This document shows, in pieces, positions 1-59,824 of a stretch of 59,824 nucleotides of DNA; position 1 is the first letter of the stretch, and each line of letters begins with the position of its first letter. The position numbers and the translations under genes were made by a program. The DNA is from a virus. Lineage: Duplodnaviria; Caudoviricetes. Location: positions 1-59,824 of IMG/VR virus record IMGVR_UViG_3300020385_000016; one strand, given 5' to 3'. The notes under the pieces are model-generated. The model did no database searches. It saw only the letters and a program-made list of their open reading frames with translations, and was not told where the DNA came from.

Positions 1-141
1 TGGATCTGGGGTCAAGTTATTTGTAAGACGATACAGGTTGCAATCTGGTAATTTGATCAATGCCCCTATTAGTGCTGGATGTACTAGAACAACCCAGTGT
101 GAAGAGGGGCTGAAAAATTTTTCTCTAAAAAAAATAAAGCA

Positions 142-169
142 CAAGCTTCAAGCTTCAAGCCGCAAGCCG
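142..169 (+). repeat. CAAGCNN heptamer tandem array 1 (4 copies)
   Basis: CAAGCTT CAAGCTT CAAGCCG CAAGCCG read directly. Confidence 0.9.
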
Positions 170-230
170 CACAACTTATAGTTGTATTGTTTTTTCCTAT
201 ATACCCTACGCCAACCCCAACCACCTGCCA

Positions 231-259
231 AGTGTATCATATAATCCCATAAGTGTCAA
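231..259 (-). promoter_or_regulatory. sigma70-like leftward promoter with TATGGGA motif in the spacer
   Basis: minus strand TTGACA-CTTATGGGATTATATGA(17)-TACACT. Confidence 0.75.
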
Positions 260-292
260 GAAGTTTATTTATACTTATACACAAAAAAGTTC

Positions 293-321
293 TTGACAAA
301 TACATATATATGGGATATTAT
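293..321 (+). promoter_or_regulatory. sigma70-like rightward promoter with TATGGGA motif
   Basis: TTGACA-17 nt ending ATGGGA-TATTAT; upstream of an AAGGA RBS and ATG 353. Confidence 0.75.
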
Positions 322-352
322 GATATATTATTAATCTAACAAAAAGGAAAAT

Positions 353-556
353 ATGAAAGTAAAAATAAACATTGAGTGGAGAAAAAAAGAAGAGCCGGGT
401 TTAGATCCAGAATTTCTGGTGAGAACAGCTCTTAAATCTGCTGGTTACCACGTTGGGCATATTGAGGTCCAGGGCATGTGGTGCGAAGATAAACCAAAAT
501 TTGCTCACGGACCGTGGGATGAGACCAGACTTCCGCATGAAGAGATTGCTAAGTGA
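353..556 (+). CDS. hypothetical early protein
   Basis: ORF with RBS (AAAGGAAAAT-ATG) behind a promoter. Confidence 0.75.
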   Translation: MKVKINIEWRKKEEPGLDPEFLVRTALKSAGYHVGHIEVQGMWCEDKPKFAHGPWDETRLPHEEIAK

Positions 557-729
557 GGAGAATTAAACACAACGACTTGCTGCCATGGTTTACACAGGAC
601 CATGGCCAGCTGCCGGCTTCATACCTGAAGAGCACCCAGAAATTTTTTAATGAGCTACAAGCCACAAGCTACAAGCCACAAGCTACAAGCTTGACAAATC
701 AACTGGGAAAATATAAGAAGAATATATGA
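553..729 (+). CDS. small hypothetical protein (58 aa, GTG start; not in ORF track)
   Basis: GTGA overlap with the upstream stop and ATGA overlap with the downstream start; MRRIKHNDLLPWF... Confidence 0.5.
   Translation: MRRIKHNDLLPWFTQDHGQLPASYLKSTQKFFNELQATSYKPQATSLTNQLGKYKKNI
658..692 (+). repeat. CAAGCNN heptamer array 2 (5 copies) running into a TTGACA
   Basis: CAAGCCA CAAGCTA CAAGCCA CAAGCTA CAAGCTT. Confidence 0.9.
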
Positions 730-1343
730 ATATAAAACAAAGTAAAAAAATAATAATATCACTATCGAAGCCAGACAAAATGCCTGGTTACGCTTACGGC
801 CTACCGGCCCCCGCATGTAAGACTGGCGCTAAGCTGGTAAACATAAAGGGCAGCGTATGTTCAGGCTGTTATGCTTTAAAAAATAATTACGTAAGATTTC
901 CGGCTATCATGGCGTCCCAGTACAAACGCCTGGCCTCCATCAGTAGACCTGAATGGGTCGAAGCAATGGCCGTAGTTATTAATTCAAAGGCTGTATCTCA
1001 ACATGGTTATTTTAGATGGCACGACGCCGGCGATATACAAAGCCCTGAACACCTGCAAAAGATTTTTGAAGTGTGTAAGCTCACGCCTTCAGTGAAGCAT
1101 TGGATGCCAACACGCGAAGCGCAATTTTTAAAAGATATAGATCCTGCACAGGTCCCTGACAATCTAATCATAAGAATGTCCAGTCATATGATTGATCAAG
1201 GCCCGGTGACCTTCTGGCCCCACACGTCGACCGTTGGAAGCTCAACACGTACATGTCCAGCACCTGACCAGGGCGGCAAGTGTGGCAGCTGTAGAACCTG
1301 CTGGGACAGAAAAATTCCTAATATAGAATATGGCAAACATTAA
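726..1343 (+). CDS. phage Gp88-like Cys-rich protein (possible Fe-S protein)
   Basis: LSKPDKMPG, C...CSGCYA, FRWHDAGD and C-terminal CP...CGSCRTCW resemble the GP88 family. Confidence 0.7.
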   Translation: MNIKQSKKIIISLSKPDKMPGYAYGLPAPACKTGAKLVNIKGSVCSGCYALKNNYVRFPAIMASQYKRLASISRPEWVEAMAVVINSKAVSQHGYFRWHDAGDIQSPEHLQKIFEVCKLTPSVKHWMPTREAQFLKDIDPAQVPDNLIIRMSSHMIDQGPVTFWPHTSTVGSSTRTCPAPDQGGKCGSCRTCWDRKIPNIEYGKH

Positions 1344-1530
1344 AGATTCACCAGAGATAGAAGCGCTCCACAATGAGTGGTGCGTGGAGAACGGTTATCC
1401 AATCCGCAAGCGTCAAGCGCGTCGACCTGGAAGGCCAAAGCTACAAGCGTCAAGCTGCAAGCTGCAAGCAAAGGACCTGCACGCGGACAACAGTGCGCGC
1501 TTCGTTAAGAATGCAAAGCGGCCAGTTTAG
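1330..1530 (+). CDS. hypothetical protein containing heptamer array 3
   Basis: ORF overlapping the upstream stop. Confidence 0.55.
   Translation: MANIKDSPEIEALHNEWCVENGYPIRKRQARRPGRPKLQASSCKLQAKDLHADNSARFVKNAKRPV
1407..1471 (+). repeat. CAAGCNN heptamer array 3
   Basis: two copies at 1407-1420 and 4-5 copies at 1437-1471. Confidence 0.85.
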
Positions 1531-1544
1531 AATGATTCTAAACT
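1524..1544. promoter_or_regulatory. perfect palindrome matching the Irr iron control element (ICE)
   Basis: AG-TTTAGAA-TGA-TTCTAAA-CT; core equals TTTAGAA-N3-TTCTAAA. Confidence 0.55.
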
Positions 1545-1556
1545 AGATTTTTTTTA

Positions 1557-1601
1557 AAAGCGGCAAGCGGCAAGCGTCAACAAGCGTCAAGCGTCAAGCG
1601 G
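1557..1601 (+). repeat. CAAGCNN heptamer array 4 (5-6 copies)
   Basis: AAAGCGG CAAGCGG CAAGCGT caa CAAGCGT CAAGCGT CAAGCGG. Confidence 0.85.
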
Positions 1602-1964
1602 AGTGTTGATCAACACTCGCTGGATGTGGTCCCAATCGTTCTGGGCCACGCACGGCGTATCTCTGTGATCTAACAGTAGACCGTGGATCGATTTACTCTC
1701 ATAAAGTTTTATGGAGCGAGAAGAGGTATCTTCGAGCAGGATGAAATTACGATTTGTTCTGGTCATATGAAATAGTTTTTGATGTGGACTGAAGCTTATT
1801 TTTGGAGCTCTAGCAATCTTAAGCTCAACCATAAAAAAACCACAGCTATCTTGATAACCAAGCAAATCAGGTACACCAAAAGATGCCCAAGATTCGAGTC
1901 TAGTCCATTTAATTTTACTAGTGTTTTTCTTTACTTTTTGCCAAAGTTTTGTCTCGGGTTTCAC
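1587..1964 (-). CDS. PD-(D/E)XK nuclease, VRR-NUC/Holliday junction resolvase-like
   Basis: E(4), GVPDL, VELK and SPHQ motifs. Confidence 0.8.
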   Translation of the reverse strand: MKPETKLWQKVKKNTSKIKWTRLESWASFGVPDLLGYQDSCGFFMVELKIARAPKISFSPHQKLFHMTRTNRNFILLEDTSSRSIKLYESKSIHGLLLDHRDTPCVAQNDWDHIQRVLINTPLDA

Positions 1965-2013
1965 CAGAATTTACCGTTTGTCATTTTGGTCAATATATAC
2001 TAAAATAAGGCAA

Positions 2014-2496
2014 ATGACTCAAGATAAAAGACTTACAGAACAACAACGTAAATTTGCAGAATTACTAGTTTATAATGAAGGCAGGCTATCACCAGCCGAA
2101 GCAGCCTATCAAGCAGGGTATAAAACAAGAGCAAGACAAGCAGCATCAGAGATGCGTAATGCTAAATATTTCCCATTGGTTGTCACATATATTGGTGAGT
2201 TAAGAAGAGAAGTACAAGAGAAGAATCAAATTACTGTTGAAAGACATCTTACTGAACTAGCAAAATTAAGAGATGAAGCACAGAAGAAAGGTGCTTGGTC
2301 AGCAGCTATAAATGCTGAAGTTGCTAGAGGTAAAGCAGGTGGATTATATGTAGATCAAAAACTTATTATGACAGGTAATCTAGACAATATGTCAGAGAAA
2401 GAACTAGAAGCCAAGATGGCTAAAATTCTAGATGATCATAAAAATTTGATTGATGTTACCCCTGAAGGTATTGAAGATAAATCACAACAAGCATAA
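2014..2496 (+). CDS. terS: terminase small subunit-like HTH protein
   Basis: LTEQQRKFAELL...AEAAYQAGYK...ASEMRN resembles the Terminase_2 N-terminus; ATG 2014 after TAAGG preferred over the 1921 start. Confidence 0.7.
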   Translation: MTQDKRLTEQQRKFAELLVYNEGRLSPAEAAYQAGYKTRARQAASEMRNAKYFPLVVTYIGELRREVQEKNQITVERHLTELAKLRDEAQKKGAWSAAINAEVARGKAGGLYVDQKLIMTGNLDNMSEKELEAKMAKILDDHKNLIDVTPEGIEDKSQQA

Positions 2497-2572
2497 CAAA
2501 CAATACAATTCCTGAATTAGCATTAAAGAACTCGTTTAGTCTTGCGTATAGTGTTTTTATTTTTTGAATCAT
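2456..2572 (-). CDS. small single-TM protein (38 aa), 3' end overlapping terS
   Basis: MIQKIKTLYARLNEFFNANSGIVLFVMLVVIYLQYLQG, hand-translated. Confidence 0.45.
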   Translation of the reverse strand: MIQKIKTLYARLNEFFNANSGIVLFVMLVVIYLQYLQG

Positions 2573-2674
2573 TTTTTGAGAGTTTAGTTGATATACCTTG
2601 AGGGTCTGGTCCTTTCACAGGTGGTATAGACTGCCATTTTACATATGGCATGTTCTTCGTCAAGGTCTTATTCT

Positions 2675-2854
2675 TCACAATACTTTGCCTTTATTTGGCC
2701 CATGTTTAATTCTGTATTTGTGTGTGCCAGTTGCACCAATGTCTACTTCTTCTTTCATAACCTTATTAAGAAAGATTTCATTCCAACCATTTTTATAGGC
2801 TTCGTTGGGTATTCTAGATCTACCGTCGTGTTTTTTACCTTTTTCTTTTTTCAT
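2675..2854 (-). CDS. small hypothetical protein (59 aa)
   Basis: MKKEKGKKHDGRSRIPNEAYKNGWNEIF..., part of a chain of overlapping minus-strand small ORFs at 2450-3410. Confidence 0.55.
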   Translation of the reverse strand: MKKEKGKKHDGRSRIPNEAYKNGWNEIFLNKVMKEEVDIGATGTHKYRIKHGPNKGKVL

Positions 2855-3125
2855 ATAGTTTTTTTAATCTATGTACTTCTTCCCATACTTTATTCTTATA
2901 AGTAACTTTTTTTTCAGTATATGTTGGTTTAACTTCAATTGTCTCATCTACACTAGGTGAACCATAATAGTTAGGAAGATTTTCTTTAGTCATAATAAGC
3001 TTCTCCTGTAGTTAAATCTATCCAACTATATTTGTAACAAAGTCTAGATAATAAATCCCATTGTCCTGTTTCTCTACATTTTTTAGCTATACATTTAATT
3101 CTAAATGTTAATGCTGTTTTTCTCT

Positions 3126-3410
3126 TCATATATATATTTTCTCCATTTTAATTATACACCCTTTTGGAAATACATTTCTATCAGAAAATACTTCCTCTTT
3201 TTCATCGTAAGAAGCAAACGTCCATAAGAACTTATTTGTTTTCTTATATACATAAGCTTGCGTAACCATAACAGCACAACCAAACTTATCAAACTCTTCT
3301 GGAGTTGCATGCCCGGCGTCACCGGTGATGTCCAACCATCGGATAGAATAGAAGTAATACTTCTTCTTGTTAATTACTGCATGTCTGTATTTAGATTTCT
3401 TGGCTGTCAT
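3126..3410 (-). CDS. hypothetical protein
   Basis: ORF with WLDITGDAG motif and phage-like composition. Confidence 0.75.
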   Translation of the reverse strand: MTAKKSKYRHAVINKKKYYFYSIRWLDITGDAGHATPEEFDKFGCAVMVTQAYVYKKTNKFLWTFASYDEKEEVFSDRNVFPKGCIIKMEKIYI

Positions 3411-3502
3411 AATATTATTTTATCATATAAGGGAGATTTTAGGGCAAAAATGTTTTTTTTAAAAACAGAAAACCTCTCGCGCGCCGAATACCAACTTTGA
3501 AA

Positions 3503-3686
3503 CTGTGCCACCTGTGCCACCGTAAAAATCTGCTCTGGCACACCTATTATTCGCTTATACCAACGCTTATAAGCCAAAAACACCCCTTGTGCCACTGTGC
3601 CACCGAAAACTTTTGCTATGACATGAAAAAAAAAATGCTCCAGAATATCTCTTATAGTGGCACACTTTTGCCTTATTGTTGCCACA
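3503..3686. repeat. TGTGCCAC iteron-like cluster (candidate replication origin)
   Basis: direct copies at 3503, 3512, 3587 and 3596, inverted copies at 3535 and 3657, variant at 3679, in a probable non-coding gap. Confidence 0.7.
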
Positions 3687-3920
3687 TTATGTCTTGTTAA
3701 AAGTGATTGATTTGCCAAATAGCCTATCATTGTCATGTTTCAGCACTAATCTTGCCGGATTTGGGTCATTAACTAATACAGACTCCTGTACTTCCATTCT
3801 TCGTAAATCTTCCAAGTGTCCATCTTGGGTCTCAATATATACGTGACAGTCTGATATTGTTGTACCTTTCTGACCGTTAGTAAATTTTTCTAGTATTTGT
3901 TGTAAATCTCTGACTCTCAT
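3687..3920 (-). CDS. hypothetical protein
   Basis: ORF coupled to the exonuclease stop. Confidence 0.75.
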   Translation of the reverse strand: MRVRDLQQILEKFTNGQKGTTISDCHVYIETQDGHLEDLRRMEVQESVLVNDPNPARLVLKHDNDRLFGKSITFNKT

Positions 3921-4612
3921 TAATCTTTTCCTTTCAGTTCATCGTAGTATTGATCCACCTTTTTTAGCCACTGTTGCATATACTTCTTCATCTCAAGTCC
4001 TTGTATTATAAACTCTTGATAGAAGTTATCTTTACTGCACATCATAATCACACCTTTAGATATATTTGTTTTGTGCACATAATTGTGAGCCATTGTATAA
4101 GCAGCTAATTGTATACAATAGTCTTCAATCCATTCTCTCTTCTTTGGTTTATTAGTTTGTTTAAAATCTACAACAGCCATTTCATTTTTATGATTGGCAA
4201 TTAAATCTGTTTGTCCTGCGTATAGGCCTGGATAATATAATACCGTCTCCGATCCGTAATACTCTGTCAAATTACAAAGACCCTGTTCTATTACAACTTT
4301 GGCCATATTGTGTGCTTCCTGACCCACTGTTGTCATGTCCATATAACCTTCTCCTAGGATATACTTCTCTAGAATCTTATGCATTGCTGTGCCTCTAGCA
4401 CCACTAGAAGCCACAATCCGCGCTGCACTGTCCTCTCCCACCCTATTACGCCACGCTTGCAGCGATTCACGCTTCTCTGTCGATTGTGTGGCAGAGAGAA
4501 TAGTCGTTACCGATGGTAGCTTAAATTTACCCGCGTCGATGTCATAGACCCGTTTGCCGTCGACATTGGATCTAACGCATTTTGGATAAATAAATTTATT
4601 ATTATGTTTCAT
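3920..4612 (-). CDS. PD-(D/E)XK exonuclease (RecB/Cas4-like phage exonuclease)
   Basis: LPSVTTIL, RGTAMH, AGQTDL, DFK and QLAAY motifs. Confidence 0.85.
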   Translation of the reverse strand: MKHNNKFIYPKCVRSNVDGKRVYDIDAGKFKLPSVTTILSATQSTEKRESLQAWRNRVGEDSAARIVASSGARGTAMHKILEKYILGEGYMDMTTVGQEAHNMAKVVIEQGLCNLTEYYGSETVLYYPGLYAGQTDLIANHKNEMAVVDFKQTNKPKKREWIEDYCIQLAAYTMAHNYVHKTNISKGVIMMCSKDNFYQEFIIQGLEMKKYMQQWLKKVDQYYDELKGKD

Positions 4613-5316
4613 TTAGTTAAACCTTTTTCAAATTCTTGAAGTAAAGATAACTGTTTTTGTTGTTGTTCTCTTTCACGTTCATAGTTATTCTTACCACCTT
4701 TATAAGTATTAGAGTTTTCATGGAACCATGTTTGTGCGTTAACTACATCATAAACAGCATCGGGATCAGAAGATTGGCCCGCATTGCCAACAGAGTTACC
4801 TTTCGGCGTTGTCCATCTTAAATTTTCTATTCTATAATCTGTTCTATTACCATTGATATGATCTACAACAATATTAGTTTTAGGATCAGGGTTAGGAACA
4901 AAACATAAAGCCACCGTTTTATGAATTGTAATTTCTATTTCTTTTTTCTTCTCTACCACTTTTTTATACATAACCTGTCTAAAATCTTGTTGAGAACGCG
5001 TTTCTTTTACATGATACATTTTTAACATGGGGTAACCTATACTGGCTTTACCTTTTGAAATTGTGCCTGTTAGAATTTTTCTACCATATCCTTTTACGTG
5101 ATAAACAAACGGCCAAATGTTTTCTAAATATTCTTTTCTAACTTTTTCTTTATTTTCACATTTACCAAAAAAATGTGGTCCACCTGTTCTAAAACAAAAA
5201 TATCGATTAGGTTCTACTTCAGATAAAACCGTAGAGACATCAACACCATCTTTTGGGTTAATGTTAGCTAATATTTGTTTGAGTGTATTATCTACTTCTT
5301 TTATTCCTAAATTCAT
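4609..5316 (-). CDS. HNH endonuclease (free-standing, homing-like)
   Basis: IHKTVALCFVPNP...VDHINGNRTDYRIENLRWTTPKGN. Confidence 0.85.
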   Translation of the reverse strand: MNLGIKEVDNTLKQILANINPKDGVDVSTVLSEVEPNRYFCFRTGGPHFFGKCENKEKVRKEYLENIWPFVYHVKGYGRKILTGTISKGKASIGYPMLKMYHVKETRSQQDFRQVMYKKVVEKKKEIEITIHKTVALCFVPNPDPKTNIVVDHINGNRTDYRIENLRWTTPKGNSVGNAGQSSDPDAVYDVVNAQTWFHENSNTYKGGKNNYEREREQQQKQLSLLQEFEKGLTK

Positions 5317-5325
5317 TTATCCTCT

Positions 5326-5640
5326 TTAAAAAATTTTTTTAAATGTTCTCGAAACTTCATTTTCGTTCTGGGAGACACTACGTCTAGTACTCTCTCCCGA
5401 AGAACGCCGAGAGTCGTCGCTAGGTTGCCCATCATCGCTTAGGTTCAGGGAATCGCCAGTGGCAGAATTTGTACCCCTATCTCGGTCAATTATCTTTTTT
5501 CCTTTAAAAAATTTTTCTAGATGTTCTATAAAATCTTTATCTAATTCTTGTTTTTTAGGCATAGGTACATCCGCGTTCCTATACTCTTCTTCCTCTGTCA
5601 TCACTTCTTTTTTAGTTGCTTCGTATAACTCATCGGTCAT
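5326..5640 (-). CDS. hypothetical protein
   Basis: ORF with AGGAAAG RBS; C-terminal frame uncertain. Confidence 0.45.
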   Translation of the reverse strand: MTDELYEATKKEVMTEEEEYRNADVPMPKKQELDKDFIEHLEKFFKGKKIIDRDRGTNSATGDSLNLSDDGQPSDDSRRSSGESTRRSVSQNENEVSRTFKKIF

Positions 5641-5761
5641 TTCTTCTTTCCTCCTGTTAATATTTGTTTAATAACTGTTGTCGTCGGATCTAGTATATCT
5701 CCAGCATCCATAGTGCTACTACAACTTGTTAAAGTTAACGACACCATTATTACTAAAATTT

Positions 5762-5950
5762 TCAAAGAACACCTTTCTCACGTAATTCGTCTGGTGTGAA
5801 TTTATCATCAATCCACAGCTCTCCGGTTCTTTCACAATCATCACACTGTGCGTGTGTCTCTTCTTTTGTTAAATGATAAGGTACTCTGTAAAAACCATTT
5901 CCCTTACATTTTGGACAGAAGATCTTATGCTTTCCCGTTTTTGTAGCCAT
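5762..5950 (-). CDS. DnaJ-type zinc-finger small protein
   Basis: CPKCKGNG ... CDDCERTG. Confidence 0.75.
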   Translation of the reverse strand: MATKTGKHKIFCPKCKGNGFYRVPYHLTKEETHAQCDDCERTGELWIDDKFTPDELREKGVL

Positions 5951-6098
5951 GTTTCTTTGCCTTCTCGTTAATTATACTTTCGATTACTTTACTTATACTT
6001 AACTCTGTGTCTGTTATTATTTTATCTTTCAAGAAATTTGCCTTTTGCCAGGCAGCTCTTGGTACAGATACACTTTTATGTTTAGCTGGATCAGCCAT
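5925..6098 (-). CDS. putative ribbon-helix-helix DNA-binding protein (57 aa; not in ORF track)
   Basis: MADPAKHKSVSVPRAAWQKANFLKDKIITDTELSISKVIESIINEKAKKHG: strand-helix-helix pattern, GAAAGG RBS, own promoter. Confidence 0.6.
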   Translation of the reverse strand: MADPAKHKSVSVPRAAWQKANFLKDKIITDTELSISKVIESIINEKAKKHGYKNGKA

Positions 6099-6135
6099 AT
6101 TATACCTTTCTTTGTTAGTGTTTTCTTCTCATTGA

Positions 6136-6171
6136 TATGGGAAGATATAATAAAATAACAAGGGTTGTCAA
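6136..6171 (-). promoter_or_regulatory. sigma70-like promoter with TATGGGA-type site
   Basis: minus TTGACA-18 nt-TATCTT-CCCATA. Confidence 0.6.
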
Positions 6172-6250
6172 GTAATTTTTTTTAATGTATTCTGTTGTCC
6201 TCTTCTCACACCTTTTGTTTGCCGTGAGCTTTCATAGCTCCGGCAGACAA

Positions 6251-6463
6251 TTAAGTGTTCAAAATGGGTTTACATTCAAACATATAAATCATTCTATCTG
6301 CGTTAACTCGATCAGCTCCTAATTTATGTAGCGTATCAAATCCACGCATATGACCTAACGTTGCGCAATCAAAATAATTGTCGTAAAAGTAATCTTGTTC
6401 AAAAGGTGGCAAACATGTGGCGTAAATTTGTGAACATAAAGTTATAACTAACATAAACTTCAT
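6251..6463 (-). CDS. hypothetical Cys-containing protein
   Basis: likely start at MKFMLVITLC. Confidence 0.6.
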   Translation of the reverse strand: MKFMLVITLCSQIYATCLPPFEQDYFYDNYFDCATLGHMRGFDTLHKLGADRVNADRMIYMFECKPILNT

Positions 6464-6464
6464 G

Positions 6465-6602
6465 TTACCGGCCCTGGCCAGCATAACGTTTAAATGTGCG
6501 CCTTTTATGTTTGTTCATTTTTTGTAAACTAGGTCTACGTCCTAATGATGTTTTGTGATGAATAGGTTCGTGTACAACTTGATCTTTAAATTTTTTAGCC
6601 AT
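6465..6602 (-). CDS. small basic protein (45 aa)
   Basis: MAKKFKDQVVHEPIHHKTSLGRRPSLQKMNKHKRRTFKRYAGQGR, hand-translated. Confidence 0.6.
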   Translation of the reverse strand: MAKKFKDQVVHEPIHHKTSLGRRPSLQKMNKHKRRTFKRYAGQGR

Positions 6603-6816
6603 TGTCTAACTCTGTTAGTTTCATTTTCGAATCTTTATCAACTTTCATATATTTTATGACACCGTTAATTTTTTGCTCTACATCAAAACCACAGTTAGTA
6701 CATCTGAAAAAAGTTCTATGTAATCCTACTAATATTGTATACATTGTACATTCAGGGCAATGACCTGATACAATTTCAGTCTCCAGTGCTATGCTTTTCC
6801 AGTTTTTTTCTGTCAT
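6595..6816 (-). CDS. zinc-ribbon protein
   Basis: CPEC ... CTNC. Confidence 0.7.
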   Translation of the reverse strand: MTEKNWKSIALETEIVSGHCPECTMYTILVGLHRTFFRCTNCGFDVEQKINGVIKYMKVDKDSKMKLTELDNG

Positions 6817-6900
6817 ATTTATTTTTAACCTTAAACACTTTTGAAGTAAAGTGTCTTAATTGTTTTGCAAAAGGATTTCTTTTTTTATTGGGTTTTCTCA

Positions 6901-7134
6901 TTACTCTAAAATTAGAGCTTTAATAGATTTAGATCCGTCAATATTTGTCTCAAGTTCTGCTTTAGATTTAATACATTTGTATTCTATATTTTCTTTTGGA
7001 ATTCTTGTTGCCTCACGCTTATGTTTTAAACATATTGACATTGAGGATTTTCCTGTGTTTGGATCTATCTGTATTCTGTGTTCCTTGATATCTGGTCCTA
7101 TGAACATTAGAAGGGCTACAATGTGCTCGATCAT
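6901..7134 (-). CDS. hypothetical protein
   Basis: ORF coupled to its neighbours. Confidence 0.7.
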   Translation of the reverse strand: MIEHIVALLMFIGPDIKEHRIQIDPNTGKSSMSICLKHKREATRIPKENIEYKCIKSKAELETNIDGSKSIKALILE

Positions 7135-7514
7135 TAGTGTGCTCCGTTCCCGTTTTTTCTAACTTTATCTTTTAAATCTTCTATATCTCTTAAAGCTTTA
7201 TCTAATTGTTCTCTTAAAAATTCTATATTGACTTTGTTAGTCATATTCATTTCTTGAGTCTGCTCCATTTTTTCTACGGTCTTATAAAGATCCTCAATTA
7301 AAAAATGTTGTTCTTGATCGGTCGGGACTTGTTCGGATTTTTTTAGCAAATCATTTTCAAACAGCTCACGTGAAGTTTCTAACGATACTAATCTTGAAGT
7401 CAGCTCTGTATATGCGAATACTCCCATCGCAACAAGCACGATCAAACTAGCAACCGTCTTCATCGGCATCTGCACAGCAGCCGATTCAGATATATCTAAA
7501 GGTTTTTTACTCAT
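7134..7514 (-). CDS. membrane-anchored coiled-coil protein
   Basis: N-terminal TM (VASLIVLVAMGVFAY) followed by coiled coil. Confidence 0.7.
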   Translation of the reverse strand: MSKKPLDISESAAVQMPMKTVASLIVLVAMGVFAYTELTSRLVSLETSRELFENDLLKKSEQVPTDQEQHFLIEDLYKTVEKMEQTQEMNMTNKVNIEFLREQLDKALRDIEDLKDKVRKNGNGAH

Positions 7515-7600
7515 TTTCTTTTGTCTTTTTCATGTTCTTTAAATAACCACTCCACATACAAGTTCCATAGTTTTATTATCCATCTCATAACTAAACTCCT

Positions 7601-7750
7601 CTATTGACACGATAAGCACTCCTCGCCATCGTTCTTTGGGTTTTTACATATACATTCAGGGCAAGGACATAAACCATAAACGTCAGCATGTAACTCTTCA
7701 TTACAGTGACATTTGCAATTACATTTTTTACATCTATTTCCTGTAGCCAT
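7601..7750 (-). CDS. metallothionein-like Cys-rich peptide (49 aa)
   Basis: MATGNRCKKCNCKCHCNEELHADVYGLCPCPECICKNPKNDGEECLSCQ: 11 Cys, 2 His. Confidence 0.6.
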   Translation of the reverse strand: MATGNRCKKCNCKCHCNEELHADVYGLCPCPECICKNPKNDGEECLSCQ

Positions 7751-8017
7751 ATCCTGTTTTCTTGTTGCCCCATCTCTTGTTCCAGGCATACACATTCATT
7801 TTACTTCCAATGTGTTCCATCCAAGATAAAGGTTTATCTATTATTTTTTTTATTAGTTGTTTCATATCTGTTATTGCGTCTGGTATTGTTTTCATAATTA
7901 GTACCGGGAGATAAAAGTCTCCCTCTACCCCCCTATCTTATCACGTTAATAAGAATTTATTTATTGAATTTTGCTGCAATCCAATGATAGACAGCTCGAA
8001 TTTTTTCTTTAATTTTT

Positions 8018-8668
8018 TTAATCATTTTTCTTTTCCTCTATTTCGTAGAAGAACTTATCAGTATCTTCTGTTTTCCATTTACCTGTATCTTCAACATTCC
8101 ACTCATTAGTTTGCACTTTCCAGTCTGGTATATTATCTTTCACAGTGAAAGAAGGTAAGTCCCATATACATCTATTGTTTGGTTGTGCTGCATAGTTACC
8201 GTCGTCTAGGGCTATGATATGTGCGCACTTATGTTCGTGCGGAATCTCTGAATGATCAGTGTCTAATATATTACCATCTGGATGTGCCCAGTCAACGGTA
8301 AATAAGTATTGACCATGGTGCCATTTTTTATCTTTACCAATGTATTTGCCTGAAGCTGCGCTTAAGATATTCCAAGAAGTAACAGTAGGAAAATAACTAA
8401 AAGAATTCCATAACTCCAACTCGTCAAGTCTGCGAATAGGAACGTCCTTTGGGTTAAAGCCTCTTTGAATAAACGCAGATATCGGTAGACGATAGTAGAT
8501 AGCTCCATTTTCCATAATACAATGAAAAAGGATAGCACGCCCACCAAGACTCGATAAACCAAAAATAATACAGTCTTCAACTTCTCCATGATGTTTTTTA
8601 AGATCATAAAGATATTCTCTTTTAATTTGTGCATATGTTGCCGGTATGTTTGCATTTAAGTAAGCCAT
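8018..8668 (-). CDS. conserved phage hypothetical protein
   Basis: 216 aa ORF coupled to polA; HSEIPHEHKCAH and QPNNR motifs. Confidence 0.8.
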   Translation of the reverse strand: MAYLNANIPATYAQIKREYLYDLKKHHGEVEDCIIFGLSSLGGRAILFHCIMENGAIYYRLPISAFIQRGFNPKDVPIRRLDELELWNSFSYFPTVTSWNILSAASGKYIGKDKKWHHGQYLFTVDWAHPDGNILDTDHSEIPHEHKCAHIIALDDGNYAAQPNNRCIWDLPSFTVKDNIPDWKVQTNEWNVEDTGKWKTEDTDKFFYEIEEKKND

Positions 8669-10530
8669 TATTTAATTTCACCCCAATTAGCTCCCTTCTC
8701 GTAGTCTACCTTGTTAGGTACTTTTAATTCAACTGCTGATTCCATTATCTCTATAATATCCTCTGCTTGTTTCTGTGATTCAATAGATATATCTACTTCA
8801 TCATGAATTTGTATGTGTGGTATTATACCATTTTTATACAAAGCTACCATGGATTTTTTTGTCATATCTGCCGCTGATCCTTGTATTAACTTGTTTAAAG
8901 CCTTGTAAGTAAAGGCTCTTTTTAAAGGTTCATCATATTCTTTTCTAGCTTGTTCTAATGGTAAAGGTTTAAAAACCCCAAATTGAACAGGTTGCCATAA
9001 ATCAAAATGACAGGCACGACCGCCTAAAGTTCTGATCTTACCCCTGTCATTTGCTTTACGAGATACATTATCCATAAGTTGTTTTACAAATGGTGCTTTA
9101 GAATGATATTGTCTAATTAGTTTCTCTGCTGATTCTTTCATCAATCCTAGTTCAGCCATTAATTTATTTTTACCCATACCATACATTAAACCTAAATTAA
9201 TTGTTTTGGCTTGCTTACGTTCTATACCTGCCATATCTGCTACAACCTGGTGGAAATCTGCATCTCCTGCATTGTATGCATCAACAATCTCATCAACACC
9301 TTCTAAATTTTGTAGTTTAGCATAGTGTACTAAAATTCTAGGTTCTTGTTGTGAGTAGTCAAATGATCCCCATACATGTTTTTCTTCTGGAATAAATATA
9401 GATCTAATCATAGGACCAAGTTCAGGATGTCTTGCAGGAATTTGTTGTAGGTTTGGATTACTCATAGAAAATCTACCTGTAACAGTTCCGCCTGCGTCTG
9501 ATCTAATTTGATTTATGTCTGCGTGTATTCTACCATCAACTGCATGTTTAGTTATTGAATCTATAAACGTACTGTGAGCTTTGTTAAGTTCTCTTGCTTC
9601 AGCTATCGCTTTAGGTAATTCATGTGGGTGGTTTTGTAAAAAGTTTTTAGTAAAGCTTGGTTCATTACTTTTAGCTGTTCTATCATAAGGTAATTTAAGT
9701 TTGTCAAAGGCTTTTGCTATAGATCTAGCTGCCATAATCTCTACTTCAACACCAGTTAAATCTTTTATTTTTTTAATTAATGCCTCTTCCCTTTTAATTA
9801 AATTTAGTTTAATCTTTTGTGATTTTTCTAAATCAACTCTTACTCCCTTAAATCTCATATCAACAAGACAAGGAAATAAATCTGTTTCTAATGTAAAGAC
9901 ATCCATTAGTTCTTGATTATACAATTCTCTTTTTAATGTTTGCCAAAGTTTAAGTGTAGATTCTGCATCACGTTCTGCATATTGACCTACAAACATTGCA
10001 GGCATTCTCCACATATCTGCTTTAGGATCTAATCCATATTCTTTTGCAGCCTCAACTAAAACTTTTTCGTCTTTACCTAAACCAACATAATATTTTGCTA
10101 ATGAATTTAATTGATAACTCATTCTGTTTTCATCTATTAAGCTTGCTGCTATCATAGTGTCCACAATGGGTCCTTTTATGGTAAGTCCTGCTGACCTTAA
10201 CCAGCACACATCATACATCGCATTATGGAAGATAAATGTAGTATTTTCTTGATTTAATATGTCTTGAAGCCATCCTAATACCAATTTTTTGTCCATATTA
10301 CCACCTTGCTCGTGATGTATCGGAAAATAGCCTGACCAGCCCTCTACGGCCACCGCAACCCCAGCAATGTGACCTCTATTTGTAACATTACCTGATCCTA
10401 ACTGTTTTAAATGTGGATCATTAGTCTCTAAATCTATTGCAATTTCTTTATGTCCTCTTAAATCTTTTAATTCATCGGGCATTACCCACTCTGTTTCTGG
10501 AGTAAACAAAGGCATCTGTGTATTTCTCAT
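8668..10530 (-). CDS. polA: family A DNA polymerase with 3'-5' exonuclease
   Basis: DLET, FHNAMYD, TGRFSMSNPNLQQIP, DYSQQEPR, KTINLGLMYG, IQGSAAD, IHDE. Confidence 0.97.
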   Translation of the reverse strand: MRNTQMPLFTPETEWVMPDELKDLRGHKEIAIDLETNDPHLKQLGSGNVTNRGHIAGVAVAVEGWSGYFPIHHEQGGNMDKKLVLGWLQDILNQENTTFIFHNAMYDVCWLRSAGLTIKGPIVDTMIAASLIDENRMSYQLNSLAKYYVGLGKDEKVLVEAAKEYGLDPKADMWRMPAMFVGQYAERDAESTLKLWQTLKRELYNQELMDVFTLETDLFPCLVDMRFKGVRVDLEKSQKIKLNLIKREEALIKKIKDLTGVEVEIMAARSIAKAFDKLKLPYDRTAKSNEPSFTKNFLQNHPHELPKAIAEARELNKAHSTFIDSITKHAVDGRIHADINQIRSDAGGTVTGRFSMSNPNLQQIPARHPELGPMIRSIFIPEEKHVWGSFDYSQQEPRILVHYAKLQNLEGVDEIVDAYNAGDADFHQVVADMAGIERKQAKTINLGLMYGMGKNKLMAELGLMKESAEKLIRQYHSKAPFVKQLMDNVSRKANDRGKIRTLGGRACHFDLWQPVQFGVFKPLPLEQARKEYDEPLKRAFTYKALNKLIQGSAADMTKKSMVALYKNGIIPHIQIHDEVDISIESQKQAEDIIEIMESAVELKVPNKVDYEKGANWGEIK

Positions 10531-10739
10531 TCGTAATCCCTTTCGATTATCATATCAATATAGTGTTTAGCTTTAAGAAGGTCCTCTTTCCCACCCTTAT
10601 TTTTCGCTCTCACTATATATTTTATAGCGTTGCCTTCCGCAAAAAGCAACTTGTTTTTGTTTATAAACTCCGCGGGCTGAATGACATAATCTCGATAGTG
10701 ATTGCCACCTACCTGCCTAGTTAAGGTGTTTTTTTTCAT
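10527..10739 (-). CDS. DUF3310 / T7 gp1.7-like nucleotide kinase domain protein
   Basis: VGGNHY...GNAIKYIVR...EDLLKAKHYI. Confidence 0.85.
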   Translation of the reverse strand: MKKNTLTRQVGGNHYRDYVIQPAEFINKNKLLFAEGNAIKYIVRAKNKGGKEDLLKAKHYIDMIIERDYE

Positions 10740-10902
10740 ACTCTTTATATTCCTTTATTGTTTTTTCACTTGGATAATAAACATCGACCACACAATAACA
10801 TTTAGGACAATGTAAATTAGTTACCATATCATAAGTATCATCGTCTTCGATGTCATGATCAGCTCCCCATATTAGTTCTGTTTCGCAGTGCCAGCACTTC
10901 AT
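10717..10902 (-). CDS. zinc-finger small protein
   Basis: CWHC ... CPKC. Confidence 0.7.
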   Translation of the reverse strand: MKCWHCETELIWGADHDIEDDDTYDMVTNLHCPKCYCVVDVYYPSEKTIKEYKEYEKKHLN

Positions 10903-12407
10903 AATATATAAGCTCTATCAAAGTTCTTTGGATCTAACACATGCAATTCACGCTTCGCTCTTGTCGCTCCAGTATAGAATAATCTATGTAATTCATCCGG
11001 ATCATAACTCATCGTTTCTAACGCTGCATTTGTAAGGTCCTGCATAAGCAGAACGTTGTCGGCTTCTCCTCCTTTTGCTCCGTGTATTGTTGACATAATG
11101 ATACGAGGATTTTTATTTATCATCTCACCATTCGCCCTCATATTACGAATGTAATTCTCTGTGACATTATCTAAACCTTCAAAAGCATCATACCATACAC
11201 TGTCTGTAACCAAACCGTGTTCAGCTCTGCAATCTCTCATTAAATATTTTGTATCAGAGTGTAATGTTTTACCTGTTCTAAAACCTGGCAATACATTAGA
11301 GCCAAGGTATTCATATATATTTTTTATTTCTATATTACCTAGAGAAGCATCTTTACGCCAATGCTCCCAGTTATTTAAAGCCATAAGAAGTTTTAGTGGT
11401 ACAGAGTTAACACCTCTATGTTGATAATACCAACCTTGTAATTCACATAAATCTTTTACATCATCTAAAAAATGATTTGCAGAAGATAACACTAACCAAT
11501 TACCTTTAGACATATCTACTTGTGTAATATCAGAGTATCGTTTCAGTTTACCTTGTTCAGCTCTAGGCTTATAATCTTTATCAAATCTATTTTGTACTTT
11601 GTTTATAATCTTTTGTGATAGTTCGTGTATTGGTCCACCTGGTATTCTATAAGATTGATCTAATACTTTAATATCATTAACTTCTTCTTTAAGTGCTATG
11701 AAATGGTCTACATCAGCTCCAGCCCATTTAAATATAGCTTGATCATCATCGCCTGCAATATAAGTTTTCTCTGCGTTGGCCCATAATGATCTAACCATTT
11801 CCCATTGTATTAAAGATAAGTCTTGTGCCTCATCTATAAATAATGCTTTAAAATTTTGTTTAGTTGTTTGTGTAATAAAATCTTCTAATAAATCTGTAAA
11901 ATCTTTCAAACCTTTTTCTTTTTTATATCTCTTTAGTTCTTCCGATAGTAAATAAAGTGTATCTCTTTCTATATCTAATATGTTCTGTCTAGAATCATAA
12001 TACTCTAATAGATCCATACGTTTAACTCTAGCTGTATTCATAATCGTTAAGTATTCATTGTCAGAATTAAATGTACCATCATCTGTAGAATACTTTGCTG
12101 TCTTAATAGGTATACCTACTAATTTACCAAACTCTCTGTAATTATCTCCTGTCATCATTTTTTCTTTTGTCATAGCTAAACGACTGAACGCGTAAGAATG
12201 TAAAGTTCTAAAGTTCTCTAAATCTTTTTCTGCATCCAGACCAAACTTTTCAGCAGCTCTGTTTGCAGCTTCTCTTGCAGCTTTTCTAGTAAAAGAAAAG
12301 TATCCTATTTGTTTTGGCCTAATCCCCTGTTGAATGAACTGATCGACTAAATTCAATAACGTTGTCGTCTTGCCCGTCCCTGGTGGACCTAGTATTATAG
12401 TTTTCAT
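10899..12407 (-). CDS. superfamily 1 (UvrD/Rep-like) helicase
   Basis: GPPGTGKT, IDEAQD, GDDDQAIF, QSYR, TIHGAKGGE, YTGATRA. Confidence 0.93.
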   Translation of the reverse strand: MKTIILGPPGTGKTTTLLNLVDQFIQQGIRPKQIGYFSFTRKAAREAANRAAEKFGLDAEKDLENFRTLHSYAFSRLAMTKEKMMTGDNYREFGKLVGIPIKTAKYSTDDGTFNSDNEYLTIMNTARVKRMDLLEYYDSRQNILDIERDTLYLLSEELKRYKKEKGLKDFTDLLEDFITQTTKQNFKALFIDEAQDLSLIQWEMVRSLWANAEKTYIAGDDDQAIFKWAGADVDHFIALKEEVNDIKVLDQSYRIPGGPIHELSQKIINKVQNRFDKDYKPRAEQGKLKRYSDITQVDMSKGNWLVLSSANHFLDDVKDLCELQGWYYQHRGVNSVPLKLLMALNNWEHWRKDASLGNIEIKNIYEYLGSNVLPGFRTGKTLHSDTKYLMRDCRAEHGLVTDSVWYDAFEGLDNVTENYIRNMRANGEMINKNPRIIMSTIHGAKGGEADNVLLMQDLTNAALETMSYDPDELHRLFYTGATRAKRELHVLDPKNFDRAYIL

Positions 12408-12522
12408 ATTTTAATAATCTTTTTCTTAATATATCTATTTTCATTTCTAATAACTCACATCTACTTTTTTCTAATCGGTATCGTAGATTCCAATTAATAC
12501 CTATGTCTTTTACTTTACTCAT
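12319..12522 (-). CDS. hypothetical protein
   Basis: ORF between primase and helicase. Confidence 0.5.
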   Translation of the reverse strand: MSKVKDIGINWNLRYRLEKSRCELLEMKIDILRKRLLKYENYNTRSTRDGQDDNVIEFSRSVHSTGD

Positions 12523-14060
12523 TAAAATGCCTCCTGATGATATTCAACTTTAGAAACCGTAGCTTCTGTTTGTTTCATTGTTTTTATTTTTATTAGTCTT
12601 GGTTGTTGTTTTTTTATTCTTACTCTTTCTTCTGATACAAATGTATCTTCCAATCTTTTTATTAAATTACCTGTTTTAATTTTATCTACTTCCCAATTAT
12701 TCTTTTTAAGAAATGCGTAGAAGTCATCCATTCTAAAGTATGTAAATTCTTTATTGTCATCTGTATATGGTAATTTATTAAATATATCATCCATAGTTCT
12801 TGCTGACTGTCTGTTAGTAGTCCAGTCTTGTAATAATCCTGTAAGTTGATTCATAGGATTTAAAGATTCTAATGGTTCTACTTCTTGTAAATTGTTCATC
12901 ATAGGTTTTAAAAAATGTTGTTTCCAATCTTTTGCTTTTGGTACAGGTACAACTAAATTAGCTTGATCTAAACATGCTAATGCAAATAAAGGTGAGCTGT
13001 ATAACTGTTCTGATTTTAATTCGATCCGCGTTCCATCTACATCTAAAAACCATTGTGGTGGACTTGACTTGTATTTAGTAAGATTGCCTAGTTGTGGCAT
13101 CTCCTCTTCACCAAAACCTACACCAAATCTTTTTGTTCTACACAAACCTGATTGACAGACCGCGTTGATAGGTGCGTCTTTACATCTGTACTTGTCATAG
13201 CCTTTACGATTAACTGATTTAATTAATTGTTGAACCTCACCATTACTTAGTTTTGGTTCCATATGTTTTATATTAGCTTCGACAATTTTATCTTCCCAAC
13301 TATCAGGATGAGCTTGTTTGTAATAAACTGCAATATTAAATAATGCATTGTTCCTAGACCCCTCACCAAAACCAGTTGATGCCAACTTGTTTAGACAAGG
13401 AGGTCCAGCAGGAAACGCTTCTTCTATTTTCTTTTCTTCAACTTTAATTTGTTTGACTTGTTCTTCACTGCAACCATGTAAATCATAGAGCTTATAAAAT
13501 TCCTCAAGTGAAGCAGCATCGCCGTTATCATTAATCGCATATCTTAATCCTTTTGTTTCATTGTAGTAGGGTAAGTTTAAGAAATTACCTGTATCCCCAC
13601 GTTCTACAAGTATTTCTGTTTGTTTAGGAAAGATCTCTGATCCTTCATAACCTAAAACTTTTGCTAATTTTTTGAGTGTGCTCTGCATAAGAGATGCAGA
13701 GATAAATTCTGTAGTAAATAAAAATACGTGAGCACCGCCTGATTTAGAACGACAAACAATTAAGGGGAAATTAAAATTTCGTATGCTCTGAATGAGGCTG
13801 CCGTGGTCGAAATTGTAACTGTCAATATCAATACAGCCCCAACGACACGTGTTATCCTCACGAATGGGGATAATCCCGAGAGCCGGACCTTTTCCCTGTA
13901 AATGGTTCTCCCACAAATCATCGCTAACATTCTTTCTAACAATGAATGCCTTACCTTTTTGTTTGTCACCATTGGCTGCGACATCGCCTTTTTGATATTG
14001 TCCATATGCAATTTTTAATCCTTCAAATATATTTTTAAATTTTTCCGTCTTCATTATCAT
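12522..14060 (-). CDS. AEP-family primase with PriCT-like domain
   Basis: CIDID, SKSGGAH, GEGSRNNALF. Confidence 0.8.
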   Translation of the reverse strand: MIMKTEKFKNIFEGLKIAYGQYQKGDVAANGDKQKGKAFIVRKNVSDDLWENHLQGKGPALGIIPIREDNTCRWGCIDIDSYNFDHGSLIQSIRNFNFPLIVCRSKSGGAHVFLFTTEFISASLMQSTLKKLAKVLGYEGSEIFPKQTEILVERGDTGNFLNLPYYNETKGLRYAINDNGDAASLEEFYKLYDLHGCSEEQVKQIKVEEKKIEEAFPAGPPCLNKLASTGFGEGSRNNALFNIAVYYKQAHPDSWEDKIVEANIKHMEPKLSNGEVQQLIKSVNRKGYDKYRCKDAPINAVCQSGLCRTKRFGVGFGEEEMPQLGNLTKYKSSPPQWFLDVDGTRIELKSEQLYSSPLFALACLDQANLVVPVPKAKDWKQHFLKPMMNNLQEVEPLESLNPMNQLTGLLQDWTTNRQSARTMDDIFNKLPYTDDNKEFTYFRMDDFYAFLKKNNWEVDKIKTGNLIKRLEDTFVSEERVRIKKQQPRLIKIKTMKQTEATVSKVEYHQEAF

Positions 14061-14075
14061 TTCTACTTAATTTGT

Positions 14076-14098
14076 AAAGGGGGACTATTAATCCCCCT
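14076..14098 (-). terminator. stem-loop, possible intrinsic terminator
   Basis: AGGGGGA/TCCCCCT stem after the SSB-like gene. Confidence 0.5.
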
Positions 14099-14106
14099 CA
14101 CTACAA

Positions 14107-14880
14107 CTAAAACGGTGTTGCCGCTCCAGTTGATTTCTCTTCCACATCTGCTTTTGTTTGCACGTTACCTTTTGAAACATTATTAGAAAAGTCTTTTGAA
14201 TTTAAATACAAAGACTTATCTTTCTGTCCCATGATTCTGTCCATCGTCACAACCCAACCATACCAAGAACCTTTGTCGTTCTTTTGTAGATTTGATTGAA
14301 GATTGTAAACAACCCCATGCATAGGTGGTACAGCAAATCCGCCTTTACCATCGTCAATTTGAACAGACTTCATCATTGAATTCCATTTTTTACTGACGCT
14401 CAACTGTGTTGATTTCATAGTAATTAAAGCTGGACTATATCCACCCTGTTTGTTTTCGACCTGTACATAGTAATAAGCAGTCTCTTCTAAATAGTTACCA
14501 TTTGGTAATCTAATTTTAGAGCCTTCTCTCTTACCTGTTTGTATCACCGGACTTCCTGGTGAGTGAGTTGCTACAGGCGCACCTGGACCATCTCCTCTAT
14601 CAGACCATTCCGGATAGTCTTTTTTATAGTAGCAAGGAATAACCTTGATACCTTTTTTACCATCGTATAACTCGCTGGTAACTGTATTATAGATCATACC
14701 AGGTTTGGCACCCTCTATAAATTTACTATCACCATCTGTTACTTGTGGTGAAAGTTGTCCCAAGATTCTGATAAACGGTAACGCCATATCTTCTTGCGTC
14801 ATGTTTTCAAAACCTTTTTGCAGATCATCTCCGAATAACGAAACTGATCCTGTGTTTTTAGCTTTTATTTCATTAGCCAT
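14107..14880 (-). CDS. putative ssDNA-binding/annealing protein
   Basis: LPFIRILGQLSP, NDKGSWYGW and a C-terminal PF tail; position in replication module. Confidence 0.6.
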   Translation of the reverse strand: MANEIKAKNTGSVSLFGDDLQKGFENMTQEDMALPFIRILGQLSPQVTDGDSKFIEGAKPGMIYNTVTSELYDGKKGIKVIPCYYKKDYPEWSDRGDGPGAPVATHSPGSPVIQTGKREGSKIRLPNGNYLEETAYYYVQVENKQGGYSPALITMKSTQLSVSKKWNSMMKSVQIDDGKGGFAVPPMHGVVYNLQSNLQKNDKGSWYGWVVTMDRIMGQKDKSLYLNSKDFSNNVSKGNVQTKADVEEKSTGAATPF

Positions 14881-14894
14881 TATACATCCTCCAT

Positions 14895-15458
14895 TTATTT
14901 TTTCCGGCTGATTTTTGTTTTGTCTTTAATCCAAAGATTAAAAACATCAGAAGGCATGTCAAGACCGGCCTTGACACGCTCCTCATATAGAGCAGTTAAT
15001 GTATTCCACGCCACATCAGATTTCTGCTGCGGAGTAAACCCATTTTCTGCTGCAAGGTTCAACAATTGTTTCGCCTTGTCATCTTCTCCCTTACCAAAAG
15101 TTACAAAGACATTGTTTTTAATAATATCTCCTAGTTTTTGGTCACGAAGCCATTGATAGGCACTCTCTCTTGCTAAATCATCTTTTTTGAGAGTAGCCCT
15201 AAATTCTTTTTTAACAGAAACTTTACTACCATCTGCTAGTTTTATTTCTGATAATCCCTGTTCTGAAAGAAGCTCTGGAATAACTCTAGAACTAATATCA
15301 TCTGCTTCAGCTTTTTTAGCTTTTAACTTCTCTTCTAGTTCTTCTATTTCATCTTCTTTATTCTTTAACAATATACACTGCTGTGCAATGTCTGTTACTT
15401 CAACGTTATCCAACATATCTTTTGTGTCTTCTAACATCATATTTTTTACTTCACTCAT
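14895..15458 (-). CDS. conserved phage coiled-coil protein of the replication module
   Basis: IPELL...LADGSKV...WLRD..LGDIIKN. Confidence 0.75.
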   Translation of the reverse strand: MSEVKNMMLEDTKDMLDNVEVTDIAQQCILLKNKEDEIEELEEKLKAKKAEADDISSRVIPELLSEQGLSEIKLADGSKVSVKKEFRATLKKDDLARESAYQWLRDQKLGDIIKNNVFVTFGKGEDDKAKQLLNLAAENGFTPQQKSDVAWNTLTALYEERVKAGLDMPSDVFNLWIKDKTKISRKK

Positions 15459-15460
15459 TA

Positions 15461-15868
15461 TTATCCTTTCTGATAAAGATCGAAATTTATTGGATAGTAT
15501 TTAGCCTCTCGTCGATCCCATTTCAAGAGATTAAATTTACCGTTTGTTTTATCACAAACGATTGCACAAGATATTCCTATAATAGCAGGATCTCCTGTTA
15601 ACAATACGTAGTCTTGTTCTCTAAAGTCTCTTAAGTTTTTTTGCATTTTAAAAACAAAAGGACTTGATGAGAATATTATCTGTGAATCTGGGCCATAGTT
15701 AGGCAAACAGATTACAAGATAACCAAAATCAGATGCACCTAAAATATTTATATTTGCAGGTGGATGTTGTAGTACATACACAAATTTTTCTTCAGGGTTG
15801 TTTTTTTTAAAGTCTAAAAACTCTGCTAAAGAATTTGGTTTATATAATTCAAAAATTTTATTCTTCAT
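15461..15868 (-). CDS. conserved phage hypothetical protein
   Basis: DYVLLTGDPAII, LLKWDR. Confidence 0.75.
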   Translation of the reverse strand: MKNKIFELYKPNSLAEFLDFKKNNPEEKFVYVLQHPPANINILGASDFGYLVICLPNYGPDSQIIFSSSPFVFKMQKNLRDFREQDYVLLTGDPAIIGISCAIVCDKTNGKFNLLKWDRREAKYYPINFDLYQKG

Positions 15869-15879
15869 TCTATTATTCT

Positions 15880-15918
15880 CTTGACAATCTATATAGTAGT
15901 TATTATATACTTGTCAAG
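15880..15918. promoter_or_regulatory. overlapping divergent promoters
   Basis: CTTGACAA...TTGTCAAG inverted -35 boxes between divergent genes. Confidence 0.65.
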
Positions 15919-15928
15919 TAGAAAGAAT

Positions 15929-17362
15929 ATGAATTATAAATTTAAGACAAAGCCATACAAGCATCAGCTGACGGCATTAGAAAAATCAGTTGATAAAAAA
16001 GAATACGGTTACTTTATGGAAATGGGTACCGGTAAATCTAAAGTGTTAGTTGATAACATGGCTATGCTTTATGATAAAGGTAAAATAAATGGGGCGCTTA
16101 TTATAGCACCAAAAGGTGTATATAGAAATTGGTTAGAACAAGAAATTCCTATACATTTAGCTAGTCACATAAAACCCAAAATGGTATTATGGACTGCTTT
16201 AACATCCAAAACAAAGGAAAAAGAATATCAAACTTTATTTGAAACAGGCTTTGACCTACATGTCCTTATCATGAATGTTGAAGCATTTAGTACAAAAAAA
16301 GGTGCTGAATTTGCTTATAAATTTTTAAGAACTCATAAGACACTTATGGCTGTAGATGAATCTACAACTATCAAAAACCCTTCAGCTAAAAGAACTAAAA
16401 CAATTATTACTTTAGGTAAGCATGCAACTTATAGACGTATTCTTACAGGTTCTCCTGTTACTAAATCACCATTAGATTTATATAGTCAATGCACATTTTT
16501 AGATGAAGGTTTATTAGATTTTACATCTTACTATGCTTTTAGAAATAGATATGCACATATGGTAGAAAGAAATTTTGGTGGTCGTAGAGTACAGATTGTA
16601 GGTAGTTATCAAAGATTAGATGAACTAGAAAAAACATTAAAAAAGTTTTCTTATAGAGTACAAAAAAAAGATTGTTTAGATTTACCTAAAAAGATATTTA
16701 TAAACAGAACAGTGGAATTAACTTCTGAACAAGATAAAGCTTATCAAACTATGAAATCTGCAGCTCTTGCTACATTAAAAGGCAAGATGGCTACCGCTCC
16801 ACACACCTTAACTCAATTAATGCGATTACATCAAATTACTTGTGGTCATTTTAAATCTGATGACGGTGAGATAACTAATTTAAAACATAATAGAATAACA
16901 GAATTAATGGATGTTATGGACGAAATGGAAGGCAAAGTTATTATATGGGCTAATTATATTCATGACATAGAAGAAATTGTAAAAACAGTTAAGAAAGAAC
17001 ATGGAGATAATTCTATTGTACAATATTATGGTGCTATCTCATCTGACGACAGACAGAAAGCTATTAAAGAATTTCAAGATCCTAAATCTCCTGTAAAATA
17101 CTTTGTAGGTAACACACAAACAGGTGGTTATGGTATTACATTAACGGCGGCAAGCAATGTAATTTATTATTCTAACAGTTATGATTTAGAGAAAAGATTA
17201 CAATCAGAAGATAGAGCACATAGAATAGGTCAACATAAACCTGTGACTTACGTAGATCTTATTGCTCCAAAGACTGTTGATGAAAAAATAATAAAAGCAT
17301 TAAGAGGTAAAATTAATATTGCATCTCAAATTATGGGTGATACTTTAGACGCCTGGATATGA
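15929..17362 (+). CDS. SNF2-family helicase
   Basis: MEMGTGKS, DEST, LTGSP, GYGITL, QSEDRAHRIGQ; ATG 15929 preferred. Confidence 0.93.
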   Translation: MNYKFKTKPYKHQLTALEKSVDKKEYGYFMEMGTGKSKVLVDNMAMLYDKGKINGALIIAPKGVYRNWLEQEIPIHLASHIKPKMVLWTALTSKTKEKEYQTLFETGFDLHVLIMNVEAFSTKKGAEFAYKFLRTHKTLMAVDESTTIKNPSAKRTKTIITLGKHATYRRILTGSPVTKSPLDLYSQCTFLDEGLLDFTSYYAFRNRYAHMVERNFGGRRVQIVGSYQRLDELEKTLKKFSYRVQKKDCLDLPKKIFINRTVELTSEQDKAYQTMKSAALATLKGKMATAPHTLTQLMRLHQITCGHFKSDDGEITNLKHNRITELMDVMDEMEGKVIIWANYIHDIEEIVKTVKKEHGDNSIVQYYGAISSDDRQKAIKEFQDPKSPVKYFVGNTQTGGYGITLTAASNVIYYSNSYDLEKRLQSEDRAHRIGQHKPVTYVDLIAPKTVDEKIIKALRGKINIASQIMGDTLDAWI

Positions 17363-17574
17363 AACCTATAATTATAACTTTACTTTATCTTACCTTTGGT
17401 AATGAAATTAAGATGGAAACCTTTGAAATCAATACAACTTGTGATAGTTGGTTTCATACAAATGTAGCACAAATAGAGAATAAAAAGAAAACATTGTTCT
17501 CTGGCAGAACCTATCATGTGTATAAAGATAAAAAAGTTATTGGTTATATCTGTGCGGACGAACCACCACAATGA
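17359..17574 (+). CDS. hypothetical protein
   Basis: ATGA overlap with the helicase stop. Confidence 0.65.
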   Translation: MKPIIITLLYLTFGNEIKMETFEINTTCDSWFHTNVAQIENKKKTLFSGRTYHVYKDKKVIGYICADEPPQ

Positions 17575-17577
17575 ATC

Positions 17578-17955
17578 CTAAAGATCAACTAATCCTGTTT
17601 CTCTGTTTAAATATTTATATTCTATTTTATGTATATCAAAATCTTTCATGATTTTTTTACATATATCTGTAGGATCAAAATCACCACAACTATAAACATC
17701 TAATTGCATTAATGCAGGTTTAGGTTCATCCCAAATATGCATAGCAATGTGTGAAGTTTCTATTATTGCAACTGCTGTAATACCTCTATTACCTGGCATA
17801 TCACAGTATTTTACATAAGGACCCATAAAGACTTTCATATCAATGGATTCTATAAAACCTAACATCCAATCTTTTAGCCACTCTGCATCTGTCGGGGGTT
17901 TACTAGCTTCGGCACGAATAATAAGATGCTTATGCACCAGAAGACTATTTTTCAT
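17578..17955 (-). CDS. speD: pyruvoyl-dependent decarboxylase, SpeD/SpeH (AdoMetDC) family
   Basis: HLII..., GITAVAIIETSHIAMHIW, DVYSCG. Confidence 0.85.
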   Translation of the reverse strand: MKNSLLVHKHLIIRAEASKPPTDAEWLKDWMLGFIESIDMKVFMGPYVKYCDMPGNRGITAVAIIETSHIAMHIWDEPKPALMQLDVYSCGDFDPTDICKKIMKDFDIHKIEYKYLNRETGLVDL

Positions 17956-17958
17956 GAG

Positions 17959-18411
17959 CTAGATTTCTTCGTATTGAGTCTTACCAGCGTCATTACGAAA
18001 TGCACGCAAAGTTTGTTTACGATTACCATCTTCGTTGTAAGAAAAATGTAACCATCCGCTTGCCGGATCTCCTGTGTAAAATTCTAAAATTCCTTGATCA
18101 AATTCTGTGTTATCTACGATCCAGTTAAATACTTCCATATTATCATGACCGTGACATTCGAAGTCTGCCGCTTGGCCTTTGCAATGCTGGGATTTTCTAC
18201 TACTACCGATTTTTTCGCTGAGATTTTCAGAACGGTATCCGCTTGAAATCATTACCGGTCCAAACTGATCTCTTACGGGTTGCAATACGTTTTCGCAAAG
18301 CAATCTTAAATTTTCTGTGTGTTCTTCTGTAGGTTGATTAGATATACCATGACGCTCCGCTGTCTGCGATTTTGTGAGCTCTGATAAAGAAAAATTAGAA
18401 GTTAACTTCAT
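17959..18411 (-). CDS. peptidase M15A endolysin
   Basis: NFSLSEL, SGYRS, SQHCKGQAADF, WLHFS. Confidence 0.88.
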   Translation of the reverse strand: MKLTSNFSLSELTKSQTAERHGISNQPTEEHTENLRLLCENVLQPVRDQFGPVMISSGYRSENLSEKIGSSRKSQHCKGQAADFECHGHDNMEVFNWIVDNTEFDQGILEFYTGDPASGWLHFSYNEDGNRKQTLRAFRNDAGKTQYEEI

Positions 18412-18602
18412 CCTATTACCTTATCTAACACAAAGATGACTGCTGTTCCCGCAACAGTTAAAAGAACCCAATAGAACTTGTCTATCTTACCGCCCAATTT
18501 TTCTACGTCTTGGTGTACGTGTGATAAATTCTTTTTGACGCCTGATATGTGTCCATACAGGGATAAAATATGTTCTCTTGTTGTTTTAGGTTTCATACCC
18601 AT
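18408..18602 (-). CDS. small membrane protein (holin-like candidate)
   Basis: coiled coil plus C-terminal TM, coupled to the endolysin. Confidence 0.5.
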   Translation of the reverse strand: MGMKPKTTREHILSLYGHISGVKKNLSHVHQDVEKLGGKIDKFYWVLLTVAGTAVIFVLDKVIG

Positions 18603-21600
18603 TACGTAATGCCTCTTTGTTTTAATCTTATAGCTTGTTCGTCCGGCGATAATAATGCCATTTCTGTAGATGTCAATTGTGTTACTGGATCTATTTTAGG
18701 CAAAGCCGCAGCTGCTGCTACTGGCTCTGGTTGTTTTGGTAAAGGTGGTGTTTTAATTTCTGATACTTGCGTAGCTGGTGCAAAAGTTTGATCTTCAAGC
18801 TTCACACCTGATTGAGTAGGTTCTGGATCAGTTGTAATGTCATAAGGAAAAGCGCCATTTAAATCACCGTCCTCTAATAAATCCATAATATCTTCTAGCT
18901 CACTTTCAGGAAACATATTTTCTTCATCAACATATAGATCTTTACCTTTCCTACCTGTTTTTTCTAAATTGTTTTCAAGTGTTTCAATTTTTTCTTCAAA
19001 TCTTGGAATAGAAAAACTTAAAGGTTTAAATTCTCCATCTATAACGCTGTCAATTTGACCAGACGGCAATCTTCTTTCATCTGCCTCATCAAAAATAAAA
19101 TCTTCATCTAATCCTATATCTGTCATTGTTTTAAATGCGTTGTAAATTCTTTGTTGTTCTCTCCAAGCAAATCTTTGTTGTTTAATAAAGTCGGATTCAA
19201 TTTGTGCTTTAGTTCTATTTAATTTGTACATGTCACTTCCTTTAGGAGCTTCTGTTCTAATTTTTTTAAGATCAGATACAATAAATTCCATTGATCTTTT
19301 TAGATTTACTTTTTGTGGTTTAATACCAGTACCTAATCCTAGTAAAACATCTTCAAGATCATAGCTTTGTCCTGTGCCAGTTAATTTTTCTCTAAAGCCA
19401 TAGTATAATTGTTTACCTGTTGTAAAAGCACCAGGTGCTACAGTCTCTAATAAATGCTGTGTGCTTTGTAAAAACTTTTCATTGAAATCTGCTAAATCAC
19501 TATAAATTGCACCACCACTTTTTTTCTTATTATTTCTTATTTCAGATATTGTTTCGTAAAATATAGTTTTGTTTACAAATGGAGCTAAAAATTCTCCAAA
19601 AGGTCCATCTCCTGAAAAAGCAAAATCCATTAAAAATCTATCTATGCTTTGAGGATTCATTTTTTGTTCTTTTAATTTTGTAAAAGCTGCTCTAATAGGT
19701 CGAGTTACTGTATCATAGGGAAGGAAGGTAGATAAATCTACAACTTTAAATTCACCTTCATCATTAGGTTTTGTTACTGCAATTAAATTAGAATTTCTTT
19801 GAAATTCTGGAGCTACATATCTTCTATATCTATCCATTAAGTCTTCACTTATTCCTGTCACCGCTCCGTATATTCCTTTTGCAGCCATAGATGCACCACC
19901 AAGAGTTACAAACTGACCCATTAATCCTCTGTATCCCATTTCTCTTAACACAGGATCATCCGTAGCTATTTCTCTTAAACTAGTTCTCATACTTAAATAA
20001 CTTGTTCTTGTCATTTCAGCAGGGAAAGATACGAAGTTACCAAGTGGTAATGTTCTTACTGCTTTAATAGCATCGGGTACCATACTATATGTTGGCATTG
20101 TATTTCTTACATACCATGCTGAAGCTTGTTTAACAGCTTCATCAAGATCCATTTTAGATCCATCAAATTTAGTTTTGCTTAATTTTTGTCCAGCCACCTC
20201 TCTAAACCATTTTTCCATTTTAGGTAAACTCTTACCAGAAAAATCTGTTAGATAAGATTTGTACCAGTTATAAGCATACCATTTCCAAACGTTATCTCCT
20301 CCTGCATAAACTCTACTAGCTGTTCTTAATAATCCTTTTGTCTCTAAATATTTTGTAAGTTGATCTGTATCTTTAATATTGTTTTTTCTAATAGCTCTTA
20401 ACACAGCACCTAATTCAGCTGCAACTATGTTTTCATCTAATGCACCGTATTTAATTCCTTCATCTATATTTGCTAAAACTCTTTTCTCTGCTTCAGGTCC
20501 TAATTTTCCAGCATTAAAAATATCATCTACTGTCATTTGAATTGAGTTTTGTAATGAAGCTCTATTACCTAACAGTCCTCTGTTGATTACAAACATAGCT
20601 GCTGATGAAAAGTTTCTTGTTTGTGTAGCAGGAGACAATACAGTTTTACCATATTGAGCTGCAACTTTAAATTGTAGAAAGTTTTTGTACACAGGTAATT
20701 GTGCTAAAGCATCTAATGGTCCTTTAAGAGTTGTCATTCTATTAATCATATCTGCTGGGCCAAATAATTTACTTGCATCTGATTTTAATAAACCAAGTCC
20801 ATCTATTTTTCCTACTCTTGTTACAGCTTTACCTAATTTATCTGCTGTAATTTCATATCCAAATTCAGCAGCTTCTCTTGTTTTAAATAATTGTTTAGAC
20901 TGAACCAATGCTTGACCCAATCTATCAAACATAATTTTATTTGTGCTTTGCGTAGCTAAATTAGATACCGTTTGCAAAACAACATTTTTCATATTGTTTT
21001 CTTCACCCATTACTTTTCTAATTACATCGGGTAATTCTTCTCCTGTAGATATAACGTTATCTGATCTTAATTTCTTTTTAGATATTTCTGTAATAGTTTG
21101 AATAGGATCTCTGTTATCTGTTTTTGCAAATTCTATAATATCATTAACTTGATCTTTAGCTAATTTACTTCTAGCTACAGCTGCAGTTGTGCCATCTCTT
21201 CTAGCCATTTTTATAGCTGTTTCTTTTAAATCTTTATTTTTATTTATAACTCCTAGAGCAAATTTAACTGCATCTTTAAATTCTTTTGATGCTTCATTCA
21301 CCGAGTAATTAGGATTAGTAAATACAGCATATGATTTTCTCATATAACCTTTAATATTATTTTCTAGAGATTCTTTTATTAAAGAATCACCAGGTAATAA
21401 TTCTGCAAATGTTTTTTTAGTTTCTATTAATATTTTATTTAATGCTTTTGCTGCAGGTCTCAACTCTTTAGGTAAAGCAGATAAAGCTTTTTGATTTTTA
21501 AAATATTCTAATACATCATCAAGATGTTTATCTTGCAGTGATGGAGAAGCTAATTTACTATTGTATATTTTTTTAGAACCTTGCGCTAAATCATACGCTT

Positions 21601-22843
21601 TTTTTTCTAAACTATCTAATAATTTTTCTACTACTCTTGCTTTAGCTGTAATTTCTTTTTGTCCTCTTGTAGAAATAGCTGCAAGCTCTGGTGTAAATCT
21701 TGATATAGATCTTAAATAAGCTAAACCATTGTCTACTTTTTTTAATGAACTCTTTAATGGATTAGTGGAGTCAACACTAAACATTCTCCAGTTTTCAAAT
21801 TTAGGTAACTCTACAGTTGTTTTAGTTAAACCTCCTACTTTACCTCTTGATACTAAAGGTAATAAAACTCTTGATGTAATTTGTGTTCCAATCGCTCCAG
21901 GCGCAGCTTGAATAGTTCTTCCTATTGCTGGTAAAACAACTTTATCTTTAGCTGCTAATTTAGATACAGGATTAATAACTGTAGCTTCAGCTACTTTACT
22001 TCCTATTTTTCCTACTGTTAATGTAGGTTTATATATTCCATATTTAAAACCTAAAGCTAATCCTTTACCTACAAGTGGTATACCACCACCAATAAGAGCT
22101 CCTTCTTGTCCATACTTTAATTTATTAATAAATCTAGCAGTAGCTAGATCTCTTCCCTCTAATCCTTTTTCATCTACTTTTTTTGTAAATAGTGTTGGCA
22201 TATCTGCGTCAGACAATGCCATATCAGCTAGACCTAAAGATAACGCTCCTCTACCAGAACGCAAGGCTACGTTTGCTCCTGCTTTAAAATATTTATTTTT
22301 AATTTTACCTAAAGTTTTATTTGTAAGTTTAGATATATTTTTTAACTTTGAAACTTTATCAAGGTTTCCTAATATTTTAAAAGCAATGGTACTAGGTACA
22401 CCATATTGAACTAGTAATGCACTAGAATCTCCTAAAAAAGTATTTGGATTACCATGTTTATTTAAAAACTTTCTAGTTGTTTCATCAAGTTTTTTTGTTA
22501 AGTTTGAATCAAAAACATAATCTATTCCTGCGGTACCAAATTCTAAAATTGATTTAACAGCACCCACACCACCTTTTACAATAGCTCTTTCTACTTCTCT
22601 AGCGGTGTCTCTTTGTTCATCTGTTTCTTTTATTACATCTTTATAAGGATCAGGTTGCCCTAATTCTTTTGCTTTCATTTCGTTGAATTGAATTATTGGA
22701 CCAAAGCCAGTTGTAAATCTTAACCAAGATAATGGATTGTTAACTAATGTACCGGCTTTTTCTTCTAGTAAACCTTGCTCATCAGCATCTTGTAAGAGTG
22801 CTTTGAAATCCTTTTCTTTAGGGATTCTAAACATGTCAGACAT
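18602..22843 (-). CDS. large internal virion/ejection protein
   Basis: 1413 aa helical protein at the end of a podovirus structural operon. Confidence 0.7.
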   Translation of the reverse strand: MSDMFRIPKEKDFKALLQDADEQGLLEEKAGTLVNNPLSWLRFTTGFGPIIQFNEMKAKELGQPDPYKDVIKETDEQRDTAREVERAIVKGGVGAVKSILEFGTAGIDYVFDSNLTKKLDETTRKFLNKHGNPNTFLGDSSALLVQYGVPSTIAFKILGNLDKVSKLKNISKLTNKTLGKIKNKYFKAGANVALRSGRGALSLGLADMALSDADMPTLFTKKVDEKGLEGRDLATARFINKLKYGQEGALIGGGIPLVGKGLALGFKYGIYKPTLTVGKIGSKVAEATVINPVSKLAAKDKVVLPAIGRTIQAAPGAIGTQITSRVLLPLVSRGKVGGLTKTTVELPKFENWRMFSVDSTNPLKSSLKKVDNGLAYLRSISRFTPELAAISTRGQKEITAKARVVEKLLDSLEKKAYDLAQGSKKIYNSKLASPSLQDKHLDDVLEYFKNQKALSALPKELRPAAKALNKILIETKKTFAELLPGDSLIKESLENNIKGYMRKSYAVFTNPNYSVNEASKEFKDAVKFALGVINKNKDLKETAIKMARRDGTTAAVARSKLAKDQVNDIIEFAKTDNRDPIQTITEISKKKLRSDNVISTGEELPDVIRKVMGEENNMKNVVLQTVSNLATQSTNKIMFDRLGQALVQSKQLFKTREAAEFGYEITADKLGKAVTRVGKIDGLGLLKSDASKLFGPADMINRMTTLKGPLDALAQLPVYKNFLQFKVAAQYGKTVLSPATQTRNFSSAAMFVINRGLLGNRASLQNSIQMTVDDIFNAGKLGPEAEKRVLANIDEGIKYGALDENIVAAELGAVLRAIRKNNIKDTDQLTKYLETKGLLRTASRVYAGGDNVWKWYAYNWYKSYLTDFSGKSLPKMEKWFREVAGQKLSKTKFDGSKMDLDEAVKQASAWYVRNTMPTYSMVPDAIKAVRTLPLGNFVSFPAEMTRTSYLSMRTSLREIATDDPVLREMGYRGLMGQFVTLGGASMAAKGIYGAVTGISEDLMDRYRRYVAPEFQRNSNLIAVTKPNDEGEFKVVDLSTFLPYDTVTRPIRAAFTKLKEQKMNPQSIDRFLMDFAFSGDGPFGEFLAPFVNKTIFYETISEIRNNKKKSGGAIYSDLADFNEKFLQSTQHLLETVAPGAFTTGKQLYYGFREKLTGTGQSYDLEDVLLGLGTGIKPQKVNLKRSMEFIVSDLKKIRTEAPKGSDMYKLNRTKAQIESDFIKQQRFAWREQQRIYNAFKTMTDIGLDEDFIFDEADERRLPSGQIDSVIDGEFKPLSFSIPRFEEKIETLENNLEKTGRKGKDLYVDEENMFPESELEDIMDLLEDGDLNGAFPYDITTDPEPTQSGVKLEDQTFAPATQVSEIKTPPLPKQPEPVAAAAALPKIDPVTQLTSTEMALLSPDEQAIRLKQRGIT

Positions 22844-22846
22844 AGA

Positions 22847-23929
22847 TTATGCCTCCTGTGGTAGAACTAATTGTACTTGATATTTTTGATTGAACTGATC
22901 AACGTCAGTTTGTGTTCTAATTTGTGCAAAGTCTCCAAGCGCTTGATAACTATTTGCTAATAAAGTTACAATATCATCACCAATTTCTTTTGGTAATCTT
23001 GCTCTTATTTCATCATAAGATAACTGTTCTGGATTTACTGTCTCTTCAACATTAACGTCAGTCATACTTGTCGGAGTTTCAGTCATTATATTTACATCTT
23101 CAGTCACCGATCCACCTTCAGCAAATTGTTTTACAAATTGTTGTGTCATTGTAGCTAAATACTGCGCCTGTAAATCAGCTAATTTGTTTAAATATTCAGG
23201 ATGATCCGCAGTAATTGGTTTGCCGTCACTACCTATTGCTGATTTAATTGCTTTTTTAGCTGCTCTGTTAGCTGATTTAATTAATTCTGTTTGTGAACCA
23301 AGTTTAAAGAAATCAGATACATCTAATCCTTTTAAAACATATAATTCTCTATCTTCATTATATTTTGCTGTAATTTCGTTTAATTTTTTTGTCTTTTCTT
23401 CTGGTTTTAAAGTTGTATCGTTATTAACATTTTCTCTTTTAGTTTCTGTTATTGAATCTAAAAGTATTTGTCTTGCTTTTAAATCACCTTGAGCTTTTTC
23501 CATACCTACTTTATATTCTACATCAGCAGCTGTTAATGTTCTTGCTAAATCTTCTCTTTGTTCCATAGCTTTTTGTTCTCTAGCATCCATTGATGTTCCA
23601 AGATCAACTCCTAATTTAGATAAAGGTTTTGAAGCTGCAGATAAAGTGCCTCCTAAAATACCACCTGTTTCTCCTGGTGCTCCTAATATATCTAGACCAG
23701 CACTAGCTATTCTTAAGTAGTCACCTCTAGATAAACCTTGTGTATTTCTTTCAGGTATTCTCTCTTTTATTGATTCGTAAATATCTACTACTCCAGAATA
23801 ACCACCTGGGCCATCTACTAATCCTCTTTTGTTTGGCATACCACCATCAGCTAAACCTGAAGCGATCCCCGTTCCATAACTATCTACACGTCCACCTCTA
23901 AACATTGGTCTTCTTAAAATTCTACTCAT
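22847..23929 (-). CDS. internal virion protein with xxGGx motifs
   Basis: position; MFRGGRV, LADGGMP, FAEGGSV. Confidence 0.65.
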   Translation of the reverse strand: MSRILRRPMFRGGRVDSYGTGIASGLADGGMPNKRGLVDGPGGYSGVVDIYESIKERIPERNTQGLSRGDYLRIASAGLDILGAPGETGGILGGTLSAASKPLSKLGVDLGTSMDAREQKAMEQREDLARTLTAADVEYKVGMEKAQGDLKARQILLDSITETKRENVNNDTTLKPEEKTKKLNEITAKYNEDRELYVLKGLDVSDFFKLGSQTELIKSANRAAKKAIKSAIGSDGKPITADHPEYLNKLADLQAQYLATMTQQFVKQFAEGGSVTEDVNIMTETPTSMTDVNVEETVNPEQLSYDEIRARLPKEIGDDIVTLLANSYQALGDFAQIRTQTDVDQFNQKYQVQLVLPQEA

Positions 23930-24663
23930 TATCCTCTAATTGCTCCCATTAATCCAGCTGCACCAATACCTAGTCCTAACAATTGTTGTGTAGCACTTGG
24001 TGGAGGTGTTGATTGAACTTGTGTTGCTGCCGGGAAACCACCGATAACTGATGCTAATTGTGGACCGACTAATCCTAATTGTGTGTAATCTGCAAACGCT
24101 GTTTCTCTAGCTGCTTCTTGGTCCGCTGCTAATCTTGCTTGATCTAATTGTCTTTGTTGACCACCCATTTGAGATTGATACGTACCTAAACCTTGTCTTG
24201 CAACTAAATCACCTGCCGCTGCTGCTTGTGCTTGTTGAAATCCTTGTTGTCTTAAATTTGCTTCAGACATTGCTCTAGCAATATCACCTGTTGCTTGGTA
24301 TTCTCCAATTGATGCTGCTTCTCTACCACCACCAAAAGCACCAGCTTGCGCTGCTCTTTGTCTTATACCAGCTAAACCTTTTTGTTGTTCTCTATCCATA
24401 GCTGCAAGCGAAGTATCAATAACTTCTTGCTGATAAGGTGACATGTAATCTTTGTAAGCTTGTGGTCCTACTAAAGCATCTAAACCTGATGCAGCTGTAG
24501 CTGCTTGTTGTTCTAATGCTGATTGACCTTGTACAAATTGTCTACCTGTATATGTAGATGTAGGAATAGGTGTTTTAAGAAGTTCTAAACCTTTATTCGT
24601 TATACCTAAACCGGCTGCTTCTACAAATGGTTCACGGAGTTGTCTTGTTATTGTTTCAGCCAT
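23929..24663 (-). CDS. internal virion (ejection/pilot) protein
   Basis: Q/A-rich, YMSPYQQEVID, AGAFGG, C-terminal hydrophobic helix. Confidence 0.7.
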   Translation of the reverse strand: MAETITRQLREPFVEAAGLGITNKGLELLKTPIPTSTYTGRQFVQGQSALEQQAATAASGLDALVGPQAYKDYMSPYQQEVIDTSLAAMDREQQKGLAGIRQRAAQAGAFGGGREAASIGEYQATGDIARAMSEANLRQQGFQQAQAAAAGDLVARQGLGTYQSQMGGQQRQLDQARLAADQEAARETAFADYTQLGLVGPQLASVIGGFPAATQVQSTPPPSATQQLLGLGIGAAGLMGAIRG

Positions 24664-24911
24664 TATTCTTTATCCTTTTTCTTTTTCTTTTCATTTAATT
24701 TTTTCTTTACTATACCAGTTCCTACTACTGCTGTAGTTCCAGCAGCTCCAACTTTACCTATATTTTTTAATATTTTTCCTGGACTTTTAATTAAGTTATC
24801 AGGATCTTCAGCACTTTTTCTATCTACAAAATCAAGTAAAGATTCTTTTTTAGGTTTTTTGTTTTTAACAAAAGCTTTACCTAATCCTTTTATCGCTAAA
24901 ATAACACCCAT
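24663..24911 (-). CDS. small basic amphipathic protein
   Basis: ORF coupled on both sides. Confidence 0.6.
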   Translation of the reverse strand: MGVILAIKGLGKAFVKNKKPKKESLLDFVDRKSAEDPDNLIKSPGKILKNIGKVGAAGTTAVVGTGIVKKKLNEKKKKKDKE

Positions 24912-26851
24912 TATACTTTTGCCTCCAGTTTGTGCATTGTTTCATACATACGTTTTGCTCCTTGGTTAACACTACCACCGCCTGCAGCTCTAACTGCATC
25001 GGCTGTCATTACAAATTCGTTCTTTGATAGTCTTGCAGGAACATCATCTGCTTTTTCTTTAGTTCCTTCAGGTATAAATCCACCACCTCTCATATCTTTA
25101 TCCATACCTGTATTCAATAAATTTTTATTCATTATACCACCTTCAGCTTTTTTACTAAAGGTATCAATTACTTCATCATATCCAGCGTAAGGCGTATCAT
25201 AAGGACCCATTCCAGCTCCTTCATCAAATCTTGTAAAAGTTTCTGCTCCTTCATCTAACATTCCTGAAGCTTTTAAACCTTTCATTCCACTTATAGAATC
25301 TCTATTTGCATCACTTATAAAGTAAGTGTTATCATCTAATTTTTCTACTATACCTTCTTCGACTAAACTATCTAAAGTTTTTTTACCTTTTTTTGATTTA
25401 GCTGTAACTTGTAATTCAAAAGAAGCTCCCGTGTCCTCTGCATAATCTGAGCTTCCTCTTAATTCTACATCATCAGTCATTCTTGATAATCTGTTAACTA
25501 CCATAGTTTTTAATTTTGATAGTCCTTGCATACTACTTTTTATACCAGCTTTACCCAATTCCATTAATGCACCAACTTTACCACCACCAGCCATACCAGA
25601 TCTAGCTTGTCTTAAATATGATGCAAAATCCATAGGTTCTAATCCTTGTTCTTCCATTTCAAAAACATATTGCTCATACATTTCTTCTATATCATCTTTG
25701 TATCCTGATGCTACTTGTGTTCCTTTTATACCTTGTCCTTGACTCATATCATCAAAAGCTTCTCTTGCTTTTTTAGCTGCATCTTCTGGTGAGAAACCTA
25801 AATCTAAAAACTCTTCAAAAAGTTTTTCTAAAAGTTCATCGTTTTGAGCGTTAGATACTTGTTCTCCATACTCAACGCCTTGATCTCTCATTAAATCCAT
25901 AATACCTAAATCGTCTACTTGTTCTTCTATTTCTACTTCACCACCTCTAGCAAATCTTTTAAACTCTGTTGGTTCCATTTCTCCAAAACTTCTACCATAT
26001 GCTTTTTGAACGCCGTCCATTGCAGTTGCTAAATGACCAGCTAAATTATCTTTATCTTCTTTTTCGGGAAAATTAAATACAAATTGACCTTTTTCATTTT
26101 TTGTTATAACAGGTTCTCTTTCCTCTTCATCTTCTTTATCTTTAGAAAAGAAATTTTTCATAGAAGCTTTAGCACCTTTATATCCTCTTGACACATTTTC
26201 TAAATAATTTTCGTCATCAAATATACCAAGTCCTTCTGCAAACCCTATTCTACCACCACCTGCGTAGCCATATGTATCTAACATTGTATTAACATAATCA
26301 TCATCATAACCAGCATTTTTATAAATACCAAAAATTGCATTTCTTCTATCTACTTTACTAGCTACACCTTGTTCTAATAAATTTTTATTATACTGATCTA
26401 TTTCATCTTGTCTAATTTCTGCAAACTTTGCAGATTGATCTAATGCTGTTTGTGCACCTATTGTTTTTACTGCACCTAAATTTCTTACAGCAGCATCTCC
26501 TTTGCCTGCTATATTAGCTAATTTTTCTGTAAAACTTAAAGCAGTTCCAGCATCGCCAACAGGTGCAAATTTTGTAGCAACTTGTCCTAACCCGCCTGAT
26601 ATTGCTCCAGGAGCCGCTGCTAAAATTCCTGCTCTTAATGGATTACCTTGTTCATCTGTAGCTGCAGACGTTGCTGCTGCTATTAATCCTCTTTGTGCTA
26701 ATGCTGTTCCCAGTCCACTACCAAATGCTTTACCTGCTATTCCAGGTCCAAAACCTGCTGCAATATAAGGTAAGAACGGCCTAATCTCTTTAGGTATAAT
26801 CTTCTTTGCTATTTTACGAACTGGTCTGAATACTTTTTTAAAAAATCCCAT
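24911..26851 (-). CDS. internal virion protein with repeated xxGGx motifs
   Basis: amphipathic N-terminus, five GG motifs, C-terminal DDVPARLSKNEFV domain also seen in tape-measure-like proteins. Confidence 0.7.
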   Translation of the reverse strand: MGFFKKVFRPVRKIAKKIIPKEIRPFLPYIAAGFGPGIAGKAFGSGLGTALAQRGLIAAATSAATDEQGNPLRAGILAAAPGAISGGLGQVATKFAPVGDAGTALSFTEKLANIAGKGDAAVRNLGAVKTIGAQTALDQSAKFAEIRQDEIDQYNKNLLEQGVASKVDRRNAIFGIYKNAGYDDDYVNTMLDTYGYAGGGRIGFAEGLGIFDDENYLENVSRGYKGAKASMKNFFSKDKEDEEEREPVITKNEKGQFVFNFPEKEDKDNLAGHLATAMDGVQKAYGRSFGEMEPTEFKRFARGGEVEIEEQVDDLGIMDLMRDQGVEYGEQVSNAQNDELLEKLFEEFLDLGFSPEDAAKKAREAFDDMSQGQGIKGTQVASGYKDDIEEMYEQYVFEMEEQGLEPMDFASYLRQARSGMAGGGKVGALMELGKAGIKSSMQGLSKLKTMVVNRLSRMTDDVELRGSSDYAEDTGASFELQVTAKSKKGKKTLDSLVEEGIVEKLDDNTYFISDANRDSISGMKGLKASGMLDEGAETFTRFDEGAGMGPYDTPYAGYDEVIDTFSKKAEGGIMNKNLLNTGMDKDMRGGGFIPEGTKEKADDVPARLSKNEFVMTADAVRAAGGGSVNQGAKRMYETMHKLEAKV

Positions 26852-26946
26852 AATTTTTATTGTGTTATATAAGTGAAATGCAAGATGGCCACTCTTGATT
26901 TAAGCCAGTATCTTTCATTTTACTTGTTTTTTTACCTCTAGTCAAT

Positions 26947-27195
26947 CTAGAATATATTACTACCTGCTCCTAAATTTATCTCTTCTACGGTTAATTTAAC
27001 GTCTCTTCTTATGTGTTCTGCTTTAGTAGCTGTATCTGTATTTTGTACATCTGCTAATGCTTCTGCATCGGACATATACTCTTGACCTGTTTCCATGTTA
27101 GTTAAAGTAATTTCACATTTAGGTGTAATGACTGGTACCTTTTTACCATTAATTACTTCGTATCTAACTGAAGCTTCTGTCTCTACAAATGACAT
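26947..27195 (-). CDS. hypothetical virion-module protein
   Basis: ORF in operon. Confidence 0.7.
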   Translation of the reverse strand: MSFVETEASVRYEVINGKKVPVITPKCEITLTNMETGQEYMSDAEALADVQNTDTATKAEHIRRDVKLTVEEINLGAGSNIF

Positions 27196-27527
27196 TATCT
27201 GTCCTCTCTATTTATTTCTAATATTGATGCAACCACGTCCACCGCTCCGCTAGCCGCTTGCACTTTTAGTATCTCATTTTCTTCCATAATCAAAGGTTCT
27301 GTTAACACTTGTTCTTTTAAACCAGAAGTTAAATTAACGTCATTGTCAATTACAAAAGCTGTGCCTGATGCATTAGTTAAAGTTACTTTTACAACTGCTG
27401 TACTTGCAGCATCCTCTGCCACGTTTATAGATTTAACAATAGCTCTAGAGTTAGAGGGTACTGTATACAAAGTTGTAAGATCTGTATTAGTTAAACTTAC
27501 TTTATCATTTTTATATATATTTGCCAT
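27195..27527 (-). CDS. small beta-rich virion protein
   Basis: TLYTVP...ILKVQA; paralog-like to 38624..38950. Confidence 0.7.
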   Translation of the reverse strand: MANIYKNDKVSLTNTDLTTLYTVPSNSRAIVKSINVAEDAASTAVVKVTLTNASGTAFVIDNDVNLTSGLKEQVLTEPLIMEENEILKVQAASGAVDVVASILEINREDR

Positions 27528-27695
27528 TTATCCTAATCCAAAGAAAGTGTATCTTTCAGAGTCTTCTTTTAATTGTGTTAAATATGTAGAGTTTAATTGT
27601 TCTATAATATTAGTTAATGCTTTATTAATTTGTCTTTGATTATCTTCACTATATTCTTTTTTTGGTTCTGGTAATCTTACTACTACTTTAGTCAT
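27528..27695 (-). CDS. small virion-module protein (55 aa; not in track)
   Basis: MTKVVVRLPEPKKEYSEDNQRQINKAL..., fills the operon gap exactly. Confidence 0.7.
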   Translation of the reverse strand: MTKVVVRLPEPKKEYSEDNQRQINKALTNIIEQLNSTYLTQLKEDSERYTFFGLG

Positions 27696-29902
27696 TATCT
27701 TCTTCCATCTGGTTGTAGGTCAGCTTGAAATGTACCAAATCTCCAAGATTGTCCTGATCCTGTATTTTCAATTTTAAGCGCAGCATATCTACCACGAGCT
27801 CTTGTATCTACTTTAGTCGTAGTTGAAGTAATTGTAAAGGGACTTAAAGCTGTATTTGTATTAGGATCTGCAGGGTAATCCGCTACAGAAATAGTAACTT
27901 GTGCATCTCCTACTAAATTTTTAAAGTTAGGTAGAAATCTTCTCATAGCTAAAAAGTATTCTCCAATACCTTGATCTGTTTGTAAAGCAAAGTCATAAGA
28001 TTGTGCAAAAGAAGTTAACACTGTTGTACTTCCATTTGGATTAATTTGATCTGTTCCTATTTCATGTTCAAACAATACACTTTGCCCTAATCCTGTTTCA
28101 CCTATGATTGCAGGAAAAGTTCCTGTGTTAGAACTATTAAATGCTGTTGCATAAGGTCTAGGATATACTAGTGAATCAATCCAAGTTGTTCTAATTGAAT
28201 TTGTGTTTGTACCTGTGTACCAATTACCCATAGGAACGGGTTGAGTTGTTTGTCCGTAGTTGTAAACTACATATCTATTATTAAAATCAGATCCTGTTGA
28301 TGGATACCACCAAACAACTTCTGTAAATAAATTATTAATACCTGCATTAATTTGTTGACCTTTAGTTGTATCAATATCATCAAATACATAATCTTCTACA
28401 CTACAAGGTAAAGTATTAACTGTACCATCAAACGAGAAGAAACCATTATTACCCATCCAATAAGCAACACCATCAATTTCAATTGCAGCGTTCTGTCCTA
28501 TTAATCCACAGTTAGTTCCTACTTGTTCAAAGCCAAATGTAAAAGGCGCACCTACAAATTTCATTGTGTATAATGCATTGTCAGTCCATACTAGAATATT
28601 TTCTTTTGCAACCAAAGCTCCTACAATTTTTGTACCATCTTGTAATCTTTGTGAACCTGCTGTGTTAACAGCTTCTATGGTATATTCATTAATACTTTCA
28701 TCAGCAGAAAATCTAATAAACATATCATCTTGTGTAGATGGAGTTCCAATAGTTATTTCAGTTCCAAAATGAATTAAGTGTCTTGTTGTTGGTGAAATTA
28801 AAGTTGTTCGTGTTGCAGTTGGATTATTTGTAGTTAAAAAAGTAGTTGTAGTTGTTGATGCTCTTGTTGTAAATCTAGCCGCGATCCCTGCATTCCAAGT
28901 AAATGTTTTACCATTTAATATTGTCGCTACAAGAACTTGTCCAAAAGAATTAAGTGACCAAAGGCCTGGTTCTAATGTAACCGTTGATGCTTCAACCGCA
29001 CTACCAAATCCTGTAAAATTAGTTGCGTTTTGAACAACAGCGTTGGTACTATGTGCTTGACCATTTGATGTACCAGGAGTTGCTGTTCCATTTGTGCCTC
29101 TAGTAATACCTAAAAATTGTGTAGAATTTTTTGATGTATATGTAATTAATTCATTTGCTATTGCAATTGTTCCTGCAGTTGGAAAATCAGTAGTTGAATC
29201 TACAGTAACAGCGGTCCCCGACCCACCTGTACCAGCAGTATCTGCGCTTAGTGATCCATTTAATTCTGTTTGTACAACACCGGTAATTGTTCCACCATAG
29301 TTACCAATACCAAAACCATAACCATAAGATTGTTCTGCTGGACCCACAGGCTCGTAAGGTTTTAAAGTAATACTACCACCCGTTGATACTGTACCCGTTG
29401 CAGCTGATCCCATTGTAATTGTAAAAGTTGTTGGAGTTGGAACGCTAATAACTTGAAACTTCTTATCTTCAAAATCTGATGCTGAAAAACCTGTACCACT
29501 TGGTAAAGTTACAGCATCAAATAAAACTATACCACCTACATTTATTCCATGTGCGGCTGAAGTTGTTATAGTAACAGTTGTTGTAGAATTTGTTGAAAGT
29601 GTTGCACCTGTGATACTAGTTTTTAAAGGTGTAATATCAAAAAGTTGACCTTCAAAATAAACTAATAAAAATTTGTCTGTACCTAATGCTACATATCTAT
29701 TGCCTTCTAAATCTACAAAAGCAAATTGTTTTCTAACTACACCTACAATAGTATCTCCAAGTAAAGACTGCCAACCACCAACTTTTTCTGGAAGTCCATA
29801 TCTAAATCTAACATTATCTGAATCAACCCAACGACCTACTGCACCAACAGTAGTATCCTGTTTGTCAATTCCTGGCGCAAATTTAATTTGTTGAAGAGCC
29901 AT
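27695..29902 (-). CDS. tail nozzle / DNA stabilisation protein (P22 gp10-like)
   Basis: PGIDKQ...NVRFRYGLPEKVGGW N-terminus, beta-propeller-like repeats, ends PDGRR. Confidence 0.75.
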   Translation of the reverse strand: MALQQIKFAPGIDKQDTTVGAVGRWVDSDNVRFRYGLPEKVGGWQSLLGDTIVGVVRKQFAFVDLEGNRYVALGTDKFLLVYFEGQLFDITPLKTSITGATLSTNSTTTVTITTSAAHGINVGGIVLFDAVTLPSGTGFSASDFEDKKFQVISVPTPTTFTITMGSAATGTVSTGGSITLKPYEPVGPAEQSYGYGFGIGNYGGTITGVVQTELNGSLSADTAGTGGSGTAVTVDSTTDFPTAGTIAIANELITYTSKNSTQFLGITRGTNGTATPGTSNGQAHSTNAVVQNATNFTGFGSAVEASTVTLEPGLWSLNSFGQVLVATILNGKTFTWNAGIAARFTTRASTTTTTFLTTNNPTATRTTLISPTTRHLIHFGTEITIGTPSTQDDMFIRFSADESINEYTIEAVNTAGSQRLQDGTKIVGALVAKENILVWTDNALYTMKFVGAPFTFGFEQVGTNCGLIGQNAAIEIDGVAYWMGNNGFFSFDGTVNTLPCSVEDYVFDDIDTTKGQQINAGINNLFTEVVWWYPSTGSDFNNRYVVYNYGQTTQPVPMGNWYTGTNTNSIRTTWIDSLVYPRPYATAFNSSNTGTFPAIIGETGLGQSVLFEHEIGTDQINPNGSTTVLTSFAQSYDFALQTDQGIGEYFLAMRRFLPNFKNLVGDAQVTISVADYPADPNTNTALSPFTITSTTTKVDTRARGRYAALKIENTGSGQSWRFGTFQADLQPDGRR

Positions 29903-29912
29903 ATTTTAGCTC

Positions 29913-30632
29913 CTATGCTGTGTTTGTTTTATAAGCCCAACCTCTAGTAGCGTCTACATAAACTAAAGTAATAGATTGACCGTTTGTAGTTAATGTAAGA
30001 TTACTAGTGCCTGTATTAATAGGTTGACCATTTCTATCTACTATTAAATTATTAGATCCAAAAGTTCCTCTTGTATCTATAATACTAACTTCATCACCTA
30101 CAGCTGGCGAAGCAGGTAAAGTTATTGTAATTGGGTTAGCTGTTGTATTTGCAAAAATTTGTGCTCCTGCAACTGCTGTATAAGGAGAATTAGAATCAGT
30201 TATAGTTGCATAACCTTTTTCAATAATTCTAGTTGTTGTATTTGTTCCATCAGAAACACAAAGTAAAGATGCTCCTGGAGGTACAGGTTGAGCTGTACCA
30301 CTAGCTGTTAAAACACTTAAAGTATTATTAGCAGTGCCTCTAACTGTTTCATCACTTATAATCCAAACTCTTTCAGAACTAGCTGGCATTGTTAAAGTTC
30401 TAGCACCACCTAATGTTCCAGATAGTTTTAAATAAATATTTTTACCATTTGATGTTGCACCATCTGTTAAATCTAAAGTTACACTAGCTCCAGCCATATT
30501 AATATCTAAATAGCCACTAGCGCTTTGTTCTAATATTTGTAAATTTGTATTTGTTATAGTACCCCAAAGACCAGCTTTTTCACCGGTTGCTACTATTTCT
30601 AATTTAAGATCTGATGAGTATGTTGATGCCAT
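29913..30632 (-). CDS. tail/fibre-proximal structural protein
   Basis: TGEKAGLWGTITNTN and ITLPASPAVGDEV...LVYVDATRGW domain shared with the fibres. Confidence 0.75.
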   Translation of the reverse strand: MASTYSSDLKLEIVATGEKAGLWGTITNTNLQILEQSASGYLDINMAGASVTLDLTDGATSNGKNIYLKLSGTLGGARTLTMPASSERVWIISDETVRGTANNTLSVLTASGTAQPVPPGASLLCVSDGTNTTTRIIEKGYATITDSNSPYTAVAGAQIFANTTANPITITLPASPAVGDEVSIIDTRGTFGSNNLIVDRNGQPINTGTSNLTLTTNGQSITLVYVDATRGWAYKTNTA

Positions 30633-30636
30633 AATT

Positions 30637-31086
30637 TTAACTTGGATCTATTGGTGTCCAAACCATATTTGCTCCTGGTATAATTTCATTCCACGTAATT
30701 ACACCTACGTCGTTAGTACTTAATGTCAAACCAGCTTTAGTTGGATTTACTAAAGCAGTTCCTGTTACTGTAACATTTCCAGTTGCTAACGTCAATGCGT
30801 TTCCTGTAACCGAAGCATTAGCGTCTGCCGTTACTGTAAATGAGCCTAAACCTAGCGATGTAGCATTACCTGTAACGGTAAAATTAGAATCTCCTGTAAT
30901 GGTTAAAGTACCAAAACCTAAACTTAATGGATTAGGAGTTGCATCTTCCGTAATAGCATCTGCTATAATACCTACACTACCAATTGAAATACTTAATGCG
31001 TTACCAGTAGTTGATACTAGTACATCAGAATCTGGTCCTGATGTAGCGAACGGTAATGCTGATATTGCGTCAAATCCTAAACTCAT
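30637..31086 (-). CDS. structural protein (Thr/Gly-rich beta repeats)
   Basis: repeated VTGNA units. Confidence 0.7.
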   Translation of the reverse strand: MSLGFDAISALPFATSGPDSDVLVSTTGNALSISIGSVGIIADAITEDATPNPLSLGFGTLTITGDSNFTVTGNATSLGLGSFTVTADANASVTGNALTLATGNVTVTGTALVNPTKAGLTLSTNDVGVITWNEIIPGANMVWTPIDPS

Positions 31087-31097
31087 AAATAATCCTT

Positions 31098-31132
31098 AAA
31101 AGGAGGCTGTAGGTATGGTGGAGTACAGCCCC
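31098..31132 (-). terminator. intrinsic terminator-like hairpin after the oxygenase cluster
   Basis: GGCTGTA/TACAGCC stem followed by a T-run on the minus strand. Confidence 0.5.
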
Positions 31133-31147
31133 CATTTAAAGATTATA

Positions 31148-31801
31148 TTACTTTTTAAACCAACTTGGAAGTCCTAAATGAGGTCTTGTATCATTTATGT
31201 TTTTATCCGCATCTTTAGATTTTTGATCATTATAGTGCAGAAAAACTTGAGCACAGTTATCTCCTTTAAATTCTTCTCTCCAGTGTTCTAATTCCATACC
31301 TCTATAAACTAACATATCACCAGGTTTTAGATTAACTAAAATACCTTTGTTATTACTAGAAAATGTTAATTTTTTACCATCTGGTGCACCTACATTTTTC
31401 TTTGGTTCTAAATGTATTGGCCAAGGATCACCACCTAGGTTAAGTGTTGTAGATATTTCACAACTAAATCTATCTTTGTGTCTTTCCAAGATGTCACCAG
31501 CTTTATATATTCTAGCATAAGAATAAGTTGGATTTAATTTAAGTCCTGTTTTCTTTTCCATAATAGGTAAAGTTCTCATCAATAATGTTTCCATAGCTAC
31601 ATCTGCATAATGAGAATAAGTATTTTTAACTTGTGGATCTGACCACGTTCCCCATTCTGTTGTAAACTGTGAGATATACCTTTGATCAAATAAAGTTCTA
31701 GCAACAGTTCTTTTAAGTAAGAAGTAATTGTAAACAAATTCAGCTATGTCTTTAGGTACAGCTTCTTTAATAACTATATATTTATTTTTTTTGAAGCTCA
31801 T
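31148..31801 (-). CDS. 2OG-Fe(II) oxygenase-fold protein
   Basis: HKDR..CEISTTL, LKPGDMLVYRG..LEHWR, QVFLHY. Confidence 0.8.
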   Translation of the reverse strand: MSFKKNKYIVIKEAVPKDIAEFVYNYFLLKRTVARTLFDQRYISQFTTEWGTWSDPQVKNTYSHYADVAMETLLMRTLPIMEKKTGLKLNPTYSYARIYKAGDILERHKDRFSCEISTTLNLGGDPWPIHLEPKKNVGAPDGKKLTFSSNNKGILVNLKPGDMLVYRGMELEHWREEFKGDNCAQVFLHYNDQKSKDADKNINDTRPHLGLPSWFKK

Positions 31802-32517
31802 TTAATACTCTTTTCTTTTGATATTGCTGTTTCAACAACTTTAATATTCCAATGTATAAATCTAAATGGTTCTATTCCAGCATCTACTGCGAACTCGTGT
31901 GGAACATAACCTGGAAATATAATCATCGTTCCTGGTTTAGGTTTGTAATGCACTTGACTTGTACCCAGTGTAATTTGTGATTGATCTTTTGAAGGTAACT
32001 TTGTCATCTCTGCACCAGGTCTTGGTTCATGAAAAATAGGGTAAGATGTTTTATCACTACATTTTAAAAAATAAAATCCTGATACATGTTGATTCCAATG
32101 TTGATGTGTAGCATGATGACCACCACCTCTTTTACTAAATTCTTGTACCCAAAATTCTGTAAAGTGTAAGCTATGATTTTGTAAATTAAATCCTTGCCAA
32201 TCTAAAAACTCAAAGGATCGTTGACCAATGAACTCTACTAGATCTTTAGCTTTAGGGTCTTGTGGAAAACTTTCACTGTGATTTGATAAACCAAAATCTC
32301 CTATTTCTTTCTTCCATTTAGGATCATTTTTTAATTTATCTTTTATTAATTTTTCACCTTTTTTCAAATATTTATCTGTTAGATTAATTGCGTTTTTCAA
32401 AAACATTGGAGCTTCTGCAATCCAAATTGGTGTTTGAAAATAAAACGCAGCTTTAAAATCTACGTGTCCTTTTGGTTTTTGTGGTGTACTACTGCCACCT
32501 TGTTTTATATTATTCAT
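31798..32517 (-). CDS. 2OG-Fe(II) oxygenase (TIGR02466-like)
   Basis: WVQ...HATHQH...VSGFYF...FPGYVPHE...RFIHWN. Confidence 0.8.
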   Translation of the reverse strand: MNNIKQGGSSTPQKPKGHVDFKAAFYFQTPIWIAEAPMFLKNAINLTDKYLKKGEKLIKDKLKNDPKWKKEIGDFGLSNHSESFPQDPKAKDLVEFIGQRSFEFLDWQGFNLQNHSLHFTEFWVQEFSKRGGGHHATHQHWNQHVSGFYFLKCSDKTSYPIFHEPRPGAEMTKLPSKDQSQITLGTSQVHYKPKPGTMIIFPGYVPHEFAVDAGIEPFRFIHWNIKVVETAISKEKSIK

Positions 32518-32518
32518 A

Positions 32519-33163
32519 TTATTTAAATGGATAACCTAGATTCCATATCACTAGACTATTCCTCTCTCCTTTAGTTACGGGTTTAACTCTATGCCATACA
32601 AATGAAGGGAATACAACCAAAGAGCCTTTTGGTAATATTTCTGTACACGTTCTTAAATTAGGTTTTTTATCAGGATCTTCATTCCTTAAATCAAACTCTA
32701 ACTCTCCACCTTTGTATTCTTTTGGATCTGTTAACGTTACGGTTACAGATAGTTTTCTTATCTTTCCGTTTGCTGGTCCTTGATGAGGATAAGGTTTATC
32801 CCAACTATCACAGTGCCAATCATAATACTGACCTTTTTTATATATTGTAAACTGACAAGATTCTGACCAATCCCAATTAAAGTTCCAACCTGCATTTTCA
32901 TTTGCCATTGTAACATAAGGTTGAATTTCTTTGTATATCCATCTATCGTTCATCCAAACAATATTTGAATCTCTTTTCTTTTGTATATTTTTTATTTCGT
33001 CTTTTGTGAGAGGTTGTTTTTTTAAATCTCTATCTCTACCATAACCACCTGTAATAGCTGTTTCTTCTCTTTTTTTTTCTGCTTTACCATATTGAACAAT
33101 CATATCACAAATTCTTGGTGGTATTGCAGATTCAAAGTACCAATAGTGATTAGATATATTCAT
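32519..33163 (-). CDS. PKHD/prolyl-4-hydroxylase-like 2OG-Fe(II) oxygenase
   Basis: YDWHCD, RKLSVTV, YKGGELEF, VFPSFVWHRVKPVTKGERNSLVIW. Confidence 0.88.
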   Translation of the reverse strand: MNISNHYWYFESAIPPRICDMIVQYGKAEKKREETAITGGYGRDRDLKKQPLTKDEIKNIQKKRDSNIVWMNDRWIYKEIQPYVTMANENAGWNFNWDWSESCQFTIYKKGQYYDWHCDSWDKPYPHQGPANGKIRKLSVTVTLTDPKEYKGGELEFDLRNEDPDKKPNLRTCTEILPKGSLVVFPSFVWHRVKPVTKGERNSLVIWNLGYPFK

Positions 33164-33701
33164 AGTTAATTGTCAAAATTATATTTAAACCAGTAGAAGT
33201 ATTCGGTGAAAAAGAATATTTATTAGTAGCTGGAAACATTATAAAGTGATTATCTTTTATAGGTAAATGCCAAGTTCTATTTTTTCTTCTGTTATCATCG
33301 TATTCAATAATACATTCTGAAGAACCTTCTTTAACATCTATACCATAAATAAGAGTGTAGTCTGGTGAATTAAGTAGATCAACTGGATCAACTTGATGTC
33401 TTGTCCAAGACTTTTCTTTAGGATGCATAACATTGCCGTGCATATTTTTTTGCACTAAAGTTTTATCATAATCTAATCTCCAATGATCTCTAACGTAATC
33501 TTGCATCCATTGTAAAGGTTGAGAATAAGGAACAACATAATCATCAAAAGCATAGGTTTGTGGATTAGTGTTGATTCTGTTTTGTTTTACGTAAGATTCT
33601 ATAAGATCGTTTCTTATTTTATCACGGTCAATCTCAAAGCCTTTAGGCATTTGAATTTCGCCTGTATAAAGATCTACTTCTGTTAATACTTTCTTATGCA
33701 T
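33150..33701 (-). CDS. degenerate 2OG-Fe(II) oxygenase-fold protein
   Basis: DSBH-like pattern (FIMFPA...ILTINY) but distal His and Arg absent. Confidence 0.55.
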   Translation of the reverse strand: MHKKVLTEVDLYTGEIQMPKGFEIDRDKIRNDLIESYVKQNRINTNPQTYAFDDYVVPYSQPLQWMQDYVRDHWRLDYDKTLVQKNMHGNVMHPKEKSWTRHQVDPVDLLNSPDYTLIYGIDVKEGSSECIIEYDDNRRKNRTWHLPIKDNHFIMFPATNKYSFSPNTSTGLNIILTINYEYI

Positions 33702-33745
33702 ACCTATCTAGTATGTAATAAACTCTAATTAAAATGTCAAGTGAA

Positions 33746-34189
33746 TTAGGCTTTTATATCTTCTATATCCCAAGATTGACCAGACTCATTCCAGTTATAT
33801 ATCCAATGATGAGTTACAGCATCATTTTGAGATTGTTGTTCAGCTGTTAATGCTGGTGCATCACCTATTGGTGATTTCCAACTAGCTGTAGGAACATCTA
33901 ATATCCAACTAGCGTAAGGTTTTTTAGCAATGAAAATATCGTTATCTTCATCGTAAGTCATACCTATGCCTGCGTAGTTACCTCTTAAAGGTGTTCCGCC
34001 TTCTTTATGTTGTCCACCAGATGTATTGTAAGATGTTTTTTTCCATAGAGGCCAGCTGTGGATTCTTTCCAAAAACTGTCTTCCTACTTCTTCATCTTCA
34101 ACACCACTAGCGTTTTGACAATCAGCATCAGCTACAACTTCAACGCTGATAACTTTACTGTTTATTCCTAATTTTGCGTAATGTGCCAT
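33746..34189 (-). CDS. fibre-associated protein (possible assembly chaperone)
   Basis: MAHYAKL, WKKTSYN, RGNYAGIG, KPYASW; directly follows the fibres. Confidence 0.65.
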   Translation of the reverse strand: MAHYAKLGINSKVISVEVVADADCQNASGVEDEEVGRQFLERIHSWPLWKKTSYNTSGGQHKEGGTPLRGNYAGIGMTYDEDNDIFIAKKPYASWILDVPTASWKSPIGDAPALTAEQQSQNDAVTHHWIYNWNESGQSWDIEDIKA

Positions 34190-34228
34190 AATGTTTCTCC
34201 TTATATATTATTTGTTAACTTATTTCAA

Positions 34229-34252
34229 CTATTGAAATTTATATCTTATTAT
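34229..34252 (-). pseudogene. remnant fibre 3' end (IIRYKFQ*)
   Basis: ATAATAAGATATAAATTTCAATAG matches the 3' end of 37067..38446 but lies after the stop of 34255..35604. Confidence 0.8.
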
Positions 34253-34254
34253 TC

Positions 34255-35604
34255 CTATGCCGTAAATGTTCCACTTCCTGTAAATACTCTAATTGTGTCT
34301 GATCCACAAGTTCCTGTTGCATTTCCACCTGAACCTCCGCTTGCTGTTGCGTGACGAATAACAACTATTCCTGACCCACCTGCTCCACCAGCTGCATAAG
34401 GAGATGGAGTGTGTCCTGCTCCACCACCTCCACCAGTATTAGCTGTTCCAGCAACGCCAGGAGTTCCTCCTCCACCACCATAACCACCATCAGAAGTAGT
34501 TGACCAACCTCCACCTCCACCACCAGCAAAATATCGTCCTGGACTTGTATTACTTGGATTAGGTGCTACACCATAAGAAGATGCTATTGGTGATGAACCA
34601 AAAATTGTATCTGCAGAACCAACTCCACCATCACCACTAGTTGCACCTGATCCTCCTGGTTGTCCAACAGCTCCAGCTCCACCGCCTCCACCACCGTTTT
34701 GAGAGTTTGGACCATTATTTCCTGGTCCACCATTGTTACCTTGAGATGGACTTACAGGAGGTGTGTTACCAGTTCCTCCTGGTCTTCCATTTGATCCTGA
34801 TGAAGTACATTTTGCACCACCACCACCTGAACCACCTGGTAAACCGTTACCTTGCGGAGGTGAAGATGGACCAGGAAAACCAACTGCTCCACCTCCACCA
34901 CCTGTTGATGTTATTGTACTAAAAATTGAATTTGATCCATTATTTCCACAACCACAAGGAAAAGTAGTTACAGTTCCACCTGTTCCTCCAGCACCAATTG
35001 TAACTGGAATAGAATCTCCTGCACTAACTGAAAAAGTTTTTGAAGCTATTGTTCTAAAACCACCTGCTCCACCACCACCTTGACCAACACCACTATTACT
35101 TGAAGCACCTCCAGCACCACCAGCAATTACTAAATATTGAACATTGTAGGTTTGAGGTTTTAATGTTGCTCCACATACGTTTGCATTATCAATAGCAATC
35201 CAACCTTGAGGTGCACCACTATAAATAACTGTAGCCGACATTCTCTCATCTTTTAAGTCTAAATTATTACAAGCACCTTTTATTTTAGAACCATTTCTAT
35301 TTAATGTAACAGCGTTAGTATCAAAAGTTCCATTTAAATCTGCTATTGAAACTATATCTCCTGCTGAAGGTGAAGCTGGTAAAGTTACAGTTACTGCTCC
35401 TCCTGAAGTGTTTACAAAATATCCATTGCCACTTACTGAAGTAAATGGACTTGTTTTAGCTGTTGTACACCAGTCTACTGTTCCTGTTCTACCAAAACCT
35501 GTTTGTGTAGCACCACACGCTAAAGTTACTGCTGTGCCTGGGCCACCTAATGTAAGTGTGCTTCCTGATCTTTTTTCTATTTTATTTACTTTAATTGTAC
35601 TCAT
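34255..35604 (-). CDS. glycine-rich tail fibre/adhesin 3
   Basis: shared N-domain QTGFGRTGTVDW plus poly-Gly domain. Confidence 0.8.
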   Translation of the reverse strand: MSTIKVNKIEKRSGSTLTLGGPGTAVTLACGATQTGFGRTGTVDWCTTAKTSPFTSVSGNGYFVNTSGGAVTVTLPASPSAGDIVSIADLNGTFDTNAVTLNRNGSKIKGACNNLDLKDERMSATVIYSGAPQGWIAIDNANVCGATLKPQTYNVQYLVIAGGAGGASSNSGVGQGGGGAGGFRTIASKTFSVSAGDSIPVTIGAGGTGGTVTTFPCGCGNNGSNSIFSTITSTGGGGGAVGFPGPSSPPQGNGLPGGSGGGGAKCTSSGSNGRPGGTGNTPPVSPSQGNNGGPGNNGPNSQNGGGGGGAGAVGQPGGSGATSGDGGVGSADTIFGSSPIASSYGVAPNPSNTSPGRYFAGGGGGGWSTTSDGGYGGGGGTPGVAGTANTGGGGGAGHTPSPYAAGGAGGSGIVVIRHATASGGSGGNATGTCGSDTIRVFTGSGTFTA

Positions 35605-35606
35605 AA

Positions 35607-37064
35607 TTATTGAAACTTATATCTTATTATTACCACACCAGACCCACCTGTTCCACCCGTACAAGGTGCACTGCCAGAATATTGTGCGCCACCACCACCT
35701 GTGTTAGCTGTACCTTTACGCGGAAAATTTGGTGAAGGTATAGGATTACCTGTTCCCCAACTTGGGGCTCCACCACCTGCTCCTCCTGAAGCATAACTTG
35801 GATTAGGTTGACTTAAAGAATAAATACCACCGCCAGCTCCACCAGCAAAATATCTTAATGGTGCACTTGGTCCTGGAGTACCAGCAGCTGGATTAATCTG
35901 TGTTCCTGCACCATCTCCACCATTTCCACCTCTAGGGCTAGTACCAGATGATCCGGATGCACTTGCTCCACCGCCGCCTCCGGCTCCAAGTTGAGGAAAA
36001 GTTGGACTGTTTGCTGGTCCACCATTATTTCCTTGAGGGGGACTTACTGGAGGTGTATTTCCTGATCCACCTGTTGCTGCACCGTGAACACCACCACCAC
36101 CTGAACCTCCTGGTTGACCTGCAGAACATGGAAATCTACCACCTCTACCACCTCCGGCAGAAGTTATTGTTGTAAAAGTTGAATTAGAACCATTGGTCTG
36201 ACTAGGAAAAGGACCTGTAGTAGTTCCGCCTGCACCTACTGTAATTGGGTAAGTTTGAACTGATAATGTTATAGCTGAACAAGGTGTTGCAGCTAAAGGA
36301 GATGCTGTGTAAGGATCAGTAGAAAGTTTACCTTCTCTAAATCCACCGCCACCACCTCCACCAGCAATGTTGTCACCACCTGATCCACCGCCTGCTACAA
36401 CAAGATAAGATGCTTTATCATTTGCTGAACATTGTGCTAAATTTGTAACAGCAAAACATCCACTTGAAGTAAATGTATGAATTTTATAGTCACCTGATTC
36501 TGTTATTGTTCCACCTGTTGCAACTACAAACGGAATTACTCCTCTAACATTAGATGTTGAATCCATAGTATTAATCCAACCTTGTGTTGAATCTACATAT
36601 ACCAAAGTTACTGATTGACCTTTTGTACTTAAAGTTGCATTTTGATTTAATGAACCAATTTTTTCTGTTCCATTGGGTACAATTGTTAAATTATTTGTTG
36701 CAAAAGTTTCTGCATAATCAGCTACTGAAACAATAGCTCCAACAACACCTGCTGGTAAATTCATATTGAAAGCACCACCTGTTGTATTTGCAAAATAACC
36801 TTCTCCATTTGCTGCTGTAAATGTAGCTGTTTTAATACTTCCTGTCTGCCAATCTACAGTCCCTGTTCTACCAAAACCTGTTTGTGTTGCACCTGATGCA
36901 AGATTAACAGCACCACCACATCTACCTAATGTTACTGTTGCACCATCAACTACAATCGTTTGACCAGAACCTGATCCAACTGTAGTTGTTGTTCCACATT
37001 TTTTAATGATTGTTGAATCATCTGAAACTTTATTTATATTATCTACTTTAATTTTACTTGTCAT
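35607..37064 (-). CDS. glycine-rich tail fibre/adhesin 2
   Basis: paralog of fibres 1 and 3; ends IIRYKFQ. Confidence 0.8.
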   Translation of the reverse strand: MTSKIKVDNINKVSDDSTIIKKCGTTTTVGSGSGQTIVVDGATVTLGRCGGAVNLASGATQTGFGRTGTVDWQTGSIKTATFTAANGEGYFANTTGGAFNMNLPAGVVGAIVSVADYAETFATNNLTIVPNGTEKIGSLNQNATLSTKGQSVTLVYVDSTQGWINTMDSTSNVRGVIPFVVATGGTITESGDYKIHTFTSSGCFAVTNLAQCSANDKASYLVVAGGGSGGDNIAGGGGGGGFREGKLSTDPYTASPLAATPCSAITLSVQTYPITVGAGGTTTGPFPSQTNGSNSTFTTITSAGGGRGGRFPCSAGQPGGSGGGGVHGAATGGSGNTPPVSPPQGNNGGPANSPTFPQLGAGGGGGASASGSSGTSPRGGNGGDGAGTQINPAAGTPGPSAPLRYFAGGAGGGIYSLSQPNPSYASGGAGGGAPSWGTGNPIPSPNFPRKGTANTGGGGAQYSGSAPCTGGTGGSGVVIIRYKFQ

Positions 37065-37066
37065 AA

Positions 37067-38446
37067 TTATTGAAATTTATATCTTATTATTACTATACCT
37101 GATCCACCTGCCATACCAGAACCTCCTGCACCTCCACCTGCATTAGCTGTACCATTTGTTCCATTTCCAGGAGCAGGGGGTGCTGAATTTGCAGTTCCTC
37201 CACCACCATATCCACCTGTATTACCACTACCATTAGCGTATCCTCCACCGCCACCACCACCAGAATAATATCTTAATGAACCACTTGGTCCTGGTGCTCC
37301 TATTGGAGCTGCTGTATTAATTGCTGTTCCTGCGCCAGCTCCTCCAGGTCCTCCACTTGGGCTTGATCCACTACCTCCTGCAGCACTTGCTCCACCGCCG
37401 CCTCCGGCTCCAAGAGCTGGAAAACCTGTACCGGCACCACCTCCGGGTTGACCTTGTGCTGGACTAACTGCAGGAATATTTCCTGCACCACCTCCACCAG
37501 GAACATTACCACCGGCCCCACCACCTGAACCTCCTGAAACAACGGCAACTGATGGTGCACCACCAGATGCTCCTCCACCTGCACTTGTTATTGTACTAAA
37601 AATTGAAGTAGTTCCACTTGATCTTGAACAACCACCTGCTCCACCTGCTCCTACTGTAACTGGATATGTTGTTGCTGCTGCAATTGTTAAAGCTGAACAA
37701 GGTGTTGCAGCTAAAGGTGACGCTGTATATGGATCGGTAGAAAGTTTACCTTCTCTAAAACCTCCTCCACCTCCACCACCACCTAGATTTGGATATGATC
37801 CGCCACCGCCTGCAACTACTAAATAAGAAATTTTATTATTAGCTGGAGTAGGGGCTGTTGTAACTGCAAAACATGAAGTAGAAGTAAAAGTGTGAATTTT
37901 ATAATCTCCACAAGTTGTTTCTGTTCCACCTGCTGCTGTTATAAAACTAGGAACACCTGATACGTTTAAAGTAGCATCATTAACTTGTTTCCAACCTCTA
38001 GTACCATCTACATAAACTAATGTAATAGCTGCTCCTTGAGCAGATACTATACCATTAAAACAACCACCATTAATTTTAGAACTATTTCTACAAATAGTTA
38101 AAGCATTTGTTTGAAATGTAGAAGCGTAATCTGAAAATGCTACAATGTCGCCTGCACTTGGTGATGCTGGTAAAGTAACTGTAACTGCTCCTCCTGTTGT
38201 ATTTATAAAATATCCGTTACCACTAACTGATGTTAATGGAGAAGTCTTGGCAGTCGTACACCAGTTAACTGTCCCTGTTCTACCAAAACCTGTCTGACTT
38301 GCACCTGAAGCTAACGCTACAGTTGCACCACATCTACCTAAAGTTACAGTAGTTGCATCTAAAACAACAGTTTTACCTGATCCACCACCTGTTGTAAGTG
38401 TTGATCCTGATTGTTCTGTTATTGTATTTACTTCTATTTTAGACAA
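37067..38446 (-). CDS. glycine-rich tail fibre/adhesin 1
   Basis: paralog; TTG start; ends IIRYKFQ. Confidence 0.8.
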   Translation of the reverse strand: MSKIEVNTITEQSGSTLTTGGGSGKTVVLDATTVTLGRCGATVALASGASQTGFGRTGTVNWCTTAKTSPLTSVSGNGYFINTTGGAVTVTLPASPSAGDIVAFSDYASTFQTNALTICRNSSKINGGCFNGIVSAQGAAITLVYVDGTRGWKQVNDATLNVSGVPSFITAAGGTETTCGDYKIHTFTSTSCFAVTTAPTPANNKISYLVVAGGGGSYPNLGGGGGGGGFREGKLSTDPYTASPLAATPCSALTIAAATTYPVTVGAGGAGGCSRSSGTTSIFSTITSAGGGASGGAPSVAVVSGGSGGGAGGNVPGGGGAGNIPAVSPAQGQPGGGAGTGFPALGAGGGGGASAAGGSGSSPSGGPGGAGAGTAINTAAPIGAPGPSGSLRYYSGGGGGGGYANGSGNTGGYGGGGTANSAPPAPGNGTNGTANAGGGAGGSGMAGGSGIVIIRYKFQ

Positions 38447-38615
38447 TGACTAATACTCCTGTTACTGTGATTGTTCCAGGTATAGTGATAGGACCTGCAA
38501 GAACTCCGTTCTCAACAGTTTGTGTACCATCAATCGTACCTGCTTGATTTTTTATAAATTCATCCGGTGATGTCTGTCCTCCAATATATTGGATTCCATT
38601 TACTATTGCCGTCAT
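38439..38615 (-). CDS. small fibre-associated protein (58 aa; not in track)
   Basis: MTAIVNGIQYIGGQTSPDEFIKNQAGTIDG...LAGPITIP...LVIV, with AAGGAG RBS. Confidence 0.7.
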   Translation of the reverse strand: MTAIVNGIQYIGGQTSPDEFIKNQAGTIDGTQTVENGVLAGPITIPGTITVTGVLVIV

Positions 38616-38623
38616 AATACTCC

Positions 38624-38950
38624 TTACGAACTAATTGTATCGATGTACGAAAGAACCACGTCTAAACTACTTGCTGTATCAGAGACTGCTTCTAACGTAT
38701 CACCACTAGCTAAAACAATTTTTGCTCCGCCTTGAATTAATTCAATAGCAGAATTTGGTGGAACACTAACGCCTTTTGCTAAAAAGTAATCAGCTCCGCC
38801 TTTAGCAATCTTAACATCAATTGCAATTGTTGATGTTAAAATATTACAACATCTAATACCAATAACTGCATCGTAGTTTCCACCCGCTAACAATGTAGTA
38901 TCTGATGTTCCAATTGTTCTAACTAATACGTTTCTAAAATCTTGTGCCAT
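38624..38950 (-). CDS. small virion protein
   Basis: VSVPPNSAIEL...KIVLASGDTL. Confidence 0.75.
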   Translation of the reverse strand: MAQDFRNVLVRTIGTSDTTLLAGGNYDAVIGIRCCNILTSTIAIDVKIAKGGADYFLAKGVSVPPNSAIELIQGGAKIVLASGDTLEAVSDTASSLDVVLSYIDTISS

Positions 38951-38959
38951 ATTTTTTTC

Positions 38960-39343
38960 CTATAATGCAACGGCCATTGCTAATGCAAAACCATTACTTG
39001 CTGCTCCTACTGGATTACCTGTTGCATCCAGATAAACCGATTTGCTAGCTGGTAATGTACAGAATACATCTTTAGTGCCTGCAGAAAAATTTACTGCTGC
39101 ATCTGAATTAGAACTGGAGATAACTGTAGTTCTAGTTAGATTCGCACTTGATCCGTCTAATGTACCTAGACCAACTTCAAATTCACTTGTTCCTTGATTA
39201 AATATACAATAGTAAGTCGTATTGTTATTTCCAATACCTTGTGCAAAAGTTTCAAAGCCAGTCACTGCTGCTCCAAGTGCAAACGCACCTGTACCAGTAG
39301 TTGTGCTCGTTACTTTTACTCTATCATTTATTACTAACGCCAT
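38960..39343 (-). CDS. tail structural protein
   Basis: DRVKVTSTTTGTG, EVGLGT, ends AMAVAL. Confidence 0.75.
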   Translation of the reverse strand: MALVINDRVKVTSTTTGTGAFALGAAVTGFETFAQGIGNNNTTYYCIFNQGTSEFEVGLGTLDGSSANLTRTTVISSSNSDAAVNFSAGTKDVFCTLPASKSVYLDATGNPVGAASNGFALAMAVAL

Positions 39344-39354
39344 AAATTTTTTCC

Positions 39355-39786
39355 TTAACTCATACTTATAATTGCATTTGCCGGTGTTGCTGGATCAGGG
39401 AAAGCAATTGTAAACGTACCATTAGTTGCCGTTTTACTTCCGCCAAAATCTAATACAACACATAATTTATCTGATTTGTCATCATTATAAATAGCTGCTC
39501 CTGCTGCACTAAATGTAGCACTAGCTATTGATGAATCAGCAAAGTCAACAGATGCTACTGCAGTACCTGAAGCAACCGCTTGTGAACCTAAAACTTTTCC
39601 ACCTGTTGTATAACCAGAACCACCTCCAGAACTTACTTCATTTGCAGTAAGATAAGTTGTGCTTGCTGTGCTATATCCAGATATAGTTGTGTATAATGCT
39701 ATTTTAAATGAATCTCCGCCACTTGCAAAATTATGTGTTCCCGAAAAGAGTTCTCCTCTAAATGCGAACGGTATTATATTTGCCAT
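39355..39786 (-). CDS. structural protein
   Basis: FKIALYT, GYTTGG, VLDFGG. Confidence 0.75.
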   Translation of the reverse strand: MANIIPFAFRGELFSGTHNFASGGDSFKIALYTTISGYSTASTTYLTANEVSSGGGSGYTTGGKVLGSQAVASGTAVASVDFADSSIASATFSAAGAAIYNDDKSDKLCVVLDFGGSKTATNGTFTIAFPDPATPANAIISMS

Positions 39787-39801
39787 ATTTTATCTCCTTA
39801 T

Positions 39802-40488
39802 TTATTTATTACTTGATGGATTTTTGGATTCTAAAACGGTACGAATAACCCCATCTTGATATTCGTCTCGGCGTCTTCGACCTTGTTGTTCGATCGCATA
39901 CGATAGTAAAGCTTTTTCATAAGCTTGTGAATAGTATTGTAACATATCTGCAGGACCTTTCAAGTACCCATATGCATTCACAAGAGATCCATATAGAATA
40001 AGATCTTGATATTTATTTGATAAAAAGGTTCCAGTTCCACTAACTGTGGCATCTGTTAAACTAACTGGCTCCTTATTATAGGCTAAAGTGATACTATATG
40101 TTTTATCAGGAGTAGGTGCTACTACCCAAAATTCTTCGTCCCAGTTAGCATAATATTTTGGTATATCTACAGCTGCTGTTCCAGGTGTAGAATAATATTC
40201 TGCCATAAAACTAGTGTCTCTTTGCTCTAAATAAAATTGATTTCCTGCTGAATCTGTAAGTTGAGCATACCTAATTAATCTTAAATCTGCAGGTATCGTT
40301 ACATATCGATTACCTACAATTAAGCTTGATGTTGCGTAATGTCTGTCTTGATCTGAATCGACTTCTCTATAAATTTTATTTTCTGCGTTTTGAATAAGTC
40401 TATTTACAACAGAATCTGTAAAAACATTACTTCCTACTTCTGTGTAACCTCTAATATCTGTTTGTAAATCTGTTAAAGTATATGCCAT
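39802..40488 (-). CDS. head-tail adaptor / tail tubular protein A-like
   Basis: IQNAENKIYR, PKYYA, VAPTPD, LILYGSL. Confidence 0.7.
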   Translation of the reverse strand: MAYTLTDLQTDIRGYTEVGSNVFTDSVVNRLIQNAENKIYREVDSDQDRHYATSSLIVGNRYVTIPADLRLIRYAQLTDSAGNQFYLEQRDTSFMAEYYSTPGTAAVDIPKYYANWDEEFWVVAPTPDKTYSITLAYNKEPVSLTDATVSGTGTFLSNKYQDLILYGSLVNAYGYLKGPADMLQYYSQAYEKALLSYAIEQQGRRRRDEYQDGVIRTVLESKNPSSNK

Positions 40489-41126
40489 TATCCGTTTACT
40501 ACCTCAAGTGTTACTGGTCCTGCTGAACAGTTATCTCCTCCACCTTGTATATTACCTGACGTTGCATTACTAGTGCTTGTTATATAAAAATAATTTATAG
40601 GAGTTGTTAGTGAATCTGTTGTCGTAGCTCCTGTAACATTTCCTGTTGAATCAATTTGACCCAATGCAATAGTAAAACCATTTGCATTATTTAAATCACT
40701 TACATTATCAAAGGTAGGTATATTTATAAAAGCTTGTAGATTTCTTTGATCAGCTTCATCTGCACCTCCTGCACCTGCGGTTGTTACAATAGGTGGTCCT
40801 CTAAATCTTACAATGTCACCAGCTTTTCTTTGATGATCTTCTGAATAAATATTTACATAAGTTGTGCCACCATAAATAATAGTTGTAAATGGATTGGGAT
40901 CTAACAAAATTAAACTAGCAACTGATGCAGGTTTTGGTCTTGGATTATATAAAGCTATTGAATCTGATCCAACAGGTTTTGGTTCAAGTTGTGGTTGCTT
41001 TGCTTCATACTCTGAAGTGTGAACTAAAGATCCATTCCATTCTCTAACCATTTCTGTATAGGGAAATGCCATACCTGATCTATCTGATATTGCTAATGAT
41101 CTTTTACCCGATGCATACTTACCCAT
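40488..41126 (-). CDS. virion protein
   Basis: AISDRSG..FPY..MVREWNG...EAKQPQL N-domain plus beta C-domain. Confidence 0.7.
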   Translation of the reverse strand: MGKYASGKRSLAISDRSGMAFPYTEMVREWNGSLVHTSEYEAKQPQLEPKPVGSDSIALYNPRPKPASVASLILLDPNPFTTIIYGGTTYVNIYSEDHQRKAGDIVRFRGPPIVTTAGAGGADEADQRNLQAFINIPTFDNVSDLNNANGFTIALGQIDSTGNVTGATTTDSLTTPINYFYITSTSNATSGNIQGGGDNCSAGPVTLEVVNG

Positions 41127-42211
41127 TATACTCCATCTCCATAAAATGTTTGTGGTGAAATGAAACTAGATGTACCTTGATTATCTGCATCAAGTGCTCT
41201 TAACATTTCACTTTCATAAATTCTCTCTAACTCTTGTGTTCTTTCAGGTGAAACTTTCATACTTAAATAGTATGCAAGTCCTGACATCATACAAGGATAA
41301 AATCTATTTACTACATCTGCTGTGTGAGAATAACCACCAACGTCTTGTATCTTTGCTAAATAATAAAAACAAAATTGAAAACTACTTGGTGTAGTTGTAC
41401 TTGATACACTTGAACTTGGTGTTGTATATAAAAAAATACTTGGGTTTAATTTTCTCTCTACATAATATTGTGAAGGAGTACCTTTAGATAATTTGTTTGG
41501 TGTTTGTGAATATGTGGATCTATCTATTTTTGTAAGTGCAACATCTACTGGTGCTGTTGTTGTTGAATTGTTTCTATAATAACCTTCTAAAACATCACTT
41601 ATATCACTTGGAAAATTAGTTGAATCACTTGCAAAACTATATTCAGCTTGACCTTCTATTAATGGTACTTTCGCTAATTTTACTTTCCATAAATGTACAC
41701 CTCTATTTCCCCATTCTTGAAAAAGAATATTTAATGATCGTCTTGCAGATCTTAATTGATAACCTGTTCTTGTTCCTAATACGCCTGTTCTTTCGTAAGC
41801 TTCCTCAATAATATCATCCATTTGAGGATCAAATTCAGTAGTGCCTGATGTAGGTGCAATGGTTTGAGCAGAATTACCCATACCAGCATGAACTGTACAA
41901 TAATAAAATAATACTGGAGCGCCGGTAGTTTTAACTGGTGCAACATTAATTGTTGTATTTGATCCTGCATTTCCAGATGCTCCGGTAGTGGTTACACCTG
42001 TTGTATAAGATGCTGTTGGACTATTATTAGGATTTGTAGAAAATGCAAAAATGTGTGTATCATTACTACTATCAGAGGTATCAAAGATATATGTATTACC
42101 TTCTTGTAAATAAAGTACAGGAGCTAACTCTCCGTTAATATAATATCTATTACCGGTTCCATATTGAGTTGTCCCCGTCGCTACGGTGACTGTGTAAGTA
42201 ATTGTAGCCAC
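41126..42211 (-). CDS. adaptor-like protein with N-terminal cupredoxin-like domain
   Basis: N: H...FYYCTVHAGMG; C: IIEEAYER...SARRSLNILFQEWGNRGVHLW...GLAYYL. Confidence 0.7.
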   Translation of the reverse strand: MATITYTVTVATGTTQYGTGNRYYINGELAPVLYLQEGNTYIFDTSDSSNDTHIFAFSTNPNNSPTASYTTGVTTTGASGNAGSNTTINVAPVKTTGAPVLFYYCTVHAGMGNSAQTIAPTSGTTEFDPQMDDIIEEAYERTGVLGTRTGYQLRSARRSLNILFQEWGNRGVHLWKVKLAKVPLIEGQAEYSFASDSTNFPSDISDVLEGYYRNNSTTTAPVDVALTKIDRSTYSQTPNKLSKGTPSQYYVERKLNPSIFLYTTPSSSVSSTTTPSSFQFCFYYLAKIQDVGGYSHTADVVNRFYPCMMSGLAYYLSMKVSPERTQELERIYESEMLRALDADNQGTSSFISPQTFYGDGV

Positions 42212-42223
42212 AAGTTGCTCCTA

Positions 42224-42532
42224 TTAGCCGCCAGTTATTGTTAATGTAACACTTCCACCTGAACCTGCTAAATTGTAAACAATTCCTTTATCAAAAAGAA
42301 TTCCAGAACCTGGTACATAAACTTCTAAACCTTCTGTTCCAAAATTATAAGTTGCTACTAAATTACCTGCTGCAGCTGCTCCTGAAGTTGCTACATTATA
42401 TAAAAGTAAAGTAGAACTTGCTATTCCTTTTCCTTGAATAGAAGTAACTCTAGCTCTGCCTGCTCTTGATAAAGTATCAGCACCTATTGTTGCTAAGTTA
42501 AGGGTTGTTTGATCACTTGAGTATGATGACAT
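42224..42532 (-). CDS. small structural protein
   Basis: VPGSGILFDKGI motif. Confidence 0.7.
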   Translation of the reverse strand: MSSYSSDQTTLNLATIGADTLSRAGRARVTSIQGKGIASSTLLLYNVATSGAAAAGNLVATYNFGTEGLEVYVPGSGILFDKGIVYNLAGSGGSVTLTITGG

Positions 42533-42552
42533 ATTTTCTCCTGTTAAATTTT

Positions 42553-42572
42553 ATGTGGGCCGAAGCCCACAT
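42553..42572 (-). terminator. UUCG-capped hairpin
   Basis: ATGTGGGC-TTCG-GCCCACAT on the minus strand. Confidence 0.6.
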
Positions 42573-42582
42573 TAATTATTTA

Positions 42583-42993
42583 TTACGCTATTGTTGCACC
42601 TTGAACTGAAGTTGCAACCCAACCAATAGTACTATTCCAAACTAAAGTAACTGATTCAGCTACTGCATCGAAAGCAACTGTTGTTCCACTTGCAAATGTA
42701 ACTGGAGTAACTGTTGCAGTTCCGCCACCATCAACAATCATGTTAATGATTTTAACTTGTCCTGAAGTTGTTCCATCAGCTAAAGTTACTGCTGCAGCTC
42801 CGCCAGCTGTAGTAAGTTCTGTTATTAAGTTTGTAAGATCAACAGCTCCTGCACCAGATAATGTTTGCACACCACCTGTAATAGATGCTCCGTAAGTAGC
42901 ATTAGTTGTAACTGCACCTGTTGATGTATTTTTAGTTATTGCTTCAAAACCGTTTTCCGATCTTACCGGTCCTGAAAATGTTGTGTTTGCCAT
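42583..42993 (-). CDS. minor capsid/decoration-type protein
   Basis: MANTTFSGPVRSENGF N-terminus, Thr/Gly rich. Confidence 0.7.
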   Translation of the reverse strand: MANTTFSGPVRSENGFEAITKNTSTGAVTTNATYGASITGGVQTLSGAGAVDLTNLITELTTAGGAAAVTLADGTTSGQVKIINMIVDGGGTATVTPVTFASGTTVAFDAVAESVTLVWNSTIGWVATSVQGATIA

Positions 42994-43000
42994 GTTATAT

Positions 43001-43061
43001 TCCTCCTAGAATACGTAAATATAGTCCTCTAGGGATGTCGACTATACGCGTCTATATTTAC
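43001..43061 (-). ncRNA. candidate cis-regulatory structured 5' leader (pseudoknot over the RBS)
   Basis: GTAAATATAG/CTATATTTAC, TATAGTC/GACTATA and CCTAGA/TCTAGG(AGG) pairings. Confidence 0.5.
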
Positions 43062-43123
43062 TTGTTTGTTATTAATGTATAGTAATTAAGATATATATGA
43101 TTTTTATATAGAGTGCAAGAAGG

Positions 43124-43837
43124 TTATATATGAAGAGGAATACAGGTACCCCAATCTATAAACGTCGGTTCAGCTAGATCTTTTCTATCATACACATCAA
43201 AAGCAACACTAATTCTAGGGCTTTTAGATAATGTTGTGTCTGTATAATGAGGCAAATATGTAGGAAAAATAATCATTTCACCTGGAATATTTTCTATACA
43301 CCAGCCTTGGTTTTCACAAACTGAAAGGTAATAGGTGGATGTAGATTCTGCTTGAATAGTTAAATGGCCACTTAAAAAGCTTTTTTCAGAATCTAACAAA
43401 GAGCGATGTTTATGTTGACCTATTTTTTCATCTTTCCTTAAAACATTAAACCAACAAATAATCCATAAATCATTGGTAGGAATATTCTTTCCTTCTTTAT
43501 TAAATTTATTAACACACATTCTTATATTTTTTATTATATGTTCTTGTAATCCTTTTAATGCAGAGGATTTAAATTTTAAAAAATTAAAAAATTGATATCT
43601 TGCAGTTAAACCATTAGTTAAACCTGTACCTCCATCGTGAGTTGCGGGATATTTATTTATTATCTCTTTTTCTTTTTTTAATAAAAAAGACACTGATTTT
43701 TTTTGATCAAAATTTAATTTATCACTTTTCCAAAACCAATAAGGAACTTCTAATCCTAGAGAGGATTTATTTTCTGTGGTTTTTAAATTAACCCAATTTA
43801 AACCTAAACCTGCTTTTCTTTCTTTGACCTTTATCAT
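43124..43837 (-). CDS. 2OG-Fe(II) oxygenase (TIGR02466-like)
   Basis: WFNVL...HKH...LSGH...FPTYLPHYT...RISVAFD. Confidence 0.8.
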   Translation of the reverse strand: MIKVKERKAGLGLNWVNLKTTENKSSLGLEVPYWFWKSDKLNFDQKKSVSFLLKKEKEIINKYPATHDGGTGLTNGLTARYQFFNFLKFKSSALKGLQEHIIKNIRMCVNKFNKEGKNIPTNDLWIICWFNVLRKDEKIGQHKHRSLLDSEKSFLSGHLTIQAESTSTYYLSVCENQGWCIENIPGEMIIFPTYLPHYTDTTLSKSPRISVAFDVYDRKDLAEPTFIDWGTCIPLHI

Positions 43838-43923
43838 TCTAATTAATAAAACATACAGTAGATTTTAATAGAGTGCAAGGGATTGCGTTGTGAATGTACG
43901 TATTTCGACGATGTAGCGTTTTA

Positions 43924-44139
43924 TTAAGTAGCTACTGATACTTCGGGTGCTGCACCCTCAATTTTATTTGTCTGGTGAGCTCTCATAGCTTCGGCCATTT
44001 TTATATCGCTTATGACCTCTCTTATTTTATGGTCTATCTTGACCATGTCGAGAGTATATCTACCCTCTTTAAGATGCTCCTGCTCCCAGTTCAACTCCAG
44101 TGACCTTTTCGCTTTGTAAAGGTCTGATAAGTTTTGCAT
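43924..44139 (-). CDS. hypothetical coiled-coil protein
   Basis: GAGGAG RBS before MQNLSDLY. Confidence 0.7.
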   Translation of the reverse strand: MQNLSDLYKAKRSLELNWEQEHLKEGRYTLDMVKIDHKIREVISDIKMAEAMRAHQTNKIEGAAPEVSVAT

Positions 44140-44326
44140 CGTGGATCTCCTCATAAGTTATCCATTTTTTAGACGAACTTGTAAATCCGTCTTTTTCCCA
44201 TTTTACACCTTTTTCTCCTAGTTTGTCAACTATTGAATTTTCAATAGCTTCAGCACTATCCTCACACGCTACTGTAAAACGCGCATGATACCCATATGCT
44301 CTTATATTAACTAGAAAATTTTTCAT
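44069..44326 (-). CDS. hypothetical protein
   Basis: ORF MKNFLVNIRAYGY. Confidence 0.7.
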   Translation of the reverse strand: MKNFLVNIRAYGYHARFTVACEDSAEAIENSIVDKLGEKGVKWEKDGFTSSSKKWITYEEIHDAKLIRPLQSEKVTGVELGAGAS

Positions 44327-44328
44327 GA

Positions 44329-45027
44329 TTACTTAAGTATACTCTTTAATAGTTTGTCTTTCAAGTTGCTAAATCTATAAAATAAACCTTGATGTTCTGC
44401 ATAATTATAGCCTTTATTTTTAAAAGATAATTTTAACTGTTTATCAGTTTCAAAGGTAATATAGCACAAAGGAGTGCCTTGAGGAATATATAAATGATTT
44501 TGTTCTTTTTTAATAGGTATAAATACATTCATTTCCATTGGTTTTTTACAATTTATTATTCCTGGTATGACTTCAAAGTCATTCATGTGCCACCATGCAT
44601 TAGAGATCATTGAAACATAATCACATTGAATAGTAAAAGAAGGACCAAATTTTAATATATGAGCATAATCACTATTTGCATAATTAATAAAATCCCAATC
44701 AGGGTGATGCATAAAATACTTTGTCCAATCAAGTCCTCCCACACTACCTCTTATTTCATTTGGTTCTATAAATAATTCAATGTCGTATGGAGATGTAAAC
44801 AGGATACTTCTTTTAAAAAGATTTATAAATCCAGAACAAGTTCTAATTGTTGTTTTAGATCTTATTCTTCTTTTTTGATTATCAAAAAAACTACTTGGAA
44901 TATCTTTGAAATATTTTGGTAAATTGTGTGGAAAAGAAACTAAATGATTCTTTAAAATTTTTGTAGGTATTACATTAGATTGAACTATAATCTCTTTCTC
45001 TCTCACAAACATACTTTTATATAGCAC
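44329..45027 (-). CDS. hypothetical protein, possible dUTPase-like/DUF6065 beta fold
   Basis: TIRTCSGF, IPGII, IPQGTPLCYI; start uncertain. Confidence 0.55.
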   Translation of the reverse strand: MLYKSMFVREKEIIVQSNVIPTKILKNHLVSFPHNLPKYFKDIPSSFFDNQKRRIRSKTTIRTCSGFINLFKRSILFTSPYDIELFIEPNEIRGSVGGLDWTKYFMHHPDWDFINYANSDYAHILKFGPSFTIQCDYVSMISNAWWHMNDFEVIPGIINCKKPMEMNVFIPIKKEQNHLYIPQGTPLCYITFETDKQLKLSFKNKGYNYAEHQGLFYRFSNLKDKLLKSILK

Positions 45028-45056
45028 AAAAAAAAGGGGCCCGAAAGCCCCTTTTT
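45028..45056 (-). terminator. intrinsic terminator after the major capsid gene
   Basis: GGGGC/GCCCC stem with an 8-T tract on the minus strand. Confidence 0.85.
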
Positions 45057-45074
45057 AAATATTAGTTTTAACGA

Positions 45075-45980
45075 TTATACAGCGTTAGAACCAAAGATAC
45101 CTCTAGGGTCTGAGAATCCGAATACGTATCTCTCTCTAGCTTTGTATCTTACGTTTCCTGTGTCAAAGTCACCTTCCATTGAAGTTTTGATAGGTGCTCT
45201 AACAAAGTGTTTAAGACCATTAGGTACATCTGTTTTAAGAAACCATTTTTTGTTAGATGTTAAGTAGTGGTTCACTGTGTATCCTTGAGGAACCATTCCC
45301 ATATTTCTAACAGCATTGATATCGTTATCAGCTGTGCCAACTCTGCCTGCAGAATTCATAAGTCTGTCAGCAGTAAATTGAAGCGCAGAAGGAATAATTA
45401 ATTTAGTTCCTTGTGCCGCAATTTTTAGGCCTCTTTCATCAGTAAACGCAGCGACGTCGATTAACGCCTGTTCTAATGATGTTTCGTTTAAGTCAGAAGC
45501 GACTGCTAATTCATTTGAAAACGTACCAGCTAGTGTTGGGTGAACAGTTGAACATAATTCAACTCCATCGCCACCAGCAAAGTTCGCATCAAACGCATTA
45601 TTTAATACCGCTGCTGCTTTTACTTGCTTCGTGTTTGCCATAGATCTTGCTAACGCTTTTGTATATCTAGACGCAAGTCTGTCATACAAGTTATCTTCGA
45701 TAGCTTCTTCTGTGATTGCAAACGCTAACGCAATTGTTTCGTTTGTGTAACGAGCTGTGTAAGTCTCTTGCGCATCATCGAATGTTACGCCTTGACCTTC
45801 AGGTTTTACAGCTGCATTCGCAAAACCACTTAACATTACTTCCTCTTCGAAAGCTCTGTCAGATGTTTCTGTGTCGAATATTTCTGCATGCTCGTTAGCA
45901 TAGTTTTTATACTCTAGTCCGAATAGTGCATTCAGACCAGGCTCTAGTTCTTTAACTAGTTGTGCTCTTGATATTGCCAT
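45075..45980 (-). CDS. major capsid protein
   Basis: MAISRAQLVKELEPGLNALFGLEY, ITEEAIEDNLY, RYKARERY..G.SDPRG. Confidence 0.9.
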   Translation of the reverse strand: MAISRAQLVKELEPGLNALFGLEYKNYANEHAEIFDTETSDRAFEEEVMLSGFANAAVKPEGQGVTFDDAQETYTARYTNETIALAFAITEEAIEDNLYDRLASRYTKALARSMANTKQVKAAAVLNNAFDANFAGGDGVELCSTVHPTLAGTFSNELAVASDLNETSLEQALIDVAAFTDERGLKIAAQGTKLIIPSALQFTADRLMNSAGRVGTADNDINAVRNMGMVPQGYTVNHYLTSNKKWFLKTDVPNGLKHFVRAPIKTSMEGDFDTGNVRYKARERYVFGFSDPRGIFGSNAV

Positions 45981-46001
45981 AGTTTTATACTCCTATTCTT
46001 A

Positions 46002-46664
46002 TTAGTTTACGCCATTATACAGGTTCGAACGACCAGCAATAACTACGATTTGGTTTGATCCAACCGCTGTGTTATCTTTGTTCTCTGGATCGTCTGCAGA
46101 TCTCACAAGTTTAAACATGTGAGTAGCATCCGCTCCGCCGCCGATATCTAAAGTTACAGTCGATTGACCGTCTTTAGCATCCGTTGCTGTAAAGCTGTTA
46201 GTGTTATAGCCAGCATCGCCGTACATAGCTTGAGTAACTGCCGCATCCGCTTTGATTACGTATTCTTGAAACGGATTGTCATTTACAAAACCTAGACCGT
46301 CGTTGCTGCCCGTATTATAGTCAGTTCCAAATGTTGTGCTTGCTGCTACTGAATTTGCGAACGTTGGTTTTTTCGTTGTACTGTTTACGAAGAAACAGCC
46401 GTTGAAAGAACCAATAAGAGGAGCATGACCTGTATTTACATACGTTGCTCCACCATTTCCACCATCGTCAGTAGTTGCGAAACTTGCATCTTGTAAATAA
46501 CCTTGGTCACCACTTGCATCTTGAAGTGATACTGGATTATTTTTGAAGATACCAACACCTAGGCCTGATTTGATTTTGTATTCAGATTGACCTGAAGTCG
46601 CTGGAGTATTTCCAACAACCATAGTCGTTCTTAAACCAAAACCAGTTGTACTTGCATTTGCCAT
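46002..46664 (-). CDS. capsid decoration/cement-like protein
   Basis: directly upstream of the capsid gene; FGLR...VNDNP. Confidence 0.7.
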   Translation of the reverse strand: MANASTTGFGLRTTMVVGNTPATSGQSEYKIKSGLGVGIFKNNPVSLQDASGDQGYLQDASFATTDDGGNGGATYVNTGHAPLIGSFNGCFFVNSTTKKPTFANSVAASTTFGTDYNTGSNDGLGFVNDNPFQEYVIKADAAVTQAMYGDAGYNTNSFTATDAKDGQSTVTLDIGGGADATHMFKLVRSADDPENKDNTAVGSNQIVVIAGRSNLYNGVN

Positions 46665-46750
46665 AGTATTTGTTTCCTTTTTATGTACCTGCCTGTGAAG
46701 GCTTCCGGTACGGTTTATTGTTAATTTGTTGGGTAGGAATTACTAAATAA

Positions 46751-47212
46751 TTAGCTTTTCTTTGTACCACCAAAAGTTACACGGGATTGAGAATCACTGC
46801 TGAAACTCATTCCTGATTGCTTTTCCTTCATAAGATCGTTATTAATTGCTTCATCTTTATCTCTAGTTTGCTTATTGTAATAAGCTTCTATTTGAAGCGC
46901 GATCTCTTCTGGTATCCTTGCGAGCAAAAGGCCTCCTACTTGTATAACTCCTGCGTATTTACCGTCGTTAGACGTTGGATAATCAGAATCCGGATATTCA
47001 TCAGATCTAACTAATTCATATCCTTCTCTTAATGATGCTGCTACATTTTTTGTATCATTGTATCCTAATGTTTCAGCTCTTATCCATCTGTGCCTATAAC
47101 CGTCTGGCGCAGGGGGTGCATCAAGTGATGAGGGTGGAGTCCATACTTTTTTATGAGAAGTTTTTTCTCTAGTTTGACTCGCACGTGAAGTTTTTATTTT
47201 ATCGTTTTCCAT
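46751..47212 (-). CDS. conserved head-module protein
   Basis: WTPPSSLDAPPAPDGYRHRWIR, REGYELV, GGLLLARIP. Confidence 0.75.
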   Translation of the reverse strand: MENDKIKTSRASQTREKTSHKKVWTPPSSLDAPPAPDGYRHRWIRAETLGYNDTKNVAASLREGYELVRSDEYPDSDYPTSNDGKYAGVIQVGGLLLARIPEEIALQIEAYYNKQTRDKDEAINNDLMKEKQSGMSFSSDSQSRVTFGGTKKS

Positions 47213-47216
47213 ATGC

Positions 47217-48167
47217 TTATACTCCTTCCGTGATTTTTAATTGTTTTGCATAATCTTCAAGTGGCACACCTAATCTTTTAGCTATTGCTACCTGTGAAGG
47301 TGTGAGCTTAACAGTTTTTTTGCGACCTTGTGGGGCTGATCGTTTAGCCGAAGCTACATTTTGAGCAGGTTTTGCTCTTTCTGTAGTTGTACCATCTATC
47401 TTATCAAATTTTTGCGGAAATTCAAGTCTTATTCTTTTATCAACTTCTGCATAGTATTCGTCAGATTTAGGATCATATCCTTCTGATTCCACAAGTTTTT
47501 TATGGATATCAAAAGCCGTATAAGTCATAGCTGAATCGTTACCAAACCAACTATTACTAGCTGCCCAATCTTCTGCTTTTTCATCAGTTTGTGGACGTAC
47601 GTTTGGTTGATAAGCTTGTCTTTGAGGTGTGATGTTAACCTTTTTAGGTGCTTCTTCTTCCATAGCTTTAAGTGAAGATAGTCTAATTGCATCAGCATTT
47701 AATCTTGCGATTTGTTCCTGTGCAGCTACTTGACCATCAACATCTCCTGCTTCAATAGATGTTTTTAAAGCTTGTCTTGCAGCAGTCATATTTGTTGTGA
47801 CTCTACTTTCAAACTCTGAAACATAAGATTTATCAAGTTTAGAAAATCTAGTTTCTAAAGCTTCTTTATCTCTTTTTACGGATTCAGCAAATGTCAAAGC
47901 TTCTTCTCTTTGTCTTTCAGCTTCTCTCATTTTACGAGTAAGTTTAGAAATTCTTTTTTGAACTCCATCACTATATTCTTTTAACTCGTCTTTTTTTTCT
48001 TCTGTTTTAGTTTCAACAGGTTGTTCTACCTGTTCAACTTCAACTTTTTCTTCTTGAGGTGCTTCGACTTTTTCCGGTTCACCTTTATCATCTAAATTAA
48101 TTTCTGCGCCAGTTGTTTCGCCAACGTCAATTAATTCGTCAGATGCTTTTTTGTTTTCTTCCTGCAT
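47217..48167 (-). CDS. capsid scaffolding protein
   Basis: acidic N-terminus, long coiled coil, VKLTPSQVAIAKRLGV C-terminus. Confidence 0.7.
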   Translation of the reverse strand: MQEENKKASDELIDVGETTGAEINLDDKGEPEKVEAPQEEKVEVEQVEQPVETKTEEKKDELKEYSDGVQKRISKLTRKMREAERQREEALTFAESVKRDKEALETRFSKLDKSYVSEFESRVTTNMTAARQALKTSIEAGDVDGQVAAQEQIARLNADAIRLSSLKAMEEEAPKKVNITPQRQAYQPNVRPQTDEKAEDWAASNSWFGNDSAMTYTAFDIHKKLVESEGYDPKSDEYYAEVDKRIRLEFPQKFDKIDGTTTERAKPAQNVASAKRSAPQGRKKTVKLTPSQVAIAKRLGVPLEDYAKQLKITEGV

Positions 48168-48181
48168 AGTTCCTTCCTATG

Positions 48182-48658
48182 TTAAATGTAATGAAGAATC
48201 GATTCTGGATCACTTATCGTACCCAAAACTTCATCATCGTTTAGTAGTCGCACTTCTCCGCCTTCAATTGGTAATCTTGAACCCGCATAACGAGCAAAGA
48301 TAACCCAATCTCCTTTTTTGCACCAAGGTTCATTATACTTATCTTTATCCTTGTATGCTAAATCTCCTAGTTCCAAAACATAACCACATGTTGTTGAAAT
48401 TCTAGCTTTGTCTAATTGTTCTTGTGAAAATAAAATACCACCTTTAGTTTTTTCTTTTGGTGTAAAAGGTAAAACTAAAATTCTAAACCCAACAGGTTTA
48501 GGCAATTCTTTAACTGTCTCTCTGATATTATCAGAGTGTAGTCTTTTTGCGTGAGGTTCTTGTTTTGCTTCTTCTTTATACTTTTCTTCTAAAGCATTAA
48601 TGTGTTTCGGAGTTTCCGTCTTTTTTGGTTCCGATGTCGATAACGTTTCCTTGCTCAT
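48182..48658 (-). CDS. groES: GroES-like co-chaperonin
   Basis: PVGFRILV, KTKGGIL, GDWVIFARYAG, LLNDDEVLG. Confidence 0.88.
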   Translation of the reverse strand: MSKETLSTSEPKKTETPKHINALEEKYKEEAKQEPHAKRLHSDNIRETVKELPKPVGFRILVLPFTPKEKTKGGILFSQEQLDKARISTTCGYVLELGDLAYKDKDKYNEPWCKKGDWVIFARYAGSRLPIEGGEVRLLNDDEVLGTISDPESILHYI

Positions 48659-48848
48659 CTTTTTGCTCCTTATGGTTTAGCAGGTTAGAGATTTCCTGTA
48701 GTATTAATCTGTAGGCATGTGCCTGTCCTAACATATACTTGTATTTTTCCATGCTGTCAACATTTCCTGACATCATTGCCGTTGATATATTTTCAAGCGT
48801 GTTTTTCGTAATTTTTTTTAACTTGTCAATTATTAATAGATCGTCCAT
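48597..48848 (-). CDS. hypothetical protein
   Basis: ORF in operon. Confidence 0.7.
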   Translation of the reverse strand: MDDLLIIDKLKKITKNTLENISTAMMSGNVDSMEKYKYMLGQAHAYRLILQEISNLLNHKEQKDEQGNVIDIGTKKDGNSETH

Positions 48849-49051
48849 TATTCTTCTCCTCTGTAAGGTTCTAGTGTTTCTAATTTTTCTTTAGCAGTTG
48901 CTATTTTTTCAAATAGTTTATCCATTTCATCAAGGTGTTGAGGATGTTCTCCAATACCTACTGAATGATCTAGATATATTTCTAATGTTGCTTCTGCTTC
49001 TGCGATTTGTGCTTCGTATCTTTTTACTAATGCTTCAATTAACATTTCCAC
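48848..49051 (-). CDS. hypothetical protein
   Basis: SVGIGEHP motif. Confidence 0.75.
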   Translation of the reverse strand: MEMLIEALVKRYEAQIAEAEATLEIYLDHSVGIGEHPQHLDEMDKLFEKIATAKEKLETLEPYRGEE

Positions 49052-49545
49052 CTTTTTCTAGCCTGACGTAGTCTAGAATTAGGATCTTTCGCTGCATTTG
49101 GGAATTTCTTCATTTGACCTGCGCTTCTTGCACAGTACGACTTACGTCGGTTTGCAGCTTTTGACCCTTTTTTCACTTTACCAGTCACGGCTGTTTTTAG
49201 TTTAGAACCGGGATTTTTTCTTCTATAGGAAGCGACACCGGCTCGAGTCATTCCTGCTCCAGACTTTGTAGGTCTAAAGTTTTTTTTATTTCTTTTAGGC
49301 ATTACATCTCCACCTTTAGCAAATTTAGCTCTTATACCAAATGTTATTCTATTTCCGTCTTTATTTTTTGAAACTTTTACACCACCTGAAATTTTTTCTT
49401 TGTGATAGCTCATATCAAATCCAAAATCTTTTTTAGATTTAGCTGCTCCACCTATTGAAGAATTTTTAGTTGAACGTCTTGCGTGTACATATGGTTTTTT
49501 ATCCGTGTGATCTACTGATACACCCCCATATTTAACAGCTGGCAT
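49039..49545 (-). CDS. basic protein (DUF6321-like C-terminus)
   Basis: GMTRAGVASYRRKNPGSKL...RRKSYCARS...DPNSRLRQARKRWKC. Confidence 0.7.
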   Translation of the reverse strand: MPAVKYGGVSVDHTDKKPYVHARRSTKNSSIGGAAKSKKDFGFDMSYHKEKISGGVKVSKNKDGNRITFGIRAKFAKGGDVMPKRNKKNFRPTKSGAGMTRAGVASYRRKNPGSKLKTAVTGKVKKGSKAANRRKSYCARSAGQMKKFPNAAKDPNSRLRQARKRWKC

Positions 49546-49811
49546 TTTTATTAACTTTTCTTTTTAGGTTTTTTAGCAGTTTTTGCTGCTCTCTTAAAGT
49601 TAGCTGCAGTTGGTGCTCCTTTAGCTCCAGGTTTTCTCATCTTCTCCCCTGATCCTGCTGCGATTCTTTTTTTCTTCGCGTGTATGTTCGCGTATAGTCC
49701 ACGTTTTGCCATTATTTTTTTCCTTTTCTTTTTAGTTTTAGTTTTCTCTTATACTCTTGTGTTTTTTTTAAACCTAATGTTGGTTTAACTTTTTTGATTG
49801 CTCTCATTAAT

Positions 49812-50225
49812 CTATTTCTTTTTAAGTTCCCTAACTATTCTTTTTTTTTCTTGTTTAAGATTTCTTTTACCTTTTGAAGTTTTTGCTTTTTCAGCATCAA
49901 CTCTACCAAGTTCTTCAAGTCTGTTCATTCTTTTAGTATTAACATGACCTCCTTTTTTCATAAAGCCCATTTTGTTTCTGACTTTAGTAGGTAATTTAGA
50001 TAAACCTTTTTTACCAGCTGGTACAGGTTTTAAAACTTTACCACCTTTTTTCATAGCGCCTCTGTCCATAAGTTCAGTAGGTACTCTTTTAGATCTCATG
50101 TTTACACCTTGTCCACGTGAATACATCATTTCTCCAGATCTGCCGCCCATGCCACCGCCAGCTTTTTTTACTCTGTCTGTTCCTCTAGGTTGAGCAACTT
50201 GTGTGTTATATCTTCTATTTGCCAT
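49812..50225 (-). CDS. highly basic protein with KKGG repeats
   Basis: MKKGGKV, MKKGGHV. Confidence 0.65.
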   Translation of the reverse strand: MANRRYNTQVAQPRGTDRVKKAGGGMGGRSGEMMYSRGQGVNMRSKRVPTELMDRGAMKKGGKVLKPVPAGKKGLSKLPTKVRNKMGFMKKGGHVNTKRMNRLEELGRVDAEKAKTSKGKRNLKQEKKRIVRELKKK

Positions 50226-50608
50226 TATTTTTTTCCTCCTTTAAATATTTGAGTTCCCTTTATACCAAAAATACTTGCAACTACAAGTATCCATAAATTA
50301 GTGAACCATTTTGGCAGGTTACTAAAATGTTCAAAGAAAGTATTTACCTTGTCCATTGCAGTAGGGTCGTCCGATATCACTGCCCATGCCAGTACAATAA
50401 TCGGTGCGCTCAATATTCCGAGCACGAATTCGTCTTTATAATCGTTTTGTCTCGCTTCTAAAAGTTTACCTTGGTAAGCTTCTTCACCACGAGCTTGTTT
50501 TTCTGCATGCAACAATTGTGCATCAGACATTGCTACTTTTGCCTTCTGTCGGTTTGCGTAAATTTTACTTCCCGCAGAAACGGCTAATTTAATTGCCGAG
50601 AACCACAT
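50225..50608 (-). CDS. holin-like membrane protein
   Basis: two TM segments, KDEF motif, ASIFGIKG. Confidence 0.55.
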   Translation of the reverse strand: MWFSAIKLAVSAGSKIYANRQKAKVAMSDAQLLHAEKQARGEEAYQGKLLEARQNDYKDEFVLGILSAPIIVLAWAVISDDPTAMDKVNTFFEHFSNLPKWFTNLWILVVASIFGIKGTQIFKGGKK

Positions 50609-50609
50609 A

Positions 50610-50813
50610 TTAGTACCAAGTAGCTTTTACTGGTTTTTTATCAGCTCTCATTCTTCTTGTTCCTTTAACATCTACTGTTTGTGATGTTGATGGATCAGTA
50701 GCTTCGATAGTAACACCACCTGTTTGGTAACCATCTTTGCCAACGCCAAGTTCTTTTTCGATCTTAACGTCTTTGTTCATGAATGTTGAACCTCTTTGCC
50801 AATCTTTACTCAT
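50610..50813 (-). CDS. hypothetical protein
   Basis: ORF after the portal gene. Confidence 0.7.
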   Translation of the reverse strand: MSKDWQRGSTFMNKDVKIEKELGVGKDGYQTGGVTIEATDPSTSQTVDVKGTRRMRADKKPVKATWY

Positions 50814-50838
50814 ATTTATCTCCTTGTATTAATTATAT

Positions 50839-53319
50839 CTATTTTTTTCCGAAATTTCTACCAAAATCGTGAATTTTACTCTTGTCTGCCATGCCTTGTT
50901 TAGCTAATGACACACTTGCTCTTAATTTTGCTAGTTTTTCATTTTGAACAAGCTTATCTTCTTGATTTTCTTGGTTCATAAGTGCTTTTGCAGTGTCTAA
51001 ATCAATTCTCTCTTGATCATCTTTAGATTTTCGCTCATTTTCTTTAGCTCTTAAGTCAACTTCTCTTGCTTTTAACTTAATTAATGGATCACCACTATAC
51101 TCACCCATAATTTTTTGTTCTTCATCCATATATTCTTTAGTCATTTCAGCAATCAATTGTGCTTTTCTTGCATTAATCTTATTTGTTAGTGCTTGAGCTT
51201 GCGCAATCAACTGTGGGTTCTGTGGATTTTGTTGTAACATCATTTGCATTTGTTGTGCTTGCATTAATTCTTGAGAAAATTCTAATTGAATCTGTTCTTG
51301 AGCCATTAAACTAATTCTCTCTAGAATATTTTTTTGTAATGCAGCCATAACAGATGGTGAATTTTGTACCATATTAGATTGCATAAAATTTAAGTGTGAA
51401 TCAATGTGTGCTTTGTGATCTTGACCTGGAAAAGCTTGAAAAGGTTTCATACCCATTGCAGCAATTTCTTCAAGTGAAGGATCAATAGGAGTTGGTTGTG
51501 CTGGTGGTGGTAAAATTGCATTTACATTTTTAACACCAAGCGCATCATACATAGATCTGTACGCTTGATATAGATCATGTATTTGTGGATTAGTTTGAGC
51601 TAATTGTAATTGTGTTTGAGCTAAACTAATTCTTTGAGTTTGTGAAAATATGTTTGGATCAGCAACTGGAATAATATCTATTCTATCATCAAAGTCCTGA
51701 ACTTTAATATTTCTTGTAGCTCCAACAACATCGTATGGATATACAGCTGGTAAATAAGTTTTAAAAACTTCTGCTAATAATTTGAATTCTTGTTTTAGAC
51801 CAACGTATAATCTTTTATGAATCGCTGACATTACACGTGAACCACGTTCTAATAATGCAACAGTTGTACCCACGGCAGCTTGTTGGTTCATATCGCCTAC
51901 TTGTGAGTCTGCGATAGACGCGAAGCGTTGGCCTGCTTGAACAACTATACCCATTAATGAAAGTAATGTTTGATCTGGTCCTTTAAATGGTAATTGCATA
52001 AACTGATCTCTAATGTTTCCACCAGGTGCATCAACATCTCTAAACTCTCCAGGTTGTAATGGTTGTGCATCATCTCTAATTCTTAATCCTCTAGTTTTAA
52101 AACCAGCTGGTAAGTTAGCTAATGTACCTGCATCTAATAATTGTCTTAAAGCTGCAGTTGCAGTTCTAGTTAAACCACCAATCATGTGAATTAAACCAAA
52201 ACCATAAAAACCAGTTCCAGGTAAAAATTTAAATTGTACAAAGTAATCTATTTTCTTTTTCATTGGATCTGTCGCTTGATAGTTTCTTCTAATGGATAAA
52301 ACAGTTTGATTGTTTTCTGCAAACGTTACAATGTAAGGTAATTTAATTCCTGTAGGTTCACCTTCTTGATTAACATCTTCATAACCTTCTAGATCTAAAT
52401 TAGTGTGCATTTCAAAAAGTGTATACTGATCTTCTTGACCATCTTTTGTAATACCTTCTAACTCTAATTTTTTATCTGATAATTCATTTGATGTTACAGG
52501 AGGTTCTCCTAATTCTACGTCTCTATAAAAACCTGCAACTTGTTGTTTTCTTAATTCGTTAGCAGAAATTTTAATGACATGTACAATAGCATCTGTGTCA
52601 TCTAATGATGTTGCTGAATAAGGTACAATTAAATCTTCTGCAGGTACAAATTTAGATACGGCTCTACCTAAAAGATCGTCATAATAAACTTTCTTAAAAG
52701 TAGAACCGGACAGGGGTAGATAGAAAAGCATTTGATCAAACTCTGGTTCATATTCTTTCATCTTATCCATAAGTTGATAATTCATAAAATTTTTAACACG
52801 TTTAGATTGTTCTTCTTTTTCAACATTGATAGCACCTAAAATTTGTGTTCTTACTGGACCATCACTTGGTAATAATTCTTTATAAGCTGTTGCTTGAAAT
52901 TGTGTAACCGCTTCAGCTAGTACAGGGTGATTAACACCTGATGCACCTTTGAAGGGTTCTGTTCTTCTCTCGTATTTGAAACCTAATAATTCTAAACCTT
53001 CTCTATAAGATTGTTCCCAATCTGCTCTTGATTCTTTGTACTCTGTGTATTGATCAAAAAGAGTTGAACCTAAAGATTCTAACTCACCATCAGACATGTC
53101 TTCTGCTAAATTTGCAAAGTGACCATCTGTGCTTCTATCTGTACTAGTTGTAGGATCAAAAGTAACTTCTGCTCCTCCTGTTTCATCCATAACAACTTCA
53201 CTTGTGTCTGTTGTAATAACTTCTTCTGAACCGGGAACGGCTACTTCTTTTTCTTGAAACTCTGTATCTTTAACTTCTTCAACTGTGTTGGGCAATGACT
53301 TATCTATACTATCTACCAT
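50839..53319 (-). CDS. portal protein
   Basis: SRADWE, HPVLAEAVTQFQA, GSTFKKVY, FYGFGLIH, AIHKRL; follows TerL. Confidence 0.88.
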   Translation of the reverse strand: MVDSIDKSLPNTVEEVKDTEFQEKEVAVPGSEEVITTDTSEVVMDETGGAEVTFDPTTSTDRSTDGHFANLAEDMSDGELESLGSTLFDQYTEYKESRADWEQSYREGLELLGFKYERRTEPFKGASGVNHPVLAEAVTQFQATAYKELLPSDGPVRTQILGAINVEKEEQSKRVKNFMNYQLMDKMKEYEPEFDQMLFYLPLSGSTFKKVYYDDLLGRAVSKFVPAEDLIVPYSATSLDDTDAIVHVIKISANELRKQQVAGFYRDVELGEPPVTSNELSDKKLELEGITKDGQEDQYTLFEMHTNLDLEGYEDVNQEGEPTGIKLPYIVTFAENNQTVLSIRRNYQATDPMKKKIDYFVQFKFLPGTGFYGFGLIHMIGGLTRTATAALRQLLDAGTLANLPAGFKTRGLRIRDDAQPLQPGEFRDVDAPGGNIRDQFMQLPFKGPDQTLLSLMGIVVQAGQRFASIADSQVGDMNQQAAVGTTVALLERGSRVMSAIHKRLYVGLKQEFKLLAEVFKTYLPAVYPYDVVGATRNIKVQDFDDRIDIIPVADPNIFSQTQRISLAQTQLQLAQTNPQIHDLYQAYRSMYDALGVKNVNAILPPPAQPTPIDPSLEEIAAMGMKPFQAFPGQDHKAHIDSHLNFMQSNMVQNSPSVMAALQKNILERISLMAQEQIQLEFSQELMQAQQMQMMLQQNPQNPQLIAQAQALTNKINARKAQLIAEMTKEYMDEEQKIMGEYSGDPLIKLKAREVDLRAKENERKSKDDQERIDLDTAKALMNQENQEDKLVQNEKLAKLRASVSLAKQGMADKSKIHDFGRNFGKK

Positions 53320-53335
53320 ATCTCTTTCCTGTTAA

Positions 53336-55357
53336 TTAATTTACACCTTTGACGGCAACTATACCCTCATTGGGTTTGGAAGTAAAGTCCTCTTCCTCCA
53401 TCATTTCAAAACCTTCCGGCATAATTTGTGGTAAGCCAGCCATATATTCTTTTCTAAATTCTGGCTCTTGTCGTATTCTTCTTCCTGTAGTGGCTACTTC
53501 AGGATCAGCAGTTACATATGCACCTAATAAATCAAATGGATTTCTCTCACCGGCTTGAGTTGCACTAGTAACAGCTGTAAGACCTGTTACTATTCCAAGT
53601 GGTTTAATTACTTTACCAGCTCCTTTAGCCAACATTCCTAATGACCTTAAAACTGCTCGTTTGTTTGGTACAAAACCTTCAGTTCCTCTTTTAACTTTTA
53701 CAGTTTCAGAACCAACAGTTCTATTTACTGTTTTAATTGGGGCTCTAGTGTTTGCATCATCAAAGTACTTATTAATAATTTTTTTTGAATTTCTATCTGA
53801 TATTTTTAGTAAACCTTCTTGTTTTGCAATTTTAACGATTTGATCTGCATAGTTTCTTTTTATTTGAAAGTCTTCAACTCCTCCTAATTCTACTTGTGAA
53901 AGAGGTTTACCTACGTCCATTAAAGTTCTTGCTTTACCTGAAGTTATTCTAAAAGGTTCTGCTGTTGCAGGATTAATAAAAATAGGATTTAATTTTGCTG
54001 CAATCACAGGATTAGTTTTTTTAAATAAGTTATCTATTTTATCATTATTATTTTGTATGAGGTTAGATAAATTTTTAGAAGTCCCTTCTCTACTTGCTCT
54101 GTTATATAATCTTTTTTGTTCGGCATACAAAGGTTTTAATTTTGCTTCTAAAGTTTTTACGCCAAATTGATATCTACTTACCCCTCTTCTGTTAGCTTCT
54201 GTAAACTCTAAACCTAAATCTTCAGATAAAATTTCTTGTTTACCTAATCTAGATAACAATCCAATGTCTGATCTATGAGAAAGATCTAGGGGCATAAAGG
54301 AGGACTTTTGACCTACCACTTCTTTAATTCCTAACAGTCTTCCTATTTCTGTTTTAAATTTACCAAGACTATTTTCATAATTCTTTGACCCCAACTTGGT
54401 TAATTTTTTATCTCTTCTTATTCTTTTTTGTGCGTCAGCTTCCGGTGTTGTTTTTTTAGGACCTCTTTCTTTTCTTTGTGATTCAGAAAGTTCACCAGAC
54501 TTTTTAGGTTCCAGTCTACCTTCTTCAAATATCTTTGCTGCTAAATGTCCAAATTTAGCATCAGCAGTTTTAAGTTTATCATTAGGAAATAATTTTTTAG
54601 CTAATTCTAATCTACCTAATTTTCTATAGTCTTTTATAAGTTTTTGTTTTAATTTTTCATCATATAAATAAGTTTGAGGTTGAAAGTCTGACACTTTTTT
54701 ACCTATTTTTTTTAAAGCACGTGGAACAGCACCAAAAGGAATCTTTACTGCTTTAGCAACTTCTGCTTGAGTCTTTCCTGCTTTGAGAAGTTTTTTAATT
54801 TCTGGAAGTTCTTTTTTGTAAGAAACTTCTTGTCCTTTAAATTTTTTCTTTCTAATTTTTTCCATAGCTGCTTTTGCTTCAGCCTCTGATTTATAATATT
54901 TACTAACTAATTTTTTTGTGCCGTCTTTTTGCACAACAGGCATTCTATATTTCCATGGTTTACCTGGTGGGTGTTTTTTTGCTTTTAATACAGAAGGGTT
55001 TAAAGTTTCTCCTCCTTTTTTAGAACCAAAACCAAATTTATCTCTGTATTCTTTTTCAAACTCTTTTACTTTTTTACGAGCTTCTTTTAATCCAGTTTCT
55101 GTAAAAGGTTGAGCACTTTTTCTGTTAAAACCTTCTCTAGAAAAATCTGCTAAATATCTTTTTTCTCCACCTTTAGTATCATATGTTTTTACATATTTAT
55201 TTCCTTCACCATCTAAATTTTTTAAATTAAATTTTTCACCACCATAACTTCCTGGTTCATCAACAAAGCCACGTTTCGGTGTTGTAACAACCCCACCAAC
55301 TTTATAACCCGGTCTTAATCGCGTAAGTATATCTGTGAATAGAGTTTCGTCGGCCAT
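53336..55357 (-). CDS. basic multidomain protein (AP2-like, HTH and HNH-like segments)
   Basis: WKYRMP..KYYKSEAEAKA; LLKAGKTQAEVAKAVKIPFGAV; LDLSH...EDLGL...ANR. Confidence 0.55.
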   Translation of the reverse strand: MADETLFTDILTRLRPGYKVGGVVTTPKRGFVDEPGSYGGEKFNLKNLDGEGNKYVKTYDTKGGEKRYLADFSREGFNRKSAQPFTETGLKEARKKVKEFEKEYRDKFGFGSKKGGETLNPSVLKAKKHPPGKPWKYRMPVVQKDGTKKLVSKYYKSEAEAKAAMEKIRKKKFKGQEVSYKKELPEIKKLLKAGKTQAEVAKAVKIPFGAVPRALKKIGKKVSDFQPQTYLYDEKLKQKLIKDYRKLGRLELAKKLFPNDKLKTADAKFGHLAAKIFEEGRLEPKKSGELSESQRKERGPKKTTPEADAQKRIRRDKKLTKLGSKNYENSLGKFKTEIGRLLGIKEVVGQKSSFMPLDLSHRSDIGLLSRLGKQEILSEDLGLEFTEANRRGVSRYQFGVKTLEAKLKPLYAEQKRLYNRASREGTSKNLSNLIQNNNDKIDNLFKKTNPVIAAKLNPIFINPATAEPFRITSGKARTLMDVGKPLSQVELGGVEDFQIKRNYADQIVKIAKQEGLLKISDRNSKKIINKYFDDANTRAPIKTVNRTVGSETVKVKRGTEGFVPNKRAVLRSLGMLAKGAGKVIKPLGIVTGLTAVTSATQAGERNPFDLLGAYVTADPEVATTGRRIRQEPEFRKEYMAGLPQIMPEGFEMMEEEDFTSKPNEGIVAVKGVN

Positions 55358-56637
55358 TATCTTAATACATCAGCATCGTAATTACTTAATCCAGCTGGTG
55401 TACTAAAATCTTGACTTATTGTACTTCCATCTTGATTTGTAAATGCTGGTCCACTGTATGTTAATCTATCTCTTTGAGCTTGTAATTTAGCTAACTCTTT
55501 AGCAGCTTGTTTGTCTTTTATTGCTTGTATAATATCTAAAGCTTTTTCTTTTCCTTTACTTAAAGCTGCTTTAGCTGCATTAAATTGAAACATTGGATTA
55601 AGAGGATTATATTTAATAGCTGGATTATTAAGTACATCCATTATTCCAAATTTATTTTCTTCTTCTTCAACAGGTACACCTCTTTGTAAATTTAATTTAG
55701 CCATAGACTCTCTAAAAGTTAAATCCTCTTTAGGTGCTCTTGGTTGTATAGTTGTTATACCACCACTATCACCACTAGATTGTGGAATAGGTATAATAGG
55801 TTTAATTGGATTGATCGGAGCAATAGTTGAAGTTGTTGATTGAGTAGCTGTATTAGTTTGTGGTGTTGTCGTTGTTGTTTGTTGTGCAAATAAATCTAGG
55901 TAATCTTGTTTGTTAGGATATTGGGATTGAAGCGTAGGATTGTTATCGTAAGTATCGCTTATATTAGTCATACCTCCTGTTGCTAATTCCATAATGCCAC
56001 CATCTTTCATTAAAGGCATTCCTAAAAGATTATAAACTTCTAGTAATCCACTTAAACCTAACTCTGCTCCAACAACAGCAGGGCCTCCAAGAAAATCTAC
56101 AACTTTACTTCCAAAAGGTTTTTTTACTTTTCCACCACCAGCCATTCCATCAGGATCACCATCATAGTCTTTTAATTTTTCACCTAAAGATTTTTCTGGT
56201 TTATTCATTTTTTCTTGTAATCTTTTTGCAGCAGCTTTGTTTTCTGCCATAATTCTTTTTATATTTTCTTCTTGTGTAAGTTTAGGATCAACAGTAGGTT
56301 TTCTTTTTGTAGTTTTAGGAGCTTGTCCTATTTTAACATCTTTACCTTTACCTTTATCCATTAACATTTTTAAAATATTGTCAGGTGTCATCGTAGTTGT
56401 TTTACCTTTTACCGTTACAGGTATGCCTGTTTTCTTCATCATTATTTCTGTTTCTGTAGGTCTTGGTTTGAATGGATTTGTAATTCTCTCTTTTGGAAAC
56501 TCTATAACTTTTTTAGCGTCAATAACTTTCTGTCTTGCTTTTTGTTTAATTTTAAGAAGATCAAGTCCTTCGGGCATAATACCTTTAGCCGATTTGTAAG
56601 CTGCTACTAATAGTTTGTATGCGGTTTGATATGTCAT
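55357..56637 (-). CDS. modular protein with xxGGx motifs
   Basis: MAGGGKV, MKDGGIM, LATGGMT separate compositionally distinct segments. Confidence 0.65.
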   Translation of the reverse strand: MTYQTAYKLLVAAYKSAKGIMPEGLDLLKIKQKARQKVIDAKKVIEFPKERITNPFKPRPTETEIMMKKTGIPVTVKGKTTTMTPDNILKMLMDKGKGKDVKIGQAPKTTKRKPTVDPKLTQEENIKRIMAENKAAAKRLQEKMNKPEKSLGEKLKDYDGDPDGMAGGGKVKKPFGSKVVDFLGGPAVVGAELGLSGLLEVYNLLGMPLMKDGGIMELATGGMTNISDTYDNNPTLQSQYPNKQDYLDLFAQQTTTTTPQTNTATQSTTSTIAPINPIKPIIPIPQSSGDSGGITTIQPRAPKEDLTFRESMAKLNLQRGVPVEEEENKFGIMDVLNNPAIKYNPLNPMFQFNAAKAALSKGKEKALDIIQAIKDKQAAKELAKLQAQRDRLTYSGPAFTNQDGSTISQDFSTPAGLSNYDADVLR

Positions 56638-58100
56638 TAATAATAATTATAAGTTCGTTTAGCTTGCGCTTCTTGCTTTTCGTCTTCTGGATGCCCTATA
56701 AATCCCCCTTGTCTAAATCGCATCACAGCTTGAGTCATACTATCGACTAAGTCATCATTCTCTCCATACGGAAAGGCAGCACACTCTTCGACTACTTCTT
56801 CTGCAAATTTGTCATCTGGCGCCCAGACTTGCCCCGATTCAAATAACGGCGCAACGGCGTTAACTCTAGCATGTTTATCGTTACCTTTGCTAGGAGTGAA
56901 ATTTATAACAGGTATCCCCATTTTTCGCAACTCATAAGTAAGAGGTAATCCTGATGCTTTGGCCTCTACAATAACTGTATCTGGATTCCAATACTTCCAT
57001 TGATCGTAAGCAACTTTCTTAAGTTCTGGAAACTCTAGTCGTTCTTTGTGTGCATCAAGTAGAATAAGATTCGGTCCGCTGTCCTCGTTTGGATAAAAGA
57101 CGCCCCACGTTGTAATCGCAGAATAGTCAGCGGTTTCTTTTTTGAGGAACGCGGTGTCGTAAGATTGTATAATATGTTCGAGCTTTGGAATATATCCTTT
57201 GTCCCAAACTTTCCACCATTCACGTTTAATGATTGATCCTTCTTCTGCTGTTGGATCTTGCATCCACTGTGCATTCCATTTACCAATGGATAGCGAAGCT
57301 TTGACCGCTTCAAGTTCTTTTAGTGCCCAATACTCTGGCCATACCGGTTTACCTGATGGCATGATTGCTGGAAACTCAATCACTTCCCATTGATCTGATT
57401 TTAATTCTTTTTGAGATTTAATTAACATTCCTGTTAAATCTTTTGTATTCCATCTCGTCATAACTACAACGATTGCTCCACCGGGTTGAAGTCTTTGTCG
57501 TGGTCCTGATGTATACCATTCATAAGCTCGCTCAAGAGCTGTGATGTTTAATGCGTCTTGCTCCGAATGTGGATCATCGATAATAAGTAAATCCGCACCA
57601 CGGCCCGTTATCGCCGATCCAACACCGGCTGCATAATATTCACCACCTTGTTCTGTTTCCCATTTGCCCGCGGCTTGCGAATCTTCTTTAAGTCTTGTTT
57701 TGAAAACGGATTGGTATTCGGGTGTATCAATTAAGTTTTTAGCTTTACGTCCAAAGCGGATCGCTAATTCTGTAGTGTGAGTTGTTTGTATAATCTTAAG
57801 ATCTGGTTTACGACCAACCATCCAAGCAGGAAGTAAGAACGAACTAAATTCAGACTTTGTATGTCTTGGTGGCATATTAATAATAATTCTTTTTAATTTG
57901 CCATTTGCCAAACGGTTAAATTTTTCTGCAATTTTTTTGTGATGATCACCTTCTATAAATTCAGGCCATACATGTTTTACAAAAGAAAGGAAATCAGATT
58001 TGACTTTGTTTTCGGTTTTTTTTTCAGAAAGCTTTATAGCATACTTCATGAAATCTTTTTTTACGTCAGGAGGTAACTTGTCTATAATTTCTTGTTTCAT
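56637..58100 (-). CDS. terL: terminase large subunit
   Basis: NMPPRHTKS, TGRGADLLIIDDP, MTRW, SYDTA, DYSA, EAKASG, DDLVDS. Confidence 0.95.
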   Translation of the reverse strand: MKQEIIDKLPPDVKKDFMKYAIKLSEKKTENKVKSDFLSFVKHVWPEFIEGDHHKKIAEKFNRLANGKLKRIIINMPPRHTKSEFSSFLLPAWMVGRKPDLKIIQTTHTTELAIRFGRKAKNLIDTPEYQSVFKTRLKEDSQAAGKWETEQGGEYYAAGVGSAITGRGADLLIIDDPHSEQDALNITALERAYEWYTSGPRQRLQPGGAIVVVMTRWNTKDLTGMLIKSQKELKSDQWEVIEFPAIMPSGKPVWPEYWALKELEAVKASLSIGKWNAQWMQDPTAEEGSIIKREWWKVWDKGYIPKLEHIIQSYDTAFLKKETADYSAITTWGVFYPNEDSGPNLILLDAHKERLEFPELKKVAYDQWKYWNPDTVIVEAKASGLPLTYELRKMGIPVINFTPSKGNDKHARVNAVAPLFESGQVWAPDDKFAEEVVEECAAFPYGENDDLVDSMTQAVMRFRQGGFIGHPEDEKQEAQAKRTYNYY

Positions 58101-58301
58101 AAAATTTTGTGCAGAATTTTTTAAGAGCTCTGTTTATTGCTATAAGTATTTTATACCATATCTATCTCTAAAACTAGGCATAAAGGTAAACTGTGTGGGA
58201 CCCCTATGCGCAAAGGGTGTGTGGGGGTCAATTGTGGCAACATTGTGGCAATCTCTTTGGGACCCACCGGGCGCCCTGGCGCACAACCTGTGGTTGTAGT
58301 C

Positions 58302-58319
58302 CGCCCCCGTTAGGGGGCG
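58302..58319. terminator. GC-rich hairpin
   Basis: CGCCCCC-GTTA-GGGGGCG. Confidence 0.55.
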
Positions 58320-58364
58320 ACCCATTTTGGACACATAGATGCTTGACATCTATGGGAAAATATG

Positions 58365-58634
58365 CTAGTCCAATAACTTATAATATTCGTCAGTAAAGTT
58401 TACACTGAACCAATCCAATCCCTTTCGCATTGTATCGTAGTCTTCCTCTACTTCTGCATCCTTAATCTTATCGTATACCATTGCTGCGTACCTCGGTAGT
58501 TTAACACTAACTTTACTGAACGGGTTAGTTCTAATTACTTCCTGTTGCTGTGTCTTTAGTTCGTTGCCATCCATCATCAATGTGAATGGTAGTTTGTTTG
58601 GGTACACATAGTTTAATTGTTTTGTTATAGACAT
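58365..58634 (-). CDS. hypothetical early protein
   Basis: ATG 58634 after GAAAGGAAAT; ends LDWF...EYYKLLD. Confidence 0.75.
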   Translation of the reverse strand: MSITKQLNYVYPNKLPFTLMMDGNELKTQQQEVIRTNPFSKVSVKLPRYAAMVYDKIKDAEVEEDYDTMRKGLDWFSVNFTDEYYKLLD

Positions 58635-58651
58635 ATTTCCTTTCGTTTGTT

Positions 58652-58688
58652 TATGGGATATTATAGCATAATTATTCTGCTGTGTCAA
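58652..58688 (-). promoter_or_regulatory. consensus sigma70 promoter with downstream TCCCATA operator half-site
   Basis: TTGACA-17-TATAAT with extended TG, followed by ATCCCATAA. Confidence 0.85.
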
Positions 58689-59001
58689 CCCCTCTTTCTT
58701 TTATTGTTTTATCTGTATAAGGTTCGCCATAATAATCTGTCCTTGTAAAAGTTTCAATTTCAATCGGTGTTTCAAGTGGTGTGTGTCGTGGTGCGATTGC
58801 AATGCATTGTGGCGCATACTTTCTAAAGAAATCATTCCAACAACCTTGACTACAAAAATATTGCCAACCATTATTTACATTCCACTCCGTTGTTTTTACT
58901 TTCTTAGTTCTTAAAACTTTAGAACCTTTGCTACCTCTTATCCTGTCCTGTGTGTGAGATTTGTGACACGACGGACCATGACACCATTTATAATCGCTCA
59001 T
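58672..59001 (-). CDS. Cys-containing early protein
   Basis: CHGPSC ... FCSQGC. Confidence 0.75.
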   Translation of the reverse strand: MSDYKWCHGPSCHKSHTQDRIRGSKGSKVLRTKKVKTTEWNVNNGWQYFCSQGCWNDFFRKYAPQCIAIAPRHTPLETPIEIETFTRTDYYGEPYTDKTIKERGVDTAE

Positions 59002-59178
59002 TATTCAACCCCCATAATACAGAAAAAAACAACTCCAACAAAAATTGTAAATCCTAATAAAAATAATAATGTTATCATGATGATCTATATCCCTCTATTC
59101 CCATAATAACTATTGCTACTATGAAAATTATAGAAAGCCCGATAGGGCTTTCTATAAATATTAAATTAAGTAATTCAA

Positions 59179-59379
59179 TCATATTCTAATCTTCGCCTCG
59201 CCTGTTGCCATTCTCCAACCGTCTGCGTCTAGATCCCAATAAACTAAACAAGGGTTGCCATTTTTAGATACAAATGATTTTCCCTCAGTTCCGTCAGGTT
59301 TGTTGTATTGACCTTTTCTAGTTATAAACTTCTTATGCTTTCTAGCAAAGTAAGTTATGTGAAATGTTTCGTTTTGCAT
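59179..59379 (-). CDS. hypothetical early protein
   Basis: RBS GAAAGGAAAT; YWDLDADGWRMA. Confidence 0.8.
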   Translation of the reverse strand: MQNETFHITYFARKHKKFITRKGQYNKPDGTEGKSFVSKNGNPCLVYWDLDADGWRMATGEAKIRI

Positions 59380-59395
59380 ATTTCCTTTCTGTTGT

Positions 59396-59432
59396 TATGG
59401 GACATTATAACATAATGTCCCATAGCTGTCAA
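59396..59432 (-). promoter_or_regulatory. consensus sigma70 promoter overlapped by a perfect operator palindrome
   Basis: TTGACA-17-TATAAT; TATGGGACATTAT-N3-ATAATGTCCCATA. Confidence 0.88.
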
Positions 59433-59435
59433 GTA

Positions 59436-59597
59436 TTAAATTACTGTCACTAAATGAAAAGTTTTATCATTTTCTGTGTTCAATAATTCTAGTGCTTGTA
59501 GTTTTTTTTGTGCTGTCGCCTCATCTTTATCTTGCGCCTCTACATAATAGCTGTCTTCCGATATTTTAAATTTAAGTCTTGATATTATTATGTGCAT
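59436..59597 (-). CDS. small early protein (53 aa; not in track)
   Basis: MHIIISRLKFKISEDSYYVEA...; sits between two promoters. Confidence 0.65.
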   Translation of the reverse strand: MHIIISRLKFKISEDSYYVEAQDKDEATAQKKLQALELLNTENDKTFHLVTVI

Positions 59598-59617
59598 ATT
59601 TTCTTTCTGTTAGTGTT

Positions 59618-59656
59618 TATATGGGATATTATATTACAATATCCCATATATGTCAA
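59618..59656 (-). promoter_or_regulatory. consensus sigma70 promoter overlapped by an operator palindrome
   Basis: TTGACA-17-TATAAT; TATATGGGATATT-N7-AATATCCCATATA. Confidence 0.88.
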
Positions 59657-59659
59657 GTG

Positions 59660-59824
59660 TTAATTTAATGGGCCAAATTTTTGTTGTTGCTCATATTTTA
59701 ATCTAGCCTCTATTTTATCTTTTAAAGATACTTGTTTATTCTTCATACCTTTAATCATATTAGCAAGATTGCTAGGGTTGTAGATAGTTAAACCAGTAGA
59801 ATTAGTTCTAACTAATTCTGCCTC
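59660..59824 (-). CDS. partial hypothetical protein (3' end)
   Basis: open to the window edge: EAELVRTNSTGLTIYNPSNLA... Confidence 0.65.
   Translation of the reverse strand, partial: EAELVRTNSTGLTIYNPSNLANMIKGMKNKQVSLKDKIEARLKYEQQQKFGPLN

Follow-up and report, generated by a model that had tools for sequence, protein, structure and literature searches.

A seven-residue Gly-Gly tag at module joints in mosaic proteins of HTVC023P/HTVC027P-type pelagiphages

The stretch of DNA analysed here (59,824 nucleotides, referred to as the window) is a genome of an HTVC023P/HTVC027P-type pelagiphage. In phages of this type a seven-residue tag, the short linear motif [FYMKL]xxGGx[VIM], is found where the modules of mosaic proteins join. 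Around it, modules are inserted or deleted, fused or split, and transferred from gene to gene, and the tag itself stays conserved. It sits in predicted disordered linkers beside modules that are modelled as folding independently, and in tape-measure proteins of unrelated phages it likewise stands at the start of the conserved C-terminal module. We consider that the tag may be a processing joint at which mosaic proteins, internal or ejected, are cut, a reading to which we assign a probability of roughly 40%. HTVC023P-type pelagiphages rank with the most abundant marine viruses, and their structural genes are mostly without annotation.

Among the 88 ORFs called in the window (19000 aa), six proteins, P1 to P6, were proposed to carry the tag (Table 1). 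Gene order and weak homology suggest that they belong to a virion module, and we presume that they are internal virion or ejection proteins. P1 has no match in PHROG or Pfam. The C-terminus of P2 matches the tape-measure families phrog_5448 (5.3e-5) and phrog_6090, and no tape-measure match was found in the other five. The genes of P5 and P6 lie between terminase and portal and are hypervariable. The giant protein next to P1, which presumably closes the ejection module, has a single strict match to the tag, KKSGGAI, probably by chance.

Table 1. Features of the window that bear on the tag; all lie on the minus strand.
Feature	Position	Remarks
Giant virion structural protein, 1413 aa	18602..22843	phrog_22602 at 2.7e-21
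P1, 360 aa	22847..23929	presumed ejection-module protein, just upstream of the giant protein
P1 tag FAEGGSV	23105-23125	residues 269-275, by translation
P1 long motif KRGLVDGPGGYSG	23792-23830	residues 34-46
P1 tag LADGGMP	23834-23854	residues 26-32, by translation
P1 tag MFRGGRV	23885-23905	residues 9-15, by translation
P2, 646 aa	24911..26851	tape-measure-like mosaic protein
P2 C-terminal module, A569-V646	24914..25147	invariant; tag 4, tag 5, DDVPARLSKNEFVMTADAV, final helix
P2 tag 5, MRGGGFI	25073-25093	residue 587
P2 tag 4, KAEGGIM	25130-25150	residue 568
P2 tag 3, MAGGGKV	25574-25594	residue 420
P2 tag 2, FARGGEV	25934-25954	residue 300
P2 tag 1, YAGGGRI	26246-26266	residue 196
Phage GroES (Cpn10)	48182..48658	mobile loop KTKGGIL, tag-like
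P3, 168 aa	49039..49545	very basic
P3 tag FAKGGDV	49303-49323	upstream of DUF6321 domain (49048-49257)
P4, 137 aa	49812..50225	very basic
P4 tag MKKGGHV	49941-49961	
P4 tag MKKGGKV	50034-50054	
P4 tag KAGGGMG	50145-50165	
Portal protein, SU10 type	50839..53319	phrog_1216 at 1.1e-66; PF23899
P5, 673 aa	53336..55357	hypervariable; adjoins portal gene
P5 conserved C-terminal tail	53339-53395	NEG here, NGG in relatives
P5 long motif KRGFVDEPGSYGG	55238-55276	residues 28-40
P5 tag YKVGGVV	55286-55306	in conserved N-terminal tail
P6, 426 aa	55357..56637	module fusion; N-module residues 1-163
P6 C-module	55360-55971	residues 223-426
P6 tag LATGGMT	55966-55986	
P6 hydrophobic cassette	55972-56148	residues 164-222; tag-flanked
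P6 tag MKDGGIM	55990-56010	
P6 tag MAGGGKV	56125-56145	

The first-pass annotation had listed 16 heptads in these proteins, and translation places every one of them where it had been reported. Its consensus describes 13 of the 16 and fails for LADGGMP, KAGGGMG and LATGGMT; an overlapping KKAGGGM raises the strict tags in the six proteins to 14. A longer motif, KRG[LF]VD.PG.Y.G, had been said to follow a tag in both P1 and P5, and does so. In its fuller form the tag reads h-[A/K]-x-G-G-x-[V/I/M], often continuing as G-[F/Y]-x-x-G-G, and tandem tags are common, with a period of 8 residues and at most two to three copies in a row. Across 196 unique tags, GG is followed by R or K in 78 and by I in only 21, and the tag's V is mostly followed by G or K. 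A loose form of the pattern also matches two conserved terminase sites, LQPGGAI and FRQGGFI, which are ordinary parts of that enzyme. Our literature searches, which covered open-access text, found no description of the tag.

The tag is enriched over backgrounds that take glycine into account. The six proteins (2410 aa) contain 14 strict tags, compared with 0.93 +/- 0.95 in 2000 within-protein shuffles (maximum 6) and with 2.0 expected (maximum 8) when every GG is held fixed during shuffling. Because the six proteins had been chosen post hoc, the whole proteome was tested as well, and it yields 19 strict tags versus 4.4 +/- 2.2 expected (300 shuffles, maximum 13), of which 5 fall outside the six proteins (3.6 expected). 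The reversed pattern, [VIM]xGGxx[FYMKL], occurs twice in the proteome (4.6 expected) and never in the six proteins. In the six proteins 14 of 37 GG sites belong to tags, a larger share than elsewhere (5 of 83, p = 3e-5); in three fibre-like proteins with 21-26% Gly (34255..38446) the count is 0 of 134 (Fisher p = 5e-11 versus the six proteins). Glycine richness does not explain the tag.

Related genomes repeat this picture in part. Tags exceed the shuffled expectation in the proteomes of HTVC027P (11 versus 3.2) and 023Pt_psg01 (14 versus 4.5); enrichment is not significant in those of HTVC023P (7 versus 4.4) and DSL-LC04 (10 versus 4.6, shuffle maximum 13). Tags recur at matching positions in IMG/VR relatives, and 80 IMG/VR loci, four related GenBank genomes and the window together provided 208 unique tag contexts. 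The N-terminal tag of P1 is conserved as MFRGGPV in 023Pt_psg01 and FRKGGNV in HTVC027P, and HTVC023P has FKRGGDV followed by sequence resembling the post-tag part of P3. The P4 family contains 80 tags in 5416 aa (43 proteins), and relatives of the portal protein, taken as a negative control, contain none in 66012 aa (81 relatives).

Segments between tags had been described as compositionally unrelated, and their net charges indeed differ, both in P2 (+7, -6, -21 and -7) and in P6 (+17, 0 for a hydrophobic segment and -2 for one rich in T, Q and P). That such segments are exchanged as modules is borne out by comparison across relatives. In the P2 family (121 proteins) the N-module and the C-module are fixed and the part between them takes 49 different architectures, with 3-8 tags per protein; the family's alignment occupancy breaks at V426/427 and at K568/A569. 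The cassette of P6 shares 80% identity (E = 7.5e-24) with an insert, likewise flanked by tags, of two P2-family proteins from other phages, and is missing from one relative. The halves of P6 fuse and split at the tag: the C-module starts stand-alone proteins in six relatives, and the N-module is a separate protein in another. More generally, 18% of 4867 internal BLAST HSP ends fall within 3 residues of a tag GG, compared with 7% at random.

The C-terminal module of P2 extends these observations beyond pelagiphages. In an AlphaFold2 model of P2, all five tags are predicted to lie in coil (pLDDT < 50), flanking folded modules, of which residues 140-195, 335-418 and 480-520 are confidently modelled. 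In an alignment of 60 homologues, G199, G200, G303 and G304 are invariant, and occupancy and conservation reach 100% precisely at A569. The 87-aa C-terminal region is 83-100% identical in the 120 proteins listed (400-810 aa) of 8000 matches, and the module matches 4203 clusters at 50% identity (E<=1e-3). Searches by tblastn with the P2 C-terminus found tape-measure proteins in 15 Tsukamurella and Gordonia phage records, as well as HMO-2011 gp49 and the "tail tape measure protein" of DSL-LC04. In the actinophage proteins, FRDGGPV or FATGGPV is followed by GPGTETSDSIPA.LS.NEYVLSADAVR, and P2 tag 5 continues as GGGFIPEGT..DDVPARLSKNEFVM. A ...[G/N]-E-[F/Y]-V... stretch follows the tag in P2, in actinophage proteins, in HMO-2011 gp49 and in lambda; it is absent after the other approximately 14 tags of the window. 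Pfam and NCBIfam both lack a model for this stretch, which leaves no curated family for scoring.

How might the tag relate to known maturation events? T5 pb2 is reported to be cut after R1127, giving pb2* and pb2C (PMC10038345). In the T5 sequence this site reads FVPR/AEGGMM (slash, cut) and contains the only GG within the C-terminal 700 residues; R-A-x-G-G is conserved in 5/5 intact divergent T5-like proteins (37-72% identity), with M, M, G, G and T at the +3 position. The R1127-A-E-G-G(MM) of T5 resembles K568-A-E-G-G(IM) of P2, whose conserved module starts at the counterpart of T5 A1128, and in both proteins about 80-90 conserved C-terminal residues begin at the tag, a fragment that in T5 stays in the particle. 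P2 is the only tape-measure-like protein among the six, and its conserved C-fragment starts with [basic/hydrophobic]-A-x-G-G. The two cases also differ: T5 is a siphovirus with one site in a tail protein, whereas the window phage is a podovirus whose 16 tags, in many cases tandem or at a terminus, are spread over six proteins; the T5 site starts with an R that lies outside [FYMKL], and T5-like phages do not conserve the V/I/M position.

Similar considerations apply to lambda gpH, which matures to gpH* and gpHC; a 2025 source describes both cut site and catalyst as unknown (PMC12617516). Two tags, F-ATGGFTG and Y-ATGGYVG, lie in the glycine-rich region in which gpH is cut and, as in P2's C-terminal module, a stretch (...GEFVF...) follows; BLASTP gives no significant alignment between P2 and gpH (best E = 5.3). 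A T5-type cut at F733/A734 would produce a fragment of 12.5 kDa and a cut in the poly-Gly run 709-721 one of 14.4 kDa; the reported size is ~14 kDa, which the poly-Gly cut fits at least as well. We know of no protease assigned to pb2 and, to our knowledge, the catalysts for gpH and pb2 have both been unknown since the 1970s. A further precedent is TP901-1 Tal, reported to be processed at NGGGNSGGGD, between its structural and catalytic domains (PMC11409707). Like the proteins proposed here, this TP901-1/Tuc2009 tail-associated lysin is a virion injection protein cut at a Gly-Gly-rich interdomain joint, but its site is single and has no flanking hydrophobic or V positions. The lysin reportedly cleaves itself by means of its own peptidase domain.

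If the tag is a processing joint, then cleavage of mosaic precursors at tags or next to them would accompany assembly, in the manner of T5 pb2 (R1127/AEGG) and of lambda gpH in its glycine-rich tail, and modules would be freed as separate internal or ejected polypeptides, with conserved terminal pieces remaining docked in the particle. Each tag-bounded module would work independently, so that recombination at the short conserved joint would be tolerated, which would account for the shuffling of cassettes. A precedent for this role is the position of the T5 pb2 cut inside the tag-like R/AEGGMM, the sole mapped cut that backs the link. Against processing, P5 retains its C-terminal tail in the window although it reads NEG where relatives have NGG.

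In line with what had been noted from the sequence, no protease gene was recognised among 40 scanned ORFs of the 88 called. The sole peptidase match in those 40 is an M15_3 endolysin-type protein; they contain no match to a prohead protease, and the capsid protein matches PHROGs in which protease and capsid are fused, but just in their capsid half. Two analogies drawn in the first-pass annotation do not carry over. Adenovirus and ASFV proteases cut after GG in (M/I/L)-x-G-G/x. The tag shares the GG core and the polyprotein idea with these systems, but it has two residues rather than one between the hydrophobic position and GG, the T5 cut lies before the -2 residue, and the 40 scanned ORFs contain no matching cysteine protease. 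T4 uses an N-terminal signal of ~10 residues that is removed by a gp21-type prohead protease; neither signal nor protease has a counterpart in the window phage, and just 2/6 proteins have an N-terminal tag.

Other motifs were compared and set aside. The double-glycine leader of bacteriocins is N-terminal, and a C39 peptidase transporter cleaves it behind GG; the majority of tags lie internally or at the C-terminus, and no C39 or ABC transporter match was found in the scanned ORFs. The RTX nonapeptide GGxGxDxUx forms long arrays with a 9-residue period and a conserved Asp, which the tag lacks along with that period and array length. The DPxGL of Rhs and the VENN of CdiA, which bound a variable module and act as cassette swap points (in Rhs also as a cut site), resemble the tag as short conserved motifs delimiting swappable modules; they differ in motif, protein and biology, and no toxin domain is seen here (Pfam matches in 0/10 hypervariable relatives).

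Alternatively, the tag might not be cut at all and be a docking or assembly element, a strand-turn-strand peptide that binds other tags or a conserved component of the virion (portal, capsid interior, scaffold or tail lumen), incorporates hypervariable proteins and holds them in the particle; the T5 cut would then merely fall in an exposed linker beside a bound tag. This main rival is possible, if somewhat unlikely. Tags are biased towards termini: among 186 unique tags, 9 end exactly at the protein C-terminus (0.6% expected; EPRFADGGLV-stop is one), 14% are followed by 10 residues or fewer (6.5% expected) and 21% begin in the first 20 residues. Such C-terminal tags, and tags in tandem at 8 residues, fit a docking element better than a T5-type cut site, and tandem copies could provide avidity. 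The hypervariable proteins between terminase and portal, whose bodies cannot be aligned, keep short conserved N- and C-terminal tails that surround or follow a tag, such as RLRPG-YKVGGRV, GGIVAVKGVK-stop, GGLATMFKLKG-stop and GGRVYLYNRLK-stop. T4 capsid-targeting and encapsulin cargo-loading systems use short terminal peptides to load variable proteins into an HK97-fold shell, and the conserved tails may resemble encapsulin cargo-loading peptides, which would favour docking. The P2 C-module, nearly invariant and with low predicted monomer pLDDT, may likewise behave as a segment that folds upon binding. However, no binding partner was identified, and tape-measure proteins (in tails) would have to bind other receptors than proteins of the head module. 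Internal tags (G199, G200, G303 and G304 of P2) are no less conserved than terminal tags, and in T5 the cleavage falls within the motif rather than outside it.

It is improbable that nothing recognises the tag and that it is a passive hinge and recombination scar, its Gly-Gly providing flexibility between beads, perhaps for the threading of ejection proteins through the tail channel, and its short conserved coding sequence favouring in-frame recombination. Cassette joints do coincide with tags, tags fall in predicted disordered linkers, and their Gly codons lean to GGT. Yet this codon bias is weak (22/33 in tags versus 101/209 elsewhere in the same genes, p = 0.06), and the ~10 specified bases that tags have in common at most are too short for homologous recombination. 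A hinge would moreover need neither a fixed orientation nor a hydrophobic residue or K at -3, A or K at -2 and V, I or M at +3, terminal tags need no hinge, and the tag is common to tape-measure proteins of unrelated phages.

The GroES gene of the window lies in the same gene block as tagged genes, and GroES homologues of relatives fit the strict pattern with KTKGGIV, KTKGGLI and KTKGGVI. GroEL binding requires three hydrophobic residues after the glycines (the Cpn10 signature). Tagged proteins might conceivably mimic this mobile loop and bind host GroEL through a K-x-x-G-G-I-V-L-like loop, aided by phage GroES, which the group's core genes are reported to include (PMC9599517). The gene's placement, the loops of relatives and the T5 site, with three hydrophobics after GG (GG-M-M-Y), would agree with such mimicry; the frequent R or K after GG, with only the second residue hydrophobic and the third mostly G or K, makes it very improbable. 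Finally, a chance or composition artefact of Gly- and Lys-rich proteins, to which the three listed copies that break the consensus and the loose matches in terminase might point, is practically negligible given the shuffles, GG-fixed shuffles, reversed pattern and Gly-rich control, together with conservation at orthologous positions and at cassette joints.

A broader form of the processing-joint reading, which we regard as unlikely but worth stating, would have the tag recognised by a widespread processing activity that acts on phage injection proteins, the same that matures gpH and pb2. Pelagiphages would have multiplied this recognition element and would make their internal virion proteins as mosaic polyproteins. 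Cassettes bounded by tags would enter the particle, be released by cleavage and be delivered together with the DNA, and recombination at a tag would suffice to add new cargo. The link to T5 pb2 makes the old question of the lambda gpH cut site and its enzyme testable, as the tag predicts candidate lambda sites at F733/A734 and Y778/A779 and a conserved R-A-x-G-G site in T5-like phages. For the pelagiphages themselves, a seven-residue tag that delimits swappable modules offers a simple reading rule for their hypervariable proteins and for thousands of metagenomic relatives.

The tag, a heptad of the form [FYMKL]-x-x-G-G-x-[VIM] that recurs in six proteins (P1-P6), is directional and no by-product of composition. 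All 16 heptads listed in the first-pass annotation are present, 13 of them fitting its consensus and three breaking it; the longer motif KRG[LF]VD.PG.Y.G, reported behind the tag in P1 and P5, is likewise found, and the segments between tags do differ strongly in charge and composition. Strict tags in P1-P6 number 14, where within-protein shuffling predicts 0.93 (at most 6 in 2000 shuffles), or 2.0 when all GG dipeptides are kept fixed. Without preselection of proteins, the whole proteome holds 19 tags against 4.4 +/- 2.2 (300 shuffles, maximum 13), the reversed pattern occurs twice where 4.6 occurrences are expected, and the glycine-rich proteins of the window carry no tag among 134 GG sites. 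The expected enrichment over background thus holds against ordinary shuffles, GG-fixed shuffles, the reversed pattern and the glycine-rich control, and it is on these grounds that we consider the tag directional and independent of composition; the controls exclude chance as its origin. A loose pattern also matches ordinary sites, for example the GroES loop and two sites conserved in the terminase.

The 59.8 kb window covers essentially an entire podovirus genome, whose genes are almost all encoded by the minus strand. Its portal protein shares 72.5% identity with that of phage 023Pt_psg01, 63.5% and 52% with those of Pelagibacter phages HTVC027P and HTVC023P, and 45.5% with that of phage DSL-LC04. 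The phage is a member of the HTVC023P-type pelagiphage group, for which a 13-gene core including GroES has been described (PMC9599517). P6 and P5 lie between the large terminase and the portal; P4 and P3, small and very basic, lie downstream of the portal and ahead of GroES, a scaffold-like protein and the capsid gene; P2 and P1 follow a virion structural protein of 735 aa and precede a giant virion protein of 1413 aa. From this gene order and weak homology, we infer that P1-P6 are virion proteins; literature searches turned up no proteomics for the group. The glycine-rich paralogues probably form fibres or spikes; in 023Pt_psg01 they are annotated 'putative structural protein'. DUF6321, which makes up the C-terminal domain in P3, forms the end domain of far longer proteins in other phages (phrog_10346, phrog_727), and a literature search found it unmentioned in open-access papers.

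Positions of the features discussed within the window
Feature	Position	Strand	Remarks
First 2 kb	1..2000	+	plus-strand ORFs; G+C 0.43; distinct from the minus-strand bulk
Small-terminase-like protein	1921..2496		phrog_51; among the plus-strand ORFs of the first 2 kb
S-adenosylmethionine decarboxylase-like auxiliary gene	17578..17955		phrog_3125
M15_3 peptidase	17959..18411		likely endolysin
P1	22847..23929	-	
P2	24911..26851	-	tape-measure-like mosaic protein, 646 aa
Glycine-rich proteins	34255..38446		three tandem paralogues of 449, 485 and 459 aa; 21-26% glycine; N-termini alike; G+C 0.43 vs ~0.34 in the remaining genome
2OG-Fe(II) oxygenase auxiliary gene	43124..43837		phrog_81
P3	49039..49545	-	
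DUF6321 in P3	49048..49257		residues 97-166; PF19846, 4e-11
P4	49812..50225	-	
Portal	50839..53319		SU10 type
P5	53336..55357	-	
C-terminal tail of P5	53339..53395		...KPNEGIVAVKGVN
P6	55357..56637	-	
Large terminase	56637..58100		

Tags are also enriched in HTVC027P (11 vs 3.2 expected) and 023Pt_psg01 (14 vs 4.5), with no significant enrichment in DSL-LC04 (10 vs 4.6) or HTVC023P (7 vs 4.4). Among the best 80 IMG/VR loci of 559 portal relatives, tags are absent from the portal family (0 in 66012 aa), and the P4 family holds 80 in 5416 aa. Drawn from 196 unique tag contexts, the consensus has M, K, Y, F or L at position -3 relative to the invariant GG, K or A at -2 and D or K at -1; the GG is followed by R, K or I, then by V (143/196), I or M, and then by G. 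A further GG frequently lies eight residues downstream.

What does the tag delimit? Comparison of relatives bears out the proposed modular exchange: cassettes swap, fuse, split and move, and the junctions of these mosaic proteins are marked by the tag, a conserved and directional element. Each of 121 P2-family proteins carries 3-8 tags and, when these proteins are cut at the tags and the pieces clustered, 15 piece families emerge in 49 architectures, with a fixed N-module and a fixed C-module around variable cassettes. Of 4867 internal ends of pairwise alignments, 18% fall within 3 residues of a tag GG; at random, 7% would do so. In an alignment of 60 P2 sequences, occupancy drops from 90% to 23% directly past V426 and reaches 100% precisely at A569, where the C-terminal module starts. 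Over its final 87 residues, P2 shares 83-100% identity with the 120 matches listed out of 8000, which are proteins of 400-810 aa; its final 66 residues match 4203 50%-identity clusters (E<=1e-3) and are C-terminal in almost all of the 150 clusters listed, the exceptions seen being two matches, P0135 and P0140. A word-index search for longer proteins with this module returned one match among 21 candidates, too few for a diverse alignment.

Cassettes are also exchanged across genes. A tag-flanked stretch of P6, residues 164-222, shares 80% identity (E = 7.5e-24) with an insert, likewise flanked by tags, that P2 homologues carry in other phages. P6 is composed of fused modules: its first module stands alone in one relative (L025), its middle cassette is absent from another (L028), and the part past its last tag starts stand-alone proteins in six loci, with the terminase gene upstream. 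Proteins of the terminase-portal interval are hypervariable (<100 to 942 aa; 0/10 relatives matched Pfam), and they retain, at both the N- and the C-terminus, a short tail around a tag. Tags are enriched towards protein ends: among 186 tags, nine end on the final residue of the protein, where 0.6% would be expected, and 21% start in the first 20 residues.

Several conserved C-terminal tail families occur on otherwise unrelated terminase-portal proteins (loci L009-L088): GGLATMFKLKG-stop, GGRVYLYNRLK-stop, EGMIYNLFNKDE-stop and PRFADGGLV-stop, all finishing with an aromatic or hydrophobic residue and basic residues. The P5 tail, which reads ...YFNGGIVAVKGVK in relatives, is retained in the window although its GG is gone, and other relatives likewise carry a GG-less form (...DGIMGIVPPKGVI). 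In one clade (L064, L070, L075, L079, L080, L082, L084), the ORF directly upstream of the portal gene starts with a twin-arginine-like signal (MNRRSFIKGLMALASAPA..., MDRRDFLKALGVLASMP...) and finishes with a tag and ...SLTVI.IPDIS.SGVE.LFK.R; it is odd for a presumed virion protein to carry a Tat-type signal.

The AlphaFold2 model of P2, built on the 60-sequence alignment, is poor (mean pLDDT 51), with confident modules at residues 140-195, 335-418 and 480-520; the invariant C-terminal module is of low confidence as a monomer. The five P2 tags all fall in coil next to those confident modules, at pLDDT below 50, and on account of this placement the tags behave like short linear motifs within predicted disordered linkers. 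Searches for more distant relatives gave no lead: Foldseek of the P2 model against BFVD reached TM-scores <=0.10, uninformative at that mean pLDDT, phmmer of P2 against PDB sequences found a single chance match (E = 0.86), and the ESM Atlas search with P5 had a best score of 0.76 at structural TM-scores <=0.21.

The tag is common to these mosaic proteins and to the C-terminal element of tape-measure proteins. The P2 C-terminus matches two tape-measure PHROGs and, by tblastn, tape-measure proteins of Tsukamurella and Gordonia phages as well as the first residues of HMO-2011 gp49, whose gene lies downstream of the HMO-2011 portal. In the matched proteins the composite consists of FRDGGPV or FATGGPV, then GPGTETSDSIPA.LS.NEYVLSADAVR. 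The tag and DDIPAQLSEGEFVMPADVV element is C-terminal in P2 and tape-measure proteins, unlike in gp49 of this SAR116 phage (L093, GU557055.1, 762 aa), where it is N-terminal. Lambda gpH contains FHF-ATGGFTG...HRGEFVF and GY-ATGGYVG, and BLASTP of P2 against it gave nothing significant (best E = 5.3). With the composite module of six phages, Pfam and NCBIfam returned the lambda-specific TIGR01541 and a family of the last 36 T5 residues (PF24165), neither of which covers the tag.

Both lambda gpH and T5 pb2 are cut during maturation. For gpH, the exact site and the catalyst are stated to be unknown (PMC12617516); pb2 is cut 'after R1127', as mapped by mass spectrometry (PMC10038345, main text). 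On that mapping, the cut falls between FVPR and AEGGMMYPG, the latter holding the sole GG of the last 700 residues. The P2 heptad K568-AEGGIM is almost identical to the T5 one, and the C-terminal module of P2 is conserved from the residue matching T5 A1128 onwards. R-A-x-G-G is kept in 5/5 intact T5-like proteins (37-72% identity), a count that leaves out Aeromonas phage TS3 with its in-frame stops. The unannotated TS3 counterpart of the pb2 C-terminus (L096, vB_AdhS_TS3, OP820700.1 100601-101369) has a stop precisely at the mapped T5 cut position (...NFKPR-stop) and three further downstream, which may reflect a split gene, a pseudogene or sequencing errors. For TP901-1 Tal, too, processing has been described at a Gly-rich joint between domains (PMC11409707).

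We tentatively favour, at a probability of roughly 0.4, that the tag is a processing joint of mosaic proteins. Several observations count against it. The first-pass annotation had seen no obvious protease, and none was recognised in 40 scanned ORFs of the 88 called, the only peptidase match being the M15_3 endolysin-type protein. The 220-aa and 153-aa proteins upstream of the capsid gene, considered as hidden proteases, have no family match and a composition that is not protease-like, and tblastn found no window counterpart of the DSL-LC04 'ATP-dependent protease' ORF (best E = 9.1). The protease-less podovirus phiRIO-1 showed no processing (PMC4819975). A single mapped site, that of T5, backs the link, and its +3 position is unconserved among T5-like phages; for lambda, where the tag would place the cut at F733|A734 or Y778|A779, a poly-Gly run at 709-721 (14.4 kDa) fits the reported fragment size as well as or better than the tag site F733|A734 (12.5 kDa). 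Moreover, T5-type cutting would be hard to reconcile with tags that stand in tandem or at the extreme C-terminus. Tags so placed favour the main rival, an uncleaved docking tag that would retain variable proteins in the particle, which we regard as somewhat less likely overall. Less probable still is a passive hinge or recombination scar, which leaves the conserved flanks, the fixed orientation and the terminal copies unexplained, and for which glycine codon bias is weak (p = 0.06). Mimicry of the GroES loop fails, because just one of three residues past the GG is hydrophobic, and we give it hardly any credence.

The systems first invoked as analogies fit poorly. Adenovirus and ASFV GG sites require a cysteine protease. 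None was found in the scanned ORFs, and spacing and cut position differ from the adenovirus/ASFV consensus; for T4 capsid targeting, both motif and protease differ. By analogy, the tag system would work more like T5 and lambda tape-measure maturation, with a cassette logic nearer that of the demarcation motifs in polymorphic toxins. That phage injection proteins are processed at glycine-rich joints is known already; what appears new, being undescribed in the open-access text, is a defined heptad multiplied across six proteins and bounding mobile cassettes and, as far as that text extends, its match to the mapped T5 site. If the tag is a processing joint, we envision that assembly would include cutting of the precursors at tags or next to them, and that the modules between tags would then work as separate polypeptides, which may be why they can fuse, split and move so freely.

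Follow-up and report, generated by a model that had tools for sequence, protein, structure and literature searches.

Promoter-embedded palindromes resembling promoter-early stem-loop cassettes between small genes of an HTVC023P-type pelagiphage

In the reading we favour, at slightly better than even confidence, the TATGGGA palindromes of this pelagiphage are the stem-loops of composite regulatory cassettes lying ahead of terL between small, rapidly changing genes, in the manner of promoter-early stem-loops (PeSLs). The elements share one architecture, recur among relatives, have arms that co-vary, are restricted to sites behind co-oriented ORFs and lie within a mosaic gene content. A cassette junction measures ~65-75 bp and runs from the upstream stop, in an AT-rich AATTAA context, through three bases, a consensus host sigma-70-type −35 and an inverted repeat occupying the spacer, the −10 and a C-rich discriminator/start block (TCCCATA), to a short A-rich leader, a fixed Shine-Dalgarno (SD) sequence and the ATG.

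The window, meaning the whole stretch of 59,824 nt analysed, is an HTVC023P-type pelagiphage record that CheckV rates as ~95% complete; the available part of PMC9599517 places this phage type, whose host is SAR11, in Podoviridae. An HTVC027P-gp35-like gene is interrupted at the record end, position 59824, and for this reason, together with the CheckV estimate, a closed-circle topology with an ORF spanning the record ends was dropped. The comparison set comprised the window and 82 related terL-anchored loci, 80 of at least 600 terL-linked relatives being used. TerL identity across the compared relatives is 74-92%, and the HTVC027P portal is 63.5% identical to that of the window. Because the related loci are homologous to one another, module counts and p-values given below do not represent independent events. 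A near-identity DNA search of the phage collection with 58000-59824 returned no match, and distant DNA searches returned two short HTVC027P matches only. Rfam at the gathering score reported, over the whole window, only a Flavobacterium-1 RNA at 5364-5485; at E ≤1 it reported nothing in 1-320 and 58040-58400, and a tRNA scan found none. The features discussed are as follows.

59618..59662, minus strand: cassette junction 1, with the upstream ORF stop at 59660-59662, −35 TTGACA at 59651-59656 and −10 TATAAT at 59628-59633
59618-59650, minus strand: junction 1 palindrome, arms TATATGGGATATT / AATATCCCATATA
59436..59617, minus strand: leader, RBS AACAGAAAGAAAATATG and 53-aa ORF at 59436-59597 (ORF cluster 42; no Pfam or PHROG match)
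59394..59438, minus strand: cassette junction 2, with the stop at 59436-59438, −35 at 59427-59432 and −10 at 59404-59409
59396-59424, minus strand: junction 2 palindrome, TATGGGACATTAT-GTT-ATAATGTCCCATA
59179..59393, minus strand: RBS AACAGAAAGGAAATATG and 66-aa ORF (cluster 9, kept in many relatives; weak, sub-threshold WYL_2/Sm-like match)
59128..59157, minus strand: canonical hairpin then T-run, intrinsic-terminator-like, behind the 66-aa ORF (−19.1 kcal/mol); the sole terminator-like site listed by a scan of 57800-59824, and an example of the ordinary terminator form for this genome
58672..59001, minus strand: 109-aa Cys/His-rich ORF (cluster 12), its 3' end overlapping the next promoter (weak zf-FCS match, below cut-off)
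58652..58688, minus strand: promoter 3, with −35 at 58683-58688 and −10 at 58660-58665, then ATCCCATA; right arm alone, left arm missing
58365..58651, minus strand: RBS AACGAAAGGAAATATG and 89-aa ORF (cluster 2), the final early cassette ahead of terL
58334..58357, unstranded: hairpin with 8-bp arms (58334-58341 / 58347-58354), CATAGATG-CTTGA-CATCTATG, immediately behind the last early ORF; TTGACA within the loop, TATGGGA overlapping the right arm, no promoter by scan
240..260, minus strand: promoter-like TTGACA (255-260), CTTATGGGATTATATGA, TACACT; left arm only
293..355, plus strand: promoter TTGACA-N17-TATTAT with TATATGGGATATTAT over the −10 and RBS AAAAAGGAAAATATG, then a 67-aa ORF at 353-556
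691..728, plus strand: TTGACA after CAAGCNN heptads, with TGGGAAAATAT, ahead of the GP88-like gene at 726-1343; its orthologue in L003 and L004 reads TTGACA-N17-TAGTAT-GGGAAAA
6099..6171, minus strand: promoter of the RHH-like gene, with TTGACA at 6166-6171, a TAnnTT-type −10, invariant CCCATAT and RBS AAGAAAGGTATAATATG
5925..6098, minus strand: 57-aa protein P0001, modelled as a ribbon-helix-helix-like (RHH-like) homodimer
2014-2496: small terminase subunit (phrog_51, E 3.3e-11)

The sequence TTGACA-N17-TATAAT occurs exactly three times in the window, always on the minus strand (58660-58688, 59404-59432 and 59628-59656), against a mean of 0.08 in shuffled windows; 0/100 shuffles reach 3. An RBS like AACAGAAAGGAAATATG accompanies the sites at 59656, 59432, 58688, 293 and 6171. 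TATGGGA is present in 14 copies on both strands versus 6.5 expected, a count reached by 1/100 shuffles, and 10 of the 14 fall in the few non-coding promoter stretches. These results support strong sigma-70-type promoters before small genes of a kind that is early in a relative. According to the available part of PMC12753301, HTVC027P has no RNA polymerase gene and uses the host enzyme, and expression of its gp33 and gp34 is high from the early into the middle phase of infection; these phages in general lack an RNA polymerase, and their early genes are all of unknown function. In locus L001, gp33 and gp34 have TTGACA promoters. The preliminary description had claimed three perfect promoters, strong promoters ahead of early genes and near-identical RBSs behind most of the sites, and all three claims held. 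Its half-sites next to TTGACA were recovered at 241-252, 308-321, 6136-6142, 58351-58357 and 58652-58660, but 704-708 is merely TGGGA. The TTGACA at 58343 has no acceptable −10 and is unlisted in the promoter scan. The idea of a bidirectional −10 was dropped, the opposite strand having no −35.

Two of the three perfect promoters are overlapped by inverted repeats with 13-bp arms, at 59396-59424 and 59618-59650, and the C/T difference between them is compensated in the opposite arm, as had been described. In both, GGGA..TCCC spans 23 nt and is centred at about −13. RNA folding of the two intervals gave −16.8 and −17.1 kcal/mol (z −5.4 and −6.1), values matched by 0/200 shuffles. Each palindrome is followed by AACA.., without a U-run, so they are not canonical intrinsic (Rho-independent) terminators, which combine a GC-rich hairpin with a U-run. 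With the U-run missing here and a canonical T-run terminator 250 bp off, termination at the palindromes is doubtful.

Across the comparison set, 103 TTGAC..SD..ATG modules were collected, stems being detected per sequence by script in place of a covariance model. The module of the relatives reads stop codon, N3, TTGAC, a palindrome over spacer, −10 and discriminator, AACAGAAAGGA and ATG, with a 3' end of the form AACAGAAAGGA-N-ATG, and AAATTAA lies 5' of the −35 in most palindromic modules. A perfect stem of at least 8 bp between the −35 and ~+8 is present in 28/103 modules (27%), versus 1% of shuffles, and 35 of the 312 strong inverted repeats in 767 kb adjoin TTGAC. The 25 distinct palindromic modules carry 10 different −10 hexamers (e.g., TATAAT, TAGGAT, TAGATT, TATTAT and TAATAT), and in each the spacer carries the complement of the module's own −10; arm complementarity was the selection criterion for these 25, and the diversity of the hexamers is the finding. 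Arm mismatches comprise 9 C-A and 4 G-T, with no sense-strand G-U bias; most fall at the ends of stems, and they do not count as independent of one another. MAFFT and RNAalifold predicted 0 consensus pairs for 26 modules because the stem offsets from the −35 differ; a 9-sequence module alignment falls into two registers.

The 25 modules have perfect 13-16-bp arms and loops of 0-9 nt, and their centres fall 0-4 bp 5' of the −10. This geometry, with conservation of complementarity and not of sequence, would also suit a protein-free switch, in which the AT-rich palindrome extrudes as a cruciform under negative supercoiling and breaks the promoter geometry. The supercoiling of injected DNA or active upstream transcription would be the trigger, making early promoters self-limiting. 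A palindromic promoter built in E. coli by Horwitz and Loeb in 1988 was reportedly repressed by superhelix-induced cruciform extrusion. We consider such a switch very improbable here: it leaves the conserved single arms unexplained and, unless upstream transcription triggers extrusion, also the restriction behind co-oriented ORFs.

That restriction is strict. Among 71 distinct promoter modules of the window and its relatives, palindromic promoters lie behind a co-oriented ORF whose end is no more than 14 nt from the −35 in 24 cases and lack one in 1, whereas promoters without a palindrome have such an ORF in 10 cases and lack it in 36 (nominal Fisher p 7e-10, for homologous loci); the palindrome is thus missing at 36/37 promoters without an upstream ORF. 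In 24/26 palindromic modules the preceding ORF stops 5-10 nt ahead of the −35; of the remaining 2, one lacks an upstream ORF and the other has its stop codon 11 nt beyond the start of the −35.

The genes between the junctions are mosaic. Upstream of terL, the order of core clusters 22, 9, 12 and 2 is interspersed with many inserted or replaced ORFs, and cluster 42, whose array position differs between relatives, precedes cluster 9 in the window and follows it in locus L026. Module DNA is kept where flanking ORFs differ: 58618-58705 is 90% identical to 199-286 of L013, 59372-59432 is 87% identical to 1433-1495 of L021, which has different flanking ORFs, and 59595-59670 is conserved in L051 and L058. 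The site at 240..260 is 88% identical to 3210-3277 of L035. In RNA run X16, one contig passes straight from 58629 to 59614, skipping 984 bp, with an RBS word at the joint and a shorter side of 55 nt; it is a natural variant without three cassettes. The RNA runs are contigs, whose depth and ends are uninformative for transcript starts or ends; stretches that they leave uncovered were given no weight, and contig breaks at 59424-59442 may reflect the repeated junction. From these sequences we infer recombination between junctions; cassette shuffling driven by the repeats, a suggestion of the preliminary description, is the best fit to the mosaic ORF arrays, the junction-only conservation and the X16 deletion contig.

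Homology and spread by recombination are also what would be expected if the repeats had no function and reflected recent duplication of one promoter cassette, with symmetry arising by template-switch (quasi-palindrome) mutation. Quasi-palindrome correction is a known mutational bias, and half-sites are readable as chimeric junctions. The architecture, however, persists at TerL identities of 74-92% and in HTVC027P, and the many arm sequences, together with the strict link to junction type, would be hard to maintain without selection. A functionless origin is in our judgement extremely doubtful.

In the cassette reading that we prefer, host RNA polymerase would initiate at every junction. The right arm (−10 plus CCCATA) would be the core promoter and start-site element and the left arm would be maintained as its mirror image, so that the transcript from the preceding cassette would fold a hairpin of about −17 kcal/mol at the junction. 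This hairpin may attenuate, pause or 3'-stabilise the upstream message, and the conserved junctions would provide the homology by which recombination adds, removes and rearranges ORF cassettes. The RNA-level role of the hairpins we infer from their link to upstream ORFs. The right arm seems to act as a promoter/start element alone, since 10 orthologous sequences of the P0001-gene promoter, in which the left arm is missing, retain an invariant block made of the TT of the TAnnTT −10 and CCCATAT. The GGGA/TCCC core is conserved well beyond what a hairpin needs, and a pure hairpin leaves sites with the left arm only unexplained.

This core counts in favour of a regulon in which a phage or host protein, with P0001 as the candidate, binds (T)ATGGGA(T/C) / (A/G)TCCCAT(A) and shuts early promoters, palindromes being double sites and single copies half-sites. 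GGGA or TCCC occurs in 54/71 distinct promoter modules versus 6% of shuffles; these include relatives, and the claim that TATGGGA is specific to this phage was not borne out. Position and orientation are fixed even in single copies: single-arm modules have GGGA only in the spacer in 16 cases versus TCCC in 3, and TCCC only after the −10 in 10 cases versus GGGA in 3. In the promoter of the P0001 gene, no invariant stretch is longer than TTCCCATAT. The shared 23-nt geometry of the two window palindromes also speaks for a binding site. Across relatives, however, the span is 18-28 nt, with 19, 23 and 21 nt within L021 alone, and unrelated palindrome sequences occur inside single phages (L030, L069 and L075). 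A conserved half-site at fixed within-genome spacing was thus not found, the window's two 23-nt sites notwithstanding. Inner arm positions vary freely yet remain complementary, which no protein requires, and palindromes are missing at nearly all promoters without an upstream ORF.

P0001 is the sole candidate small DNA-binding protein found. It is conserved, with homologues in 71 clusters at E ≤0.001, and has a strand-helix-helix pattern with helices at 14-26 and 35-49, although the monomer model is poor (pLDDT 62.7). Complex prediction, which covered P0001 with itself only, paired residues 8-12 of both copies antiparallel (contacts 10:10, 9:11 and 8:12). The homodimer score was 0.49 versus 0.03 for the best control; in the calibration, 20/30 solved homodimers and 1/23 single chains reached the pass mark. 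At least 92% of contacts are shared between runs, and partner pLDDT is at least 74. The model may have passed because it resembles RHH dimers of solved structure. Leads from the atlas pointed to RHH_1, RHH_3 and RHH_6 clusters at 0.91-0.92, at lead level only. Sequence searches of Pfam, PHROG and PDB gave no match for P0001, and Pfam gave no RHH match at E ≤1. No homologue was detected by tblastn in HTVC027P or HTVC023P, and HTVC027P retains palindromic promoters; a homologue is present in 1/82 terL-anchored loci, most of which are too short to tell.

The preliminary description had proposed that one regulator, the product of 5925..6098 or 2014..2496, acts through a TATGGGA operator and possibly allows a dormant or carrier state. 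The first candidate does model as a small RHH-type dimer, but no homologue is detectable in palindrome-bearing HTVC027P; the second is the small terminase subunit. A single regulator is unsupported, given arms that co-vary with the −10, spans of 18-28 nt, palindromes that differ within phages and their place behind co-oriented ORFs. Nothing supports dormancy, and the available part of PMC12753301 terms HTVC027P lytic; searches for tyrosine integrase and HTH_3 gave no match. We regard the operator regulon as unlikely, and its broader form, in which (T)ATGGGA / TCCCAT(A) is a protein-binding site on nearly all promoters read by an RHH dimer (P0001 or an analogue), as decidedly unlikely. Were a protein-binding site present, the same 30 bp would be promoter, operator and RNA hairpin at once and would set early-gene timing in a phage without RNA polymerase, sigma factor or known regulator. 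The promoters concerned belong to the most abundant pelagiphage group known in the ocean.

The word 'promoter' is absent from the available text of PMC12753301 and PMC9599517, and a full-text literature search found no paper on pelagiphage promoters with inverted repeats. Against this silence, a readable promoter and junction grammar would give a first handle on transcription timing with the SAR11 polymerase, mark the borders of early ORFan cassettes and explain much micro-diversity as junction-mediated shuffling. It would also carry the PeSL idea beyond T4-like myoviruses into a marine phage lineage unrelated to them, which suggests that embedding a hairpin in the promoter is a general solution, reached convergently, to the problem of making early-gene cassettes autonomous.

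Three known systems bear comparison. The early hairpin promoters of coliphage N4 are read by a virion RNA polymerase and have no sigma-70 boxes. There, as here, an inverted repeat is integral to podovirus early promoters; the pelagiphage, in contrast, has perfect −35/−10 boxes and no RNA polymerase domain in the 30 proteins scanned with Pfam. N4-type hairpin promoters were rejected on both grounds.

In phage P22, the ribbon-helix-helix proteins Arc and Mnt control Pant, which Arc shuts off in lytic growth, and Arc operators have a fixed half-site spacing of about one helical turn. The likeness lies in a small phage RHH-type dimer (P0001, as modelled), a palindrome over a strong promoter and a proposed lytic shut-off. 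Half-site spacing is fixed in Arc operators, whereas it is 18-28 nt in the pelagiphages, and P0001 is a candidate binder undetected by tblastn in HTVC027P, whose palindromic promoters are retained.

The closest resemblance is to PeSLs, the promoter-early stem-loops of the T4-like myoviruses RB49/phi1, PST and nt-1 (Arbiol et al. 2010, PMC2839356; Comeau et al. 2014, PMC4122927). As described in the available parts of these papers, a PeSL combines a strong sigma-70-like promoter with a stem-loop, often a G-run then a C-run (one pair being 'AGNA-loop-TCNT'), is preceded by AT-rich sequence, carries SD and ATG at its 3' end, and flanks ORFans in hyperplastic regions; terminator activity (for one PeSL, with a lacZ reporter), promoter activity and recombination were demonstrated. 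Measured against those descriptions, the window and its relatives have the consensus sigma-70-type promoter with an AT-rich stretch upstream, a stem-loop, its G-run preceding its C-run, that falls between −35 and −10 or overlaps the −10, the downstream SD and ATG at the 3' end and the upstream stop at the 5' end. They likewise have one element per small ORFan in a hypervariable region, the ORFs having no confident family in Pfam or PHROG, and junctions that are conserved where genes are not, with indel variants breaking in the junction. They differ from the PeSLs so described in lineage and host, SAR11-infecting HTVC023P-type pelagiphages versus T4-like myoviruses; in stems without a U-run, so that any terminator activity here is putative; and in a right arm that contains a conserved CCCATA start block, which occurs alone at other promoters.

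The pattern TTGACA-N17-TATAAT has exactly three matches in the window, all on the minus strand, whereas shuffled sequences held 0.08 on average and none of 100 shuffles reached three.

Perfect promoters (TTGACA-N17-TATAAT) in the window
58660-58688, minus strand, perfect promoter
59404-59432, minus strand, perfect promoter
59628-59656, minus strand, perfect promoter

All three carry (A/G)TCCCATA directly 3' of the -10 element, and two carry the mirror word TATGGGA within the spacer, forming the palindromes TATGGGACATTAT-GTT-ATAATGTCCCATA and TATATGGGATATT-N7-AATATCCCATATA. Both span 23 nt from GGGA to TCCC, the C/T difference between them is compensated in the opposite arm, and as RNA they fold with -16.8 and -17.1 kcal/mol (z -5.4 and -6.1). 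The three promoters and two compensated repeats of the preliminary description are thus confirmed as real and well above chance. TATGGGA is modestly enriched genome-wide (14 copies versus 6.5 expected; 1 of 100 shuffles reaches 14), its copies being concentrated in promoter stretches. The half-sites listed earlier are present, but that at 704-708 is only TGGGA, and the TTGACA at 58343 lacks a -10 element; a small hairpin follows the last early ORF, and this TTGACA is in its loop.

The window is the whole of a single virus record (59,824 bp, GC 35%), classed as linear by IMG/VR and 95% complete by CheckV. Its portal protein is 72.5% identical to that of phage 023Pt_psg01, 63.5% to that of Pelagibacter phage HTVC027P and 52% to that of HTVC023P, and it encodes terminase, family-A DNA polymerase, primase and helicases; on these identities and this gene set it is assigned to the HTVC023P-type pelagiphages. 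A homologue of HTVC027P gp35 (333 aa) is truncated by the right record end (59660-59824), leaving only the last ~46 residues, so the record ends are not contiguous and do not close a circle; the absent part amounts to ~1 kb or more, compatible with the CheckV estimate. The accessible text of PMC12753301 describes HTVC027P as having no RNA polymerase gene and as expressing gp33 and gp34 highly from early to middle infection.

Relatives were taken from a terL-anchored IMG/VR scan (best 80 of 599; loci denoted L), together with HTVC027P and 023Pt_psg01. One junction recurs in this set: AATTAA, within which the upstream ORF stops, then three bases, TTGAC(A/T), an inverted repeat, AACAGAAAGGA, a few bases and ATG. 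Searching for TTGAC..SD..ATG, which is blind to inverted repeats, gave 103 modules, and a perfect stem of at least 8 bp between the -35 element and ~+8 was present in 28 of them versus 1% of shuffled controls. Thirty-five of the 312 strong inverted repeats in 767 kb adjoin TTGAC, 23 of these with GGGA..TCCC. The putative promoter/stem-loop cassette junction is widespread in HTVC023P-type pelagiphages.

The preliminary description read the repeats as a TATGGGA operator through which one phage repressor shuts off the early promoters. The relatives weaken this reading, which we consider unlikely. Ten different -10 hexamers occur among the 25 distinct palindromic modules, and each is complemented in the spacer of its module; as these modules were chosen for having a stem, pairing is by construction and the finding is that such diverse sequences are all paired. 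The GGGA..TCCC span varies from 18 to 28 nt, and L021 alone has 19, 23 and 21 nt at its three promoters. Single phages carry two unrelated palindromes: GGGGATAGTATA and flipped ATATTCCCATATC in L030, AGGACTACAGG and CTTGGTATCCTA in L075, and likewise in L069. Of the 71 distinct modules that have a TAnnnT -10 element, 34 directly follow a co-oriented ORF and 37 do not; the former include 24 with a palindrome and the latter 1 (nominal Fisher p 7e-10; as the loci are related, these are not independent events). A shut-off operator would also be required at first promoters, unlike a hairpin acting on RNA arriving from upstream. The suggested dormancy is without support, HTVC027P being called lytic in the accessible part of PMC12753301.

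Regarding a possible regulator, six-frame searches of the window gave no match to tyrosine integrase, HTH_3 or RHH_1. ORF 2014-2496, considered as a candidate, is the small terminase subunit. The other candidate, P0001 (57 aa; ORF 5925-6098, minus strand), is conserved in the phage group (71 clusters), matches no database family, and is predicted to have a K-S-V-S-V-P strand followed by two helices. In its homodimer model, residues 8-12 of both copies pair antiparallel (score 0.49 versus 0.03 for the best control; contacts agreeing by at least 92% between runs; pLDDT at least 74); in calibration, 20 of the 30 homodimers with solved structures reached the mark, as did 1 of the 23 single chains. 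The predicted pattern is that of a ribbon-helix-helix dimer, and resemblance to solved dimers of this type may account for the pass. The model suggests that a small DNA-binding protein probably exists in the phage, which favours an operator. However, HTVC027P retains palindromic promoters of the TAGGAT/ATCCTA type, and no P0001 homologue is detectable in HTVC027P or HTVC023P. CAAGCNN heptad arrays could equally be the target of P0001.

The promoter of the P0001 gene, aligned across 10 orthologous sequences, has no left arm in its spacer. Its invariant columns are the -35 element, the T, A and TT of a TAnnTT -10 element placed 17 bp downstream, and CCCATAT immediately 3'. This invariance suggests that the right arm behaves as a -10 element plus a conserved C-rich discriminator/start block, which would explain the right-arm-only sites; in palindromic junctions the left arm is its mirror. 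Among singletons in the spacer, GGGA alone occurs in 16 modules versus TCCC alone in 3. Such left-arm-only sites are unexplained by a start block and could be genuine binding sites or junctions of chimeric origin.

ORF clustering upstream of terL gave the core order 22, 9, 12, 2, terL (cluster numbers), with many ORFs inserted or replaced around it even between phages whose TerL proteins are 88-92% identical. Cluster 42, a 53-aa ORF in the window, precedes cluster 9 there and follows it in L026. In many cases, DNA similarity to relatives does not extend beyond the junction.

Junction-only similarity to related loci
58618-58705, to L013, 90%
59372-59432, to L021, 87%
59595-59670, to L051 and L058
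292-358, to L006
211-278, to L035

In one contig from a run of a marine RNA library, 58629 is followed directly by 59614, so that 984 bp are skipped; the joint carries a shared RBS word, and the shorter side has 55 nt. The contig is a natural variant without three cassettes, broken in the junctions, and contigs cannot tell RNA from DNA. Loose ends of other contigs cluster at 58621-58691, 59439, 59633, 59664 and 59732-59735. ORF 58672-59001 (minus strand) encodes a conserved 109-aa early protein rich in Cys and His (C7, H8, C12, H13, H16, C50, C54), its sole family match being a weak, below-cut-off zf-FCS. Its 3' end overlaps the next promoter, and the palindrome behind it, perfect in L028, is degenerate or absent in the window, L013 and L019.

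Several other elements were observed. Tandem 7-bp CAAGCNN units form four plus-strand arrays (142-171, 653-691, 1438-1469 and 1558-1601; 8 double-heptad matches versus 0.01 expected). In L001, L003 and L004, heptads of this type adjoin or overlap the -35 element ahead of the GP88-like gene. The arrays might be bound by the ribbon-helix-helix-like P0001, might represent iterons, or might form a pac site, the small terminase gene being nearby. GC-rich non-coding blocks at 58100-58340 and 1-230, within a 35% GC genome, gave no Rfam match at E <=1 and may be non-coding RNAs or packaging sites. The former contains the direct repeat ATTGTGGCAAC twice (58231-58251) and, on the plus strand, a GC hairpin (~58300-58322) followed by a T-run and pointing away from terL; 023Pt_psg01 has similar GC-rich blocks, containing GGGCCCACCC words, upstream of its terL. 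Rfam Flavobacterium-1 RNA matches at full length at 5364-5485 (minus strand; 101.9 bits versus a gathering score of 58.9), adjoining an HNH endonuclease gene (4609-5316) and inside or beside ORF 5326-5640. At 15882-15920, between a PHROG-5888 gene and an SNF2 helicase gene, two divergent promoters overlap completely (CTTGACA-N-TGTCAAG), each with TTGACA, a 16-17 bp spacing, a TATATA-like -10 element and a start site on its partner's -35 element; the face-to-face pair recurs in L001, L003, L006, L029, L075, L076 and L080.

The word 'promoter' is absent from PMC12753301 and PMC9599517, and no literature was found joining pelagiphage, promoter and inverted repeat. The closest known system is the promoter-early stem-loops (PeSLs) of T4-like phages. 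In the accessible text of Arbiol et al. 2010 and Comeau et al. 2014, PeSLs are early promoters of a strong, sigma-70-like type, preceded by an AT-rich stretch and carrying a stem-loop often built of a G-run then a C-run; they border ORFans in hyperplastic regions, show terminator and promoter activity, and recombine with one another to yield indels and mini-circles. Classic termination by the pelagiphage stems is doubtful: they lack a U-run, whereas a canonical hairpin with a T-run exists in the window at 59157-59128. At the RNA level the hairpin may act in attenuation, pausing or 3' protection. As all sequence-level features of PeSLs are found in the pelagiphage junctions, we class the putative element as a cassette junction of PeSL-like type, in a phage lineage new to such elements.
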